The translations under genes and the position numbers were made by a program. Under the pieces are notes generated by a model. The model searched no databases. It worked only from the letters and a program-made list of their open reading frames with translations, and was not told the DNA's origin. From the IMG/VR virus record IMGVR_UViG_3300017958_000005, positions 1-64,000 of that record: 64,000 nt of DNA. One strand, 5' to 3'. The stretch comes from an uncultured virus (IMG/VR IMGVR_UViG_3300017958_000005) (Duplodnaviria; Heunggongvirae; Uroviricota; Caudoviricetes). Shown in pieces: positions 1-64,000 of the stretch. Positions within the stretch are counted from its first letter, which is position 1. Each line of letters begins with the position of its first letter.

Positions 1-2874
1 AACGGTTGACTGTGTTCCGAGAATGCTGAGGTTTCCAGCAACAGTCAGGTTTCCGTCAATTCGGGCATCTTCCCGAACGCGGATATCGTCGAAAACTTCC
101 GAAACGATATTGAGTCGATAGCAACCCGGGTTCGAGGCGAGAAGAACTTCTGCGATTTCGACCGCATAGTTCGGGTAGGTCGGCGGGTTCGTTGTTAGTC
201 CACCCGGAGTTGTAGCCGACAAGTGGAGTCGATCGCCAACAGAGTACGACGAGAGGTCGATACCGAGAAGAATTCCGTCGATGATGATGAAACCATGGGC
301 GCCGTTAGCGATGGTCGCCTTGGTAATACCGGCAACGTTGATTTTGTCAGGATCGCTCGCATCGGCAAGGGCGATAGTTGGAATAGCAGAATTTTCCCCG
401 GTGTAGTAAACAACCGACCCGGCGGCAATGCTGGCCCCCGAGTTGTTGTATACGTACAGGGCGCGCTCCTGACCGAGCGCAATATCGACACCGGTCTGGC
501 TGGTGTCCATGCGGAGAGCATCGTTTGTGGAGTCGTACCAAACGCGGCTTTCCGCGTGGGTCGGCCTCGACATGGGTGTGTACGACGAAACATCCCAATC
601 GATGTAGTCGGTGTCGAGATGGTTCGGAGTGTCGTTAGCGCGACCCGCACCAAGAATGAGGATTTCGCCAGTGGTTGTGTCCTGACGAACCACACGACCG
701 ATCGCCTGAATCTTGTCGTCCTCGCCAGTCGGCCGTGTCGAGGTTAGGCCGCCACCGTCGGCAACATACAAAACTGTGTTAACGCTGTAAGCGTTAGTGT
801 TCATGCTTTCGATGACACCCAGAATTACCGCATGACCTTCAGCGTTATTTTCCAATTCGGCTGTGGTAATACCCAACGCTGGCATGGTCGAGGCGGTAGC
901 CGCATCAGACGGTGAAACCTCGGTGGCTCCACTCGCCCCAACAGATCCCGTAGCGTAAACCGGAGTACCCTTAGCAATCGTTGAACCACTGGTGTTCTTG
1001 ACATGCAGATACACAGGGCCAGCCAACTGGCCGTGAATGTGTGAAGCATCAAGCAGACTATTGACAGTTACATCTTCGAACGTGACGTTTGCCGTCGAGT
1101 CGAGCGTGATTGTCGGGGTGGCACCTTCACCAGAGTTGTTGGTCAGGGTGACACCGTTACCCGCGACAAGACTTTGTACGTAGTCCCCGGTCGTATCGGT
1201 CCCCAGAGCAATACTGTTGGCTTGGATTGTCGTTGTGATGTCGACGTTGGCCGTGCCATCAAAGGAGACTGATCCAGCAACATCCCCGCTAAGGGAGATT
1301 GTTCGAGCAGTTTCAAGTGCAGTTGCCGTGTCCGCATTGCCGGTCACATCACCAGTGACGTCTGCTGTTACGGTGTTGAAAGTTACGTCACTTGTGGTTT
1401 CTACTGCCTGACCAATGGCGACAGTTGGGGTTGATCCTTCACCAGAGTTGTTTGAGAGCGTTACACCGGTTCCGGCAGTGAGATTTTCTACGTAATCACC
1501 AACGGTGTCGGTACCCAAATTGATTTGGTCATTGACCCAAGCGGAGCCATTCCACTTTAAGAAATCACCGGTGGTAGCCGATGTGATTGTAACGTCCGAA
1601 CGACCTGTAGTAAGGGTCAAATCTGGGGTTGTTTGCACCCAAGTCGAAGTGGAAGAATCATAAAGAATGATGTCGCCATTTGATGGGTTGCCGACACTGA
1701 CATTGGCGATCTGGTTGAATTCGGTTGGGAAGGGGTAGTACGTCGTACCATCGTTTGTCCATTCCCATGCGTCAGAAGTTTCGTTCCAACGCAGGAGAAC
1801 ATTTGCTGATGTTCCACGCTCAATCTCAATTCCGGCATTTGTTGATGGTGCTCCGGTGACATTGGAATTAAGTGTGACAATATTGTCTTCAACCGCAAGG
1901 GTTTCAGTGTTAAGTGTCGTGGTGGTTCCGTTAACAGTAAGGTCGCCATCGACGGTGACATCATTAAACGTGACGTCACTTGTGGTTTCGACTGCCTGAC
2001 CAATTGCAACGGTGGGCGTATTACCTTCACCCGTTCCGCCAGTGATAGTTACACCCGTGCCAGCGGTGACGCCCTCCGTGTAATTACCCGTGGTGTCGGT
2101 GCCAAGAGCAACTGAATCAGCCTGAATCGTTGCGGCAATATCAACGTTGGCAGTTCCGTCAAATGACACTGAGCCAACAACGTCTCCGCTCAACGAAATG
2201 GTTCGCGCTGTTTCAAGAGAGGTGGCAGTGTCTGCGTTGCCGGTCAGGTCTCCAGTGAGTCCGTTGCTTGTCGACAGCCCGCCAGAAAGTGAAATGTCGG
2301 TTCCATCGCTGCTGATTGTCGCTCCACCGAGGTCAATCGAGGAGCCCGACAAGTAGATGTCGCGGAAGCGCGCCGAACTTGAACCCAAGTCGTAAGAAAC
2401 GTCAGCATCAGGAAGAATGTTTCCGCCAACAGTGATTCCGGCATCGGTTGTAACCGTGTTGAAAGTGACGTCATCCGTGGTTCCAACGGACTGGCCAATT
2501 GCGATCGTTGGCGTAGCGCCTTCACCAGAGTTGTTGGTAAGAGTGACGCCAGTTCCAGCGGTGAGGCTCTCAACGTAGTCGCCTACCGAGTCCGTGCCGA
2601 GATTGACGGCATCGTTAATCCACGCGGATCCGTTCCAGCGGAGGAAGTCGCCATCCGCAGCAGAGGTGATTGTGACATCACTAATGTCATTCAATACACC
2701 GGCGTTAAGAGTATTGAGGTATCCAAGGCTGGTCCAAGCGGTCGAACCATCGCCGACTTTCATCTTGGCCGTATCGGACTCATAACCTACTTCACCGTTA
2801 GCAAGGGTGGGGTTGGCCGAGGTCCAAGAAGCAGCCGTGCCTCTCCGGAACTGGATTACGACATTTGCGCTCAT
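1..2874 (-). CDS. Large tail fibre / receptor-binding protein (runs off the window at its 3' end), Mtd_N/hyaluronidase-type N-terminus
   Basis: Not in the ORF track because it has no stop in the window. ATG at 2874 reads MSANVVIQFRRGTAASWTSANPTLANGEVGYESDTAKMKVGDGSTAW, a typical fibre N-terminal motif. The frame is open to position 1, with repeated GDYVxxLTAGTGVTLTNNSGEGxTPT and GNADTATxLETARTISLSGDV units. Confidence 0.85.
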   Translation of the reverse strand, partial: MSANVVIQFRRGTAASWTSANPTLANGEVGYESDTAKMKVGDGSTAWTSLGYLNTLNAGVLNDISDVTITSAADGDFLRWNGSAWINDAVNLGTDSVGDYVESLTAGTGVTLTNNSGEGATPTIAIGQSVGTTDDVTFNTVTTDAGITVGGNILPDADVSYDLGSSSARFRDIYLSGSSIDLGGATISSDGTDISLSGGLSTSNGLTGDLTGNADTATSLETARTISLSGDVVGSVSFDGTANVDIAATIQADSVALGTDTTGNYTEGVTAGTGVTITGGTGEGNTPTVAIGQAVETTSDVTFNDVTVDGDLTVNGTTTTLNTETLAVEDNIVTLNSNVTGAPSTNAGIEIERGTSANVLLRWNETSDAWEWTNDGTTYYPFPTEFNQIANVSVGNPSNGDIILYDSSTSTWVQTTPDLTLTTGRSDVTITSATTGDFLKWNGSAWVNDQINLGTDTVGDYVENLTAGTGVTLSNNSGEGSTPTVAIGQAVETTSDVTFNTVTADVTGDVTGNADTATALETARTISLSGDVAGSVSFDGTANVDITTTIQANSIALGTDTTGDYVQSLVAGNGVTLTNNSGEGATPTITLDSTANVTFEDVTVNSLLDASHIHGQLAGPVYLHVKNTSGSTIAKGTPVYATGSVGASGATEVSPSDAATASTMPALGITTAELENNAEGHAVILGVIESMNTNAYSVNTVLYVADGGGLTSTRPTGEDDKIQAIGRVVRQDTTTGEILILGAGRANDTPNHLDTDYIDWDVSSYTPMSRPTHAESRVWYDSTNDALRMDTSQTGVDIALGQERALYVYNNSGASIAAGSVVYYTGENSAIPTIALADASDPDKINVAGITKATIANGAHGFIIIDGILLGIDLSSYSVGDRLHLSATTPGGLTTNPPTYPNYAVEIAEVLLASNPGCYRLNIVSEVFDDIRVREDARIDGNLTVAGNLSILGTQSTV

Positions 2875-3603
2875 TTACACTCCACCTGCGTCAATAGATA
2901 CATGAGCCCGGAGCCAAGTGGTTGGTGAGCCACCATCAGCCGAAATCACATCTTGCCATGAATAATTGTAGTCTGTAGCGTCGTTCTTCGTTAGCACCTG
3001 TCCGGTAGCCCCTCCCGCAGGAAGAGCGTAAAAGGTGCTTGCCTCCCACTGGGCGGTTGAAGAGTTGTACTGGAGAACCTGTCCGTCGGTTGGGCTTGAT
3101 GCATCAACGTCAGATAGTGAGTTCAGATCAATGGCGCCAGTCGCGCTTACCCACTGATTTCCGGTTCGGACGTACAGAATTCCGTCGTCGGTGTCGAACC
3201 ACATGTCACCGTCGGCGATATTGTTGGTCGGCGCAGAGGTTGAAAGTTCGACACTTGCGCTGCCAGCCTTGACCCAAGCGCCTTGGCTGCGAAGGTACAG
3301 GCGGTCCTCGTCGACATCGATGGCCATAGCGCCATCCGGGAGACTGGTGGTCGGCGGCCCGCTAGTAGTTAAAGTAATTACACCGTTTGATGCATACAGG
3401 GTGTCATCAGTTTTGAGTGTGGTGGCATCCGACCTATAAAGGTTTACATCACCAGCACCCGAACCATCACCCCAAGTGAGCCGTCCGCCTGCATCAATCC
3501 TCAGCCGAGCATTTGAATCACCGCTGACACGCGCGGAAATTGCTTCGTCTCCCGCATTGGCGAATTCGACGCCCCTTACGGGCGTGCCTACAAATCGTGT
3601 CAT
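2875..3603 (-). CDS. Tail fibre-associated structural protein (242 aa)
   Basis: ORF track; fibre-like motifs (DGDMWFDTDDGILYVR, LNSLSDVDASSPTDGQVLQYNSSTAQW, LPAGGATGQVLTK); abuts the next gene. Confidence 0.75.
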   Translation of the reverse strand: MTRFVGTPVRGVEFANAGDEAISARVSGDSNARLRIDAGGRLTWGDGSGAGDVNLYRSDATTLKTDDTLYASNGVITLTTSGPPTTSLPDGAMAIDVDEDRLYLRSQGAWVKAGSASVELSTSAPTNNIADGDMWFDTDDGILYVRTGNQWVSATGAIDLNSLSDVDASSPTDGQVLQYNSSTAQWEASTFYALPAGGATGQVLTKNDATDYNYSWQDVISADGGSPTTWLRAHVSIDAGGV

Positions 3604-3655
3604 GGTGAATCAGCCTCAACTGTTTCGTTGTTAGTGCCCCTCAAGGCAGAATTTT

Positions 3656-5014
3656 TTAGCCGCTGATGACCACCCGATATGCGCCAGAAGCAGGCGCAAC
3701 CGAGAAGGAAACATCAACTTGGTTGGCGTTCGTCCGCACAACATCAGTAATCACAGTGTCATAGGTATTGCTGTCGTATACCTGAACGGTGACGTCGCGA
3801 GTGCCAAAGTTGTGAACGATCGAGAAAGTGGTGTCCGTCGCATTACCGACAGTTTGGGCTGAAACCCGCGCCAAAGTCGGGGTGCTTGTGGTAAGGCCCG
3901 TCGCCGATGTCGCGGCGAGATTGTCGCGAGCGTCAGCCTCCGTACTGGCGTTCGTGCCACCATTTGCGATTGGAAGCAGGCCGCTGACACCGTTGCCAGA
4001 TGCACTCGTGAGATCAATCGTGTCAGTCGACAGAACACCTGAGGTAAACGTGATTCCAGTGCCCGCAATGTTGGAGTCAAGAGCAAGACCATCAGCGGTA
4101 GTTGTCAACCCGTCATAATTGGTGTCAATCTTGATTTGAAGATCGTCGGAAGCAATTTCGATGCCACCGTCACTCGCAACATTTACGTTAAGAACATCAC
4201 CAGTTTTTGATAGGCCGTCACCAGCAAGAATCGTTCCAGCCACCGAGAAGAGCGCAAATTCAAGCCCTGTCGTGCCGAGCGTAATTGTGCCATTGTTCGT
4301 GAGAACCCAACCGGCATCGGCATTGATCGTGCCTTCTTCAACGAAGGTGAACATTCCGGGAGTGACCTCATCGGCGCTGTCTGCGTCAGTTGCTCGAACC
4401 GCTGCTCCAGATGCTTGAACGATATAAATGCCGTTTTCGGAAGCAGAAGTCTGATCTTTGACAAGGACGCGATCCCCAGCGACCAGAGTCACACCATCTA
4501 TAGTGTCTCCAGCCTCAAGGTCGGTAGTGATACTTAGGTTGGTGGTTGTTGCTGCACGGACCGAGGCCTTAACGTCAAGACCGGTGCGAGCCGCGTCAAC
4601 GTATGCCTTGTTGGCGGCGTCCAGATCGTTTACCGGAGCGGAAACCTGAAGTCGTCCACCAGAATCGCGCAGGGCAATTGTCGAGCCAGTGTTTTGTGAG
4701 GTCTTGTTATCAAGGGCCTGCTTATCGGTGCCATTCAGCAGTCCGGATGCGCCAGAGGGGACTGAGTCAGCGATCGAGAAGGTGACTGAACCGTTGGATT
4801 CCGTAATGGTGAGAGCGGTCGTCAGAGACGAGAGTGCGTGGAGTGCTTTACGCCAGCCGGTGCCGTCATAGACTTTGAGTACCTTTTCGGTACTGTTGTA
4901 GATCAGTCGACCCTCAAAGTTGTTTGTAGTGGGGTCAGCGGAGAGGCTCTCGAAGCGACCATTGAGCAACTGATTCTGATTGAGGTCGAGATTCGTTACA
5001 AATTTTTGCGCCAT
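3656..5014 (-). CDS. Tail fibre/collar-like structural protein (452 aa)
   Basis: ORF track; DAANKAYVD, KASVRAATT and GDRVLVKDQTSASENGIY motifs typical of phage tail fibre proteins. Confidence 0.8.
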   Translation of the reverse strand: MAQKFVTNLDLNQNQLLNGRFESLSADPTTNNFEGRLIYNSTEKVLKVYDGTGWRKALHALSSLTTALTITESNGSVTFSIADSVPSGASGLLNGTDKQALDNKTSQNTGSTIALRDSGGRLQVSAPVNDLDAANKAYVDAARTGLDVKASVRAATTTNLSITTDLEAGDTIDGVTLVAGDRVLVKDQTSASENGIYIVQASGAAVRATDADSADEVTPGMFTFVEEGTINADAGWVLTNNGTITLGTTGLEFALFSVAGTILAGDGLSKTGDVLNVNVASDGGIEIASDDLQIKIDTNYDGLTTTADGLALDSNIAGTGITFTSGVLSTDTIDLTSASGNGVSGLLPIANGGTNASTEADARDNLAATSATGLTTSTPTLARVSAQTVGNATDTTFSIVHNFGTRDVTVQVYDSNTYDTVITDVVRTNANQVDVSFSVAPASGAYRVVISG

Positions 5015-5026
5015 TGATGACTCCCG

Positions 5027-5338
5027 TTACGTGAGATAGGCAAAGCCAGAAAAAGGAGCCGTAAACTCCAACCGAACTTCACTGTTACTTACATATGATA
5101 CATCACCAAAAACGACTGTATCGGCAGAATCAACAACCATCACGGACGGTTTCCCACCCAAAGTGTGATTAATTGTCCACGTTTGGGATGGCGATCCTTG
5201 AGTGTGCACGTGACGTCTGGTGTTGGTCCCACCAGCACTGAGCCGCACCTCGATAATTGTTGGGGCTTCTTCGTCAACCGTAACCTGATTGGGAGAGTCC
5301 TGATAGACGTAAACCTGATTTGGAACTGAGTTGCTCAA
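5027..5338 (-). CDS. Small virion/tail-associated protein (103 aa)
   Basis: ORF track; HTQGSPSQTWTINHTLG...FTAPFSGFAYL motif common in phage tail modules. Confidence 0.7.
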   Translation of the reverse strand: MSNSVPNQVYVYQDSPNQVTVDEEAPTIIEVRLSAGGTNTRRHVHTQGSPSQTWTINHTLGGKPSVMVVDSADTVVFGDVSYVSNSEVRLEFTAPFSGFAYLT

Positions 5339-5712
5339 CGTGTCACCTCCAAGGACAATGTAAATGTCCCCTTCAAGACACGACTCACAACGCCAGCACC
5401 AGAAATAATTTCCAAGTCGTACACACCGTCAGATGTCAACGATGCAGTCGTCGAATCATCCATTGACAAAACGATGCGACCTTTTACGCCTGCCGGTTCA
5501 ATCGAAATACGCCCATTTTCAGTAGTTAACTCAACCTGAAACGACGTCGATTCAGTTGTGCGACGTACCTGCATACGGGCCGTATAGTTCTCGAGATCCA
5601 TCTCCTGATACGTGGTACCAGTAGGATCGGTAGGATCTGGTTCCTTCAGAACTATGTCACGGGTAAAAGTAGCCCCTTGTTCGCATGTAATGTTGTATAC
5701 ACCTGCAATCAT
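5335..5712 (-). CDS. Tail/baseplate-associated beta-sandwich protein (125 aa)
   Basis: ORF track; YNITCEQGATF...YTARMQVR...GVYDLEI...G.FTLSLEVTR pattern; upstream RBS GAGG. Confidence 0.7.
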   Translation of the reverse strand: MIAGVYNITCEQGATFTRDIVLKEPDPTDPTGTTYQEMDLENYTARMQVRRTTESTSFQVELTTENGRISIEPAGVKGRIVLSMDDSTTASLTSDGVYDLEIISGAGVVSRVLKGTFTLSLEVTR

Positions 5713-5784
5713 GGGCGCCTCTTCCCTCTAAACCTACTTAATTGTAGATCAGAGACCCGGTTAAACCGGGTAAATTCGCGCCGA

Positions 5785-6000
5785 TCAGAGAACGGAAGCC
5801 GAATTTTTGTTCGGTCCAACCTTCTTCAGGCCCATGCTCATGGCAATCGAGAGCGCAACAGCGACAACGCCGGCTTTCAGATTGTCGGAACTAGCGAGGC
5901 CGTCGAAGTCGGCTCCCGTGGCCATCCAAACGCCGAGATACGCCTGAACGAAAGTTTTCGCAGCGCGCTCAACAGAGTCTTTGATAAAGTTCATGTTCAT
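5785..6000 (-). CDS. Holin, r1t/actinophage-type (71 aa)
   Basis: MNMNFIKDSVERAAKTFVQAYLGVW...AGVVAVALSIAMS: ERAxKTFxQ signature and two hydrophobic segments. RBS GGAGG lies just before the ATG at 6000, so the 6156 start in the track is too long. Confidence 0.8.
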   Translation of the reverse strand: MNMNFIKDSVERAAKTFVQAYLGVWMATGADFDGLASSDNLKAGVVAVALSIAMSMGLKKVGPNKNSASVL

Positions 6001-6036
6001 TTTGACCTCCCGGTCGTGTGTGCGGTGTGCACCTAT

Positions 6037-6045
6037 ATTATACCA
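6037..6045 (-). promoter_or_regulatory. Extended -10 promoter (TGGTATAAT) upstream of the holin
   Basis: Perfect TGnTATAAT on the minus strand in the intergenic gap, about 37 nt before the holin ATG. Confidence 0.65.
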
Positions 6046-6055
6046 AACAAGGAGG

Positions 6056-6364
6056 TCAGTTGATGACTTCCATGTACAACAGGACCTGCCCGGTTCGGTT
6101 TTCTTGAGCATCAACCTCGGCTTTCGTAGCAACCCTCTGCCAACCTGAACCATCATAGAAATGTGGCCGCTTCAAGTCGGTATTGCCGTCCGATTCATGC
6201 TCAATGTACGTCATTGTCCCTGAATCTCGAAACGATCCAAGGCCAGAATCGGCAGCGGAAATCGTGTCAAAGTACATGACCGACTGTTGCATCAAATACT
6301 CATTCATTTGCGTGGCAGTCAGCACCGTTTCGGGCTGAAACTCCATGAAACCTGAACCAGACAT
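6056..6364 (-). CDS. Small tail-associated protein (102 aa)
   Basis: ORF track; F...VLTATQMNEYLMQQSVMYF resembles actinophage minor tail protein N-termini; RBS AAGGAG. Confidence 0.65.
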   Translation of the reverse strand: MSGSGFMEFQPETVLTATQMNEYLMQQSVMYFDTISAADSGLGSFRDSGTMTYIEHESDGNTDLKRPHFYDGSGWQRVATKAEVDAQENRTGQVLLYMEVIN

Positions 6365-6385
6365 AATCTCTCCTTATACCCAATA

Positions 6386-9300
6386 CTACACGTTTTCGGC
6401 GCCGAAGCCGCCAAGTTCAAAAAGGTCCAAACGGCCAACACCAACGTTGTTCAATGTCAAATAGATTGCGTCCTGAACGGCATGCGAGAACACGAAACCC
6501 ATCGGGCGAGCAAGTTCAGCAATATTCAACACAGTCATAGAAGAATTCGTGACTGGATCAACATCTGGTGTTTCAGACTCAACTGTTCTAATATGGATAC
6601 GCCAATCGATACCACGATAATTAGGGCTAAGAGCAACAGTTTTATCTCCGGACAACACCTGCTGGACAGTAGAAACAATCGCGTCACGAGAACCCGATGC
6701 CCAACCGAACGAAGCATCTGACATCTGATAAATCGCGAATGCTTCAGCCTCTGTCGTATTGAAATGCGAACTAGACGTGACGGTCGTTGGCAATGCCAGC
6801 GCTGGCCCATCCACAGCATACACATACCCAGTAAAAATTTCTGGCGAGGTAGTGGTGAAACTGTCCCATTGTGGTGAACCCGGATAACCATAGATCCGTT
6901 CAACACTGGAATAACCGATCCACGTCAAATCACCAGTCGCCACACCTTGCCGCGCGAGACTACCGCCATAACCAAGAATGGCGATAGGACATTCAGGGTC
7001 TGAGGAGTTTAATCGCTGATCCCAATAAGTTCCCGAATACTTGTATTTAAACCAATCGATGCCGTCGTAAACATAAAAGATGTCACCTCTCCTCATATCT
7101 GAAAGAGTTCCGACGATACCGGGATCAACATCAAAGGAACCCGCAATCATGTTGATGACCTGTATGAACTTAGACGGTCCAATATAGTCAGCGTGGATTG
7201 AACTATAGGCATTTGTGTTGGGTCTCTTCAGGGAAATACCCATCTGCTCGAGGGTCAAGCCTGCCTGATACTCCGTTCGCCGACTTCGGCCTGCCATCCC
7301 GACACCGTAATGACTCCAAGATAGATAATTGAAAGAGTACCAAATGCTGTTGTCAACGCTGCCGTCGCTGTTGGGAGTTATCGCAGGCTTATAACCGGAA
7401 TAAAACGCGTGGATCCAACCTGATTCTCGAACACCCAAACTTTTTAGGTTTGATTCATACAATGTGGGCCGCCCATTGTAAATCCAAAGGTTTGGACCGA
7501 GGTCTTCAACGTGACTGAACATGCCTGCTGTTATCATGTTTCCGTCGTAACTCATACGTACAGTCGAGCCTAAACGAGTTTGAAAACTGGTGGACTGCGG
7601 AGACATTCTGTGCGGGCCGGCAAGAATAATGTCTTGCCCTCCACCAGCAATTGATGACTCATAAACTTTGTAATCGAAGGCCGGGGTTTGACCTGCTTCC
7701 ATAACCTCCCAACTTGCAGAGGATGAATTCCACCTAAACGCTTGCAAGAAACCGGAGTCAGCCGCGTTGATCAGAACATCGTCATGGTACAAGCCCAACA
7801 GTCCACCCGGGCATCCAATTACAACAGATTGACCGTCCCCACTAATATCACACGATGTAAAATTTCCCCAAAAGTTAACCGTCTCATAACCAGAACCGAG
7901 GTAAAACTCATTCAGTGCGCCGCCAAAAGCGCTGTCATATGTCGACGACATATCCCAAGTTGTAGGGAAAACGATCTCCTGAGGAGTCAAGGCGTAAAGG
8001 TCGGGTGTTTCCATCCACGAACCGCGCTGCTTCCATACGCCGGCAGACTGTCGGTCAAACACCGCCATGCGGTAAGTGAAAGAAGTAGACGATCCTAAAC
8101 CTTCGTGCGAAGCCGCCCTCGCCGCAATCAAATCCTGTCTAGAGACACCGCCAGAAATAACAATGCTGGTTCCATCCTCATTCAGACGGGCACACGGTCT
8201 CCATAAAGACCAAGAATCACTATTGTCATAGTTGAAAGTAAGAAGGTCATCGAAAGAGAAATCTTGAACCCATCGCTGACCATCCCAAACAAAAATGTAC
8301 ACGTTCCTCATCGAAGTTACGCTCAGCACCGAACCATCAGGTGTGATATCGATATACGTGCCGAACCCACCATTCTCCATATCCCAATTGTCCAATTGCG
8401 ATGCCACAGATGGAGGCGTAACTGTTTCTCCGTCCACATAAATGGGATCACCACGTTGCACATATTCCAAAGCATCAGGGTCCCAGTCAAAAACGTAAAC
8501 ACATCCTTGATCGTGGCCCCAAAACAATCCGTACTGATTGTCCGTTACGGTTGTTTCTTCAGGATTCCAGTTAACTGCTGATGCGAACACAGTATTGCCG
8601 TCATCAGTAATCGCAACATCGTAACCAAACTTAGTGAACAGTCGATCACTGGGACTCTCAATGATTCTGAAAGCCAATCCATGATCATAATCAGTTGTCT
8701 CACTCGGAGGAGAACCAGACCAACTCTTTCGTGGCCAGTCTTCTGGCCAGAGAGTGTCATTGACTGATTTCACCCAGTCAATTACGACAACATTGCTCTT
8801 TTGTATGTATTGTTGCAACGTTCGATCTTGCGTCGTATACGGTTGACCATAAATCGAAAACTCGCCATATGAAGTTGTGTAAGCCGAATGCGAGTAATTA
8901 GTAACCCTATCTGGGTCCTGAAACACGGCAAGTTGCAGTTGTCGAGCGGATGCGTCAAACCAAGGCATTAAAGCGTACTTGCCTTGGTTCGTCACATAGG
9001 ATGCTGTCTGAGCGTCTTGGTGGGCGCCGCGAATAAATAAACTTGTCGGATCGTATTGACTATTGCCGCCACCGTAGTTTGCGTCCGGAGTAGTGCGGGT
9101 GGTCCGAGCACCTGTATTGCCGTCAACGATGACAGCGCCAGCCATTTGTTGAAACGCAAACAGCGCCTTCTTGTCAGACATTGACCAATGCATGCGATCA
9201 GGGCCATCAGAATATTTATGGAACCTTATAAGGATCCAAACAAGTGGGGAGAACAGTGTATCTACTGCCACACGCAAAGAAACTGGAATTGAATACAGTT

Positions 9301-10492
9301 CACCGTCAATGGAATCTTCAACTTCTAAAATCACGTCGTTAAAGACGTAGAGGCCGTTAGCCAACCCGGCAGGTATTTGAGTAGTGCGGAAAGAAAGAGA
9401 AAAATGTTGCAACGGGTCATAGCCAGACGGCCGATTACTAGCCCCATCATTGCCCCAATCGATTGAAAAATGATCGTCGTTGTAAACACCTTCATAATTA
9501 TCAGATGTCAATAACGGGAGCACCTGTTCAAGAACAGCCCAATTATCGCTGGATGTTGCGTCATTAATATCCACCGCACTGTTGTACATGTCAATAATGC
9601 CCACGACACCGTCAGCGGCTGGATCGGTCATATCTTGATTTGCTACAACCTGCAAATAATTTTGCTGTTCTGATCGAATGTTCGCAATAAGCGGATGGCC
9701 CGTGAATTGCGCCAACCATGACCGGACAGACGGATCATGATACTCGGCATCAGTCAAAGTGCTTCGAGTAATCTGTTCCAAACCGGTGAATGACGGCGAC
9801 AATTCGCCCAACTCGTAATCAAACCAGTTTGCGTAAGTTGATACCGTGTCATTCATCGTTGTGGACAGAACGTCGATCAACTTAAACAACGGGTTATCTG
9901 GGTCTTCCTGCTGACTATCAATATCCCAGTAAAAAGAAGGCATGAACTTGCGTGCGTTTTGCACAACCTGATTTTGGTAGAACGCGTTGTCATCAATCAG
10001 GGCGGGAATAGTGAAGTAGATCGGTTCTCCATTATGTTCCGTGATACTCATCTGAACACGAACAAACGATTCCACAGTTATATCGTCAGGGACGAAATGA
10101 TTGGAACGAATCTGAGAAAATCGACCAATATCAGTATTTGTTATGTGTGGTGTGGGCGATGGCTGATTTGATTCAGCAATGACCGTTGAAACATAAAGAG
10201 AACCACTTCCTCGTAACTGAGCGTGGAACATGAGGTCGAAGTCCGCGCTGTTGGCCGCAGGAATTGGAACGTAGTCGATGTAGACGTTTACAGTTCCAGT
10301 TGAGTTATTTGGCTGAATTTTGTATGCAAAAAAGTTTGGGACTAGCCGGTCGCTTTCCGCATCTGAAAGTACGGCAGAACCACCCGAGAATTGCCATGAA
10401 GGTGTGACGTCCTGTATTTTCCTAAGCGATCCACTGCTATCTGTGGCCTTGAGGGCGGTATCGTTATCGAGAAAATTTACTGTAGTTGCCAT
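6386..10492 (-). CDS. Baseplate wedge (P2 gpI-like) protein with a large internal beta-propeller insertion (1368 aa)
   Basis: Follows baseplate J. gpI-like pieces at both ends (MPSFYWDID...WLAQFTG; GSRDAIVSTVQQVL...ARPMGFVF) with FG-GAP-like repeats in the middle. Confidence 0.65.
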   Translation of the reverse strand: MATTVNFLDNDTALKATDSSGSLRKIQDVTPSWQFSGGSAVLSDAESDRLVPNFFAYKIQPNNSTGTVNVYIDYVPIPAANSADFDLMFHAQLRGSGSLYVSTVIAESNQPSPTPHITNTDIGRFSQIRSNHFVPDDITVESFVRVQMSITEHNGEPIYFTIPALIDDNAFYQNQVVQNARKFMPSFYWDIDSQQEDPDNPLFKLIDVLSTTMNDTVSTYANWFDYELGELSPSFTGLEQITRSTLTDAEYHDPSVRSWLAQFTGHPLIANIRSEQQNYLQVVANQDMTDPAADGVVGIIDMYNSAVDINDATSSDNWAVLEQVLPLLTSDNYEGVYNDDHFSIDWGNDGASNRPSGYDPLQHFSLSFRTTQIPAGLANGLYVFNDVILEVEDSIDGELYSIPVSLRVAVDTLFSPLVWILIRFHKYSDGPDRMHWSMSDKKALFAFQQMAGAVIVDGNTGARTTRTTPDANYGGGNSQYDPTSLFIRGAHQDAQTASYVTNQGKYALMPWFDASARQLQLAVFQDPDRVTNYSHSAYTTSYGEFSIYGQPYTTQDRTLQQYIQKSNVVVIDWVKSVNDTLWPEDWPRKSWSGSPPSETTDYDHGLAFRIIESPSDRLFTKFGYDVAITDDGNTVFASAVNWNPEETTVTDNQYGLFWGHDQGCVYVFDWDPDALEYVQRGDPIYVDGETVTPPSVASQLDNWDMENGGFGTYIDITPDGSVLSVTSMRNVYIFVWDGQRWVQDFSFDDLLTFNYDNSDSWSLWRPCARLNEDGTSIVISGGVSRQDLIAARAASHEGLGSSTSFTYRMAVFDRQSAGVWKQRGSWMETPDLYALTPQEIVFPTTWDMSSTYDSAFGGALNEFYLGSGYETVNFWGNFTSCDISGDGQSVVIGCPGGLLGLYHDDVLINAADSGFLQAFRWNSSSASWEVMEAGQTPAFDYKVYESSIAGGGQDIILAGPHRMSPQSTSFQTRLGSTVRMSYDGNMITAGMFSHVEDLGPNLWIYNGRPTLYESNLKSLGVRESGWIHAFYSGYKPAITPNSDGSVDNSIWYSFNYLSWSHYGVGMAGRSRRTEYQAGLTLEQMGISLKRPNTNAYSSIHADYIGPSKFIQVINMIAGSFDVDPGIVGTLSDMRRGDIFYVYDGIDWFKYKYSGTYWDQRLNSSDPECPIAILGYGGSLARQGVATGDLTWIGYSSVERIYGYPGSPQWDSFTTTSPEIFTGYVYAVDGPALALPTTVTSSSHFNTTEAEAFAIYQMSDASFGWASGSRDAIVSTVQQVLSGDKTVALSPNYRGIDWRIHIRTVESETPDVDPVTNSSMTVLNIAELARPMGFVFSHAVQDAIYLTLNNVGVGRLDLFELGGFGAENV

Positions 10493-10493
10493 G

Positions 10494-11723
10494 TTAACTC
10501 GAAGCAGTCAGATTAACAGTGATGTTACTTGATGCGGAATTAGGTATGAGACCTTTCCTCAGGAATGTGACGTTACCGCTTGTCTCTGTTGCGATGTTTC
10601 CTGCCGCGACGTTGCCTGCGATATCCCCAATTACAACGTCTTCGACATACAAAACGCCGGGCATCGAACGCGCAACATTGGAGACTTCCGCAACACGAAT
10701 TGATTCGATGTCACCATTGAATCCCGCAGGACTTAAATATTTTTGAACCTCTTGCTGAACTGTTTCTCGTACAACATCAGCAGAATAAGTCACGTCATAA
10801 ATGATATTGATTGTGCATGAAACTTCGATAGGTGTGTAGTTGTAAACCCCGATATAAAGTCCTGCAATTGACCGATTAGTCACATCTAATTGAATGTCGT
10901 AAAGTTCCGCATTAGTGAGCGTTCGATCGATTCCATAAACAAAAACGGACGCATATCCCGGTGCGTTAGGAGCAACAAAATCTAAACCACCACCTGCATC
11001 GCCGTTGGTTAGATCATAAACCTTGGCTTGGGAAACATTGGAATATTGCGTCACGATATGTGATCGCATTTGTTCAGTTGTTGCGAATGATGCTGACAAA
11101 GCCCGAATAGCCGTCGTGCATCTCGCCAAGTAGGTGATGTCTGTTTCGGCATTCGTTCCATTGGAAAAATCAGCGAGAGCACTAACATCACCAAGTTCAG
11201 GGATAACAGTTTGACAAACAAACTCCGCTCCTTCAGGAACCAAAGGATGAATTCCAGTCAGAGTCGAAAGCACTTCAACTTCAACATAATGCAGAGGATC
11301 TGTCTCCGTTTGATTTGCGCCTCTCAGAATTGCAATTGCATCAGTGTTTTCATAAGTGAACGATTGATCATCACCCGCAACACTGATTGTGTAACTGAAG
11401 GTTGTTCCTGCTGGGATATAAACATCTACAAACTCGCCAGCAAACAAACGCAATGTGACAGAAGCCCTAGTGCCCTCATCGCGGTATACCCCAAGTATGC
11501 GGGCAACACCTTCCATAATTCTCGGCGGTAGGCGATTGATCGCTGCCGTATTTAGCGTTGTCATGTATGACATTGCTTGGAAAATTGCATCGTCAACCGT
11601 TCCTTGACGCAAGGTAAAATCAGGAAGAGTTAAGCGGGCAAGTTCGATTGCGCCAAAGTAAACGTCAACCGGATTAACATCGTAGGGAGTGAGATCTACG
11701 TACTCCGAAAAATCTGATGGCAT
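10494..11723 (-). CDS. Baseplate J-like wedge protein
   Basis: ARILGVYRDEGTRASVTL...IPAGTTF and NGTNAETDITYLARC motifs of the Baseplate_J family; synteny. Confidence 0.85.
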   Translation of the reverse strand: MPSDFSEYVDLTPYDVNPVDVYFGAIELARLTLPDFTLRQGTVDDAIFQAMSYMTTLNTAAINRLPPRIMEGVARILGVYRDEGTRASVTLRLFAGEFVDVYIPAGTTFSYTISVAGDDQSFTYENTDAIAILRGANQTETDPLHYVEVEVLSTLTGIHPLVPEGAEFVCQTVIPELGDVSALADFSNGTNAETDITYLARCTTAIRALSASFATTEQMRSHIVTQYSNVSQAKVYDLTNGDAGGGLDFVAPNAPGYASVFVYGIDRTLTNAELYDIQLDVTNRSIAGLYIGVYNYTPIEVSCTINIIYDVTYSADVVRETVQQEVQKYLSPAGFNGDIESIRVAEVSNVARSMPGVLYVEDVVIGDIAGNVAAGNIATETSGNVTFLRKGLIPNSASSNITVNLTASS

Positions 11724-11726
11724 ACG

Positions 11727-12029
11727 TCATCGTCTCCTGAACGAAAAGTTGACAATGTTTTCACCCTCGTCGTTGATTGCTGATTCAACTGATTCAATTT
11801 CAACCTCAGGCACAAAACGTGAAGCGTGCAAGACAAATGCACCTTTTTCGACACCGTTAAATGTTGGATCCCAGATACCAAAATCGGGAGTCAAGGGGAG
11901 CGACTGTGGCTCCGTCAAGGTGCAAATAGACAACAACTGCTTGTAATAGTCGTCAGTACCATCGACATCTCTCACAAGGCCATTGGCATCAAATTGTAAA
12001 GGGAACTTCATTGCGTCCATAATTACCAC
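11727..12029 (-). CDS. Baseplate wedge gp25/gpW-like protein
   Basis: KFPLQFD...LTEPQSLPLTPDFGIWDPTF is gp25-like; sits between spike and baseplate J. Confidence 0.7.
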   Translation of the reverse strand: MVIMDAMKFPLQFDANGLVRDVDGTDDYYKQLLSICTLTEPQSLPLTPDFGIWDPTFNGVEKGAFVLHASRFVPEVEIESVESAINDEGENIVNFSFRRR

Positions 12030-12042
12030 CGTAACAATTCTA

Positions 12043-12459
12043 TCAATGATAACCCTGAAGGGTGCTTACCTGCGATTGAAGGGTACTTACCTGCGATTGC
12101 AGGGTGCTTACCTGCGACTGAAGGGTGCTTACCTGCGACTCCAGAGCGTCTATTCGATTATCCAGCGATGCAGCGTAGGTTTGCAGTGCAAATACGTCAT
12201 ACGACCTATCCAACGCGCCAATTACAACAAGATTGTTTTTATTATGGTCAATAAACGCGCAAAGGACCCGCTCATTGACCTTCAGTGGTTGCTTCGGTGT
12301 AGAAAACACAACCGAACAATCCGTGATAGTGATACCAAGCATGGGAACCTTAACTGCGACACGACGCGTAGATCCGACATGCGTGACAGTGCCGATATAA
12401 ATACCGCCACCCGGTTCCGGATGGGAGGCACCACTAGCAGCAGAAACAAAACCAGCCAT
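12043..12459 (-). CDS. Baseplate spike (gpV/gp5 OB-fold-like) with C-terminal coiled coil
   Basis: GIYIGTVTHV...VAVKVPMLG OB-like N-terminus; (SQVSTLQ)x4 heptads; lies after the hub gene. Confidence 0.65.
   Translation of the reverse strand: MAGFVSAASGASHPEPGGGIYIGTVTHVGSTRRVAVKVPMLGITITDCSVVFSTPKQPLKVNERVLCAFIDHNKNNLVVIGALDRSYDVFALQTYAASLDNRIDALESQVSTLQSQVSTLQSQVSTLQSQVSTLQGYH
12056..12140. repeat. 21-bp tandem repeat, 4 copies, encoding SQVSTLQ heptads
   Basis: tgaagggtgcttacctgcgat repeated four times with few mismatches. Confidence 0.95.
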
Positions 12460-13550
12460 CAGTTTCCAAACCTTTCCATGTAATCAAACACGGACTCGAA
12501 TTTCTGTCCAACAGCAAGTTGATTAATTTCTTTATCTTCACGCTCTGGTGAGCGAAATTCGATACTGACCGGGTCATTACCCAAATGCGAGTAACTCACA
12601 TTACTAATAATATACGGCCCCTGCATTGTCGGATAATTTGTCACATGCACCGTCATTCCAGCACGCAATTTTGACCCAGAAGACCGTTCCAACTCAGCAG
12701 AACCTTGCACGGCAAGAGGGTCGTTGTCTGAGCGGCGAAGACTTGGCATTGAAACAAGTTTGAATGTGTCATCCGACCTGCTTGGATAACGGATGGGGCA
12801 AACATTCATTTCCGTAGCATTTTGCATATAGGGAATAACTTCCTCTTTTGGAATATTTTGGAAGTCTGAACCCCATCTACCCAGTAAATATTTTTGAGAA
12901 CAGAAAAACAAAACGCCTTCCGACTCAAACACGACAAACTTCGCATCAGAGGCCAGTCGCGAAAGAACATCCCAAGTCGAGTCAGCGGCACGATCGTTAG
13001 TTGCCTTATTTATCTTTTGTGTTTTTGAAGTAGATTCTGCAACGCAATCAAGACCATAATCATGGGCAACGTTAATAACCCAGTTGTGTCCGGTTCCCTT
13101 GATGCTTGAAGGATTTTTGTCACGGCGCATCTGCTGTACAGCCTTGTTTCTCAATTCCAGCGTCCATACTGGTTCGCTTGCCGGGCCGGAAGCACAAGCA
13201 GCAGAAGCAATTTCGAGTGACATGAATTGATGTGCGGCGAGCGTTTCTGCCGCTCCGACACCGTAACCATCCATAAGTTTGAGATCTGTGAGTGTGGATG
13301 TTTTAAAATAGACATCGCGACCAATAGCAAAATAGTTCGCTCGAGCAAGTTCGAAATTTGGGTCGTGAACACGAACAGTGAGTTGTGTCGCGAGATCGAT
13401 TCCCATTTCAACTTGAATGTCGAGAATCGCATCCCGAATATCGCTTTTACCATCTATCAGTGTTGGGTCATCCCAAACAAGGTCGGTTCGTCGGTCGACG
13501 AACTCGGCAGTACCACTAGACGTCCAATAATCGCTGTAAACATCACTCAT
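12459..13550 (-). CDS. Baseplate hub (late control D / gp44-like) protein
   Basis: QLTVRVHDPNF, STWDVLSRLASDAKFVVFESEGVLFF and LRAGMTVHV...GPYIISNVSY motifs; synteny. Confidence 0.75.
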   Translation of the reverse strand: MSDVYSDYWTSSGTAEFVDRRTDLVWDDPTLIDGKSDIRDAILDIQVEMGIDLATQLTVRVHDPNFELARANYFAIGRDVYFKTSTLTDLKLMDGYGVGAAETLAAHQFMSLEIASAACASGPASEPVWTLELRNKAVQQMRRDKNPSSIKGTGHNWVINVAHDYGLDCVAESTSKTQKINKATNDRAADSTWDVLSRLASDAKFVVFESEGVLFFCSQKYLLGRWGSDFQNIPKEEVIPYMQNATEMNVCPIRYPSRSDDTFKLVSMPSLRRSDNDPLAVQGSAELERSSGSKLRAGMTVHVTNYPTMQGPYIISNVSYSHLGNDPVSIEFRSPEREDKEINQLAVGQKFESVFDYMERFGN

Positions 13551-15097
13551 ACCGGAGTAGCCAGACCGCTAATCAAATTTACATCAAAATTCTTCCCTGC
13601 TCCATCAACACCGGAACTGAACAACGGAGCAGAGCCTTGGTCGCTGCTGGTGGGTTTCTTGATTGCCGGCACAGGAATAGAGAACTTCGGCATTGAAAAT
13701 TTTACAACTGTCAATTTTTCGATCGGGATTTCCCTTAACGTCAAACGAATTGTTGCCGCTGTGATTTCGCGACTTTGAGAATTCATTGACCGCCGCAGTG
13801 ATGTCACCTGCATGTCGGTAATAACGAACTCCATCGGCTTCCCCGTCTCGGCAGCACGTTTCAACTGGATACGGAACATGTCATCCAAGTTAAACACTGA
13901 AACAGGGGCACGTCGTTGCGACATGCGACGCAATGTATCGATGCGTGCTTGAACACTATTGAAGATGCCATCAGGCACAGTGGCACCGCCTTGTTCAACT
14001 CGATCCTCAGCGACTGTAAATTCCATTTCGGCTTGCATGAGGCTCCAGCCAGCCCATTCAACAAGTGGATAGTTCCCCTGACGATCAATATCCACCCATT
14101 CTGAACCCAGACCAGAATAACTAATAGTATTCGGAACATAAGGGAAGTAGAAAATATCTTGACGCGACTCTGAACGTTTCCCACCCGAAACCGTAGTGTC
14201 GGTAACGTATTCAGTGTAAGTCTGAATAATTTGGGGTCGTAGATCCGGCGCTTTGTCGGGGGGAGCAGAGTAACCAAAAGGCGCTTTAATAGTCACTTTT
14301 CTCGTAGCGGGCGTAGGCGCAATGGCATCCCGTGCAGGACTATTCGATGGACCAGTCTGCCTAGAACCCGAAGGACTACTCGCGTTGCCGCTCTGACGTT
14401 TTACTGACTCGCCAGTAATCGACTGAGACGGGTCAAAATACCAACGAATATACGCATCTGTATATCCAGCGTTCTTCAATGCTTCTTCCGCTTTACCCTT
14501 CAAAGACGCAATTGCGCCATGTAGCGCATAACTGCTAGAGAAATCCGACGATTCAAGAGAACTGATTTGTCGGCGCACACCGTTTGTAATACGATCCATT
14601 TCAGAACGCGTGTTACTAAGTTGATCAGACAGACGATCATCAGATGAAGTTGCTATCGCATACGGGGTCATGCTTGGAGACGAAAGATTCGCACCATTTG
14701 AAGTTGTTGACGAAGCGTACGCCTGTTCTCTCTGAACTTGAGCAATCCATGCATCTTTTTGAAACGTCGTTTTGACCTTATATTGCGGGTTGTATCCGTA
14801 GATTTTTGAACCAACCTTGTAATGAGACGCAGACGAGCCCGCTGGCCAAACCCATTTAGCGTAGGTTTTAGTGTAATTACTAATGCTGTACGGGTTATCA
14901 GGGTGTCCGGGCCCTAAAGTTTTCGTGTACGTTTCACTCTTCGCTTTGCCCCACAGGCGTTGAACGTAATAGGTGTTTCCGACTTTCTGTAAACCCCAGT
15001 AAGATTCAACCCGATACATAGTGTCTTGGTAACACAACGTGCCGGTTTCGTTCCGAACCGTATAAGCAATATTTACAGGCCAGTTTTCGCCACTCAT
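13547..15097 (-). CDS. Tail tube initiator / baseplate-associated protein (516 aa)
   Basis: C-terminal half FYFPYVPNTISYS...W..IDRQG..PL...FVITDMQV...ITAATIRLTLRE resembles tube-initiator folds; lies just after the tape measure gene. Confidence 0.6.
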   Translation of the reverse strand: MSGENWPVNIAYTVRNETGTLCYQDTMYRVESYWGLQKVGNTYYVQRLWGKAKSETYTKTLGPGHPDNPYSISNYTKTYAKWVWPAGSSASHYKVGSKIYGYNPQYKVKTTFQKDAWIAQVQREQAYASSTTSNGANLSSPSMTPYAIATSSDDRLSDQLSNTRSEMDRITNGVRRQISSLESSDFSSSYALHGAIASLKGKAEEALKNAGYTDAYIRWYFDPSQSITGESVKRQSGNASSPSGSRQTGPSNSPARDAIAPTPATRKVTIKAPFGYSAPPDKAPDLRPQIIQTYTEYVTDTTVSGGKRSESRQDIFYFPYVPNTISYSGLGSEWVDIDRQGNYPLVEWAGWSLMQAEMEFTVAEDRVEQGGATVPDGIFNSVQARIDTLRRMSQRRAPVSVFNLDDMFRIQLKRAAETGKPMEFVITDMQVTSLRRSMNSQSREITAATIRLTLREIPIEKLTVVKFSMPKFSIPVPAIKKPTSSDQGSAPLFSSGVDGAGKNFDVNLISGLATPV

Positions 15098-18000
15098 CGC
15101 CGCTCCCTATCAGACTGCTCGCGTGCTTTAATTCGAGACATCACAGTGTCAGCAATAAGTTGCGGATCTGCTCCAGAACCATTCACGTTAATCGTGTAGT
15201 TGTACGTCATATTTCCAGCAGTAGACCCCATGGTGGCCGGCGAGGAAGAGTCACCGGTGTTCGGTACCGCATGCAAATGACGAGAACCAGCGGAACCATG
15301 GAACTCCGCAAAACCGCCGCCGTTTTCAATCATTTGTTTGTACTGACCGAGGTTGTCTCCGATCAGGTCGAGAGCACCGCCCTTAATGTGGTCAGAACTT
15401 GGGCTTCCGAGATTGAAATTGCGCCAACCAGATGTCACAATTTGTTTGCCGTTAATCATCGATGACAGCGAACGGTGTGCCGCCATGGTGCGACCAAATC
15501 GTCCAGAAGCAGTGTCACCCCTCGGCGAGGAAGTATCCGAAGAACCTCCTGTGCTTGGAGGTGTCGTCGTCGTCGGGTCTGTCTCAATACCCAAGTCGGC
15601 GAGAGCATCATTCATCGCTTTCGTCAACCTACCCAACTGCGAAATGAATTCATCAGTCTGACCTTCAAGGCTCTTGCCCGTATCCTCAATCTCGTTAATC
15701 ATGATGTCAAGACCATACGATTTGAGAATGGCTTCAATTTCAGACTGCGACTTACCCTCAAAAATGTCGCCCGTGATACCCTCAGCCAATCTTCGAACAC
15801 CAGCCGATCCCAAAGCCGAATAGCGGCCTTCAAAGTTGGTTCCTTGAGCAACGGAGAATCCTGCATTTCTCAATACGCTCTGAATTTGCTCGGTAACCAT
15901 ACTGTTATCAGCAATACTTCCTGTACCAATGGTATCGAGGAACTGAGCAATAGGCCCAAAACTGCGAAGAGCACCCTCCATTCCCTCCAGAGTTCTGCCT
16001 TGACCAAACGCTGCGCCGCCACGACCAAACTGTCTCGTGAACTCCTGATTGGCACGGAAAACGTCGCCGCCATACAACGACACCAACGAGTCGTAAATCG
16101 CTGTGAGTTGCTCTCCGATATCTGCTGATGTGAGAGAGCCCTCGGAATTCATCTCAACCAGAGCGCGAGCCGCCTCGTCCATAATCAACGGTGCGTTCTC
16201 TGCCTCAATTGACTTATTTAGTTGCGCAAAAACATCGGACGCTTCGTCAGCCATAGCGCCTTGCAACTGCTGATATGACTGAATCATGTTTTGCGTCAAG
16301 GAAGCAATCATGTCCGACGTTTTCGCTGTAGCGTCATACAGATTGGTACCAGTTTCATGAGCGAGACTAATAATTTGGTCTTCAGTCATATGAAGCGCAT
16401 CTCGCAGACCGCTCATCCGGTCGTTATATGTTGAATCTGCGAAATCAATCGCATCAACAAATGCCTCAACCTGCGGAGTCAGTTTTTCTAACGCCTCTTT
16501 AGGTTTTTCCATCATCTCGGCTAATTGTTCCGTCGAGATTTCAAGACCAAGCGCTCGACGGTTATCGTAAATATTTTGGATTTGCTCTTTTCGATATGCG
16601 TCATCTATATTGGCACCACGACGATTCAAGAGAAGACCCATGCCGGCTGCTCCAAGGGGGCCACCCAGCAGATAACCGCCACCCATCAGAGCCGCACCTT
16701 TTAAGCCCCCGACGCCACCCATGCTCTTTCGATTCGGGTCACCCTTAATAGCCTGTCGTGAACTGGCAGCAACCTTTCGCAACTCATCAACATTGAAGAC
16801 CGAACCAAGATTGCCACTCACCGCAGCAAGTTCTTTAGCCGTTGAACCCTTCAAACCCGCGAGTGCCTCAGAGAACATCGACGATCCGATTTCCTCACCG
16901 GCTTCCCGTGCCGCATCTTTCTTCGCATTGTTTTTATTCCAAAACGACTTGACGCCACCCACAACACCACCGGCAATGGCACCAATAATCGCTCCATGAA
17001 TACCGAACTGTGCGCCCATCGCGGCACCACCGGCGGCACCACCCAAAGTTCCGACAACAGAATTCTCTGCCGTAAGAGCAGTTCCCAAACCGGCGACACC
17101 GAGACCCATCAACGGATTAAATCCAGCAACCATCGAACCCAACGCCATTGCACCCTGAGTTTCCTCAGGCATAAATTGGCTCGCAATACCTAAGCCAGCC
17201 ATGGTACCCATTCGGGCAGTGCCGGAATTATTGAAACGACCCACGCCCTCCATGAAACGCTGCCTCGTCGGAGTTCCCGTTCGCCACGAACGTGGACCAT
17301 ACTGGCCGGAGAAACGTTGCAGGGCGCTCGGCCCAGCCCATACTGGGCTTCCAGCCATGTACCCGCTCGCACCCGGAGTACCAAGGCCACGATTGTATTG
17401 CTGTGCGGCACGCAACCCCGACATACCGCCGTTGCGGTACGCGCTATAGAGGCTTTGACGCTGAGCCGCTGTCCCTGCAACAGGAGGAGGCAACATTCCC
17501 CCGCTCGTTTGGCTACGCATCCCGTTTGCCGGACCCGGATACAACTGTCCGCCAGCAGTACCACCGGTAACATTAACAACACCAGCATTAACATTCATGG
17601 TCCCAGTGTTCTTCGGGACAAAACCACCTTTGGTGTTTTTCATGGAACGGAACATGATGCCCGCACCCATCAGCAACCCGAACGCACCGAAACCATCACC
17701 CATGCCACCGAAAATGCTGGCAGATGCTTTGAAAACCTGACCAAGTGCACTGACGATCTGTTTTACGCCCTCAAGGATTTTATTGACAAACGGAAGTGCT
17801 TTGAAGAACAACTCACGTGACACATCCATGATTTCGCCGAACTTGGCGAGGATTGCCCCAACCTTGGTGCCAAATTCTTCAAGGTTTTCCCTATTGTCTT
17901 GAATCATCTCATTGAGAGATCCGAACCCTTCACGGAATCTATCAATGACAGGCATAAAGATGTTTTTCAACATCTGCTCTAAAACTCGTGCGCCTTCAAT

Positions 18001-19242
18001 TAACGGCCGGAGCGACTCCTTAATATTATTCCAGCCTTTAGTAAACCTTTCCCAACGGTCAGCCATCCGTTGCATCATTCCGGTTGCTCGAGGCAAGTAG
18101 TCGCGAATCAACATGACAAAAATGTCGGAAAGTTTCTCGGCGAAACCACCCACACTGTCAATAAATGGTCCGTTGCCGAAACGGATCAATTCGCCTTGGA
18201 CTCTACGGAATGCGTTCTCGAAAGTATTAAGAACTTCTCGGGTGACTTCCTTCAGGGGTTTCAAAAACTGTTGACCGAAGTCAGCGAAGTTATTTTGGAT
18301 CTCAGTGAAACCACCCTTAAGCACACTAACCAACGTGCTATTCACAGCCCCAAACTGGCCTTCAACACCGCCAAGAACAGCAAGGTTTCCTGAAAGAATT
18401 GCCTCTTTCAATTCTTCAGCCGTATTGATGCCCTGCTTTTTCGCTTCCTCCATGGCTTTTTTCATCTCAGGCCCGAGCGCTTCAGCCGCTTTAGTAATTT
18501 CACCAAACGACTTCTTCGGATCCTGCAACAAACCAATAAACTCGCCGGCGGCTTTTACGCCTTGCTCGAGTGGCTGGCCAGCAGAAGCAAAATCCATCAA
18601 ACCTTTAAGGAGATTTTGTGATCCACGAGTGAAGGTGGAATTCTTAGACACCGCAGCATATGCGGCATTCAAATTCTTCAGACCAACAGAAGCAAGTGCG
18701 GTATCGGTATGCAAGCCGCGCATCACGACTCGTACCTGATTCAGGTTGCTACCGAACTCACCAAACCCTGAATTGCGTCCCTTGTAGGCATGCATTGCTG
18801 CTGTTTGTTCACGCATGGCGGCAGCAACGGCAGCAATTGCGACAGCGGCAGCAGCGGCACCGGCGGCAACAACATTAAGCATTGCATGATACGCCCTACC
18901 TAACAGGTTGCCAGCCTTAAAAAGGGCATGAACGCCAATCATTGCAGCACCCATCAGCGCAAATTCGGCGACTGTTGCTTTCAACATGAGGCCCAGTCCC
19001 TTAAGGGAGACCTTGCCAAACATCGCAACCATTTTGTCTACGGAGTCAAAATGTCTCTTCCACGATTTGGTGATGTTCGTGAGCCGCTTATTTACAGCGT
19101 CGTTGTAACCCTTGGAAAAAGCATTCAACTTAGCCTGAGTTGCTGTGGCAGCAGCACCGATCTGAAGAAGACCATTACGAACTTTTCGGAGTTGGCGTTC
19201 CCCAATTGCCCCAATTTTAATTCGTAGTGATGCTTGTTCCAT
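15094..19242 (-). CDS. Tape measure protein with C-terminal M15-like peptidase domain
   Basis: 1382 aa, Ala/Gly-rich, helical, with hydrophobic stretches; follows the tail chaperone. C-terminal VTSGWR...SDHIKGGALDL...RHLH. Confidence 0.9.
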   Translation of the reverse strand: MEQASLRIKIGAIGERQLRKVRNGLLQIGAAATATQAKLNAFSKGYNDAVNKRLTNITKSWKRHFDSVDKMVAMFGKVSLKGLGLMLKATVAEFALMGAAMIGVHALFKAGNLLGRAYHAMLNVVAAGAAAAAVAIAAVAAAMREQTAAMHAYKGRNSGFGEFGSNLNQVRVVMRGLHTDTALASVGLKNLNAAYAAVSKNSTFTRGSQNLLKGLMDFASAGQPLEQGVKAAGEFIGLLQDPKKSFGEITKAAEALGPEMKKAMEEAKKQGINTAEELKEAILSGNLAVLGGVEGQFGAVNSTLVSVLKGGFTEIQNNFADFGQQFLKPLKEVTREVLNTFENAFRRVQGELIRFGNGPFIDSVGGFAEKLSDIFVMLIRDYLPRATGMMQRMADRWERFTKGWNNIKESLRPLIEGARVLEQMLKNIFMPVIDRFREGFGSLNEMIQDNRENLEEFGTKVGAILAKFGEIMDVSRELFFKALPFVNKILEGVKQIVSALGQVFKASASIFGGMGDGFGAFGLLMGAGIMFRSMKNTKGGFVPKNTGTMNVNAGVVNVTGGTAGGQLYPGPANGMRSQTSGGMLPPPVAGTAAQRQSLYSAYRNGGMSGLRAAQQYNRGLGTPGASGYMAGSPVWAGPSALQRFSGQYGPRSWRTGTPTRQRFMEGVGRFNNSGTARMGTMAGLGIASQFMPEETQGAMALGSMVAGFNPLMGLGVAGLGTALTAENSVVGTLGGAAGGAAMGAQFGIHGAIIGAIAGGVVGGVKSFWNKNNAKKDAAREAGEEIGSSMFSEALAGLKGSTAKELAAVSGNLGSVFNVDELRKVAASSRQAIKGDPNRKSMGGVGGLKGAALMGGGYLLGGPLGAAGMGLLLNRRGANIDDAYRKEQIQNIYDNRRALGLEISTEQLAEMMEKPKEALEKLTPQVEAFVDAIDFADSTYNDRMSGLRDALHMTEDQIISLAHETGTNLYDATAKTSDMIASLTQNMIQSYQQLQGAMADEASDVFAQLNKSIEAENAPLIMDEAARALVEMNSEGSLTSADIGEQLTAIYDSLVSLYGGDVFRANQEFTRQFGRGGAAFGQGRTLEGMEGALRSFGPIAQFLDTIGTGSIADNSMVTEQIQSVLRNAGFSVAQGTNFEGRYSALGSAGVRRLAEGITGDIFEGKSQSEIEAILKSYGLDIMINEIEDTGKSLEGQTDEFISQLGRLTKAMNDALADLGIETDPTTTTPPSTGGSSDTSSPRGDTASGRFGRTMAAHRSLSSMINGKQIVTSGWRNFNLGSPSSDHIKGGALDLIGDNLGQYKQMIENGGGFAEFHGSAGSRHLHAVPNTGDSSSPATMGSTAGNMTYNYTINVNGSGADPQLIADTVMSRIKAREQSDRERR

Positions 19243-19260
19243 TGGGCTGAACCCCTACAA

Positions 19261-19463
19261 CTAAGACCGATTTTGTCGTGCTTTTCGCTCCTGTTCCTCA
19301 CGGTCGCGCTCTATAACTTTAGCACAGGCCATAAGTAGTACCCATTCGTCATCGTCAAGGGCGAGCAAATCCAAAGGATTTGTTCCCCATAACTCTCCTA
19401 GTCGAGCCGAAGAAATCACATAGGAATCTTCGGTTAATTCATCTAGGAGTCCTTCGTAGGGTC
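19261..19463 (-). CDS. Tail assembly chaperone, frameshifted (GT-type) C-terminal extension
   Basis: The -1 frame is open from GGACCCT (~19464-19458) to TAG at 19261: YEGLLDELTEDSYVISSARLGELWGTNPLDLLALDDDEWVLLMACAKVIERDREEQERKARQNRS. It fills the gap before the tape measure gene. Confidence 0.7.
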
Positions 19464-19964
19464 CACAGCATCTACGGTCTCCCCATATCCAGCGGCCTCA
19501 AGGATAGCGAGTGCCGCAGCCTCTACGTGGGGATCAGTGTGGAAAAAAGCCATAACGGCGTCTGGTACAGGACGGGTACAGTCCGTAGATGCAAGTATAT
19601 CAGCGGAGGCAAAGTTGAGTGGGAAGCCATTCTCATCGAATACTTCTTCCTCATCCATTTCAATGCCGATAGTCGTGTGCCCGACCACGTAAGCAGCAAA
19701 CTTGGTTGGGTCCATTCCGTTACGAGTGTCCTCGCCAGCGTTGCGACGCCAAGCCTTCATCTGCTTCTGCGTGATGTTCGGACTGATCTTCAGGGCAACA
19801 CCCGGACGATCAGGAACTTCCAAGATGACTTCAGGTCGCGTTACCTTCGCTGAAATCTTCTCTTTCAACCTGTCGAGAGGTGATTCAACCTTGCTTGAGC
19901 CAGCCGCCTTTGCCGGAGCCGGATCATCAGGGGTGTCGTTGTCAATATACAGTGAGTCGCTCAT
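19443..19964 (-). CDS. Tail assembly chaperone (G-type)
   Basis: 173 aa between tube and tape measure; ends ...VDPTKDS. Confidence 0.8.
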   Translation of the reverse strand: MSDSLYIDNDTPDDPAPAKAAGSSKVESPLDRLKEKISAKVTRPEVILEVPDRPGVALKISPNITQKQMKAWRRNAGEDTRNGMDPTKFAAYVVGHTTIGIEMDEEEVFDENGFPLNFASADILASTDCTRPVPDAVMAFFHTDPHVEAAALAILEAAGYGETVDAVDPTKDS

Positions 19965-20013
19965 GGTTCGTCAACCTAGCACAGTCAGCGCGATTTTGGC
20001 GCAACAATGCAAC

Positions 20014-20042
20014 GCGGCCCACCCCATTTCGGGATGAGCCGC
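20014..20042 (-). terminator. Stem-loop after the tail tube gene
   Basis: Minus strand GCGGCTCATCCC-GAAAT-GGGGTGGGCCGC pairs with G:U wobbles and is followed by a weak U-tract (GTTGCATTGTT). Confidence 0.55.
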
Positions 20043-20076
20043 AAAGCCGTAAAACCTAGGTTTTATCGAGTTTTTA

Positions 20077-20541
20077 TCAGGATGCAGAGTTCACATTCTG
20101 AATAGCAAACGTCAGAGCGAAAGTCGCCGGAGCGCCAGATGACGAGTCACCCTCAGGCTCCGTGATTCCGACAAGCAGAGCGTTCGAGTAGACGCGGTCG
20201 GTGCCGATCACCTCGATGTCGCAGTCGTACGTTTTCACGTTGACGTTGTAGTACGCCTGACCGACGAGCGGACGCAACTGGGCCAACTTGCGGGCAAGAC
20301 CGGCGGCTCCGTCACTCTCGGTGTAGTCATCGTCGTAATGAGCGGTGAGCGTAATGTCACCAATCTCGAACGGCGCGCAAAGAACCGTAGGGAACTTCGC
20401 TCCACCTTCATAGATTTTCTCAACCGACGCCGTGATCTCACCGCCGGACACCTGAGCGAAACGAAAGCCCTCCCACTTGGGGTGGTTCGTATCAACTGGT
20501 GCGATATCGGCGAGGATCTGTCGCTGTGAAGTTTTGGCCAT
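20077..20541 (-). CDS. Tail tube protein
   Basis: 154 aa directly after the sheath; FAQVSGGEITA...GDITLT...PEGDSSSGAPATFALTF. Confidence 0.8.
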   Translation of the reverse strand: MAKTSQRQILADIAPVDTNHPKWEGFRFAQVSGGEITASVEKIYEGGAKFPTVLCAPFEIGDITLTAHYDDDYTESDGAAGLARKLAQLRPLVGQAYYNVNVKTYDCDIEVIGTDRVYSNALLVGITEPEGDSSSGAPATFALTFAIQNVNSAS

Positions 20542-20558
20542 CTGTCATTCTCCCTTGG

Positions 20559-22037
20559 TCAGACAACCGAGTTGGTCAGGTTGCTCTTAACGATGTCGAC
20601 TTCGATCTTGTCGCCGACACTCGACACGCGGATACCGACCTTGGCCTTGATAAGACCATCAGCCAACTGGGTAACAGGGTTGAGCGACGTATCGCACTTA
20701 ACCGTGTATCCATAGTCGATCCGCTTGCCGTTTGCGTCGAACGCCTCATAAAGGGCGCCGGCGAGACGAAGAGGTTCAAGCACAGCGATGAGTTTCGCCT
20801 CAACGCTGGCAAAAATGTTGTTACGTCCGTCGATGACGCTGAAGAGAAGATCTTCAAGCGTGCGATTGGCCTCGACAACCACGTGGTTGACAAGATCCTG
20901 CGCCGTCATGTAACGGAAGTTGCTGGTGTCCGACGAGAGCGAACGAGCGCCATAGATGCGAATCGTGTTATTGATCGTGCGAATGGCGTTCACGTGTGCT
21001 TCGTCCAGTGCATCTCCCGCCGACTTGTCGAGAGCAAACTCGATTCCGTTGACGTAGCGTGCGTTCGAGATGATGCCTGCGCCGGGCTGCTGAGGTCCAA
21101 CCTGATTGTGTGCGCGGGAGCGAACACCGGCAGCGTAGCCAAGCGGTGGAATCAGACGGTTGATGCCCGGAGTGGAAGTTGGAACATAAACCCACGGGTA
21201 AAACACCGCAGCATGCTCACCATTAGCAGCACCGAGCGCTTCCGACCTGCCGTTAGCACCAGCAGTCACTGCGGTGGTACCAGCCGGATAGTGATGGATG
21301 CTCATACGGTTGTTGGTGTTCGCGTGGGCGATAAGCGCGTCACGGACGACAGCGGAAGTTGTCTCTGGGCACCCAACAACGCCAGTTCCAAAAGAATTGA
21401 GGAACAAGTCGAGAGCAGCCGAGTACTGGTTGTCACCGGGGGCTCCACCGTCGCTCACCACTGAATTGTCAGCGTTCGTGGTCGGGAACGCAGTTGAAGC
21501 AACTGGAGCGGGCATCAACGTGCCGGTGATTTCCGCCGTCACATATCGAGAAGCAATAGCGCTCGTGTTGATGCGTCCGACCATCTGAGCAAGCGACAAA
21601 CAGTCACCAGTGTTGTACACCATGGTGCCTTCCCAATAAAGGCGAAGAGCCGAACTGTTTGCAGCAACACCGATGACGACTTCGTAATTGAGATCGTCTA
21701 CCCATGTTCCCGGACCGTTGGCGGTAAGTTGCAATGCCGAATCAGCGTTGACATCATCGAGTTCGATGTACGAAGTGACTGGGTTGGCGCCAGTGACTCG
21801 AGCGACGTAACACTGGGTGCCGCCCTCCTCGAAGAATGCTTTAACGGTGTCATGCAGGTAGCCGTTTGAGACGTATCCGCCGTAGAGGGCCTCGTACTCT
21901 TCCATGCTGTTGACTTTTGAGGCCTGATCGGCAGGACCACGCTCGGTGATACCTGCAAAAAAAGCCTGTGACGATTCGCGAGTGGTGTTCCCGGTAGGGC
22001 CACTTCGCACTGCTGTTGAAATTACGACTCCCGGCAT
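20559..22037 (-). CDS. Tail sheath protein
   Basis: MPGVVI...AFFAGITERGP...FFEEGGTQCYVARV...AVFYPWV...VNAIR...IYGARSLS: classic contractile sheath motifs. Confidence 0.95.
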   Translation of the reverse strand: MPGVVISTAVRSGPTGNTTRESSQAFFAGITERGPADQASKVNSMEEYEALYGGYVSNGYLHDTVKAFFEEGGTQCYVARVTGANPVTSYIELDDVNADSALQLTANGPGTWVDDLNYEVVIGVAANSSALRLYWEGTMVYNTGDCLSLAQMVGRINTSAIASRYVTAEITGTLMPAPVASTAFPTTNADNSVVSDGGAPGDNQYSAALDLFLNSFGTGVVGCPETTSAVVRDALIAHANTNNRMSIHHYPAGTTAVTAGANGRSEALGAANGEHAAVFYPWVYVPTSTPGINRLIPPLGYAAGVRSRAHNQVGPQQPGAGIISNARYVNGIEFALDKSAGDALDEAHVNAIRTINNTIRIYGARSLSSDTSNFRYMTAQDLVNHVVVEANRTLEDLLFSVIDGRNNIFASVEAKLIAVLEPLRLAGALYEAFDANGKRIDYGYTVKCDTSLNPVTQLADGLIKAKVGIRVSSVGDKIEVDIVKSNLTNSVV

Positions 22038-22137
22038 AGGATTCTTCCCTTTTCTTGCGTCGGACGGTCACTTGTAAGTGTAATCACAATTGTACAGAAC
22101 ACTTATTCGTTTCCTTGCAACTGCTTTGTATAGGATA

Positions 22138-22536
22138 TCAGACCTCATCTTCCGATGAGTTGACATTTTCGGGTTCTTCCACCTTCTCCTCGACTTCGGG
22201 CGCTGCCTCTTCAGCGGTCTCCTCTTTGGGAGATTCTGCTGATTCATCGGACACCACTTCCTCGACGGGATCAGTTTTGGTTTTGGAGGGAGATTTCTTT
22301 GGCTTTGAAGGAGCATCCACACTGGTTTCGTCGATAGCGACGTCGCCGCGCTCAACAGCGGCCTTCAGGGTTGCGTCCTGCTTTTTAAGGCGACCCCAAG
22401 AACGTGCTGGCATGACCTGACCTTCATCGTTGATCATTACGCTGTAGGAGCGAAGGCTGTGGACACCAACTCCACCGTCCACTTTGGCCATCGCTGCTTC
22501 TGAGCGTGTGCAAACTTCGAAATGATTTCCAGACAT
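22138..22536 (-). CDS. Hypothetical protein with acidic C-terminal tail
   Basis: ORF track gives 22138..22554. The likely start is ATG 22536, 6 nt downstream of TATACT (leaderless type). Confidence 0.6.
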   Translation of the reverse strand: MSGNHFEVCTRSEAAMAKVDGGVGVHSLRSYSVMINDEGQVMPARSWGRLKKQDATLKAAVERGDVAIDETSVDAPSKPKKSPSKTKTDPVEEVVSDESAESPKEETAEEAAPEVEEKVEEPENVNSSEDEV

Positions 22537-22550
22537 GTGTAGAGTATACC

Positions 22551-22814
22551 TCACTTACCTTTTAGAAGACGTCCAGTTTTACCGAACGACGCCAATGTTT
22601 TCAAGAACTTTTTTTCCAGACCGTCTACGATTCTCGGGTTATCTTTTGACACGAGCCAGATTTCGTGTCGTTTCGTTTTGCATGAATGGTCACAGATTTC
22701 AAAGTTGTCTATACCGCTGCAAGCGACGACAACTTTGTCCTTTGTGTCATAGCCAAACGCATAAACATCAGACACGCCGTTATTCAATTTAATACAACAA
22801 CCACAATTACTCAT
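22551..22814 (-). CDS. Hypothetical Cys-rich protein (87 aa)
   Basis: ORF track; 4-bp overlap with the upstream gene. Confidence 0.5.
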   Translation of the reverse strand: MSNCGCCIKLNNGVSDVYAFGYDTKDKVVVACSGIDNFEICDHSCKTKRHEIWLVSKDNPRIVDGLEKKFLKTLASFGKTGRLLKGK

Positions 22815-23419
22815 AACTCAATGCTTTCCGTAGATCCCATTCCTCTAATAACCGTTTCGATATCGAACTCACCGACCTCGCCCAAAGGCTCGCGCATCAC
22901 AATCTCATTGATTGACAAGTCGTAACCCAAATACGAGCCAGCAAGCATTCGATCACCCTTCAATACAGTGAGGTCCGAGAACTGCTCCTGAATTGTTCCC
23001 TCATCAACGAGAACTTGGAAAGTTTCCCGAGGATCGGTTGCCCTCAAACATGGGCGGTCAAGCAACGCTGAACGCACGACCGTAGTCAGACGGTCTCTCA
23101 TGGTCGTGGCCTCTTCAGACCCAGCATCACGCACCCAAACGTATGTTCGCATCTGATACGTGACCCGATACTCGGGATGACTCCGATCAAAACCAATTCG
23201 CTCAAAGTTCGATGTCGAGATAGCCACCGTAATCAGGGTCGGCCACGAATCCAAAGCAATTGGTTCGTAAGTCAAATACTTGCGGGGATCAGGCAGTAGA
23301 TAGTCATCTAAATTCCATCCATTACGATACGAAACCAATCGAGTCGGAAGATCGAACTTGAGATACTCGTTTACATACTGTTTGGCGAAATGTGCGCCAT
23401 GCATCAAATCAATTGCCAT
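22811..23419 (-). CDS. Tail completion/terminator protein
   Basis: 202 aa between the neck genes and the sheath; assigned by synteny. Confidence 0.6.
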   Translation of the reverse strand: MAIDLMHGAHFAKQYVNEYLKFDLPTRLVSYRNGWNLDDYLLPDPRKYLTYEPIALDSWPTLITVAISTSNFERIGFDRSHPEYRVTYQMRTYVWVRDAGSEEATTMRDRLTTVVRSALLDRPCLRATDPRETFQVLVDEGTIQEQFSDLTVLKGDRMLAGSYLGYDLSINEIVMREPLGEVGEFDIETVIRGMGSTESIEL

Positions 23420-23425
23420 AAACCA

Positions 23426-23887
23426 TCACCCGTCCACGTCGCCGTCTTTAATGTATTTAGCGGTTTTCTCTGCCCACTCGCGAGAGAAATTCATCGGCTC
23501 ATACACAACTTCACGTTTCGGCATCTTCGTAGTGCCGTACTGATGGAATTTAGCATACTTAATACCATTACCAAAAGTAGCCTCTTTATCTCGAATCTCA
23601 CTATCTGTACCACGCAGTTCACTGAGGCTTCGAAACAAGCGTCCACTCTGAACCATGGGCGGAGCACCGGGAAAATGAACAGATTTCCAAGATGCATACT
23701 CTGCATCGAGAGGTCGCCAACCGCCAGCAGCCAAGCCGTTGTCAAGGAAGTTTTGACGCCAGTCTCGCTGAAGTTGACGCCTCATGGCACGAAACACCGG
23801 TTTGAAATTATCTGCGCGATGCATCATCCCGCGAAGGTCAGAACGAGTGCCGTCGTCCTCCCACTCAACATCAAAAAGAAGTGCCAC
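23426..23887 (-). CDS. Virion morphogenesis (gpG/gpS-like) neck protein
   Basis: GGWRPL...MVQSGRLFRSL...YAKFHQYGTTKMPKR motif of the phage virion morphogenesis family. Confidence 0.85.
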   Translation of the reverse strand: MALLFDVEWEDDGTRSDLRGMMHRADNFKPVFRAMRRQLQRDWRQNFLDNGLAAGGWRPLDAEYASWKSVHFPGAPPMVQSGRLFRSLSELRGTDSEIRDKEATFGNGIKYAKFHQYGTTKMPKREVVYEPMNFSREWAEKTAKYIKDGDVDG

Positions 23888-23889
23888 GG

Positions 23890-24516
23890 CTATGACACCT
23901 GAACGCGTCGATACCTCTTGACCGCCATCAATTCTTTTTCAAGAAAACCGGTTTCCATCGGCGCAACATTTCGTGGTTCCAAATCCTTGACACCGACAAC
24001 GTCGTCATGCATGTTTTGCATTTCACGAGTGGCAGCACGCAAAATCATCAACTTGAACATTTTGATGTCGTTGCCCGCCAAACCAGCGTCGTATGTGACT
24101 TCAACAATGTCATCCGCCCAACCACGGAAAAGATCCATCCCGTATCTGCGAACAACAAAATCACGATCCTCAGTCAAAGTTTCCCATTCCTGAAAACGTG
24201 GCTTCAACCTGACCTGAGAAACGGAGACAACCGGTGAATTGCGCAAATAAATCGTTGCAGGTGGCTGGGCATAAGTGATCGGATTCATCGTTGTATCTAG
24301 TGATGTGTTGTAGAAAAACGACGACATCGGAACGCCAACATGGTTTGCTGGAAGTTTGTATTCCTCGGTAAAAGTTCCAACCTCGATAGGTCGATTTAAG
24401 TACGCCTCGAGTTCGCTTTGCAATCCACCAAGCACCATTTCAGCGGCGTCCTCTTGACGCAGCGAAAAGGATATATCCATGTAATTTTTGAGATCAGCGA
24501 TAGAAACAAGCACCAA
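23890..24516 (-). CDS. Head-tail adaptor/connector protein
   Basis: LVSIADLKNYM...ELEAYLNR...PVVSVSQV...VEVTYDAG, typical of gp6-like adaptors; start TTG/GTG at 24516/24513 after AAGGGGG. Confidence 0.75.
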   Translation of the reverse strand: MVLVSIADLKNYMDISFSLRQEDAAEMVLGGLQSELEAYLNRPIEVGTFTEEYKLPANHVGVPMSSFFYNTSLDTTMNPITYAQPPATIYLRNSPVVSVSQVRLKPRFQEWETLTEDRDFVVRRYGMDLFRGWADDIVEVTYDAGLAGNDIKMFKLMILRAATREMQNMHDDVVGVKDLEPRNVAPMETGFLEKELMAVKRYRRVQVS

Positions 24517-24529
24517 GGCCCCCTTCGAA

Positions 24530-24697
24530 TTAGCCTCGGCGACGACGGCCGCGTTCGCGAATAATGTCACGAATCGTTTCGTCACGACGCCTGCGACCAA
24601 CAAGACGACCGACGCCCTGCGCACCAGATCTAATCAAACGACGAAGAGTGCCCGGCCTACGGACGGTCTCATCTCCTGTTCTACCGGGTACAGCCAT
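24530..24697 (-). CDS. Small Arg-rich basic protein (55 aa)
   Basis: RBS AAGGAG then MAVPGRTGDETVRRPGTLRRLIRSGAQGVGRLVGRRRRDETIRDIIRERGRRRRG. Confidence 0.65.
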   Translation of the reverse strand: MAVPGRTGDETVRRPGTLRRLIRSGAQGVGRLVGRRRRDETIRDIIRERGRRRRG

Positions 24698-24761
24698 GTC
24701 AATCTCCTTAAGGTGATGACATAAGTGTAGCACCAGAACACGTGCGTTTTTAAGAAAAATA

Positions 24762-25310
24762 CTAGCGATCTGGGCCCGGAGGTGGTTCAACTAGAGCGCC
24801 ACCGGCGTCAACTGTTCCCGCAGGAGCCTCAACCGGAACCCACGCACGAGAATACTGATGGTTTTTTACGTTTCGGCTTTTCAGAATCGTTCCATCTAGC
24901 ATCAACTCGAGTTCATCGCCGCGCATCGACCACTGGCGATTGAAATCTTCTGCCTTAAACACACCAGAGCGTTTCAGGGTGCGGACAATGTTTGACAACT
25001 TTTTAGCAACGATGCTTCCACGGCCTCGATTGAGTTGAATATGAAGCGCCATTGCCTCAACCTCAGATATGTCTAAAGAACGCACGGGAACAACGTCAAA
25101 CTTCTCTCGCAGGTGTTTATTCCCTTGAATCAACATGACCCTCTGAGACCCATCAATGATTTGTTTCGTTGAAGAACGAATAACTATTGGAGTTAGCAGT
25201 CCGTAATCTCCAAGCGAGGAGGCCAAGGTCAGCAGATCCGGCCGAAGAATATGGGTGGCGTTCCATGTTGGAACAACAAGTTCATCAATTTCCATGTACT
25301 CAAGCATCAT
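24762..25310 (-). CDS. ParB/Srx-like protein (IbrB-like)
   Basis: SLGDYGLLTPIVI...IIDGSQR...IQLNRGRG...YSRAWVP matches the IbrB-type ParB pattern; coupled to a PAPS-reductase-like gene. Confidence 0.8.
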   Translation of the reverse strand: MMLEYMEIDELVVPTWNATHILRPDLLTLASSLGDYGLLTPIVIRSSTKQIIDGSQRVMLIQGNKHLREKFDVVPVRSLDISEVEAMALHIQLNRGRGSIVAKKLSNIVRTLKRSGVFKAEDFNRQWSMRGDELELMLDGTILKSRNVKNHQYSRAWVPVEAPAGTVDAGGALVEPPPGPDR

Positions 25311-26442
25311 TATCCTCGCTCAACTTTTCCAGTGCTTTACGGCGAAGAGTATCCGCCCTTGTTTTTGGCCCAACAGGTGACGCCGCCAACGTGGTCAACT
25401 CGTTCAACAGCAAGTTGCGAATCAGCCAGTTCAGTGGATATGAATACGGATCGGCAGCGTGCTTCTTCCTGAATTCAGCAACGAAGGCTCTCGCCCTAGT
25501 TTGCTTCGTCGGGCCTATCATGAAAGTGCCCACTACGTCTTTGACGCCGTCCCAACCACGAGACGCAAACTTTTCAATGACCTGTTCGATGTCATACTCT
25601 GGCCACCATCTACGTTGAGCATCGATGTATGGGAAGCATTCGTAGAGCCTGTCGTAGAACTCCGGTTCTGTCGCAACAAGATCCCCAATACGTCGAATGG
25701 CAACGGAGTGTAAGGGAATACCAACCCGCGTGTTTGATCCTGTAAGTGCGGCAAGATCATAATATTCGCAATACGGTGCACCATGTTCCTCAGAGATGAA
25801 TTTGAATACATCATCGGTATTCCAGTCATAGATGACCTTCGCGAATTTAAGTGGAACACCGCTCTTCAGTCGGTACGGCTTCACAATGTAGTTCTCGTGG
25901 AGTTTCTGAACACATGACCTGTAACGAATCATGGATTCCGATGCTCGAACACCGGTAATAAAAGCGGTCGAACCCTTTTTCCCCTGCATGGTGTAATAGT
26001 CAACAGATTCCGGAAGGCTTTTGCTGTGATCTAGGCCAAACGAGTAACCGGTAATCGCATCATCCGGCATCTCGCGAACAAGACGACCCTCTGAGCGTCG
26101 TTGATCACCCCACAAAATGACAGACTGCCGGCGACCCAAAACCCAAACCTCAGCACCATAAGGCAGGCAATACCACTCCATGTCGACCCAGTCAAAATTC
26201 TTGACCATGTTGACATAGTCAATGACTACGGGTGAGACCATTTCCTCGTCACGAAAAATAACTTTCACAGGGCCGAGGCCACGCTCTTCGTGAATTTCTT
26301 TGGCCAAATACAAGACTGCTGTTGAGTCTTTTCCCCCAGAAAATTGGACGCAAACGGTATCGAACGAATCATAGATATGGCGAATTCGTTCACGCGCAGC
26401 ATCGACAACGCTGATGTCTAGAAACATCCTCTGACGTGTCAC
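25300..26442 (-). CDS. PAPS reductase-family PP-loop protein (IbrA-like)
   Basis: VQFSGGKDSTAVL, VIFRDEE, WYCLP, GVRASESMIRY and IYDWNTDDVF motifs; GTG start at 26442 overlaps the upstream TGA. Confidence 0.85.
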   Translation of the reverse strand: MTRQRMFLDISVVDAARERIRHIYDSFDTVCVQFSGGKDSTAVLYLAKEIHEERGLGPVKVIFRDEEMVSPVVIDYVNMVKNFDWVDMEWYCLPYGAEVWVLGRRQSVILWGDQRRSEGRLVREMPDDAITGYSFGLDHSKSLPESVDYYTMQGKKGSTAFITGVRASESMIRYRSCVQKLHENYIVKPYRLKSGVPLKFAKVIYDWNTDDVFKFISEEHGAPYCEYYDLAALTGSNTRVGIPLHSVAIRRIGDLVATEPEFYDRLYECFPYIDAQRRWWPEYDIEQVIEKFASRGWDGVKDVVGTFMIGPTKQTRARAFVAEFRKKHAADPYSYPLNWLIRNLLLNELTTLAASPVGPKTRADTLRRKALEKLSEDNDA

Positions 26443-27053
26443 AACTTGCCTCGCTTGATCTTGCCTCGCTTGATGTCGTATGCGAGTTTGGTTTGAGTTG
26501 GCTTGGTAAACGGCGCAGGGTGCCTGAAAATACCAAGGTACAGGGCTTCCCATCGTTCCTGTGTTTCAATTCGAATCCAGTTCCCCCTAATCAGAGGTGA
26601 GGGATAAGGTGCTCGCCCAAGCATCTCGTTGATCTCAACAACTGTGTATCCCTTGTCGCGGATTCGCTGTGCGATTTTTTTGCTGTAAGAGGAACGCACC
26701 AGTTGCTTGGGGCCGAAATTGTCTGGTCGAACCCGCAAGATCTTGCTTTCCGTTTCTCGCCAAACCATCTTGGATTTCCCGGAACGGATTTTTTTGAGCG
26801 TTGCTTCATGTATGCCTGACCGTATTGCAACAGCGTTGATGCTAACCCCATGTTCCTTCAGGTAAAGCAAATGTCGTTGAGCAACGCCCGGATCAACCGA
26901 ACGACTCGGCGGCTCAGGCCCAATCCCCTGCTTGAATCGTCGATGCAGACGCATACGCTCACGATTGTAGGTTCTGTGTGCGATTACGCATGCCTCACAC
27001 TTGCAACCCCTTGAATACCCGGCGTGCTCTCCGTGGCGTATCGGTTTGCTCAT
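26439..27053 (-). CDS. Zn-finger/HTH putative DNA-binding protein
   Basis: HGEHAGYSRGCKCEAC N-terminus and HTH-like GVSINAVAIRSGIHEATLKKIRSG. Confidence 0.65.
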   Translation of the reverse strand: MSKPIRHGEHAGYSRGCKCEACVIAHRTYNRERMRLHRRFKQGIGPEPPSRSVDPGVAQRHLLYLKEHGVSINAVAIRSGIHEATLKKIRSGKSKMVWRETESKILRVRPDNFGPKQLVRSSYSKKIAQRIRDKGYTVVEINEMLGRAPYPSPLIRGNWIRIETQERWEALYLGIFRHPAPFTKPTQTKLAYDIKRGKIKRGKL

Positions 27054-27718
27054 GGGGAAACTCTACCGTGGGCCTCCCAAGCGTCAAACGTCACCGGCAT
27101 TTTTTCTTTGAATGAATACTCAATCGCGCCGGCATAATCCCGGATTTCCCTTTGAGCGGTAGAATCCGTACGCAAAGAGAGGAAGTTCATAAGCGCCCTA
27201 GCGTTTACAGTCCAGTAAAACTCCGTGAATGTTGACACCGGGAGTACCGTTCTGGCAATTTCCTTCGCAACTCCCCGCTCAAGCAAATAGTTGTATGTTC
27301 TAAACGCCGCCTGATTCGACTGATTGATCACCTCGGAGACCTGCTCAGCCAACTCGTCATCAAGAGGTTCAAAAGTATAACTCCCCGGTTTACCCGTCTG
27401 CTTTCGACAATATTCTCCGACAGGCACATACCCAGCATTGTCCAAGCGGGTATACCGACCAGAAATTTCATTGAACGAACCAATGCGGTGCCGGAACCAT
27501 TCGCGGGCGACAAAAATTGGACACTTGACGTGGAACCGAAATGAGTTGTGCTCGAAAGGCGTCCCATGACGCTCCCTCATCAGAAAATTAATGAGCCCCT
27601 CATCAGCATCACCCATGACCTCTCGCCTATCCCCAAAAGAAACTCTGGCGGCATTGACAACAGACAGATCATCAGCCATCGCATCGTCAAGTCGAACAAA
27701 ACCATGTTCATGAATCAT
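27050..27718 (-). CDS. thyX: Flavin-dependent thymidylate synthase
   Basis: VNAARVS, HGTPFEH, REWFRHRIGSFNEISGRY (RHRx7S motif) and NARALMNFLSLR; RBS GGAGG before ATG 27718. Confidence 0.95.
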   Translation of the reverse strand: MIHEHGFVRLDDAMADDLSVVNAARVSFGDRREVMGDADEGLINFLMRERHGTPFEHNSFRFHVKCPIFVAREWFRHRIGSFNEISGRYTRLDNAGYVPVGEYCRKQTGKPGSYTFEPLDDELAEQVSEVINQSNQAAFRTYNYLLERGVAKEIARTVLPVSTFTEFYWTVNARALMNFLSLRTDSTAQREIRDYAGAIEYSFKEKMPVTFDAWEAHGRVSP

Positions 27719-27719
27719 C

Positions 27720-28502
27720 TTAGACCTCCGAATGCGCGTCGATAAAGGACATAATTTTCTCTGCCGTTGTAGACCCGTCGTAGCCGGGGTCATTCCGCAA
27801 CCACCGAATAAAGTCATACCATCGACGTTGCTGCTCCGGATCGTCGAATACCAAGGTGTATTGAACGACAGCCTGAGGCGCAGAACCCGGTGACGCTACG
27901 GTCGAACCCTGAATTGCAACTTGCTTATGATCGACGTCACCACCGGCCACAATTTGACGCTCGCCGTCAGCGTTCTCTTCGACAATAGGATTGTAAGTTG
28001 GCTTTGTGTCAACTATGACTGGCGGAACATAAGACGAAGAACCGACCGTCGGATCGTTGGCGTTAAATGATGCTTCCTCGTATGCGGCGATTTCAAACTC
28101 GTCCCATCCAAGTCCATCGAAAAGGTCCTGATAGTTGTTCTCTGCCATCATTTCCATGAGTTCAAAAACCGCAGCGTTATCGCTTTGGCCTAGTTCAACA
28201 GTTCGGTTGTCAGCAAGAGCGAAGGCAATTGCTTTATCCATGTCACCATCCATGCGCACTGCCGCAACCTGAGTCCATCCCAGTCGTCGTGCTGCTTCAA
28301 CTTGGTGATTCCCAGCGATTACCGTGAATGTTCCATCATCACCATTTGGAGTGATGACAATTGGACGCACTTGTCCGAATTCACGATACGACGCCATGAT
28401 TGCCTCAACGTTACCTTTTCGAGGATTACTAGGCAGTGGCGTCAAAACGCTGAGGTCGATAGCAAGATCGGCAATTGCTTTATCAATATTGTTACTCACC
28501 AC
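27720..28502 (-). CDS. ParB-like N-terminal domain protein
   Basis: NPRKGNVEAIMASYREFGQVRPIVI...VIAGNHQVEAARRLGW...ALADNRT. Confidence 0.85.
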   Translation of the reverse strand: MVSNNIDKAIADLAIDLSVLTPLPSNPRKGNVEAIMASYREFGQVRPIVITPNGDDGTFTVIAGNHQVEAARRLGWTQVAAVRMDGDMDKAIAFALADNRTVELGQSDNAAVFELMEMMAENNYQDLFDGLGWDEFEIAAYEEASFNANDPTVGSSSYVPPVIVDTKPTYNPIVEENADGERQIVAGGDVDHKQVAIQGSTVASPGSAPQAVVQYTLVFDDPEQQRRWYDFIRWLRNDPGYDGSTTAEKIMSFIDAHSEV

Positions 28503-28953
28503 TAATCACCTCAATAACATCGATGTGAGCATTTTCCATGAACAAACGCACTCTAGCCCAATCTTCATACGCTGAATCGGAATAACAAACCACCCTGACA
28601 ATTCCACTGGAGGCAATTTGTTTGGCGCACCCGTAACAGGGTGGTCCGTTTACAATCAGGGTGCCACCAATCCTTTGACTGGGGTCAGACCACAACAGCG
28701 CATTTGCTTCGGCATGTTGAGCGATGCAGTTGTCGTAAACCGCGCCATTGGCCGATCCCTCCGTATAGCGTGGACAATGACCGTCGACACAATGACCAAT
28801 TCCCGGCGGGGAGCCGTTATAACCCACTCCAGCGACACGGCCATTGGGCATTAGAACAACAGCGAAATACTGACGTTTAGCGCAAGTGGAAAACCTGCCG
28901 GCCAGATCAACGCACGACTCAAGCCAGTTCTTCTCGCGCCTTGATATTGTCAC
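28492..28953 (-). CDS. dCMP deaminase
   Basis: GYNGSPPG, HAEANAL and PCYGC zinc-binding motifs. Confidence 0.92.
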   Translation of the reverse strand: MTISRREKNWLESCVDLAGRFSTCAKRQYFAVVLMPNGRVAGVGYNGSPPGIGHCVDGHCPRYTEGSANGAVYDNCIAQHAEANALLWSDPSQRIGGTLIVNGPPCYGCAKQIASSGIVRVVCYSDSAYEDWARVRLFMENAHIDVIEVISGE

Positions 28954-29297
28954 GGCCCAACCTGAACACGCACATTTGCATTCAGTGTCCGCATGGCATC
29001 AATTGACGTTCTAAGTGACAACAACTTTTCCCGCTTCGATTTCACAAGCGCTTCAGCAATCTTGAAATCGTATTGCTCATCCGCCATCTTGTAATCAGCC
29101 CAAGACTCACGTTCCTTAATTGAGCCCTTAGCGCTGAGATATTCTTTAGCCCAATTTGATTTATATAAGGCTTCTTTCTTCGCCGAATCTTCCGCTAATA
29201 CTTCGAAGGCCTCCGTCTCATCTTCGAGATCAGCGATCAAACGAAGCAACTCGTCTTCGATTTCAACCTGACTAATAGGGCTGTTTCTACGGTTCAT
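28950..29297 (-). CDS. Coiled-coil hypothetical protein (115 aa)
   Basis: ORF track; helical composition; overlaps its neighbours in the recombination block. Confidence 0.6.
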   Translation of the reverse strand: MNRRNSPISQVEIEDELLRLIADLEDETEAFEVLAEDSAKKEALYKSNWAKEYLSAKGSIKERESWADYKMADEQYDFKIAEALVKSKREKLLSLRTSIDAMRTLNANVRVQVGP

Positions 29298-29799
29298 TTC
29301 TCCACTCTATTTTTTCTAATGCGGCCAAATGTGATTCTGGCCAACTGTAAGATGACTCACCTAAATGCGCTAAAACCATCTGACGCAAAATCCATGCGTC
29401 ACACATATCGTCAGATCCAGAACCAGACCACACGATTCCGGTTCTCGCAGAAATTGAACTTACAACTTCGGTTTTCGAAGCATTCCCTTTTCCGGTGGCG
29501 AACTTCGCTCGTGAAGTGGGTGGTATTTCCACGTAAGGAATACCATGCTCATAAAAATCGACACGCAAAACTCCACCAAGTTCACCCAAAGCATGAGCGT
29601 GAGAATTTCTTGAAGAAAAGGAATATCCCTCGATCGCTATCAGATCTATCGAGTGCGCCCGCACAAGAGCGTTGACAAAATTACGTATCTGAATTAGACG
29701 TTCAGGACCTTTTGTCTTCGGCTGAAAAACCATCGTTTCATCGTCAGACATGCAAACACCAGTCGATGTCAGCGATGGATCAACACCAAGGACGTTCAT
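29287..29799 (-). CDS. RuvC-like Holliday junction resolvase
   Basis: VLGVDPSLTSTG, IAIEGY, FATGKGNASK and DDMCDA motifs; ATG 29799. Confidence 0.9.
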   Translation of the reverse strand: MNVLGVDPSLTSTGVCMSDDETMVFQPKTKGPERLIQIRNFVNALVRAHSIDLIAIEGYSFSSRNSHAHALGELGGVLRVDFYEHGIPYVEIPPTSRAKFATGKGNASKTEVVSSISARTGIVWSGSGSDDMCDAWILRQMVLAHLGESSYSWPESHLAALEKIEWRNEP

Positions 29800-30167
29800 T
29801 TCTCCCAGCCGTGTTTCGCTAAACCCAACTCGAATGCCAACTGCGGATAATTGCCAATTCGAACATGACATTCTCGACAGACTGCAATGCAGTTGGACTC
29901 ATCAAGAATCGAACCGCCCTGACTTCTGCGAACAAGTTCGTGAATGTCTACACTCCCCCTACGAGTGTAAGCAATGACTCCATCGTGCCTCGCAAAAACC
30001 GGACACGCTTGACAGTATCTGTGATCGTCCAACATTTTTGCGACAAGTTTGCGTCGCTCAACATATTCTGCTTCACGTTTCTTGCTACGCACTTTCAATG
30101 GCGAACCACGCTTCAGACCACCAGACCTCTTCAAAGGGGTCCGCTTCATCGGTTTGCCACGCTTCAC
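29796..30167 (-). CDS. HNH-like endonuclease
   Basis: CQAC...DIHELVRRSQGG...NCIAVCRECH. Confidence 0.8.
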   Translation of the reverse strand: MKRGKPMKRTPLKRSGGLKRGSPLKVRSKKREAEYVERRKLVAKMLDDHRYCQACPVFARHDGVIAYTRRGSVDIHELVRRSQGGSILDESNCIAVCRECHVRIGNYPQLAFELGLAKHGWEK

Positions 30168-30673
30168 AACAACGCAGCATCCACGTTGTCGAACTCCCAG
30201 CGATTATCGAGGGTAGCCCACAGTGCTTTGTCGACCTCAGTTTCTTCCATGTTGTACTCCTGCAACATGGTCCGATGCATCTTGATAGCGCGACGATAAA
30301 AATCTGCGGTTTCCCAAGGGCTTTCCTCGATGACCTGACCGTTTTCAATCATCGCATTAACTTGGTTCAAGCGTCTTTGAACAAAGAACCTAAATCGCTC
30401 AACCTTGTTTCGCTTAGATTTGTATGCCGACTCAGCGGTCTTCAATAATTTTGCACCATCACGGCCAAGCGCTTTGTACCTAGATGCATCGGCTTCAGAG
30501 TCAGCATCAATATCGTCAATCTGTCCGTTCAAGTTTTCAACAAGTACCTGAAGGGCCCGTCTCCACTTGTCCCAGTTTTCTTGCTTCATTAATGTCTGTC
30601 TTTGATCTGGCGACAGTTTATTTTTGACTTCTTCAGCCACCATTTGTGCAAAAATTTCGTCCGGAATCACCAC
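30164..30673 (-). CDS. Hypothetical helical protein
   Basis: ORF track (30164..30718); GTG start after GGAGG. Confidence 0.6.
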   Translation of the reverse strand: MVIPDEIFAQMVAEEVKNKLSPDQRQTLMKQENWDKWRRALQVLVENLNGQIDDIDADSEADASRYKALGRDGAKLLKTAESAYKSKRNKVERFRFFVQRRLNQVNAMIENGQVIEESPWETADFYRRAIKMHRTMLQEYNMEETEVDKALWATLDNRWEFDNVDAALL

Positions 30674-31446
30674 TACCTCCAAGCAGGGCAAATTGTTTTG
30701 TAGGCGCACCAATCGCAAAGCCGTGAGGTGCGAGTTTCGAATTGATGTGTCTCACACGCCTCATCAATAAGACGCTTCGTGATAGTTACATACTCAATTG
30801 TATCGCTTCTATCCTGATCAGTGAATGGAACTTTATATTTAGTCCCATCCTTCAAATACAACAGTTCGAGTTGATCAGGTTCACATACTCCGAGTTCACC
30901 AATCAGCGTCCCATAAATCCGCAGTTGCAAAAATTTGTCATCGACCCATCGCTTTGCAGGAGTTTTTCCGGTTTTGTAATCGGAAATAACATTTGTGTCA
31001 CCGATGGTTAAACGGTCGATGAAACCCTTCAATGTCACACCATTAATCTGGCCATTCAACTCGTACTCAATGTGGGTTGCGTCAACTTGCTTAGGGTTCT
31101 CGACATTGAAGATGTTCTCCAGACACCACCACGAGTTCCAGCGGAACATTCTGATGACATCTGGATCAGTACCAATCCAAGGCGTTACGCGTTCGAGCCA
31201 TTCACTGTTCTCCCACGTGCTCGCAGCAAGTGACTTTAGGTTCGCTAAATTCCTATCGTCGGATGGGAGCACGTAGAAGTATTCCAATGTTTCATGCACA
31301 AAGTTACCCATCAGCGTCGCCTGCGTTGGCTCGTCTGGGATCATGTCGATTTTTGAGAACCGAAACTTCTGCGGACACTGATTGAACGTGCCCATTGATG
31401 ATGGCGATAAATGCGGTGGGGGGACTAGAACATCACTACTCGCCAT
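30673..31446 (-). CDS. RecB/Cas4-like PD-(D/E)XK exonuclease
   Basis: HLSPSS...CP, GNFVH, GFIDRL...DYKTG, QLRIY and C-terminal CDWC..C Fe-S ligands. Confidence 0.9.
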   Translation of the reverse strand: MASSDVLVPPPHLSPSSMGTFNQCPQKFRFSKIDMIPDEPTQATLMGNFVHETLEYFYVLPSDDRNLANLKSLAASTWENSEWLERVTPWIGTDPDVIRMFRWNSWWCLENIFNVENPKQVDATHIEYELNGQINGVTLKGFIDRLTIGDTNVISDYKTGKTPAKRWVDDKFLQLRIYGTLIGELGVCEPDQLELLYLKDGTKYKVPFTDQDRSDTIEYVTITKRLIDEACETHQFETRTSRLCDWCAYKTICPAWR

Positions 31447-32080
31447 TAGGCTCAACCCATTCCCCGCCCATCATAATGCGAACGCACTCACCGATTAGAA
31501 ACTCCAGATCGACAGCCGACGCGGTTTCCAAAGTGGGCTTAGGGGCGCCGTCGGCATACTCCGACCATACCTGTCCAAGTTCAGCCTTCTGATCGGCATT
31601 CAATTCCTTAGTGTGGCTAATGAAAGAAGTCCACAGTGCGATGATTTCTTCACTAACGACAGGCTTGGAAGCCTCCTCGTCAATGGCCAAAGCCTCGTCG
31701 GTTCGTGCGAGGTAGAGGCCGATACCGAACTGTTGAGCGGCCTTCTTGAGAGCGTCCGAAACGGCGCCCTTGAACTCGTCACCAAGATCAACAATGTCTC
31801 CGTTCTTGGTGCGCTTAATCTTCTGACCGCCAATGCCATCCTTCCAGACCAACGTGCCGTCAATGGTGGTTTCGATGCGAACATGGGCGACAATGAAGTC
31901 AGGATCAAGTTGGTCTCGGGCGCACGAGATGATCTGGCTACTCCACTTTTCTACACCAAACACCTTGTTCATTCGAGTGATGACTTCACTGACGGGAATG
32001 TAAGTCAGGTTCGCACCACCCTTTTTAAGGGTCCGTTCAACCTCTCGGGGAAACGGTTCGTACAGGTCATTCAATTCCAT
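31436..32080 (-). CDS. Rad52/Sak-like single-strand annealing protein
   Basis: LTYI...VITRMNKVFG...KGAVSDALKKAAQQFGIGLYL. Confidence 0.9.
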   Translation of the reverse strand: MELNDLYEPFPREVERTLKKGGANLTYIPVSEVITRMNKVFGVEKWSSQIISCARDQLDPDFIVAHVRIETTIDGTLVWKDGIGGQKIKRTKNGDIVDLGDEFKGAVSDALKKAAQQFGIGLYLARTDEALAIDEEASKPVVSEEIIALWTSFISHTKELNADQKAELGQVWSEYADGAPKPTLETASAVDLEFLIGECVRIMMGGEWVEPNGE

Positions 32081-32583
32081 TACTTCGCCTTTCCAATATT
32101 GCCCTTGCGGACAATGACGCTGGTTTTTGCTTCTGACTCGCAGTAGTTGTCAGGGTTGATTCCAATTTCATTCAACTTTGATGCACGCCAATACGAAGGC
32201 TGAACAAAGTCCAACATACGCATGGCGACATCCTCCGAAGACATGACAACCTCGCCGGTATCCATGTCAATCGATGATTGAACGATTCTACGCACGACGT
32301 CGTTTGCAATGTCCTTGTGACGCCACTTCGTGCGAGACGATGACATCTTGCGTTCGATTTCAGCACCGTCACGCAACTTGATGAATTCATTGTTTCGCAT
32401 CAGGACGCCCATTCGTGCTTCGACAGAAGAATAGACGTACGAGAGATCCGTCTTGAGAAGATTCAGTTCGAGCATCAAATTTGCGGCATCTTCCACATTG
32501 ACCTCATCGGACAAATATTCCGCGAGTGCATCATCGAGATCCGCGATTTGACGCCGAAGATCAGCAATCAAGTTAGTAATCAT
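32080..32583 (-). CDS. Hypothetical protein (167 aa)
   Basis: ORF track; RBS AAGGGG; coupled to the SSAP gene. Confidence 0.7.
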   Translation of the reverse strand: MITNLIADLRRQIADLDDALAEYLSDEVNVEDAANLMLELNLLKTDLSYVYSSVEARMGVLMRNNEFIKLRDGAEIERKMSSSRTKWRHKDIANDVVRRIVQSSIDMDTGEVVMSSEDVAMRMLDFVQPSYWRASKLNEIGINPDNYCESEAKTSVIVRKGNIGKAK

Positions 32584-32615
32584 TGTTCCCCTTTAATAAG
32601 TGTGGGTGGTTGTTG

Positions 32616-33920
32616 TTATACGACGATAGCAACTCTTTTTCGCTGTGGCAACCCCAAACCTGTTAAATGTGTGAACGCCCCCACAGCAGAGTCGACTTGG
32701 TCATCATGTGGCGCGGCCTCCGGGAACGCCGATAACTCATCAAGCCATTCTGTTAACCATGGGGCGCGTACACATCTGACGTTGCCGTTGGCAACAGCAG
32801 CAGCAAATGGCCGTGCGCGCGTAACCTTGTCTCCAGTCGAACGGATTCCAGCAAAATCATAGCCAGACAGCACATATCGAGCATACTGATCGACAAGGGC
32901 CTTCCCTGATGAACCCGGCTCTTGCTCCATGCGAATCGCAACATGCCTTCCGTCTTCGTACGCCGTTTGAGCGATCAGTTGTTCAACCTTCTCGCCCTTG
33001 ACCCTTGCTTTCTTTACATCAAGGATGTATGCGATGCCCTGATCGAACAGCATCAACGTACCCACAGTCCAGTCAGGGTCCGGGTTGGACTGTGATGGTT
33101 CGGTGGCAGCCAAGTCCCAGAATCGAACAGCCCGGGCAGCAGATGAAATCTCAGGGACCTCATGCTGATCGAGAAGAACAACATTTTCACGTTCAAAAAG
33201 ACTGCCAAGCGTAGTTGACCACCAATCACCTTCTTCGAGCCGGCGTCGCTCAACAGGGTCAAGCGCTTGAAGGGTCTGTCTGTAGGAAGCAGCGTCGATA
33301 CCCGGGTTGTCCGTCAACTTCGACGGAACGAAAATCCGGTTGTGTTCGAGACCTTCAACAATGAATCGTTGCCGCACCCAGTTGGGCGCCGGGTTGGAAG
33401 CAGCCCTCATCCGTAGTGGCACCTTGGACAGGGGGCCGTTTGCTGGACGACGCAAACGCGAGAACATGTAGCGGTAGTCCGATTCGCGAATCTCGGTGAC
33501 CTCGTCCATTCCGATAAATTGAAATTCAGCACCCTTATAACGCAAATAGTCCTGCTGATTGTTCAAATACCCGAAAGATATGCGTGCGCCAGACGGGAAA
33601 ACTGCCGTGTAGTTATTGGCGTTCCACCGAACGTCATCTTCGGCAGCAATCCAAGATTGGAAACGGTCCATGATTGCTCCGGGCAAAGCAAGGTCAGCGT
33701 AGGTGCGCCTAAACAGGATTGCGCTATACCCGGGCACATCGACATATTGAAGTGCCGACATCAAAAGGGCCGAACTTTTACCGCCACCGGCCGCTCCGCC
33801 AAACAGGGCCTCGAGAGCGTACGTACGCAAAAAGACCTTTTGCGTCAACGATGCGGACTCTGGACAGTACAGCGCTTCCTTCGGCTGCAAATAATCTAAA
33901 ACCTTTTGCCAATCTTCCAC
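32616..33920 (-). CDS. terL: Terminase large subunit
   Basis: Walker A LFGGAAGGGKS, Walker B FIGMDE, ASNP motif, nuclease RFWDLA...HDDQVDS. Confidence 0.95.
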   Translation of the reverse strand: MEDWQKVLDYLQPKEALYCPESASLTQKVFLRTYALEALFGGAAGGGKSSALLMSALQYVDVPGYSAILFRRTYADLALPGAIMDRFQSWIAAEDDVRWNANNYTAVFPSGARISFGYLNNQQDYLRYKGAEFQFIGMDEVTEIRESDYRYMFSRLRRPANGPLSKVPLRMRAASNPAPNWVRQRFIVEGLEHNRIFVPSKLTDNPGIDAASYRQTLQALDPVERRRLEEGDWWSTTLGSLFERENVVLLDQHEVPEISSAARAVRFWDLAATEPSQSNPDPDWTVGTLMLFDQGIAYILDVKKARVKGEKVEQLIAQTAYEDGRHVAIRMEQEPGSSGKALVDQYARYVLSGYDFAGIRSTGDKVTRARPFAAAVANGNVRCVRAPWLTEWLDELSAFPEAAPHDDQVDSAVGAFTHLTGLGLPQRKRVAIVV

Positions 33921-33978
33921 TGAGAGACCTTTCGCGCTATTACCAGAATAGACGACAACGTTGCGCTATGTTGTGAGT

Positions 33979-34176
33979 ATGGCCGAGCAGATAAAAACGA
34001 AGTGGCGACGCATGCGTGAAAAAGTCAACCGCGTTAATGTTGCCAACCTTCTGATGCTATTATTTATAGTGTTTACCAGTATTGGTGTCGCTCTTGTCGC
34101 CCCTTCGGCGGGATGGGGTTTCATTGCTGCTGGTGTAACAAGCGGCATATTCGGCTATCTGCTGGGACTTGAATAA
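33979..34176 (+). CDS. Small membrane protein upstream of the portal
   Basis: Two hydrophobic segments; ATG 6 nt after TATGTT; typical position in HK97-type head operons. Confidence 0.7.
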   Translation: MAEQIKTKWRRMREKVNRVNVANLLMLLFIVFTSIGVALVAPSAGWGFIAAGVTSGIFGYLLGLE

Positions 34177-34178
34177 GC

Positions 34179-36164
34179 ATGGCATGGAACTCCTTTGAAA
34201 AGAAGTCACTCAACAACATTGAGTCGAAAGCCGCACGGGTGTCGGTCGGTGCGCCCATTGCCAACAACCCCAGTTACGCCGGAAAAGGTTACCGAGACCC
34301 TTGGGACATTGAACGTGCGTACAAAGAGGGGATGCAGAAAGTTGTCTGGGTATCGCGATGCATCGACGCGATTGCCGGCAACCAAGCGCGACTACCAGTA
34401 ATTCTTCGGCAAAACAATGATCCCGAAGGAAAGATCGTTACCAAAAAGAATCTTGGAAACGGCAGCATTCTCGACATCCTGAACACGAAGGCGAACGAAG
34501 GCGAAAACTCCTTCATCTTCCGTTACAGGCTTTCCGCCCAACTTCTGATGAGCACACGAGGTGCTTTCATTGAGAAGATTAGGGGGCGCGATGGTCGAAT
34601 TATCGGGCTGAACTTGCTTCCCCCTCAGTACACGTCACCAATTCCTGACCCGAGGCGCTTCGTTGCTGGCTATGAAGTGCTCATGCCTAACGGCGAGAAA
34701 ATCATCATGAAGCCAGATGATGTCATTTGGATTCGCCGTCCGCACCCCATTGACCCATACCTGTCGATGACTCCAATGGAATCAGCAGGTATCGCGATCG
34801 AAATCGAAAACCTTGCGAAACTTTATAACCGCAACTATCTCATCAACGATGGCCGACCGGGTGGTCTCCTTGTTCTCAAGGGAGAAATCGACGAGGATGA
34901 TAAAGATGAACTACGTAATCGTTTCCGAGGAAATCTTGGACGCACCGGCGCAACAACGGTAATCGCCGCTGATGATGGTGTTGACTACGTCGACACCTCG
35001 TCGAGCCCCCGCGATGCTGCTTACATTCAGATGCGGCAAATCACGAAAGAAGAGATTCTCGCCTCCTTCGGCGTGCCTGAATCGGTCATCGGTAATGCTG
35101 CGGGTCGAACATTCTCGAATGCTGCCGAGGAAATCCGAGTTTTCTGGATTGAGACGATGATGCCTCACTTGGAGCATCTTGCTCGAGGGCTGGACGAAGC
35201 AGACGAGAAGCATTATGTCGACTTCGACACCTCTGAAGTTCCGATCCTTGTGATTTACAAGCAGGAGCGGGAAAGATACCTGCTCGATGAACTCCAGCAA
35301 GGTCTCATCACCCCAAATGAATACCGCGAGGCAACCGGTCGGAAAAAGGTGGAATCAGAACTTGCCGATTCCATGTTGATGAATCCCAACCTCACGCCTG
35401 TCGGAAACACAGAAAAACCGATGCCCGGGCCAGAAGCGCAAATGGGTGGAGGGGCCCCCGGAATGCCGGGAGCGATGCCGGGAGCGATGCCCGGACAACC
35501 GGGAGAAACGCCAGCGGCAATGCCGCCGCAGCAGCCGGGCGCCGCACCGCTTGATCCAAACACCATGCAGGGCGCTATGGCGGCTGAGCAGGCTCCGATG
35601 GAAACAACTAACGTTGAGCCACCGGAAGGACAGTTGGCGGATCCGGCGTTCGGTAATGTGAATACCAAATCTGACATAGATGCCGATCTTGAGCGTTGGA
35701 CTCAAATCCTTGAGCGGTCACTTGAAAGGCTTGTTGAGCGACAGCAGCGAGTTGTGCTTGAAAAAGTAAGTGGTCAGAAAGCGCGAAAAGCACTTGCCGA
35801 GGGAACAATCGATCCGGACAGCGTAATGCCATTAGACGTCTGGACGAAGCAGTTGGAAGAAGACATTCTTCCTGTCTTGAACTCAATTATGAAGGACGGG
35901 CAGGGTTTTGATGTGAAGTCGGAAAATAACGACGACATGGTTGTTCATGCCAACGCTGCACTCAGTCGCATTAAAACTGTGGTTTCTGATACCCGCACGT
36001 TTTTGGATATTGAGATCAATAAGTGTATGGCCATTCCAGACGGTGAATTGCGCCTGAAAGTGCTTCGTTCTGCGCTTACAGGGCATTTTGCCTATCTGAT
36101 GGGCAAGAAGGTTAACGAGATTGCGACCGCAGAGGCTCGCAGGGCTTGGAAATTGGCCAAGTAG
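34179..36164 (+). CDS. Portal protein, HK97 family, with Pro-rich linker and helical C-terminal extension
   Basis: VSRCIDAIA, NDGRPGGLL, EILASFGVP...G...TFSNA and GLITPNEYR motifs. Confidence 0.95.
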   Translation: MAWNSFEKKSLNNIESKAARVSVGAPIANNPSYAGKGYRDPWDIERAYKEGMQKVVWVSRCIDAIAGNQARLPVILRQNNDPEGKIVTKKNLGNGSILDILNTKANEGENSFIFRYRLSAQLLMSTRGAFIEKIRGRDGRIIGLNLLPPQYTSPIPDPRRFVAGYEVLMPNGEKIIMKPDDVIWIRRPHPIDPYLSMTPMESAGIAIEIENLAKLYNRNYLINDGRPGGLLVLKGEIDEDDKDELRNRFRGNLGRTGATTVIAADDGVDYVDTSSSPRDAAYIQMRQITKEEILASFGVPESVIGNAAGRTFSNAAEEIRVFWIETMMPHLEHLARGLDEADEKHYVDFDTSEVPILVIYKQERERYLLDELQQGLITPNEYREATGRKKVESELADSMLMNPNLTPVGNTEKPMPGPEAQMGGGAPGMPGAMPGAMPGQPGETPAAMPPQQPGAAPLDPNTMQGAMAAEQAPMETTNVEPPEGQLADPAFGNVNTKSDIDADLERWTQILERSLERLVERQQRVVLEKVSGQKARKALAEGTIDPDSVMPLDVWTKQLEEDILPVLNSIMKDGQGFDVKSENNDDMVVHANAALSRIKTVVSDTRTFLDIEINKCMAIPDGELRLKVLRSALTGHFAYLMGKKVNEIATAEARRAWKLAK

Positions 36165-36197
36165 CAGTTTACGTAAATAACTCGCAGTTTACGTAAA
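36164..36197. repeat. Direct repeat GCAGTTTACGTAAA x2 containing palindrome TTTACGTAAA
   Basis: Copies at 36164-36177 and 36184-36197 in the portal-protease intergenic region. Confidence 0.9.
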
Positions 36198-36256
36198 CCC
36201 TTTATTTTGCTCGTATTAGTTGCATTACGTCAACTACGCTTCGTTTATTATATTTA

Positions 36257-37957
36257 GTGTCGAAGGAGCGAAAAATGCCCACTAACGAACTTACCGATCT
36301 CGAAATCAAAGCAGCGCCAGCCGGCCAGATGACCGTAAATCAGGCAAAAGGCATCGTCGAGGCTTTCGTTGCAGGAATTGGCAACAAAGACTCTGTGGGC
36401 GATATTTGCGCCTCGGGAGCGTTCAACGCGAGCCTTAAGCGCCGCAAGCCACGCGTGGTGTGGGGACACAACTGGAATGACCCAATCGGTAAAGTGCTTG
36501 AAATCTATGAGGTTCCGGCTACCGACCCCCGCCTTCCGGAAAAGATGAAACGTGCCGGAATCGGTGGACTTTACGCAAAAGTTCAGTTCAACCTCAACAG
36601 TGAAAAAGGACGCGAAGCGTTCGCAAATGTCCAATTTTTCGGTTTAGAGCAAGAATGGTCAATCGGATACAAAACGCTCGACGCCATTTTCGATCCCGCC
36701 AAGCAAGCGAATGTTCTCAAAGAAGTCGAACTTTACGAAGTCAGCCCAGTTCTTCATGGCGCAAACCAGTTGACGGGAACAATTTCCGTAAAAGCAGCGA
36801 AGCAGAAACTGCGCGACCCCAAGGGTGGGCTGACCGCCGCTGGGCGACGTCACTTCAACCAGACCGAAGGATCGAACCTCAAGCCGGGCGTTAAAGGTCC
36901 TGCTGATACGCCGCAAAAAATGCGTCGGAAAGGCTCGTTTCTGACTCGCTTCTTCACAAACCCATCCGGGCCAATGAAAAAGCCGGACGGCAAGCCGACT
37001 CGCCTCGCACTTTCAGCGGCTGCATGGGGCGAACCAGTTCCACAAAACCGCAGTGACGCAGCCAAACTCGCCGCAAAAGGACGTCGACTCCTTGAACGCT
37101 ACGAGAATGCGAAGAAAAAAGATGCTGATTGGGACGAGGAGCAAATCGACTATACGGTCTTTGAGAACTTCTTCGCCGAGGATAACCCCGAGTTCAAAAC
37201 GCTCGAAACTGACGAGGGATTCTCTATTAACGATATTGAAATCGACGAGGTCGACGAAAAGGGCCACTACATGATGCGTATGGTTCCACGCAGAGCCCCA
37301 GAAAGCCCCCGCCGTGACATTTTCGCAGAAGGCGAAGCGCAATCCCTCAATGCGGAGAAGCGAAACGCCCTTGAAATGGAAATTGCTTCACGAACCCAGA
37401 TGCCGATCAAACTCATTGAGGCGACGGAAAACTTGGCTGTCTTTGCTAAGAGCAAGCCAGATGGTACTAAGAAGTTTTACCGCCTTCCATACCACTGGGA
37501 CACTGAAACCCAGCAATACATGTTTGGCAAGCCAGAGCGCGTCGAGCCAGCGATGATGTGGCGCCCACGGAAGCCACGCGTCGTCGTCCCATCACAAATG
37601 CCGTCAATGCCGGTTGAAGTAAAGCCTCAAGGTGAAGGGCGAGGCGAGTACAACAACCCTGTAACCGTGAAGTTTGAAGAAGATGAGAAAAGCGCAATCG
37701 ATCAAATGATGGAGTGGCTTGATGAATCTGAAGATGTCGAAATGAAGGAAGATGCTGTTCGCTTCATCATCGAATGCGACATGGAAGATGCCTTCAACGT
37801 GAAATCTGCATTCGACCCAATCTTCGATTACTACAAAGTTGACGTCGAAGTTACTGAAGATGGAATTGAAGTTCTGTCAGAGGCTTCTGACGACTTCTTG
37901 AATGCCATTGCGGTTGCTTCCAAATCGATCTTCGGGGAGACCGAAAAAAAAGTCTGA
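36257..37957 (+). CDS. Prohead maturation protease (HK97/S78-like) with C-terminal extensions (DUF6321-like)
   Basis: GNKDSVGD...GAF...VWGHNWNDPIG...EWSIGY...LYEVSPVLHGAN, followed by KGGLTAAGR...RKGSFLTRF...ALSAAAWG. Confidence 0.92.
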   Translation: MSKERKMPTNELTDLEIKAAPAGQMTVNQAKGIVEAFVAGIGNKDSVGDICASGAFNASLKRRKPRVVWGHNWNDPIGKVLEIYEVPATDPRLPEKMKRAGIGGLYAKVQFNLNSEKGREAFANVQFFGLEQEWSIGYKTLDAIFDPAKQANVLKEVELYEVSPVLHGANQLTGTISVKAAKQKLRDPKGGLTAAGRRHFNQTEGSNLKPGVKGPADTPQKMRRKGSFLTRFFTNPSGPMKKPDGKPTRLALSAAAWGEPVPQNRSDAAKLAAKGRRLLERYENAKKKDADWDEEQIDYTVFENFFAEDNPEFKTLETDEGFSINDIEIDEVDEKGHYMMRMVPRRAPESPRRDIFAEGEAQSLNAEKRNALEMEIASRTQMPIKLIEATENLAVFAKSKPDGTKKFYRLPYHWDTETQQYMFGKPERVEPAMMWRPRKPRVVVPSQMPSMPVEVKPQGEGRGEYNNPVTVKFEEDEKSAIDQMMEWLDESEDVEMKEDAVRFIIECDMEDAFNVKSAFDPIFDYYKVDVEVTEDGIEVLSEASDDFLNAIAVASKSIFGETEKKV

Positions 37958-37983
37958 GGGGTCGCGCTCAAAGTTTCGACCCC
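37944..37983 (+). promoter_or_regulatory. Programmed -1 ribosomal frameshift signal (A8 slippery site plus stem-loop)
   Basis: GAA AAA AAA GTC TGA; 6-nt spacer; GGGGTCG-12 nt-CGACCCC stem; the -1 frame is open into the 38104 ORF. Confidence 0.8.
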
Positions 37984-40827
37984 AACGCTGTAGATGGTGA
38001 CGAGGACGGTCTCGTTCAGGAGGGCACCCCCTTCGAGCGTCCAGCCACACCCAATGTCGCTCGCGCCCTTAGGAGCGCCACAAGTTCCGCCGGATTCGAC
38101 GGGATGAAACGCGACGATATGGCGAAAATGCGTTCAGAAGAATTCAACGAGGCGGTACAGAAACAGTTCGAAAAAGCAAAGGAACTGAGGGCCGAACTGT
38201 ACGAGAAATATCCAAAACTGGATGCGATGCTTGCAGCGCAGCAGATTGCGACCGTCACTTCAGTTCGCACCGGTCAGGACATCCGTGAAGAAGATGTCAT
38301 GGAAGAACTTCAAGATCTGCTGAAGATCGATAGCGACGAAATCGACGACCTAGCAGACATCATCGCCAGTACACGATTCAGCCAAGACCTCCTCGAAGCG
38401 GACGAAGCGCAAATGTCAATTTCTCGCGCTCGAGATTTCGTTGAGGAAACAACTGAGGACATGGGGAACATCTCGCTCGCAATCACCGACATGGAAGAAG
38501 ACGTAGAAACCGCTCTTGACCGAATCAAGAAAGAACTTGACGGCATGGAGATTTCTACAGGGCAATTCAAAGATCTTGCTGAATCCGATGACCGTGCCGA
38601 CGCAACCCGCAGGCTACTCACTGATTTGATTGACGACCGAGAAGAACTTGAGCAACAGATTCCTCAAATGGGCTACCTTCTTGAAGATTACGACGAGGTC
38701 AAGGAGATGCGCGATCAACTCAAAGACCTCGTAGATGAACTCGAAGAACTTTCAAGTGGACCTGTTGAATCTAGGGAGCGGGGACGAGATCTGCTTAAGC
38801 AAGGTTTCCTGAACGCTGACTCACTAAACACGGGGTACGACGAAGACAAGTTTCGTGAGATGCTTGGAAAGTTCCGCAAGACAAAGACTTACGAGCGTGC
38901 CACCGAAGGGATGACAATCGTCCGCAAGCGCAGTATTCCAAAATCTGAACCCGTTGCTGACAGCGACGCCGCAAGGGACATTCATGGACTTGGAAAGCGC
39001 AGCATCATCAACATCCCGGAAACGGGCGTTCAGGTCATGCTCAACGATGATCAACGTGGCGATGCTCGTCGCACCATCGCTGGTCTCAGGTCATCAACAC
39101 AAAATCCTGATGCTTTCGAGAAGATGGACGAGTGGCTTTCCGGTAAATCGCCCAATATTTCGCGAGATCAGCATGAGGAGATTTTCAACGAGTTCGCAGA
39201 TGCCGCCAACCGGGATTTGGATCTTGGAGACCTCCGACACGTCCGTGACGCGATCAACTTGGCGGCAATGTCTGAAGATGGAAAATGGAAAACGCCAAAG
39301 GCTGAGGGTGGATTCGATGGAAGACCAAAACCCGCTGGTCTGACTAAGCGCCAAAGAGCAGATTTGTTGGAGTGGGGGCAAAACGACGCAGATGACATGC
39401 TGCGTAGACGCTTCGTTGGTCTGAAAGAAGATGATGTGTCCCCCAAGGGGTGGATGATGCTCCGCAACGATTTTGGCGGTGGCATGCGTTCAGCAACTGG
39501 CGGTGGAAGCATCAATGAAACGCGTGACACCGGCAAGCGAGCACAGCGAGGTAGGCCGGTTGGCGCTGGTGATGAGAAGAAATTCAAGGGCAAACCGTTC
39601 TCGGAAGTAAAACCTGACAATTGGGATCAGTTGACTGCCGATGAGAGGTTTGACGAACTTCTTACGAATTTGCACCCTTCTAAGACCGGTCTTCGAGAAG
39701 TTGACTTCAACCGTTTGAGAAAAGAACTGGTGCTGGAGTCTCTCCGCTCAGATCAGGAAAGCGAGCGTGCTCGACGTCGGGCTCAGCGTCGGGAAGCGCT
39801 GGCGAACGTCAGGGTAAGCAAACCAACTGAGCGCCCTGCTGCTCGACCTGCTCCAGTTGCTACAACCGCTGAACAAGCCAAGAAGCAGCGTCAGCAGGAA
39901 GTCACGAAAATCGGCAACCGAGTTGCCCGTATTTCGTCAAATATTGACAAGCAGTTCGAGAGAGACGAAGAACGTGGTTTGGACCCCAACGATGAGTCCC
40001 ATAGAGATATTTGGGCGTCACTTACCGACATTTTGGAAGATAGCGATGAGTTAACCCTGTCTCAAGCAGAATCCATCGCTGCAACCCTTGACGACTACCT
40101 AGAAGAAGCATCCGGAGCAGATCTTACTGCAACCGAATCAAACAGTGTCCAAAATGCTCAGGTTCTTCGCGCAGATATGGGCGATCTGATTGACAGATAT
40201 AGGCTTGACCCGAATATCAGCAAGGGTGACAGTTCAGCGGCGGTCCGAATTGGCGGCGAAGGTGAAGAAGATGTCGCCACCACCGGCCGCTCCGCCGCAC
40301 GATTCCTTTCCGAAGGCGGAATGCGATCATTTACCTCATACAAGCCTTCCCCAACCGTCCAAGAATACGCAGAAGCACGCAGAAGCCAAGGGCTACGCAG
40401 TCAACAGGCTGGACGAACCGTAATCAATGAGGAAGCGACATTCTTCAAGGCAATCGAAGATTCTCTGGCAAAAGAAATCAGAGAAGCACGTAACGCCAAC
40501 GATTCACGAACGGTTAAGGGGCTTGAACTACTTCAGCGAATTATGCGTCGTCAAGATTCAGGCAAAGTCTCGGATCGTCGAACCAACGCCGGCGCACTTT
40601 GGGTGACGGCAGACGAAGCCGATGAGATTTTGGACGCGATGATGTTTGCCCTTGACCGACAAATGGAAACAGGCGGATCTAGGGTGGACCTGTATGCACA
40701 ATTTGTCGAAATTATCTCGGCTGCCGCAATGGGGACATTCATCAGCAAGACGACCTCGGAGGTTTCGTCACGAACCCAAGCACGAACGAACAGTCAAGGA
40801 CGACAAGTAAATATCCCGAATCAGTAG
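37951..40827 (+). CDS. Large head-associated protein, probably made as a -1 frameshift fusion to the protease
   Basis: The track ORF 38104..40827 extends upstream in frame to 37951. The extension encodes the shared tag FDPNAVDGDEDGLVQEGTPFERPA. Confidence 0.75.
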   Translation, partial: SLRGRAQSFDPNAVDGDEDGLVQEGTPFERPATPNVARALRSATSSAGFDGMKRDDMAKMRSEEFNEAVQKQFEKAKELRAELYEKYPKLDAMLAAQQIATVTSVRTGQDIREEDVMEELQDLLKIDSDEIDDLADIIASTRFSQDLLEADEAQMSISRARDFVEETTEDMGNISLAITDMEEDVETALDRIKKELDGMEISTGQFKDLAESDDRADATRRLLTDLIDDREELEQQIPQMGYLLEDYDEVKEMRDQLKDLVDELEELSSGPVESRERGRDLLKQGFLNADSLNTGYDEDKFREMLGKFRKTKTYERATEGMTIVRKRSIPKSEPVADSDAARDIHGLGKRSIINIPETGVQVMLNDDQRGDARRTIAGLRSSTQNPDAFEKMDEWLSGKSPNISRDQHEEIFNEFADAANRDLDLGDLRHVRDAINLAAMSEDGKWKTPKAEGGFDGRPKPAGLTKRQRADLLEWGQNDADDMLRRRFVGLKEDDVSPKGWMMLRNDFGGGMRSATGGGSINETRDTGKRAQRGRPVGAGDEKKFKGKPFSEVKPDNWDQLTADERFDELLTNLHPSKTGLREVDFNRLRKELVLESLRSDQESERARRRAQRREALANVRVSKPTERPAARPAPVATTAEQAKKQRQQEVTKIGNRVARISSNIDKQFERDEERGLDPNDESHRDIWASLTDILEDSDELTLSQAESIAATLDDYLEEASGADLTATESNSVQNAQVLRADMGDLIDRYRLDPNISKGDSSAAVRIGGEGEEDVATTGRSAARFLSEGGMRSFTSYKPSPTVQEYAEARRSQGLRSQQAGRTVINEEATFFKAIEDSLAKEIREARNANDSRTVKGLELLQRIMRRQDSGKVSDRRTNAGALWVTADEADEILDAMMFALDRQMETGGSRVDLYAQFVEIISAAAMGTFISKTTSEVSSRTQARTNSQGRQVNIPNQ

Positions 40828-40916
40828 AACGTCAATAAGTACTCCACAGAATAAGCCAATTTTGGGGTACAATTTGACAAACGGTCCTCACGAAAAAACA
40901 GTTTAAATACCTCTGC

Positions 40917-42479
40917 ATGGTCACAGGCAAACAGGCTATGATGCCATGTAGTGGTTGTAGCATCTCTAAGAGATGTTTACTGAATAACATGCAGTACAAG
41001 GAGCCTACCAACATGGAACAAGAAGAGAAAGCAGTCATCAAGATCGATGCCGAGGGCAAGATGATGAACTGCGCCAAAGGCCATGGTGGAGACGACTGCG
41101 GCTACAAAACTGGCGCGAAGATGTGCGGCAAGTGTGGAGCCATGGCAGTTGAAGTAAAAGATGACGATGCCGACTCCGAAGATCTCGAGGCCAAGTCCTA
41201 CGATGAAATCGACGAAGACGACGAAATTATCGAAAAGGCACTCGCCGCCGTTGCTACCGATGAAGACGAGGACGAGGACGAGGAAGAGTCCGACGAGGAA
41301 TCGGATGATGACGCCGAGATGAAGGCTGTTGGCAACGCTCCACAGATGGATGAAGAAGAAGACGAAGAAGACGAAGACGAAGAAGAGGACGACGTTGCCC
41401 CCGCAGAGGCCGCCCCAGCCGAAGAGGCCACTCCTGCCGATGATGAGCCCACCCCTGATTCTGATGCCGAGATGGAAGAAGAAGAAGACGAAGACGAGGA
41501 AGAGGACGACGAAGAGGAAAAAGGCTGGATGGGTGACGCTCGCAAGCGCCGCCTCCAGACCATGGGGCGCAAATCTGCCGACCTTGGTCAGACCGGCTTC
41601 CTCTGCGCCGTCGAGCGCAAGGTGTACCCGGGAAGCGCATCCGTCTGTGACGACTGCCCGGGTGGATGTATCGCCGAAAAAGGCATGCCCGGTCTCATCG
41701 AAATCGAAGGCAAGGCCGAAGCAGAGTTCAACGGTACCGTCATTGATTCCGGATACTCGCAGGACAGCGACATCTACGTCATTGACCTTGAAGTTAAGGA
41801 CGGACACGCCATCGAAGTGTTCATGGAGGGATCCACTGGCGAAACCCTCGGCTTCCATCGTCTCGACGACTCTGTGTTTGAGCAGAAATCGCTGACCGCT
41901 GACACCGAACTAATCGATTTCAACGTCGCTGCCGAAATTGCCGTCAAATCAATCGAAGGGGTTGAAGGCATCGTTACCGCTGTGGAGCCTGACACCTTCG
42001 AAGGCTTTGACGTTTACGCAGTAGAGGTCGACGGTATTGATGGCAAGTCATATGACGTATTCGTCGCTCTAGACGGAGAAGTGCTTGGTTTCGACACTTA
42101 CGAACCGGACGAGGCGGAAGAGATTGAAGCCGAAGCGGCAGAAATCGCCCTCAAGCGTGCGTTTAATGAATCCCAGCGAGAGGAAATGGCCAAAGAAGGT
42201 CTTGCGCTTCCTGATGGTTCTTTCCCAATTTCCAATGTTGACGATCTGCGCAACGCAATCATGGCCCATGGCCGCGCCGTCGACAAGGAGAAAGCCAAGA
42301 AGCACATCATTAAGCGCGCCCGAGAAATGGGTAAGGAAGAGATGATTCCTGCTGCTTGGACATCCGCCAAGAAAGAAGACGCCGAGGTGAACGACATCAA
42401 CGACGCAAGTTTCATGCGTTCGCTGGTCGAGTTTGAAATGCTCATGAACGAGGACGACAGCAACGACGGGAACTCCTGA
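40917..42479 (+). CDS. Acidic scaffold-like head protein with Cys clusters, tandem PepSY-like domains and a DUF6582-like C-terminus
   Basis: D/E-rich tracts; two PepSY-like units; ALPDGSFPI...DLRNAI...GR...HIIKRA; alternative start at 41013 after AAGGAG. Confidence 0.7.
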   Translation: MVTGKQAMMPCSGCSISKRCLLNNMQYKEPTNMEQEEKAVIKIDAEGKMMNCAKGHGGDDCGYKTGAKMCGKCGAMAVEVKDDDADSEDLEAKSYDEIDEDDEIIEKALAAVATDEDEDEDEEESDEESDDDAEMKAVGNAPQMDEEEDEEDEDEEEDDVAPAEAAPAEEATPADDEPTPDSDAEMEEEEDEDEEEDDEEEKGWMGDARKRRLQTMGRKSADLGQTGFLCAVERKVYPGSASVCDDCPGGCIAEKGMPGLIEIEGKAEAEFNGTVIDSGYSQDSDIYVIDLEVKDGHAIEVFMEGSTGETLGFHRLDDSVFEQKSLTADTELIDFNVAAEIAVKSIEGVEGIVTAVEPDTFEGFDVYAVEVDGIDGKSYDVFVALDGEVLGFDTYEPDEAEEIEAEAAEIALKRAFNESQREEMAKEGLALPDGSFPISNVDDLRNAIMAHGRAVDKEKAKKHIIKRAREMGKEEMIPAAWTSAKKEDAEVNDINDASFMRSLVEFEMLMNEDDSNDGNS

Positions 42480-42502
42480 AGGCTGGGAAAGAGTGGCCCA
42501 CT

Positions 42503-45500
42503 ATGGCCAACATCCGGGCCGAACGAGTAATACTTTCTGATCGCGTCAACACCTATCGACGTGATTACGAAACCATTGGTGCTCTCTTTCGGATAAAGAG
42601 TGCGGTACTTGCTTCCCAAGAGAGCCTTGACCCAAACATCTCTGTAAAAGCGTTAAATCAGGATCTTCCCAAAAAAGATAAAAAAGATTCTGAGAAGCGC
42701 ACTTCTGGTACGGGAGTTGAAGAACAACTCCCCGAACTTCGCTATGCGCCTAACGGCAAACGTGGCCGTGGCGACGTACTCAAACTGCATGTAACCCCAC
42801 GCGACCTCACAACTGGCAACGAACCAAACTTTGGTTGGATTCCTGCTCCTGAGAAAAAATCCGAAGAGGAAACACGCAAACAAATGCGTGAACTGTTGGA
42901 TTGGAAGAAGCGCCGACCCAAAGTTCGCGTCAGGAGTTTTCGTGCTGACCCAAGAACAGGTCAACGAGTAGAGGATTCCGGTGTCGATGTCGAAGTAAAA
43001 GGACTCGGCAGAAAACTGAACCAGATTGTTCCCGGAGGGAATTTGTCCTCACGTGCGGCTGGGGCAGTTGGAGTACTAACTGACGCAAACGGGAAATTCC
43101 GATGCCCGCCCGGAACCCCGGCAGCCAACCAGTTCACCGATGAATTTGGTACAAACTGTTTCAAACCAGCACTCTCCTCGCGTCGACTCATTGGAGCGAT
43201 GCGTCGGTGGTTCGACAAATATGTTGAACTCGGAGAACAAATCCAACTGCTTGAAAGCATGGGCATATACGGTGTCGGGCCAGACGACCTAACCCCTCAA
43301 TACAGGCAAAACATCCGAAACATGGTTCGGGCTGCTGGAAGTGTTGCGCCAAAAGAACGCGTCCAAGAAGTTCAATCCCGAATGGACACCGCAATTGATG
43401 CCCTCCAAACACGACTTGGAACGACTCGCGACACCACAGACAATGCCGACATGTGGACCGCGCTGGCAACGCTGGCCGCCGATGAATGGCAAGACCTTGA
43501 CTTCTCAGGGATTTTTTCCGGACCGGAAGGCTGGGGTTCGTGGAACAAAAACATGCTTGCCGACCCAAAGGGTCGCACTCCTCAAGCAGCAGCAGATCAC
43601 ACTGCCGACGTTCGTAGCCAATACATCTCAATGTTTGACAACTGGGTGTCGGACGGCCCAATGCGCCAAAGGTACCGAGATGGAGACCCCGAAGCCAGAG
43701 CCCTCATTGACGAAATGGTTACCCGCCATCTGGCAGCAGAGCGTGGCTTCTTAAAGGCGATTCTTCAGGAGTATCAAGAATCCCCGGAAATCATGCGTCA
43801 AGTAAAGACGCTAGGCCGAACGCAAATCCGTGATGGCGAGGCGTTTGATGACTATTGGCGAGTAGATGGAGAATGCAGCCCGGCAGGTTTCCACCCCAGA
43901 GATGGGTTCGCTCTGAATATTGACTTCAACGCGGCAGCAGTGGCTCTGAAACCAGCAATCCAAAACGGACTAGCAAATTACACTTCTGACGGCCGCATCC
44001 TCTTATTCGATATCGACCCCAACGATGTGTCTCGCTCATTCACTTCGGAAGCCGAACAGTGGGCCGAAATCGGAAACCTGATGCAGAACACCGTCGATCT
44101 TGAACGGTGGCGAAATGTTTACGCTCAAGACCTTTCTACCGCACGCCACGGCTCAATCGAAGCAAAGGGTGTGCATATCGCAAAACATGAACTTGGTCAC
44201 GCCCGCCAGTACCAGTTCATTAAAAATGCCGTCTTGGACACCCACGCCAAAACAGGCTCCACCTACTTAGTCAACTCAACTTCAGGTCAAATTGAACGGC
44301 TCGACGTTTCTCCCGATCAGTGGACTAACCAGCAATGGGTTGATGTGGTGACGAGTCAGGTTCAACGTCTTATCCCAGAAAAGTACCTCGCCGATGGCTT
44401 CCCACCGACGTCGCTTGAGACGTTCGAAGGAACAATGCTTCACATCATGGCGGGAAGGTATTACCAAGACGAAGTTCAAAATTTCTTCAACTTGAATGAT
44501 GATGCCAAACGAGGACAGTCGGCATTGATGATGCTCGAAGGCATGACAGAATTGCGCGCGCTTCGAGATATGGGTGTCCTCATGGATCCAGAACTCGACC
44601 GGCTCGTGTCATGGATGGACGACGTTGACCCCAGAACACCGGAACGCCCTGATCCGCAAGGAGTTATCTGGCCGCCGCCGACAAGTTCAGCAATGCAAGT
44701 GTTCCAGCCGGATCCCAATGGAACGTGGGACACAATTAGCCGCACCCCGATTGAAGATCCAAACCCGTTCATTCCTGACCTTGGCGGAAAACAGGAACAT
44801 ATCGATGCCATCAATTCACGCATCTCAAGTCTCAATCGCAGTCTTCCCGACGCCGAAAGAGACCTTTTTGATCCAAGAAGCGAAGTCGTCGAAATCCAGA
44901 ACGGCAATGACGTTGTCGAACAACTGAGAAGTGGCAAAACCGCTCTCGACATTGAAAACCTGACGGTTAAGAAACAGCAAATCATTGACCGCGAAGTACT
45001 TGCTGAGGACATCGCAGCAACAGGAGAAATCGACGATGTTGGGGATCTCGAGGTCGGCGATGCCATCCGATTCAAAGGATTCAAAACACTTGATCGCCGC
45101 ATGGATGCTGATCAAGAACAAGACCTTTCGGCTGACGAAGGAAAACGGAAAGTCAACTTTGTTCTACCTAAGGGAACAAAAGGCATCGAAAAACAAAACC
45201 CGGCGAACAACGAGCCCGATCAGGTTGAGATTCCCGGCGGAGAATACGAAGTCCGTTCTGTTAACCCAGATGGAACTGTCACGCTAGTTCCCCGCAGCCA
45301 AGATGATGCCGACACCGTTGCTCGTCGCCTCATCGACAGTCTTGATGGAAGTTCCGACATAGACGACGTTCGCGATGCTGTAAGAACAGTTCAGAAACGG
45401 GCGCAGAAGTACGTCCAGAAAAAGGAAAAGATTCGTCGAGCCACGCGATCCAGCGACCCGGCCACCGCACAACGTATGGAGCGGCGCAATGCGGCGATTG

Positions 45501-48500
45501 TCGAAGAAATTCGGCAACGTGGAGCAAACCCATTCCGCGTAACCGACAGAGATATCGAACGCATCTGGGGCTCTGTAAGACCCGGTGAACGTCCACCATT
45601 CACCCGTGCCCAAGCAGAAGAGGCTTACGGACGTGCGCTCGAAACTATCGAAGATCTCCGTGGCCGACCAACAACTGGGCGATTTGGTCGAGCATTGGAA
45701 GCAACTGATGAAGTCAGAGAATTCCTAGAGACCGCCCGCCAAAGCGAAATCGGTGCGCGTATTGAACGCGCTGTAATGGAGTACCACAACGGTTTCGATT
45801 CACGCCCACGATACCGGACCGACATGGACGGCCTTCAGAGCATCATTGACACAGGGGACTCACGTGGCCTCATCCCGCCACGCGGTTCTCAGTGGGATCC
45901 GTTCCTTGATGCTGAAGATGCCATGCAAGGGTTCACTCCAGATGATGGAATTCGTCCACTCTTCGGCAATCTGCTGCACGCTGACGATGACAGCGCCATT
46001 CAACGCTACTTGGACAACATCAAGGGTTACGCCGCTATTCGAGACTCGGAGTTCTTCGATCGGGTAACTGAGTCGCCACTCGGCAAAGTCCTAACCGGAG
46101 ATGTCGAATTGGTTCTTCGTGCCGATGTCGCTCGCCGAACCGGATACGGAATTGGTGATGCACGAGGTCAAATCGCGTTTGGCGTCATGATTCACGACGA
46201 CGATCCAACGCGTGTCCGTCAAGCACTCCTGACACGTCGATTTGGCGGACCTATTGACGACACCGCAACCACAGGCGCAGCATTGGACTTCTTGCACGCA
46301 GACCTGACCGGTGACTACTCGGGAATCAGAACCCCGATGGACACCCTTTCCCTTGACGCTGGCCTCAGCGTAGACGTCAGAGATCGAACTATCCGTGGAC
46401 GAGTAGACGCAGATGCATTTATCGCAGGCGGATTCAACGGCGAAGAACTAGAAAATGTTCGAATCGGTAGTGCTTCACTGAACTACAAACGTCAATTCCT
46501 AGCACCAGCAGAAGTCGGCGCGAACAACAGCGAACTCCGCAAGAGGCTCGGTCTTGCCGGTCTCTCTCAAACTGAAGTAGACACCGTGTTTGAGTTCGCT
46601 CAAAGCGGCCGCCTCGACCTCGAATCAGCCGACTTGCTACGAATGAACAAAGCAGCACGGGAACAGGCAGACCGTTTCGCAAGAGTCGGTATCAGCACAA
46701 CTTTCACCAACGATAAGGGCATTAACGTCCTTGATGGTGCTTCGGTATCGGTAGAAACACCGGGTATTGGCCGCATCGAAGCATCCAAGCGTGCCGACGA
46801 CATCCTGCGTGTACGCCTTGAGGGAGAAATCGCCGAGCGCGCAGAAGACATTGCCAAACAAATTCGATCTGGTGTTGGTCTTCGTTCAGCAACCTCTTCA
46901 CCACGCCGAGACGCCCCAATCAATGTCGTTGACCCCTTTAGTGATGACCCATTTGGCGGTGTGGTTGACCGAGCACGGACTGTTGTCACCGACCGTATTC
47001 GCGACGAAGTAAGCGAAAGAGCAACGGCGCTTGCAACAGAGAAGATTGGCCGTCTGGGAGCCAAACTTTCCCGTCGTCAAGTTCAGAATCGCGGCATACA
47101 AAGAGTTGGCATGAACGTTCTTCAATCGGACCGAGCAGAAAATTTGCTTCGTCGGGCCGGACTTGAGACAGACGACATTGAGAACATCCGCTTTGTCGGT
47201 GAACTTGCTGCTGCCTTCGGAACTTCCGGACCGGCCGGCGTCGGATTGGTTCTCGCTCGACGCGGAAGCCGTGAAGGAATCGATTTTGGTGTTCGCAAAG
47301 CACGCGAACAAGGTTGGATCACCGACAGCCAAGCCAACGCAATCTTGCGCGCCGCAGACACCGTTGCACCAGAAGGACTTCCTGATGCGGTGACGAACGC
47401 AATTGGTGAACAAGCGCAGCGAGCCATCAACTCAGACGCAGCCGATCGTGCTAGGGAAATCGCAAGCGCCGCCGCTGAACGTGTGCGTGAACTTGACCTT
47501 GGTGATCGTGTTGGGGACATTTTTGATAGGGGTCGCACGGCCGATACTCCTGCTCTTCCGTCCACACCCAACGACCCATTCTCCGCGAATGATCCGTTCG
47601 CACCTATCTCCGGTGGAGGGCTTCGCTCTCAAACTGGGCGTTCGATTCTCGCACAGTCGAAACCAATTTTTGACATTGAATCTGATGACGACATCAACAA
47701 ATTGGCCGACGAACTGCGAACCCTTACGCAACCAGATTCAAGAAACCCTAATAACCACGTGAGCATCGTGGCAGAAGAGTTGCGAGACATTATTGGCGAT
47801 ATAGAAACTCCTGATCTTCTCACTGGTGAACCACGCAAATATGCGGAAGACATCACTGACAGCATTCCTTCATATATTGCCAACAGAGTACGCGAGCAAC
47901 TGGGCGATATGCCGCTTTCTGACGAACAGAAGCAACGCGTTGGGGAACTGCTCGCGGCATCCGAGCAGATGCGAGAACTTGACGCCTTCCGGTTTGACAT
48001 CATGCAACGGAGGACACCTGATCAAGTCACTGATACGAATGACCCATTTGGTGGTCCACCACCAAGAAGGCCAAGCGCACCACCACCAAGAAGGCCTACA
48101 GCAAACGACCCATTCTCTGACGGTCCAGAAGAAGTTCCAGAAACGCCGCCTCAGTACACCGCTGCGCAAGCACGCGAACGTCTCGATGAGATCCTTGCAG
48201 ATTCAACGATTTTTACAACCGAATTCAATCAGCGCCAAGCAACTATCACCGAGCGAGAAAATCGTCGATCCGAAGTGGAAACACGCAGGCAAGAACTTGA
48301 GTCAGTAATCAATGAACTGGCTAGATACGAAATGGTTACCGCTGACCGTCTGACAGAAGAAATTGATAGAACTGCACCAGTTGGAAAAGCCACAACCACA
48401 CAAGCGGCCAAAATCGATCCCAGACAACACGCCCCACAGCAAGGCATTGTTCGTGACCCCAAAGAGGTCCAGCGAATCGCAGAACAGACTGTCGCTCCCG

Positions 48501-49531
48501 CTGCCGACCTCACCTTGCCAGAACACCGTGATGAGTTGCGCACGCTCCTGCTCGAGAACGAAAACATCACCAAATGGCTTGGCCTCATTCAGGAACGAAC
48601 CCCCATCATCAAGGAGGGGATCGGCAACTGGATGAATGATGTTTACGCCCTTAACCCACCCCCCGCAGACTGGGACGTCAATGAAATATGGCGAGAGTCC
48701 GGAGGCTTGGTCGGAGCGCGACTTACCGAAGCGCTCATTAGAAGCAGAGGTTATGACGCGCCAGCAATGACTGTAAATGAAGCAGAAATGGATCTTCTTC
48801 TAGCCACCCGTGGACTTATGCCGATCTCACGTGGTGCTACCAACAACATGCAACGCGCAACCCTTGATTCGTCAGAAGAATTCCTCACCGGAGGCGGCAT
48901 TGACGGTGCTGGGCTCTATTTCGCTATCGAAGGAACAAGCCCCACCCGACTGGGTGGCGGACATCACGAGGCCGACGGCTACATCGAAGGCGTATCAGAT
49001 GCTTCTGTTATCCGTGGCGCGCTAAACCCCGGCGCGAAAGTAATGCAAATTTCTGCTGCAACACGAATGGCTGAAGAATACCGGTTGGAAACTCTAGGTG
49101 AGGATGTTGGTGCAGGAGGGGAAGCGAACCCTCTGATCGCCCTGAGGCGCAGCCTCGTGAACGACCCATCTCAGGCCGATTTGTTGGAAGCGTTAGATTC
49201 GGCGATTGTTGATTCAACCGACCCAGCAAAGTTTGACGGAGGATCAGTTAACGGACGGACAGTAATTCCGTTGCTCTTGGGCTATGACGCTACAATTTCC
49301 GAGACACGAGATGATAACCGCGTTGTCATTCTGAACCGCTCGGCAGCAATCCTGCAAGACACAACGTATACGGGTCAAGAGTGGGCTGAGGCAAAACCAT
49401 GGGATCGCCTCTTGGAACGCGCCAAAGTGCTTGGTGCCGACATGGACATTCCTATCGGCCTCTCACCGGAAGAAAGAACACAGTGGGTTCTTGAGAAGTT
49501 GGAAACAGAATTTGGAGCGATCAGTGGATAG
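42503..49531 (+). CDS. Giant multidomain (polyvalent) head-region protein, 2342 aa
   Basis: ORF track; HELGH zincin motif, degenerate VIP2-like ART segment, DUF3626-like segment and C-terminal ART-like domain. Confidence 0.8.
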   Translation: MANIRAERVILSDRVNTYRRDYETIGALFRIKSAVLASQESLDPNISVKALNQDLPKKDKKDSEKRTSGTGVEEQLPELRYAPNGKRGRGDVLKLHVTPRDLTTGNEPNFGWIPAPEKKSEEETRKQMRELLDWKKRRPKVRVRSFRADPRTGQRVEDSGVDVEVKGLGRKLNQIVPGGNLSSRAAGAVGVLTDANGKFRCPPGTPAANQFTDEFGTNCFKPALSSRRLIGAMRRWFDKYVELGEQIQLLESMGIYGVGPDDLTPQYRQNIRNMVRAAGSVAPKERVQEVQSRMDTAIDALQTRLGTTRDTTDNADMWTALATLAADEWQDLDFSGIFSGPEGWGSWNKNMLADPKGRTPQAAADHTADVRSQYISMFDNWVSDGPMRQRYRDGDPEARALIDEMVTRHLAAERGFLKAILQEYQESPEIMRQVKTLGRTQIRDGEAFDDYWRVDGECSPAGFHPRDGFALNIDFNAAAVALKPAIQNGLANYTSDGRILLFDIDPNDVSRSFTSEAEQWAEIGNLMQNTVDLERWRNVYAQDLSTARHGSIEAKGVHIAKHELGHARQYQFIKNAVLDTHAKTGSTYLVNSTSGQIERLDVSPDQWTNQQWVDVVTSQVQRLIPEKYLADGFPPTSLETFEGTMLHIMAGRYYQDEVQNFFNLNDDAKRGQSALMMLEGMTELRALRDMGVLMDPELDRLVSWMDDVDPRTPERPDPQGVIWPPPTSSAMQVFQPDPNGTWDTISRTPIEDPNPFIPDLGGKQEHIDAINSRISSLNRSLPDAERDLFDPRSEVVEIQNGNDVVEQLRSGKTALDIENLTVKKQQIIDREVLAEDIAATGEIDDVGDLEVGDAIRFKGFKTLDRRMDADQEQDLSADEGKRKVNFVLPKGTKGIEKQNPANNEPDQVEIPGGEYEVRSVNPDGTVTLVPRSQDDADTVARRLIDSLDGSSDIDDVRDAVRTVQKRAQKYVQKKEKIRRATRSSDPATAQRMERRNAAIVEEIRQRGANPFRVTDRDIERIWGSVRPGERPPFTRAQAEEAYGRALETIEDLRGRPTTGRFGRALEATDEVREFLETARQSEIGARIERAVMEYHNGFDSRPRYRTDMDGLQSIIDTGDSRGLIPPRGSQWDPFLDAEDAMQGFTPDDGIRPLFGNLLHADDDSAIQRYLDNIKGYAAIRDSEFFDRVTESPLGKVLTGDVELVLRADVARRTGYGIGDARGQIAFGVMIHDDDPTRVRQALLTRRFGGPIDDTATTGAALDFLHADLTGDYSGIRTPMDTLSLDAGLSVDVRDRTIRGRVDADAFIAGGFNGEELENVRIGSASLNYKRQFLAPAEVGANNSELRKRLGLAGLSQTEVDTVFEFAQSGRLDLESADLLRMNKAAREQADRFARVGISTTFTNDKGINVLDGASVSVETPGIGRIEASKRADDILRVRLEGEIAERAEDIAKQIRSGVGLRSATSSPRRDAPINVVDPFSDDPFGGVVDRARTVVTDRIRDEVSERATALATEKIGRLGAKLSRRQVQNRGIQRVGMNVLQSDRAENLLRRAGLETDDIENIRFVGELAAAFGTSGPAGVGLVLARRGSREGIDFGVRKAREQGWITDSQANAILRAADTVAPEGLPDAVTNAIGEQAQRAINSDAADRAREIASAAAERVRELDLGDRVGDIFDRGRTADTPALPSTPNDPFSANDPFAPISGGGLRSQTGRSILAQSKPIFDIESDDDINKLADELRTLTQPDSRNPNNHVSIVAEELRDIIGDIETPDLLTGEPRKYAEDITDSIPSYIANRVREQLGDMPLSDEQKQRVGELLAASEQMRELDAFRFDIMQRRTPDQVTDTNDPFGGPPPRRPSAPPPRRPTANDPFSDGPEEVPETPPQYTAAQARERLDEILADSTIFTTEFNQRQATITERENRRSEVETRRQELESVINELARYEMVTADRLTEEIDRTAPVGKATTTQAAKIDPRQHAPQQGIVRDPKEVQRIAEQTVAPAADLTLPEHRDELRTLLLENENITKWLGLIQERTPIIKEGIGNWMNDVYALNPPPADWDVNEIWRESGGLVGARLTEALIRSRGYDAPAMTVNEAEMDLLLATRGLMPISRGATNNMQRATLDSSEEFLTGGGIDGAGLYFAIEGTSPTRLGGGHHEADGYIEGVSDASVIRGALNPGAKVMQISAATRMAEEYRLETLGEDVGAGGEANPLIALRRSLVNDPSQADLLEALDSAIVDSTDPAKFDGGSVNGRTVIPLLLGYDATISETRDDNRVVILNRSAAILQDTTYTGQEWAEAKPWDRLLERAKVLGADMDIPIGLSPEERTQWVLEKLETEFGAISG

Positions 49532-49748
49532 CAAACGAGTCACCACCGGAGATGACGGCATCCGTTTTCAGCCTAGCCAGACGTACTTGAAGTACATGGA
49601 AACCAGCGCTGTTCGTGAACTGCTTGATAAAGACCCCGACGTTGAACCGTACCTCCAGCAGATCTTTACTGCGCTGCCACAAGTCAGTGAAGTAATCGAT
49701 CTTTACAAAAACACCTACATCATGGCGCTGCGTGAGGTTGAAGAATGA
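49524..49748 (+). CDS. Small protein (74 aa) coupled to the giant gene
   Basis: GTG at 49524 after GGAG; overlaps the stop of the 2342-aa ORF and the start of the next ORF. Confidence 0.65.
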   Translation: MDSKRVTTGDDGIRFQPSQTYLKYMETSAVRELLDKDPDVEPYLQQIFTALPQVSEVIDLYKNTYIMALREVEE

Positions 49749-52234
49749 GAGCAGTACTAATTGGTCAAGTTAGAAAAAACCCGGTCTACTACGACCTAGA
49801 CGGAAAAGAAACTGACGCGTTCGTTGTCGATAAAGAAAACAACGTTGTTCCGGTCAACGTTATCTCCCTCATTGGCAAAGGCCTCATAGAACCCATCAAC
49901 GACTCCGACTTCACTGACTTCTTTTGGAATGGTTCCAAAGAGAGCAGCAAAAGATGGGAAAACATTTTTATCCATCGCGTTCAAGATGTGCCAGACAAAC
50001 TGTTGCGTGGAGTTCAAATGCTTACCACTCCACCAAAAAAGAAGAATCCGGCGCGATCGAAAGCCGTTGAGGAAAAAGCGCTGAGAGCAGATGCCTACAA
50101 AGCGCTTGTTGAGAGCGAGCAGCACGAGAAAGCACTGGGTCGAAGTCTAAATCGATTCGGTGGAAGGGCTACTGCGGGTGTTCGTGGATTCGTTCGTAAT
50201 GCCCGATGGGACCCTGACGCATTGGATGCTGACGGTGATGGTTGGGTTCAGGAAGGAACACAGTTCGCTCGTCGGATAACCGGTGCAAATGTGACGAAAC
50301 CGAATAAGCCTTCTCCACCCGAAGTCAACGTTGAGCACTATCGCGCGCTTAGAAGTCAACAAAGGCGCAATTATCAGAACTATCTAAGCGGATCGATCAG
50401 TGAACGACTTGCAAAACGTAAAGCGCGATTTTACATCGACCGCATGGAGAAAGTTGACCAAATGATCGAAAGCCGTTTCTCTGACGGCAAGCGAATCAAG
50501 ACCGTTGGCGATATGCGTAAAGCGTTTGAACGTGCTCATCCGGGTTTCATTACAGGTGACAGCACTGCCGAATACTTGAATAGCGCAGATCCTGATGAGG
50601 AACTAAAAGACACGGTTAGGGAACATGGCTACATGTTTCTTTTGGCACTTATGTCGAATCCGGACCTAACGAAAGCAAACTGGAAATTCACTAAAGTTGA
50701 TCCATCCGAAGAGTTTTCTGGCGCCGCTGCTTTCAAAGGGCCGAACAAAATCGACAGACTTGGAAAAGCACGAGATTTGCCTCGAAACCGAAAAATGCTT
50801 ATCGAGATCTCCTACAAAGATGAATTTCCCGAAGCGAAATTTAGAGATGCGCAACAAATGGATGCTCGTTTACGTTTGCAACTTGAGAACACCAAGATTA
50901 TTGCGTCCATATTGAGGTCTGATTTGCCAGACGATGAGAAGCAGGAGTTTGTTCGTCGTTTTCATGCTCGCTCAACAGCATTCCACGAAATGACACATGG
51001 AAGCATGTATTTTAAAGCGTTCACAGATTCATTGGCGTTAGTCGGTTTACAGCCTGACGAAAAAACCGACGCCGATGCGATCTTGGATGAGGTGTATACA
51101 GCAATATCAGATTTAGCACCAGAAAAAGCATCCCTTCTTGCCGATCAATTCTGGGCAGAAACTATTGCCATGCCAGTTGCATTAGTCAACCGTGTCTTGA
51201 ATTATCTTATGCTTCGTTCCAGTATGGATCCAAGAGCGAAATCAACCATGCTTGATGCGATCAATGCGGATCTCACGGATGGTCAACCCAATGCCCCTGA
51301 ACCATTGCGTGTCTCAAAGAAACTCTCCGCGTTTCTTAATGACAAGCAAATCCCGAAAAATCTTGCTAAGCCAAACGATCCACAAGATACAACCTTCGAA
51401 GAAGGTGACGCTTTATCAATCAACTCGACTATGAACATACTTGCGCATCTGGTCAACGACTTGGGTTCTGGAAATGGTTACCAGAATAGGCTTCCGTGGG
51501 CTGGACGGAAGGCAGTTAACTTTGGTAAGAGCGAAGATGACATTGCCCTGAATTGGCCGCTCCTCTTGGAACATGGAATTCCAAATACAGACCTTGATTC
51601 AGAAGATGTAAAAACATTGCTTATGGCAAATATTCGCATTGGAGAAGTAATCTCGGAAGTGCTTCAATCAGGTAATCCAGACAGCATCAGGAATTTTGCT
51701 GCTATTGCGGCAAGTAACCAAACACAAATTGCTCCCGCTGTTTGGTTGGGCCTTACTGGGAATATCGCAAATCAAAGCATGCGTGAAGCATACGTTCAAT
51801 CCAGTATTCGAGGGGGAGTATCGCAACTTTGGGAAAGCGTTAAAGCAAGCGGCACGGACCGTGATCGAGGAAGAATCATTGACACCCTCGCCTTACTCTT
51901 GGGCGTATGGGACGACCTGACCCCACAGCAACGCGATCTTGCTAAGAACTATGCCGCAATGTCGGGTGGCGGTCTTTATGCTTCGTACGCTGGATATATC
52001 ACTAACTTCACGCAGTTGGGTCGAGTTTTCGATGGACTCAACTATGAACTGCTCGCCGAACTTGGCCCCTTAGCCCTATTCGGCAATGTGGCAGAAATGG
52101 CGGATGAACAGGCTGGCGGGATTCGCGAACTTGACCCATCTGAACCAACATATGAAGCATTGCAGAAATTGATTTCGTGGCTGTGGCCCGAACTCCCCTT
52201 CGCGTTAAACGGTAAAGAGAAGGCAAAGTCATGA
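49745..52234 (+). CDS. Large head-region protein with HExxH metallopeptidase motif (829 aa)
   Basis: AFHEMTHG; shared tag WDPDALDADGDGWVQEGT. Confidence 0.8.
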   Translation: MRAVLIGQVRKNPVYYDLDGKETDAFVVDKENNVVPVNVISLIGKGLIEPINDSDFTDFFWNGSKESSKRWENIFIHRVQDVPDKLLRGVQMLTTPPKKKNPARSKAVEEKALRADAYKALVESEQHEKALGRSLNRFGGRATAGVRGFVRNARWDPDALDADGDGWVQEGTQFARRITGANVTKPNKPSPPEVNVEHYRALRSQQRRNYQNYLSGSISERLAKRKARFYIDRMEKVDQMIESRFSDGKRIKTVGDMRKAFERAHPGFITGDSTAEYLNSADPDEELKDTVREHGYMFLLALMSNPDLTKANWKFTKVDPSEEFSGAAAFKGPNKIDRLGKARDLPRNRKMLIEISYKDEFPEAKFRDAQQMDARLRLQLENTKIIASILRSDLPDDEKQEFVRRFHARSTAFHEMTHGSMYFKAFTDSLALVGLQPDEKTDADAILDEVYTAISDLAPEKASLLADQFWAETIAMPVALVNRVLNYLMLRSSMDPRAKSTMLDAINADLTDGQPNAPEPLRVSKKLSAFLNDKQIPKNLAKPNDPQDTTFEEGDALSINSTMNILAHLVNDLGSGNGYQNRLPWAGRKAVNFGKSEDDIALNWPLLLEHGIPNTDLDSEDVKTLLMANIRIGEVISEVLQSGNPDSIRNFAAIAASNQTQIAPAVWLGLTGNIANQSMREAYVQSSIRGGVSQLWESVKASGTDRDRGRIIDTLALLLGVWDDLTPQQRDLAKNYAAMSGGGLYASYAGYITNFTQLGRVFDGLNYELLAELGPLALFGNVAEMADEQAGGIRELDPSEPTYEALQKLISWLWPELPFALNGKEKAKS

Positions 52235-52569
52235 ATCAGAAAGAATGGAACAAAAAACTCGAGAAAACTACCGGTTTTCCAATCAGTGAAATGTTCACTG
52301 CGCTATCCAGTGATCAACTGATTGGGAAGATTCGGGAGGCTGAAGATGGAAAGGATCCATTCGCTGACAAAAGAATGGAAAAATTTGAGCAATTTCTTGA
52401 TGTCCATTCAAATAAGCGCGTAAACCCAAACAATCCTTTTAGGGACGATCGAGATCGTGAAATTTGGTCAACGATCGAGTTCCGGACAGTTCTCTTGCCT
52501 CCAAAAGAACGAAATAAGCGGATTCCAACCTATTTCGGACCGAATCGAGTACAACTAGAAGTTTCCTAG
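52231..52569 (+). CDS. Small protein (112 aa)
   Basis: ATGA overlap with the preceding gene. Confidence 0.7.
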   Translation: MNQKEWNKKLEKTTGFPISEMFTALSSDQLIGKIREAEDGKDPFADKRMEKFEQFLDVHSNKRVNPNNPFRDDRDREIWSTIEFRTVLLPPKERNKRIPTYFGPNRVQLEVS

Positions 52570-52602
52570 CATCATCATTATCTATTCTAAACTGGATACA
52601 CC

Positions 52603-53238
52603 ATGGATGAAATCGAAGTCAAAGGCCCACAAGATGTAATCCTCGACCTTCCACAGGAACGAGTCACGGCGATTACTGGCGGCAGGGGACCGCGTCGCGG
52701 CAACCTTGAGAGGTTGTTGCGCTATTGGCGTCCCATCATGAAAAAGCCGGGTGGATTCAGAAGGTGTCGTGTAATTCTTGCGGACCACCCAGAACTTTAC
52801 CCACTCGAACGAATCTGTGCTTGGCTGCACCATGAGACAACCGGTCTTTGGCCCAATGAGGGATGTCACCATCCCGGAATGAAAAACTGTAGAGGAAAAC
52901 TCAAGAAGCGGAACTGGTCTGATGCCGACTGGAGCAAGAGGATGGCTCGACGCTTCAAAAAGAACAAGAAATCTATCTTTGATCATCAAGTTGATGACAT
53001 GTTCTACGGTGATTTTATTGAACGTAAAGAACTTGAAACAGATTTCGACTATAATCAAGTAGTTACCGAAACAGATTTCAAGCATGCGATGTCCGTTTTG
53101 TCAGACTTCATGGACATGGAACCTGATTTCGTCTCGTATATCAGAGATTACGAAAACTGGGAAATCGTCGGAGACGACGAAAACGGCGATGAAATTTCGG
53201 CAACATTCGTGAAAACCGAAGATTGCGGATGTGACTGA
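52603..53238 (+). CDS. Head-associated protein (211 aa)
   Basis: LLRYW...PGGFRRC...ICAWLHHETTGLWP resembles, from memory, a motif in actinophage head-module proteins; N-terminal IEVK/GP site. Confidence 0.7.
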   Translation: MDEIEVKGPQDVILDLPQERVTAITGGRGPRRGNLERLLRYWRPIMKKPGGFRRCRVILADHPELYPLERICAWLHHETTGLWPNEGCHHPGMKNCRGKLKKRNWSDADWSKRMARRFKKNKKSIFDHQVDDMFYGDFIERKELETDFDYNQVVTETDFKHAMSVLSDFMDMEPDFVSYIRDYENWEIVGDDENGDEISATFVKTEDCGCD

Positions 53239-55193
53239 TGGCCACTTCATACATTTACGAAAAAGAAGTTGATTGTGAAGCGTGTCCAAGTGTTCGCGTG
53301 AAAAGAACGATCATCGCCAAACTCGAACAGAAAGAAAACGTTCGTTACCTCCGGCAAACTCGCGCAAATCGTGAAGAACTCGTGCAATTTAAAGCACTTT
53401 CTAAACGAAACGGGAATATTCGCCAGTATGACGTCAAACGAGTTGGCGCAATCGGGTCAAGTAGCCGTCTGGGGCAAGCAGCCCAAGCAATCGGAACCAT
53501 TGCCACCCCCGGAAATATTTCCCCTTACCGCAGCCCAATCAGGTCAGGAATTGCTCGTGCCCTGACTCCCGGCAAACCCGGTGGTATGCGTGGTGTACGT
53601 CGCCGGGGACGAACCTCTAGGTGTCCAGAAGGATTCCAGTACGGTGGTCGTTTTACTGACAATGAATTCTCGACATGTGGGCAACAGTTGTTCGATGTTC
53701 CATCTCCCCTTGGCGCAACAATTCGCGCAATTCGTGAGCAGCAAAGAGCCGCCGCTCGAGGACCAGCCCAACCGCGAACTGCCGCTACGCCAATTGCCTC
53801 ACAAGGAACAGTGAATCGTGACCGTGCCGTTCGTGCGGCACAAATTCCGCGCGTGTCAGCCACCACGAAGAAAACCGATCGCGATAAGAGCACCGCTGAA
53901 GTAATCAAAACGATGGGCAAGCCAGACATCAACGCCACTCGCCTCGTCCGACGTGACGGATATGTTCTCGAGCCAGTCGTGACACCCCGAGTTCTTCGAA
54001 CCATCCCAGACAACCGAGACATGGTTGATGCAACATTTATTCTGACTGCCAAGAATCGCGCAGACCTTGGCGACCAAGAACTTGGGCTTCTTTCAAATAC
54101 AGGCGTAACCAACGTCACGTATGTTTTTCAAGACGGATCTTACGTTCAGATTCGAAAAGTTCGTTCATTGACCCGTGGTGAGCGACGCAAGTTGGGTCGC
54201 ACCGTGAACGCGGCGATGAAAGTTGATAACGAAAGTGACCCTCTTGCACGCCTGAAATACGTTTCAGATGAGACCGGTGATGGCATCGATCTCGTTGAGA
54301 GCCTACGAGGCGGTCGCACGATTCAAAAAATCCTTTCCGGGAAAGGCAAAGTTTCGAGATCGAAAGATTCAGAAACTGTCGATCCGCTTGGAGACGCCGC
54401 AAAAACAGTTCGAGACGGAGGAGACATCTCCTCTATCCGCCCAACAATCCTGCAAGAAGCGATTGGTAAAACGAATCTCTTCAAAAAGACAGGTACTGAC
54501 AAGTACAAGGCTGCCGATGGCAGGGTTTACACACTGCGCACTTCGGGCAAGTCAGGCGAACACATTACGCAAGCCATGTCATCCGCAGTCCAAGACCACC
54601 TCGGACTCAACGGTGTTGATATCGCATTTGTCGGTAAGGGATCATCGAAGCGCAAGTACTTGTCCATGACCCCGGAATCCGAGATCGTCGACGGTGCGCT
54701 TTCCAAAGAGAAGTCATTCAATGACCTCGATGTGGACGACGTGGCAAAACTTTTCGTATCTGACATGGTTATGGATATAGAAAGTCGCGCCAGCAACACG
54801 GTTGCGATCTTCGACAAGGGGGATGAGTCGTCGCTCATTGCGACATTTGCCCAAAGTGAACTCGTGGATCTTTCGGATGCCAAAATTCGTGAACGTACCC
54901 AGAAAAAGATTCGCGACATGAAAGCATTGCAACCCGACAGCATTTACAGTAAATACTATAAGAGTTTGAAGGCTGAACAGCGCCGACAAATGCAAGAAGA
55001 GATCGACAAACTCATTGCGAAAGCACGCGAATTTAACTTCACCAAATTCCGCGACAAACTCTACGCAGATGGAGAACTCTCCTCAGCGGAGAAGACACAC
55101 TTGAACATTATTGCTAAAATTATTAAGACACGTATTGATGTACTTACCGACAGTAGGGAAGTTTTGATGCGTGTTCTCGGAGGTCAGAAGTGA
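53238..55193 (+). CDS. Head-region protein with degenerate HipA/PI3K-like kinase C-terminus (651 aa)
   Basis: RCPEGFQYGGRFTD tag; GRVYTLR...AVQDHLGL...LFVSDMVMDIESRASNT. Confidence 0.7.
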   Translation: MATSYIYEKEVDCEACPSVRVKRTIIAKLEQKENVRYLRQTRANREELVQFKALSKRNGNIRQYDVKRVGAIGSSSRLGQAAQAIGTIATPGNISPYRSPIRSGIARALTPGKPGGMRGVRRRGRTSRCPEGFQYGGRFTDNEFSTCGQQLFDVPSPLGATIRAIREQQRAAARGPAQPRTAATPIASQGTVNRDRAVRAAQIPRVSATTKKTDRDKSTAEVIKTMGKPDINATRLVRRDGYVLEPVVTPRVLRTIPDNRDMVDATFILTAKNRADLGDQELGLLSNTGVTNVTYVFQDGSYVQIRKVRSLTRGERRKLGRTVNAAMKVDNESDPLARLKYVSDETGDGIDLVESLRGGRTIQKILSGKGKVSRSKDSETVDPLGDAAKTVRDGGDISSIRPTILQEAIGKTNLFKKTGTDKYKAADGRVYTLRTSGKSGEHITQAMSSAVQDHLGLNGVDIAFVGKGSSKRKYLSMTPESEIVDGALSKEKSFNDLDVDDVAKLFVSDMVMDIESRASNTVAIFDKGDESSLIATFAQSELVDLSDAKIRERTQKKIRDMKALQPDSIYSKYYKSLKAEQRRQMQEEIDKLIAKAREFNFTKFRDKLYADGELSSAEKTHLNIIAKIIKTRIDVLTDSREVLMRVLGGQK

Positions 55194-58100
55194 AACAGTA
55201 CGCTTTAGTAAAGGACATGGTTAACGGCTCGTCTTACTATGGCGTTGTCATCCGTGAAAATGGGCTTACCGAATGCAAAGGTGTTTCAGGTGTAGGCGAA
55301 AAGTGGGCGGAATCTTACAACAACGCCGAAACTAAGTCCCTTGACGATGGTCTTCCCTATGGTGTGAAAATCGGAGAATTCCATGCGTTGACTCAAAGCG
55401 AGGAAATCCTTGTCGAACACATGCTTGACGGCAACACTGTTCGTTTCCCAGACAGAACTCAACTGAAGCAACTGTCTTTCCACAAAACAGACGCTAATTC
55501 AAGCCTTCCTGCCGTTTCAAACACGCCGCTTTCAGCATTTTTGATGGATGACCTGCAAACCGCAGTTGACTACAAGATTCGCGCTTTCCTCTCCGACTCT
55601 GCGAGAGCGTCAGTGATGCTGAAGTCACGTCTTGAAAGATACGGCATCAGCGACACAACTGTCGGCTTCAAGTCTGCAAGCAATAACAGTTTCCTGAATG
55701 AAGACATGTCCAGTGTGGCTCGTGGACATGGCAATCTTCGACGTGCGCTGTTGGATATCAGAGACGCAAAATCAACCTTCCTAGAAAATCATCCGGGATA
55801 TCAGGTTGGAATCGAGGAAAAAGCAATCGGGCGTAGCCTCGGTCGAGGTGCGCGCATTGGCAGACGTGCGGCTCGCGCCTTCAAGCCATACGACCCGAAC
55901 GCAATCGATGGCGACATGGACGGAATTGTTCAAGAAGGAACACCTTGGGAACGTCCAGCAGTCAGAGTTGGTGGACGTGGCGTTCGCTTAACCCCAACGC
56001 AGCAGCGGGCAAGAAGCGAAATTGCTCCAGATGTCGGGATGCGTAGCCGGACGGGTGATGGAGAAAGCATTCAGGACAGGCTTACAGCGGCGCGTAACAG
56101 TCGACAGCAAAAACTTGCCGATCGCATGCGTGAAATGGGTTTCGACGATGACAATCAAAAAGAAATCAATGACTGGCTGAGAACCTTTAACCCGGAAGAT
56201 TTCGAATATACCGACATTGATGATCTCGAGATTGAAGGTCTGACCTCGCGCCGTGGCTCATCCAGCCCTACCGGCAGCATTTTTGGTCAGCGCCGTTACT
56301 CAAGCGAGGATTGGATCGAAGGCCAACTCGATGAGGGGCCGCTTGCTGGTTCTTTCTTTGAACTTCGAACCGCACGCGATTACACCGAAAGCAACTTTAA
56401 TGATCCGGGTGAAACGCTCGGTGGTAATGATGAGTTGACTGTTTACACGCCTGATGGTGTCGTTCTCAGTTTCGAAAACGAAACATGGGAAGACTCTTTG
56501 GACCTTATCAATGTCCGCGCACCGGGCGGTGATGGCCTTCGGTCAAGAAGTCGACGCGGGGATGACGAGGACTACCCTCGTATCGACCCCGATCTCATCA
56601 ACAGGTTGCGAAATGAACGATTTGTTCCCGAGACAAGTCGTTCTGGTCGTGCACGTCAAAACCGCATCATTAACACCCCGAACGCTGATGGTGGTCCACC
56701 ACGTCGTGCAGTCCGGGAGCGCTCTGGCCGAGTTGTCCCAGAACCACCGGCACGTGATCGGAGCGGACTGCGCAGCAGGACCGGTGACACCGCCAACAGA
56801 AATGCCGAATTGACCGGTGTAGGAACAACCGTCCCCAAAGCCATGAAGGCAAACAGGAAGTTCTTCCAAACACTTGCTGCCAACGGATTCGTTTGGGACG
56901 ACAAGCCTGACACCAGTGGCAGAGTTAGGATTTTCCTACCCGACCGCATGTCCGACTGGACACTTGACCAGCCCGACAGCGTCCGTAATCAGTGGGGCAA
57001 ATTCAAACCAGCCCGCGAAAATCAGGCAGCCGGCTTCATTCACGTACACCCCGGCAAGGACACGCCACAACGTCCTGAAAACATGGCGAAACGTTTCCTG
57101 CGCACCATTTTTGGCGACACCGCATGGGACGACATGGAAGCAAACGCCAAGAAACCCGGCGATAAGCGCGGCACTGGTCGAATCGGAGTAATTCCTTCAA
57201 CTAGCACCGGCGCGACTGGATTGCGTTCCGCAACGTCTCGTGCTCGCACTCGTACTGCCTCAACGGAAAGAGTAGCAACGCCCACCACAACCGGACGAAG
57301 CCTCCGCTCGGGCCAACTGCGCAAACTTGGAAAGCCCGGTGTCGCAAGAGGTGAAAGCGACGGAAAAATCTGGGAACAATTGGATGACAACCAACGCGAT
57401 TTGTTCAAGCAATTTGCACAGGCGCGTGAAGTTCAGTTGATGCGGAATCTCACTCAGGATGCGAGAATGCGAAAGTTCCGCAACAAGATGATAGATGATG
57501 GCGATTTCGACGAAATCGACGAGGACGGCAACGTTGTGCGGAATTACAACAAACCGCTTGCTCGAAACATCATCCCATTGGCGCAACGAGAAATTGACGA
57601 TCTGCTTCGCGATGAAAAAATCACGGAGGAAACCCACGTAAAGTGGCAGAAAACTTTGGACGACATCAAGACGTTGCGCAACATGAAGGAAAGCGACAAC
57701 TACGAAGCGCTGGAGCACCTGCATCCGGCAAGTCGTGCCAAGATCATCAAGGACGCTCGGGGTGAAGATTCAAGCATTCCGGGTGTTCGTGCACTGAAGG
57801 CTGATGGTCCGTCAACGTTCTTCGGTGATCAAGCCCGTACAGCCAGTGGTCGTAGCGCCGGTAAGAATCGGAAACCGAAAAGGAAGCGGCCTTTCGCTGA
57901 CCGCATTATCACACCGAATGTTGAACGACTACAGCGTCGGGCGGCTCGTCGTCAACGAGCACAAGCGATTCGTCGGGGAGGCCTTGTTCGCGGTCAAGAG
58001 GCTGACGTTTCTGCAACGCAAAATGCTCGACGCAAACTGGCTCGTCAACTTCGTCGAGCACGACGCAGATTTAAAGGAGAACGCGACGAAAGAGCGATCC

Positions 58101-59035
58101 GTAAAATCTTTGACGAAAAGAAGAAAAATCACCCATTGGCCCGTACAAAAGAAGGCGCTCCAGAAGTCAATGACAAGTACGTTGATTACCTTGCCTTCGT
58201 CGGATCAAATATTGATAAACGTCAAAAAGGTGAACTCTCATCAGACGTTCGCGACAGCGTCCTTCGAGACCTTTGGCAAAACGGAGGATTCAACCAACGC
58301 CCCGAACTCATTTCTGCGGACGAGATGCAGGCCCTCAGCGATGCGGGTTGGCAGGTTCTACACCGAGGAGTTGACAGACTGGGAACTCAAGCACAAGCAA
58401 ACACAGATTCGTACAAGGAAGACTTGGACCGTTTCACGCCCGGCGAAACTAATCTACGAGCACATGGCGTTGGCGAATACTGGGCTGCTCCGGGGAGTGG
58501 GCACTGGGGAGGTTACGGTTCTGGCATGCTTGCCTTCATTGACCCAGAAGGCAAAAGGATCCAGAGGAATAAACTCAAGGGATTATCAGATGAATCTTGG
58601 CCAGCAATGAAGGAAATCCAAGATCTCATCGATGAACTAGGTGATGGAGTTGCACAAGGTGAAGACCCTGCAAACTTCGTTGATCAAGTAATGGAACGAC
58701 TCCGCTCCAATGGTCTCGAAGGTCTCCTCGAAAAAGATAATGAAATCATCCAAGTGGCTCGCCAATTGCTCGACAGGTACAAGGGCATGACCCCGAATGA
58801 CACAAAGCGTGAAAATACGTGGAATGCCATTCAATATATGCTCGGCCAATCGAGGCAGGCGCAATGGTCAGGCGGAGAGGGATATTGGGCTCCAATCCTC
58901 GGCTACGACTACGTCACCTCAAACGAGGGCGTGTTCCTTGTTCACAACCGAGGCAGTGTTGCTGTGCTTGACGTCGCCGAACCGCTCAGCGGCGGAGCAG
59001 CAAAGACAATTGTAGATGGCCTCAATGAAGGGTAA
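55190..59035 (+). CDS. Large multidomain head-region protein with C-terminal ART-like domain (1281 aa)
   Basis: Tag YDPNAIDGDMDGIVQEGT; six G[LM]RS-like linkers; LHRGV...HGVGEYWA...LGYD...VHNRG. Confidence 0.8.
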   Translation: MKQYALVKDMVNGSSYYGVVIRENGLTECKGVSGVGEKWAESYNNAETKSLDDGLPYGVKIGEFHALTQSEEILVEHMLDGNTVRFPDRTQLKQLSFHKTDANSSLPAVSNTPLSAFLMDDLQTAVDYKIRAFLSDSARASVMLKSRLERYGISDTTVGFKSASNNSFLNEDMSSVARGHGNLRRALLDIRDAKSTFLENHPGYQVGIEEKAIGRSLGRGARIGRRAARAFKPYDPNAIDGDMDGIVQEGTPWERPAVRVGGRGVRLTPTQQRARSEIAPDVGMRSRTGDGESIQDRLTAARNSRQQKLADRMREMGFDDDNQKEINDWLRTFNPEDFEYTDIDDLEIEGLTSRRGSSSPTGSIFGQRRYSSEDWIEGQLDEGPLAGSFFELRTARDYTESNFNDPGETLGGNDELTVYTPDGVVLSFENETWEDSLDLINVRAPGGDGLRSRSRRGDDEDYPRIDPDLINRLRNERFVPETSRSGRARQNRIINTPNADGGPPRRAVRERSGRVVPEPPARDRSGLRSRTGDTANRNAELTGVGTTVPKAMKANRKFFQTLAANGFVWDDKPDTSGRVRIFLPDRMSDWTLDQPDSVRNQWGKFKPARENQAAGFIHVHPGKDTPQRPENMAKRFLRTIFGDTAWDDMEANAKKPGDKRGTGRIGVIPSTSTGATGLRSATSRARTRTASTERVATPTTTGRSLRSGQLRKLGKPGVARGESDGKIWEQLDDNQRDLFKQFAQAREVQLMRNLTQDARMRKFRNKMIDDGDFDEIDEDGNVVRNYNKPLARNIIPLAQREIDDLLRDEKITEETHVKWQKTLDDIKTLRNMKESDNYEALEHLHPASRAKIIKDARGEDSSIPGVRALKADGPSTFFGDQARTASGRSAGKNRKPKRKRPFADRIITPNVERLQRRAARRQRAQAIRRGGLVRGQEADVSATQNARRKLARQLRRARRRFKGERDERAIRKIFDEKKKNHPLARTKEGAPEVNDKYVDYLAFVGSNIDKRQKGELSSDVRDSVLRDLWQNGGFNQRPELISADEMQALSDAGWQVLHRGVDRLGTQAQANTDSYKEDLDRFTPGETNLRAHGVGEYWAAPGSGHWGGYGSGMLAFIDPEGKRIQRNKLKGLSDESWPAMKEIQDLIDELGDGVAQGEDPANFVDQVMERLRSNGLEGLLEKDNEIIQVARQLLDRYKGMTPNDTKRENTWNAIQYMLGQSRQAQWSGGEGYWAPILGYDYVTSNEGVFLVHNRGSVAVLDVAEPLSGGAAKTIVDGLNEG

Positions 59036-59044
59036 ACTATTGAC

Positions 59045-59428
59045 ATGAGTGATACAACTAACGAATGGGGCGAAGATCTGCAAGAGGTAGAGCGTCGACA
59101 GCAATTCACCGACCGGTTTAACGAGTTGATGGACTTGACCGACTACCCGCCATTTTCAATCAATCTTGAAAAACACAACGAGTATCGCGAAGAAGTCATG
59201 GCCTACAGCGTGAAAATCTCTGAACAAATTCGTGAAAGCGACGCAATCGAAGATCGACCATTCTCAACACTTATGGCGAAATGGGAAGATGACCTTGACG
59301 AGGCCAAACTCTACAAACAGCGTTATGGTAGGGATTTTGTTGGCGCCCAGAAAGCGGCCGCAAAGAATGACGGCATCTCCATGCGTGACGTAAAGCCCAT
59401 CGGACCACCATCAGCATATAAAGACTGA
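59045..59428 (+). CDS. Small acidic helical protein (127 aa)
   Basis: ATG 6 nt after TAAACT; TGATG overlap with the next gene. Confidence 0.7.
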   Translation: MSDTTNEWGEDLQEVERRQQFTDRFNELMDLTDYPPFSINLEKHNEYREEVMAYSVKISEQIRESDAIEDRPFSTLMAKWEDDLDEAKLYKQRYGRDFVGAQKAAAKNDGISMRDVKPIGPPSAYKD

Positions 59429-61032
59429 TGAATAAAGGGGCCGCCGGGAAAGCGCGAGCACTCCGACGCGCTAAAGAATTGGGATGCACTGGTGCACACA
59501 AACATCCTGACGGCGGCTGGATGGCATGCTCCACCCATGAAGAGTACGAGCGTTTAGAAGCCGAAGAAGAGTCCGAGCAAGAAGAAAAATCCGTTCTTTC
59601 TCGTGTTCGTGAATTCCAAAGTGTTCGCGAACGAAAAGGCAAACGCCGCAAAAAGAAAAATAAAAAGAACTGGGAAAAACTCGGTGAACGTGGCGTTGTT
59701 TCAATCGACACAATCACTGGCGGCGGGCTCGTTTCGGGCGCTGTCGCTGGAAAAGTTGCATCAGCAATCCCCCGTGACGGAGAAGAAGATGTTTTTACCG
59801 ACATCAACTCAGCACGTCGAAGGGCGCGACAACTGGGATGTATCGGAGTTGCACGACGTCGTTCCACTGGCGGTCAAGTCGTATGGACTCCGTGTTCAAA
59901 CATCACCGACTATGCGCGACGCACAGGAAGCACCGCCCTTGGCCGTCGATACATAGAACGAATGCGACGGCAAGAAGCGCGTCGAATCGTTGAAGAAGAA
60001 CGCAAGCGCGGTCGCTACAAGCGTAAAATTTCCCTATTTGAAGAACTTCACGGGAAAGCGCTCGGCAGGAAAATCCGTCAGGCTGCTGCTGTTTTCGATG
60101 CCAATGCCACGGATGGTGACAACGACGGGATGGTGCAAGATGGCACCGCTTTTGCTAGACCAGCAATCCCCAAGGGTGTCGGTAAGTCGAAAACATGGAA
60201 AGACCTCATTGAGATGGAGCCCGGTTGGATGTCCGAGGCACCAAAAAACATTCAAAGAGCAGCGTCGCAGGAAGCGAGAGAAAAACACCGGAAATTACGT
60301 GTTTCTGGGCTTCGTTCGCAGCAAACCGGGTCCGGTGGTCGTGCTCAAGTGAGTCGAATCATGCAACAAGTCATGCCAGAGCATCGTGGAAAAGAGGATA
60401 GAACCCTCTATTTCATTGGCGGAACAACTGGTGCGGGGAAGTCAACTCTCACCCGAAATGACAGATTTGGGATACCGGGGCCTGATGCTGCTGCACATAT
60501 TGACCCTGATGAGATTAAGGCCGGTTTGGTTGGCTGGGATAATGGCCGTGGTGCTGGTGCCGTTCACGATTCTTCACGACGAGTTACCGATCACGCCATG
60601 AAAGCAGCGGCTGAGGAAAAAACCGATATGGTCGTTCAGGGTACTGGCAAGAGGACTGAGCACCTTCAAATGGCTCGTCAAAATGGATATGCAACTGTTG
60701 GGCACTTTGTTCATATTCCCGGTGACGAAGCAGATCGCCGGATTGTTCAGCGAAATGCTGACAATAGGCAGAATGGTGGAGCGATAATCCCGGAATGGTT
60801 TGGGAGCCAGATTGGTCGTGAACTACAGCCGATTGTTCCTCGTCAAATTACATCCGGATTATTTGATGAATTCTTCTTGTGGGATAACAGCGGAGACACA
60901 CCCGTTCTGATTGCTAAGCGCACCAAAGACGGAAATTACAACATCAATGATATTGATGCTTTCAATGATTTCTTTAGTCCGACCGGAGCCGAGTACGTCA
61001 AGAACTACTGGGATAGTAAGTCAAGTAGTTAA
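59428..61032 (+). CDS. Head-region protein: two DUF3721-like Cys/His repeats, shared tag and zeta-toxin-like P-loop kinase (534 aa)
   Basis: AKELGCTGAHKH...WMACSTH and ARQLGCIG...WTPCSN; GGTTGAGKST, HIDPDEIK, RIVQR, LWDNS. Confidence 0.85.
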   Translation: MNKGAAGKARALRRAKELGCTGAHKHPDGGWMACSTHEEYERLEAEEESEQEEKSVLSRVREFQSVRERKGKRRKKKNKKNWEKLGERGVVSIDTITGGGLVSGAVAGKVASAIPRDGEEDVFTDINSARRRARQLGCIGVARRRSTGGQVVWTPCSNITDYARRTGSTALGRRYIERMRRQEARRIVEEERKRGRYKRKISLFEELHGKALGRKIRQAAAVFDANATDGDNDGMVQDGTAFARPAIPKGVGKSKTWKDLIEMEPGWMSEAPKNIQRAASQEAREKHRKLRVSGLRSQQTGSGGRAQVSRIMQQVMPEHRGKEDRTLYFIGGTTGAGKSTLTRNDRFGIPGPDAAAHIDPDEIKAGLVGWDNGRGAGAVHDSSRRVTDHAMKAAAEEKTDMVVQGTGKRTEHLQMARQNGYATVGHFVHIPGDEADRRIVQRNADNRQNGGAIIPEWFGSQIGRELQPIVPRQITSGLFDEFFLWDNSGDTPVLIAKRTKDGNYNINDIDAFNDFFSPTGAEYVKNYWDSKSSS

Positions 61033-61183
61033 CTAGATAAGGGCCTTATGTAATGCCCTTAAAAAAATAGTGTTATTTGCCTTATTTGGGGCTAGTGATG
61101 TTGTACCTTATAGGTAAGGGCGCGTGCTTACGTAGGCCTTGTAAACCATCCATCACGTAATTCTTCCAAGGAGAAGACCCATC

Positions 61184-62500
61184 ATGGCAGATTCAAGCCG
61201 CATTACGGAGTTGCAGACCGCGCTCCAGAGCAAGATGGACGAGAACAAGGCCATTGCCGACTCGTTCAAAATTGAGGACGGCGTCGTCGTCGTCGAAAAT
61301 GACCAGAAGTCCGCGTTCGACGCGAACATGAAGGACATCAAGGAGATCAAGTCACTGATCGCCGGCCTTCAGGACTTCAGCGAAGTTCAGTCGTGGAGTG
61401 CAGAGTCGGTTGAGTCCGTCGCTGCTGCCGCTGCTGCTGGCGAGGGCCTCCGCGAGGCTCGCGCTCAGTTCAAGTCGATCGGTGAGGAATTCCTCGCTTC
61501 CGACGAGTTCAAGAGCCTTCAGGGTGGCCGTAACGGCGCGAACATGCCGTCGCCATTCCAGTACTCTGGCTCGCTGACCACCAGCGGTTACGGCGTTAAG
61601 GACATCTACTCGGCGATGCCTTCCGGCACCCCGGGTCAGTTTGGTTCGATCCAGCGCGATCCGATTGTGATCCCGCCGCAGCGCACCAAGCGCGTCCGCG
61701 ACCTGTTCCCGACCCGCACCACTTCGGCTGCGATCATCGAGTACTTCCGCATGACCGGATTCACCAACAACGCGGCGACCGTCGCTGAGCGTGGTGGCAC
61801 CCCCGAGACGTTCGCTGCGAAGCCGCAGTCGACGATGACCTTTGAGGGCGCTCAGGCTCCCGTTCGCACCATCGCTCACTGGGAGGCCGCTCACCGTAAC
61901 GTCCTCGCCGACGAGCCGCAGTTGCGTTCGATCATCGACAACGAGTTGATGTACGGCCTCCGTCTTCAGGAAGACGCTCAGATCCTCTCTGGTGACGGAA
62001 CTGGTGAGAACCTCACTGGTGTTCTCAACACCACTGGTATCCAGACCTACGACTGGTCCGACGGTGCGCTCAGCCCGGTTCCGGACACGAAGGCTGACGC
62101 GATTCGTCGCGCCGCCACGCTTTCGTTCCTCGCCTACTACGAGCCGACCGGCGTCGTTCTTCACCCGAACGACTGGGAGGACATCGAGTTGACGAAGGAC
62201 AGCAACGGTCAGTACCTCGTCGCGGTTTCGGTCGCGATGGGTGGCGAGCCGCGCGTCTGGCGTCTCCCGGTCGTCGAGACCCCCGCTATCGCCGAGGGCA
62301 CCGCTCTCGTCGGTGCGTTCGGTACCGGCGCCCAGTTGTACGACCGCGAGCAGGCGAACATCCGGATCTCCGAGCAGCACTCGGACTTCTTCGTTCGCAA
62401 CGCGATCGTGGTGCTCGCCGAGCAGCGTCTGGCCCTCGCGGTCAAGCGTCCGGAGGCCTTCGTGAAGGTTTCCTTCGACGGCGCTCCCGAGGCTCCCTGA
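61184..62500 (+). CDS. Major capsid protein, HK97 fold
   Basis: 438 aa with N-terminal coiled-coil delta domain; KPQS...VRTIAHW, QILSGDGTGENLTG, VLHPNDW, AEQRLALAVKRPEAF; RBS AAGGAG; strongly GC3-biased codons. Confidence 0.97.
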   Translation: MADSSRITELQTALQSKMDENKAIADSFKIEDGVVVVENDQKSAFDANMKDIKEIKSLIAGLQDFSEVQSWSAESVESVAAAAAAGEGLREARAQFKSIGEEFLASDEFKSLQGGRNGANMPSPFQYSGSLTTSGYGVKDIYSAMPSGTPGQFGSIQRDPIVIPPQRTKRVRDLFPTRTTSAAIIEYFRMTGFTNNAATVAERGGTPETFAAKPQSTMTFEGAQAPVRTIAHWEAAHRNVLADEPQLRSIIDNELMYGLRLQEDAQILSGDGTGENLTGVLNTTGIQTYDWSDGALSPVPDTKADAIRRAATLSFLAYYEPTGVVLHPNDWEDIELTKDSNGQYLVAVSVAMGGEPRVWRLPVVETPAIAEGTALVGAFGTGAQLYDREQANIRISEQHSDFFVRNAIVVLAEQRLALAVKRPEAFVKVSFDGAPEAP

Positions 62501-62540
62501 TCCTCGGATCAACAACTAACGGCCTAGAGCCGTAGGAACG

Positions 62541-62573
62541 TCCCCCGGGTTAGTCCCCGGGGGATTTTCCTTT
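62541..62573 (+). terminator. Rho-independent terminator after the major capsid gene
   Basis: TCCCCCGGG-TTAGTC-CCCGGGGGA followed by TTTTCCTTT. Confidence 0.85.
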
Positions 62574-62591
62574 ATATGTACAATGTTTAAT

Positions 62592-62753
62592 ATGGCAAAG
62601 AACAGCAACGCCGACAACGATTATTGGGATGAATACAAACGGATTGGTCGAGACTTCAGGGGTGGACCAGAAGACCTCGAGGAACTTGTTGTTGATGAAC
62701 ATCGGCACGTGCGTATCCATCGCCGTAGAAAAGAAAAGATGACCGACGAATGA
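62592..62753 (+). CDS. Small hypothetical protein (53 aa)
   Basis: MAKNSNADNDYWDEYKRIGRDFRGGPEDLEELVVDEHRHVRIHRRRKEKMTDE; ATG 7 nt after TACAAT; overlaps the next start. Confidence 0.6.
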   Translation: MAKNSNADNDYWDEYKRIGRDFRGGPEDLEELVVDEHRHVRIHRRRKEKMTDE

Positions 62754-63115
62754 TGACTCTGTACACCTATCGGGCACGGCTTGACCGTGTTGTTGACGGA
62801 GACACCGTCGACCTAACCATTGACCTTGGATTTGATATCCACCACAAAGTCCGTTGTCGTCTTTATGGAATCAACACTCCCGAGAGCCGAACAAAAGACC
62901 TTGCTGAAAAAGAAAAAGGTCTTGCCGCTAAAGCCTACGTGGAAGACTGGTTTAATTGGAATAAAGAGTGTTTTGTTCAAACCATGAAGGATGGCAAAGG
63001 CAAGTATGGTCGCCTTCTCGCCAATATCTACCCAGACGAAAAGTGTGAGTTCTCTCTTAACGAACAGTTAGTTGACTCCGGTCACGCTGTCGAATACTTT
63101 GGTGGAGCACGATAA
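62750..63115 (+). CDS. Thermonuclease (SNase-like) family protein
   Basis: RVVDGDT, RLYGINTPE and GKYGRLLA motifs. Confidence 0.92.
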   Translation: MMTLYTYRARLDRVVDGDTVDLTIDLGFDIHHKVRCRLYGINTPESRTKDLAEKEKGLAAKAYVEDWFNWNKECFVQTMKDGKGKYGRLLANIYPDEKCEFSLNEQLVDSGHAVEYFGGAR

Positions 63116-63117
63116 TC

Positions 63118-63399
63118 ATGTCGGATTCGCCCGGATGGTGGGTGAATTCTAACGACCATTACTGGAACCTAGATGGGACCCCAGCAAAGGCAATGCTCAT
63201 CAAACGGCTACGAGAAAACGTAAAAATCGTCTCACTTATGCCATGGACATCCGATGTTTACGGATGTTACCCATGTGATGTTTACTGGGTGGACAGAGAA
63301 ACATGTTGGGTCTGTGGTGACGAGGGTTTACTCCTCGCCAACGCACAGACCAAAATCAACATGGTGAAGGACGCCCACAGGGGCAACACCATCACTTGA
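63118..63399 (+). CDS. Hypothetical protein with CxxC pairs (93 aa)
   Basis: ORF track; CYPC...CWVC; upstream GGAG. Confidence 0.6.
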   Translation: MSDSPGWWVNSNDHYWNLDGTPAKAMLIKRLRENVKIVSLMPWTSDVYGCYPCDVYWVDRETCWVCGDEGLLLANAQTKINMVKDAHRGNTIT

Positions 63400-64000
63400 T
63401 TGGACATGCGCCCGTAGCGCAGTCATCCATAACGACGTCCTCCGAGAAGATTGACTGCACCAAGGGAACCGAGAAGTCAATCTTTTCCAACATCTTCTTG
63501 TACTCATCTTCAGTACATTCCTCGTAAGGCGGAAGCGGGAAGTTGTGATCCGAGTGCAGAAGGAACGAGACAGACTTGACACCGTCGGTGTAATTCTTCG
63601 ACAGCCACTCACGGATGTCGTCAAGTTCTTCAATTCGATAGTAGACGGTTACGGACACAGCGTTGTCTGCCCAGACGGTCTGCATCTTCTTAACCCATTC
63701 CAACTGGTCAATAGCAGTCATGTCAGCAGCAAGTACTGAACCCTCTGGCGATTCACATGGGAACTCAACAACATAGCGAGTGCGATCTTCGCGTCCATCG
63801 ATGCCCACGTCCCACTTGACTGGGTAGCCGCGCCGACGGCAAGCATCAACCAACGGATCTGACGAGCCAAATCGAACACGACGAATGTAATGACGAGCAT
63901 ACGCAGGATGAACACCCGGAGTCACACCCGGTAGCAGAGCCAACGTTCCAGAAGGCTGAACAGTAGTCAGACGAATCGACTTCGGGAAACCATGCTCCGC
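63392..64000 (-). CDS. nrdJ: Class II (B12-dependent) ribonucleotide reductase, 3' part
   Basis: TTVQPSGTLALLPGVTPGVHP...YIRRV, WADNAVSVTV, KSVSFL, PYEE and C-terminal CATGACPIK; the frame runs off the window. Confidence 0.92.
   Translation of the reverse strand, partial: AEHGFPKSIRLTTVQPSGTLALLPGVTPGVHPAYARHYIRRVRFGSSDPLVDACRRRGYPVKWDVGIDGREDRTRYVVEFPCESPEGSVLAADMTAIDQLEWVKKMQTVWADNAVSVTVYYRIEELDDIREWLSKNYTDGVKSVSFLLHSDHNFPLPPYEECTEDEYKKMLEKIDFSVPLVQSIFSEDVVMDDCATGACPIK

Follow-up and report, generated by a model that had tools for sequence, protein, structure and literature searches.

A short peptide, G-L/M-R-S-x-T/Q, recurs in the giant proteins encoded beside the virion genes of an uncultured phage with a contractile tail. 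Analysis of a 64,000-nucleotide stretch of phage DNA (the window) and of its relatives supports the motif as a selected peptide signal that is restricted to these cargo proteins and the tape measure protein (TMP). Judged from sequence, it is probably a processing site that a phage-encoded protease would read in trans.

The motif is concentrated in the cargo proteins

The cargo ORFs of the head module, among them those of 907, 2342, 829, 1281 and 534 aa, adjoin virion genes and include a Zeta_toxin/AAA_33 domain. An earlier note had listed 15 motif copies in this region and one in the TMP, and all of them were found where it had placed them. Its proposed count against the rest of the proteome revealed a clear enrichment: G[LM]RS occurs 11 times in the cargo ORFs against 0.31 expected (7,514 aa; none of 1000 shuffles reached 11) and once elsewhere against 0.59 expected (18,216 aa), the sole copy there being that in the TMP. 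The longer form G[LM]RS.[TQ] occurs 10 times in the cargo ORFs against 0.03 to 0.04 expected by shuffling, and the looser [GAS][LM]RS 14 times against 0.84 to 0.94. Relative to expectation, G[LM]RS is thus enriched about 35-fold in cargo, and G[LM]RS.[TQ] about 300-fold.

The linkers that hold many of these copies are rich in G, R, S and T, and the motif might be a by-product of low-complexity composition or a repeated DNA element. The enrichment tests, of 1000 shuffles each, were run both over whole proteins and locally over 40 aa, and even the local shuffles gave 0.31 expected against the 11 observed, for which reason we rejected a compositional origin. The codons vary between copies for both Arg (AGG/CGT/CGA/CGC/CGG) and Ser (TCA/AGC/AGT/TCT/TCG/TCC), which indicates that the peptide is under selection and argues against a DNA repeat. 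In addition, the motif is kept where the flanking sequence diverges, and for 11 of the 15 listed sites one or more relatives keep the motif. We therefore regard a by-product of either kind as extremely improbable.

Motif copies lie mostly in linkers and at module edges

The earlier note had placed most copies in linkers, and this description held: the flanks of the 15 [GAS][LM]RS cargo sites have a hydrophobic fraction of 0.196 against a background of 0.263 (equally low in 2 of 10,000 random sets), and low-pLDDT sites were found in the 907-aa protein. In the AlphaFold model of that protein, three of the four G[LM]RS sites (residues 460, 739 and 763, all on the plus strand) lie at or in stretches of pLDDT below 50 that adjoin confident domains. 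GMRSATG (39481..39501, residue 460; GMRSSR in the G005 ortholog) closes a folded domain, and the low-pLDDT stretch 461-489 begins there. GMRSFTS (40318..40338, residue 739) falls in the low-pLDDT stretch 715-744; its orthologs read GMRSFRNYKP in L007, L010 and L011 and GMRSMRNYKP in L008. GLRSQQA (40390..40410, residue 763) coincides with the low-pLDDT stretch 763-767, immediately before a conserved C-terminal domain of about 140 aa (RTxIxxEATFFK...; 40399..40827, plus strand; pLDDT 85-96) that terminates the protease-led polyprotein in relatives. The site orthologous to it takes its own lineage form in 10 aligned lineages and in most of 62 representatives. By the suggested pLDDT mapping, the fourth copy, GLRSSTQ (39082..39102, plus strand, residue 327), is doubtful as a site: it sits at a helix end within a confidently folded domain (pLDDT about 92 in the model) and is not conserved in G005. 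An extra loose match, SLRSDQ (39739), lies within a predicted helix.

By hand count, 38 of 62 homologue matches begin in one of two intervals of the 907-aa protein, residues 434-482 and 731-777, that together make up 11% of its length; 16 of the 62 begin in the former, around site 460. In L007, an inserted module is flanked by two motif copies. The copies thus mark module edges as well as points of gene split and fusion.

The remaining cargo sites, all on the plus strand, compare with relatives as follows. In the 2342-aa protein, GLRSATS (46877..46897, residue 1459) is GLRSAT in P0075 and GMRSTR in G005, and the region surrounding GLRSQTG (47618..47638, residue 1706) is missing from both. In the 829-aa protein, ALRSQQR (50345..50365, residue 201) matches GLRSAS of P0073, and GMRSRR of G005 sits about 5 residues off. 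The 1281-aa protein has GMRSRTG (56036..56056, residue 283; GLRSRTG in P0002), which follows the closing ...ERP of an FDPNAxDGDxDG element by 27 aa and its DGDxDG core by 37 aa, GLRSRSR (56534..56554, residue 449; GLRSMRR close by in P0002), GLRSRTG (56765..56785, residue 526; GLRSTT in P0002), GLRSATS (57218..57238, residue 677; GLRSTT in P0002 and GMRSVR in G005) and SLRSGQ (57299..57316, residue 704; GLRSRS in P0002 and GLRSRK in G005). We discarded GLTSRRG (56237..56257, residue 350), which departs from the motif and has EELPSPAG as its counterpart in the 65%-identical P0002. In the 534-aa protein, GLRSQQT (60307..60327, residue 294; GFRSGR in the G005 ortholog) lies 29 aa ahead of a zeta-toxin-like P-loop domain (Pfam Zeta_toxin, residues 323-449). 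Copies had also been described as directly preceding domains; this is so for the zeta-like domain (294 versus 323) but not for the 829-aa region, where residue 201 is inside the ORF.

Relatives carry lineage-specific forms

Each lineage of relatives has its own version of the motif: GMRSx[RK], GLSSG, R[FL]SSG, [ST]LRSSG or GLASST. Three whole relatives (G003, G004 and G005) together hold 37 copies, every one of them in a cargo ORF or the TMP; the rest of their proteins, about 96,000 aa, has none. G004 has G[LM][ARS]SS[TS] 11 times in cargo and twice in the TMP (0 in 31,979 aa of 164 other ORFs), G005 has G[LMF]RS.[RK] 12 times in cargo (0 in 34,115 aa elsewhere), and G003 has R[FL]SSG 11 times in the polyprotein and once in the TMP (0 in 29,883 aa elsewhere). 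At all eight orthologous sites shared by the window and G005, the +2 position after Ser is T/Q in the window and R/K in G005. The pattern [GS][LMFTS][RAS]S, which was picked after inspecting the same polyprotein data, has 428 matches, with 68.9 expected, across 46 representative polyproteins of at least 800 aa; in 34 of these the count is higher than in any of 200 shuffles. These comparisons support a site that would be read by one trans factor co-evolving with it. More distant lineages have recurrent motifs of different shape (ISGRMG, GPVGxM and EAGMS), and one single chemistry is therefore not assured.

A concerted change needs one reader, which is not necessarily a protease. The motif could be an uncut docking handle by which one phage protein, such as the portal, a protein of the tube lumen or a chaperone, loads or threads cargo and TMP, and its occurrence only in proteins that exit via the tail fits such a role. 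However, single proteins hold up to 14 exact lineage tetrapeptides and up to 23 copies by the loose pattern, precisely at module edges and at gene split and fusion points, which is the layout of polyprotein sites. Known targeting signals are single and terminal, as passages on the T4 capsid targeting sequence show (PMC5694885). The candidate reader that was checked, the capsid protein, is also highly conserved (72-88% identical across lineages with different motif forms). We consider docking unlikely and continue to favor processing.

The motif extends to the TMP and not to the capsid protein

The TMP copy reported near 17520 by the earlier note is present: GMRSQTS occupies 17503..17523 of the minus strand, with its start at 17523, in the Gly-rich middle of the putative TMP (residue 574 of 1382). 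G002, G003 and G004 each have the form of their lineage in that part of the TMP; the chance level, TMP by TMP, ranges from 0 to 46 in 5000 shuffles. The G005 TMP has no full motif, only the near-match GMSSQR. TMPs are assembled in tails, apart from the prohead protease.

The window's capsid protein has no [GAS][LM]RS. A candidate maturation site in its propeptide region, EFKSL, is invariant over five lineages with differing cargo motifs; upstream of it there are only near-matches (GLRE, GFRE and HLSS), in three of the five. The motif thus does not track the one known substrate of the S78 prohead protease. EFKSL is also compatible with a loose hydrophobic-x-Ser core, which bears on the earlier note's proposal that the motif would be a cleavage code separate from the Lys sites.

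Two phage-encoded candidates for a proposed cutting enzyme

The first candidate is the S78 prohead protease, a 566-aa protein with a DUF6321 domain and a C-terminal part (36257..37957, plus strand), whose gene is located between the portal and capsid genes. It matches Pfam Peptidase_S78 at 47 bits (cut-off 21), DUF6321 at 99.6 bits and a PHROG head maturation protease (E 9e-32), and its gene matched 342 stretches in IMG/VR. The protease is probably joined to the 907-aa ORF by a -1 frameshift at an A8 run (A_AAA_AAA; 37944..37951, plus strand), given that the shifted reading is colinear with single ORFs of relatives; the A8 run is also found in 4 independent contigs. The boundary between the two genes lies 114 nt (38 codons) upstream of ALRSATS (38065..38085, plus strand), the first site after the protease module. 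This site falls in the stretch that the -1 frame adds ahead of the ATG at 38104 and has no ATG, GTG or TTG start before it in its frame, so it would be translated only if the shift joins the protease ORF to that frame. It is not kept at the aligned position of G005, which has ALRSLR at the equivalent of the frameshift site. In relatives, single ORFs 1,641 to 3,864 aa long begin with the S78 domain and carry repeated sites; in the window, protease and sites would share one ORF only via the predicted shift. Although L007, L008, L010 and L011 differ from the window in +2 preference, their S78 catalytic domains share 90-94% identity with that of the window. We rate this protease as a possible but rather doubtful cutter.

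The second candidate is a zincin-like domain of the 2342-aa protein (43400..44632, plus strand) with HELGH at residues 562-566. H562, E563, H566 and E679, the last a candidate for the downstream Glu ligand of zincins, do not vary among 30 homologues. Its best fold matches are moderate and of the lethal factor (LF) and Pro-Pro endopeptidase (PPEP) type (Z 5.2 to 8.7): PPEP-3 (Z 5.7, rmsd 4.3 over 167 residues), PPEP-2 (Z 5.2, rmsd 3.8 over 150 residues) and LF (Z 8.7, but rmsd 17.4). The domain is an Atlas lead at 0.88. A Foldseek search with it returned no match at E <= 0.001, and it has no Pfam match and no PDB sequence match. Peptidases of the LF/PPEP family recognise extended motifs. We lean slightly, and tentatively, toward this domain as the cutter, which would act once cargo and TMP meet.

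A host protease might instead cleave the motif after ejection, in which case the lineage forms would mirror different hosts. Both the presence of the motif in the TMP, which is assembled away from the head, and the near-constancy of the S78 catalytic domain between lineages with different forms would suit this explanation. On the other hand, every lineage checked has both the S78 protease and the HExxH domain, so that two phage candidates accompany the cargo, and the forms differ among phages whose capsids are as similar as given above, which would require frequent switches of host protease. Cleavage by a host enzyme thus appears improbable.

With a phage enzyme as the preferred reader, about 7,500 aa of giant cargo, encoded between the protease and capsid genes, would be loaded into the head as modules chained through flexible linkers, many with G-[LM]-R-S-x-[TQ]. 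A phage endopeptidase would cut these chains into units at a presumed bond in the motif, after assembly or after ejection. The TMP would exit the virion before the cargo, and its one copy would be cut by the same enzyme.

Comparison with known systems

A full-text literature search, with subscription journals largely outside it, found no paper describing such a motif. Potyvirus NIa sites have a conserved core and virus-specific flanks, and potyvirus NIa, like the protease of the herpesvirus protease-scaffold fusion, shares an ORF with its substrates, with repeated sites and a release site just after the protease. These viruses and enzymes are unrelated to those of the window. In contrast to them, the fusion in the window would depend on a -1 frameshift, and several of the substrates have genes of their own, one of them for a tail protein.

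Closer parallels are the prohead proteases of T4 (gp21) and phiKZ-type phages such as SPN3US, which cleave internal proteins at short motifs (PMC5694885). There too, a short consensus (AXE and SXE for phiKZ/SPN3US) recurs in head-packed, ejected proteins with several sites each, and the head module encodes a herpesvirus/HK97-related protease. Cleavage is proven by mass spectrometry in those phages, whereas the evidence for the window's motif is comparative; their motif ends in Glu and is used by the capsid protein, whereas that of the window centers on Ser and is found in the TMP but not in the capsid protein. In the present group, moreover, the protease is of the S78 type and heads a polyprotein that can reach about 3,860 aa, and the motif differs between close relatives.

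The cargo also resembles polyvalent proteins, which passages of Iyer et al. 2017 (PMC5512222) describe as giant multidomain proteins from late or structural regions that are delivered with the DNA, with a zincin-like HExxH MPTase domain proposed to cut them into units. The window's giant ORFs likewise adjoin virion genes and combine unrelated domains, for example a zeta-toxin-like one, and homologues carry ART-PolyVal and RNase_T domains (PF18760 and PF00929; precomputed Pfam). The window's HExxH domain differs from the polyvalent MPTase in matching no Pfam model, and those passages of the paper describe no linker motif or cleavage consensus for polyvalent proteins (PMC5512222).

Implications

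One broader picture, which we hold as plausible and short of probable, is that of a widespread uncultured clade of contractile-tailed phages with an RNA-virus-like polyprotein strategy. A private code would be written on an S78-headed chain of up to about 3,860 aa, on other cargo and on the TMP, would change in concert at every site between close relatives, along with a co-packaged, motif-specific LF/PPEP-type zincin, and would be cut after ejection, so that a timed set of effector units is delivered into the cell. If the motif is a cleavage code, the borders of dozens of uncharacterised cargo units could be read from sequence, which would yield an inventory of the proteins that a large, uncultured clade of phages ejects. 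The lineages would then also offer a natural series of recently diverged protease/site pairs, with T/Q versus R/K at one position, useful for studying the evolution of specificity. A code shared by a tail protein and head cargo would point to processing after ejection, which is hardly documented among phages.

Giant ORFs of the head module

The 64 kb studied open a 78.8-kb phage contig, which may be incomplete, since its largest relatives reach 137 kb and have terminal repeats. A contractile-tail module on the minus strand includes the gene of a putative tape measure protein (TMP) of 1382 aa; the sheath, tube, chaperone and baseplate genes within 1-23419 mark a contractile-tailed phage, and an Mtd_N domain is present in a fibre-like ORF at 1-2874. 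On the plus strand, a portal gene (34179-36164) and an S78 prohead protease gene with DUF6321 (36257-37957) are followed by about 23 kb of giant ORFs encoding, in order, proteins of 907, 520, 2342, 829, 112, 211, 651, 1281, 127 and 534 aa, and then by the major capsid gene (61184-62500). Across 34000-60000, A strongly exceeds T on the cargo coding strand (AT skew 0.09 to 0.24).

Apart from the 534-aa protein, which has a zeta-toxin-like P-loop domain and DUF3721, the giant ORFs have no convincing family match in Pfam or PHROGs: the 907-, 520-, 2342-, 829- and 1281-aa proteins gave zero matches, and the 651- and 211-aa ORFs gave marginal ones (a sub-threshold DUF493 and one short PHROG of unknown function, respectively). 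An atlas search with the 829-aa protein returned weak leads only (at most 0.82; LPD23, LPD1 and M26 peptidase), and megablast with the 24-kb cargo region gave no cultured-phage match. From their position in the head module, and from giant homologues that carry polyvalent-protein domains, we infer that these ORFs encode head-packaged cargo. The 520-aa protein (40917-42479) has a Cys-rich N-terminus, then about 100 residues that are nearly all Asp or Glu, and a C-terminal half with 52-78% identity between lineages; it has zero copies of the motif described below.

A recurrent peptide motif is enriched in the cargo proteins

The earlier note had listed 15 copies of a G-[LM]-R-S linker peptide in this region and one in the TMP, and had read them as sites at which the polyproteins are cut. 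All 16 are present where it placed them. Counted against background, as it had proposed, G[LM]RS has 11 copies in the 7,514 aa of the cargo (0.31 expected), a number matched by none of 1000 shuffles, including shuffling confined to 40-aa blocks. The longer form G[LM]RS.[TQ] occurs 10 times, with 0.03 to 0.04 expected. Outside the cargo there is a single G[LM]RS in 18,216 aa (0.59 expected), and that copy is the one in the TMP. Arg and Ser codons vary freely from copy to copy, so the signal resides in the peptide, and a DNA-level repeat is ruled out as its origin. The flanks of the motif are poor in hydrophobic residues (fraction 0.196, compared with 0.263 in the rest of the cargo proteins; 2 of 10,000 random sets were this low).

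Conserved copies and module edges

In a relative with about 65% identity, the motif is retained at five positions of the 1281-aa protein (residues 283, 449, 526, 677 and 704) and at one each of the 2342-aa protein (1459) and the 829-aa protein (201). GLTS at residue 350 of the 1281-aa protein is not kept there, and the region around residue 1706 of the 2342-aa protein is missing. In an AlphaFold model of the 907-aa protein (32-row alignment, mean pLDDT 70), the placement of the motif in linkers held for sites 460, 739 and 763, located in, or at, segments scoring below pLDDT 50 (461-489, 715-744 and 763-767), all adjoining confident domains. It failed for site 327, which is at a helix end inside a domain of pLDDT ~92 and is not kept in G005, a relative fetched whole; a loose match at residue 546, SLRSDQ, is likewise within a helix. 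Of the 15 listed copies, conservation is thus seen for 11; the other four comprise two that are doubtful or rejected and two that could not be judged. A VIA search with the same model returned generic four-helix-bundle matches only, to residues 585-706.

Homologue alignments place the motif sites at module edges. More than half of the homologue matches to the 907-aa protein (38 of 62, counted by hand) begin in one of two intervals, residues 434-482 and 731-777, that jointly cover 11% of the sequence. In one related locus (L007), two motif copies flank an inserted module of about 110 aa, and in G004, a second whole relative, the linker that carries the motif in the zeta-toxin-like protein has an insertion of about 290 aa. 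The G005 giant protein terminates 32 aa past a site beyond which its homologue in the window runs for about 880 residues. A conserved domain of about 140 aa (40399-40827) forms the C-terminal end of the protease-led polyprotein in about 60 representative homologues; it has a confident fold in the model with no standout fold match, and it may direct the chain to the prohead. Three other readings of the motif (sortase-like, phosphorylation, DNA-binding) were dropped by reasoning alone, as neither the non-basic forms found in relatives (GLSSG, GLASST) nor the module-edge layout fits them.

A predicted frameshift joins the protease to the first copy

The first copy, ALRSATS (38065), precedes the ATG of the 907-aa ORF and has no standard start codon ahead of it. 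The protease ORF ends in GAA AAA AAA GTC TGA, with an A8 run at 37944-37951, and its stop codon is 38 codons upstream of that copy. From the A8 run the -1 frame is open (KK-SLRGRAQSFDPNAVDGDEDGLVQEGTPFERPATPNVARALRSATS...) and runs directly into the 907-aa ORF; this shifted reading is colinear with single ORFs of 1,641 to 3,864 aa in relatives, which comprise the protease and a 907-aa-type protein. The run, A_AAA_AAA, directly precedes the protease stop and is identical in four independent contigs. A programmed -1 shift on A_AAA_AAA therefore probably fuses the protease to the 907-aa ORF; transcriptional slippage at the A8 run is the alternative.

Near this junction is the first of three copies (37975-38043, 55889-55957 and 60094-60162) of a 23-aa element, [FY]D[PA]NAxDGDxDGxVQ[ED]GTxxxRP, whose DGDxDG core is similar to a calcium-binding loop. 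A motif copy follows each by 8 to 48 aa, and in 12 representative polyproteins the element comes immediately behind the protease module, ahead of the first site. A 3355-aa ORF of G004, outside the head module, begins with the element and has zero motif copies.

Each lineage has its own version of the motif

The protease gene had 342 matching stretches in IMG/VR, from which 80 loci were retained, and lineage motifs were recovered by a blind 4-mer count in the large ORFs of relatives. Each lineage has its own recurrent motif of like shape: G[LM]RSx[RK] (L007, L008, L010, L011), GLSSG (L045, L068; 8-10 copies), R[FL]SSG (L064, L076; 11+ copies), [ST]LRSSG (L061; 7 copies), GLASST (L051) and G[FLM]AS (L040). 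The exceptions are more distant lineages, in which the corresponding proteins have differently shaped motifs: ISGRMG[N] (L022, 5 copies), GPVGxM (L017, 6 copies) and EAGMS (L037, 3 copies, plus a related QAGMA). The portal-to-capsid genes of the cultured Gordonia phages ScarletRaider and GMA6 have no recurrent motif (top 4-mers occur 3 to 4 times); thus, not every phage with cargo located there shows the phenomenon.

Counts in the three relatives that were fetched whole gave 13, 12 and 12 copies of the lineage motif, all 37 of them in cargo ORFs or the TMP and none in the 29,883 to 34,115 aa of other ORFs of each; shuffled cargo gave 0.01 to 0.09 copies. Across 46 representative polyproteins of at least 800 aa, [GS][LMFTS][RAS]S, a pattern chosen after seeing these proteins, occurs 428 times (68.9 expected). 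At all eight sites aligned between the window and G005, a T or Q at the second residue after Ser in the window corresponds to R or K in G005. Just ahead of the conserved C-terminal domain in the 907-aa protein, the site is GLRSQQ in the window, GMRSER in L010, GLRSEK in L008, TLRSSG in L061, GLASSS in L051 and GLSSST in L049, and most of 62 representative homologues carry a motif copy in their own form 4 to 12 residues upstream of that domain. Many unlinked sites have thus changed together within one genome, which requires a single reader that changed with them.

The motif is found in tape measure proteins

The TMP copy in the window, GMRSQTS, is in a Gly-rich stretch downstream of a hydrophobic segment. 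The corresponding TMP regions of relatives have AALRSSG (G002), AARFSSG (G003) and GAGLASST (G004). These matches are improbable by chance (46, 14, 35 and 0 per 5000 shuffles for the window, G002, G003 and G004); the TMP of G005 has a near-match only, GMSSQR. In the capsid protein (window 61184-61520; residues 86-112), the propeptide region upstream of an invariant EFKSL reads GLRE for the window, GFRE for G005 and HLSS for the relative G001; in 3 of 5 lineages it thus has a near-match to the lineage's own cargo motif.

Two candidate readers

The S78 protease, the sole protease recognised by Pfam in the window (35 further window ORFs gave no other peptidase), is a candidate reader: it stands at the head of the polyprotein, and every lineage has a release-type site after its module, at residues 480-640. 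However, the catalytic domains of the window and the G[LM]RSx[RK] lineage share 90-94% identity, the likely maturation site of the capsid protein, EFKSL, is invariant though the cargo motifs differ between lineages, and a tail protein does not normally encounter a prohead protease. An exosite could still reside outside the catalytic domain, where the protease module is less conserved. A complex prediction of S78 residues 1-185 with a 46-aa linker containing GLRSRTG scored 0.00 and weighs neither way.

The second candidate, of the HExxH kind that the earlier note had suggested, is a zincin-like domain of the 2342-aa protein. H562, E563, H566 and E679 are invariant across 30 homologues; of the 11 lineages with a protein of this type available, 9 have HExxHxxQ, and L022 and L027 have HExxH then VDF. 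The model of this region has pLDDT 76-96 over residues 270-710, and its best matches are zincins of the lethal-factor and Pro-Pro-endopeptidase kind (PPEP-3, Z 5.7, rmsd 4.3 over 167 residues; PPEP-2, Z 5.2, rmsd 3.8 over 150 residues; lethal factor, Z 8.7, rmsd 17.4), in agreement with a language-model lead at 0.88. Foldseek of the model against the PDB gave no match at E <= 0.001, and a profile search of PDB sequences with the alignment of the region gave no meaningful match. The domain has just 39-44% identity to its counterparts in the nearer relatives of the window, and it would accompany the cargo and the TMP at ejection. MPTase domains have been proposed to cleave polyvalent proteins into units, and the portion of that paper available to us describes no site motif for the cutting (Iyer et al., PMC5512222). 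Residues 198-222 of the same protein (43094-43168; GKFRCPPGTPAANQFTDEFGTNCF) are near-invariant in 30 giant homologues, with R200, C201, P202, P203, G204, T205, P206 and C219 invariant, and are modelled at low confidence.

A probable processing code of the clade

The recurrent motif is confirmed in the window and extends to the whole clade. Its best available reading is that of a processing site, which we consider probable; a docking motif that is not cleaved is an unlikely explanation, and a host-protease site, also raised in the earlier note, is more unlikely still; a small remaining share of the probability is given to none of the three. Herpesvirus sites consist of a hydrophobic residue, any residue and Ala, then Ser, and T4 sites of Leu/Ile-x-Glu; by analogy with these, our guess is that the cut falls after the motif Ser.

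The closest known systems are T4 and phiKZ/SPN3US, whose ejection proteins are processed at motifs (PMC5694885), and the polyvalent proteins (PMC5512222). Unlike in these, the phages of this clade have S78-led polyproteins of several thousand residues, the motif is present in the TMP and absent from the capsid protein, and the code is private and fast-changing.
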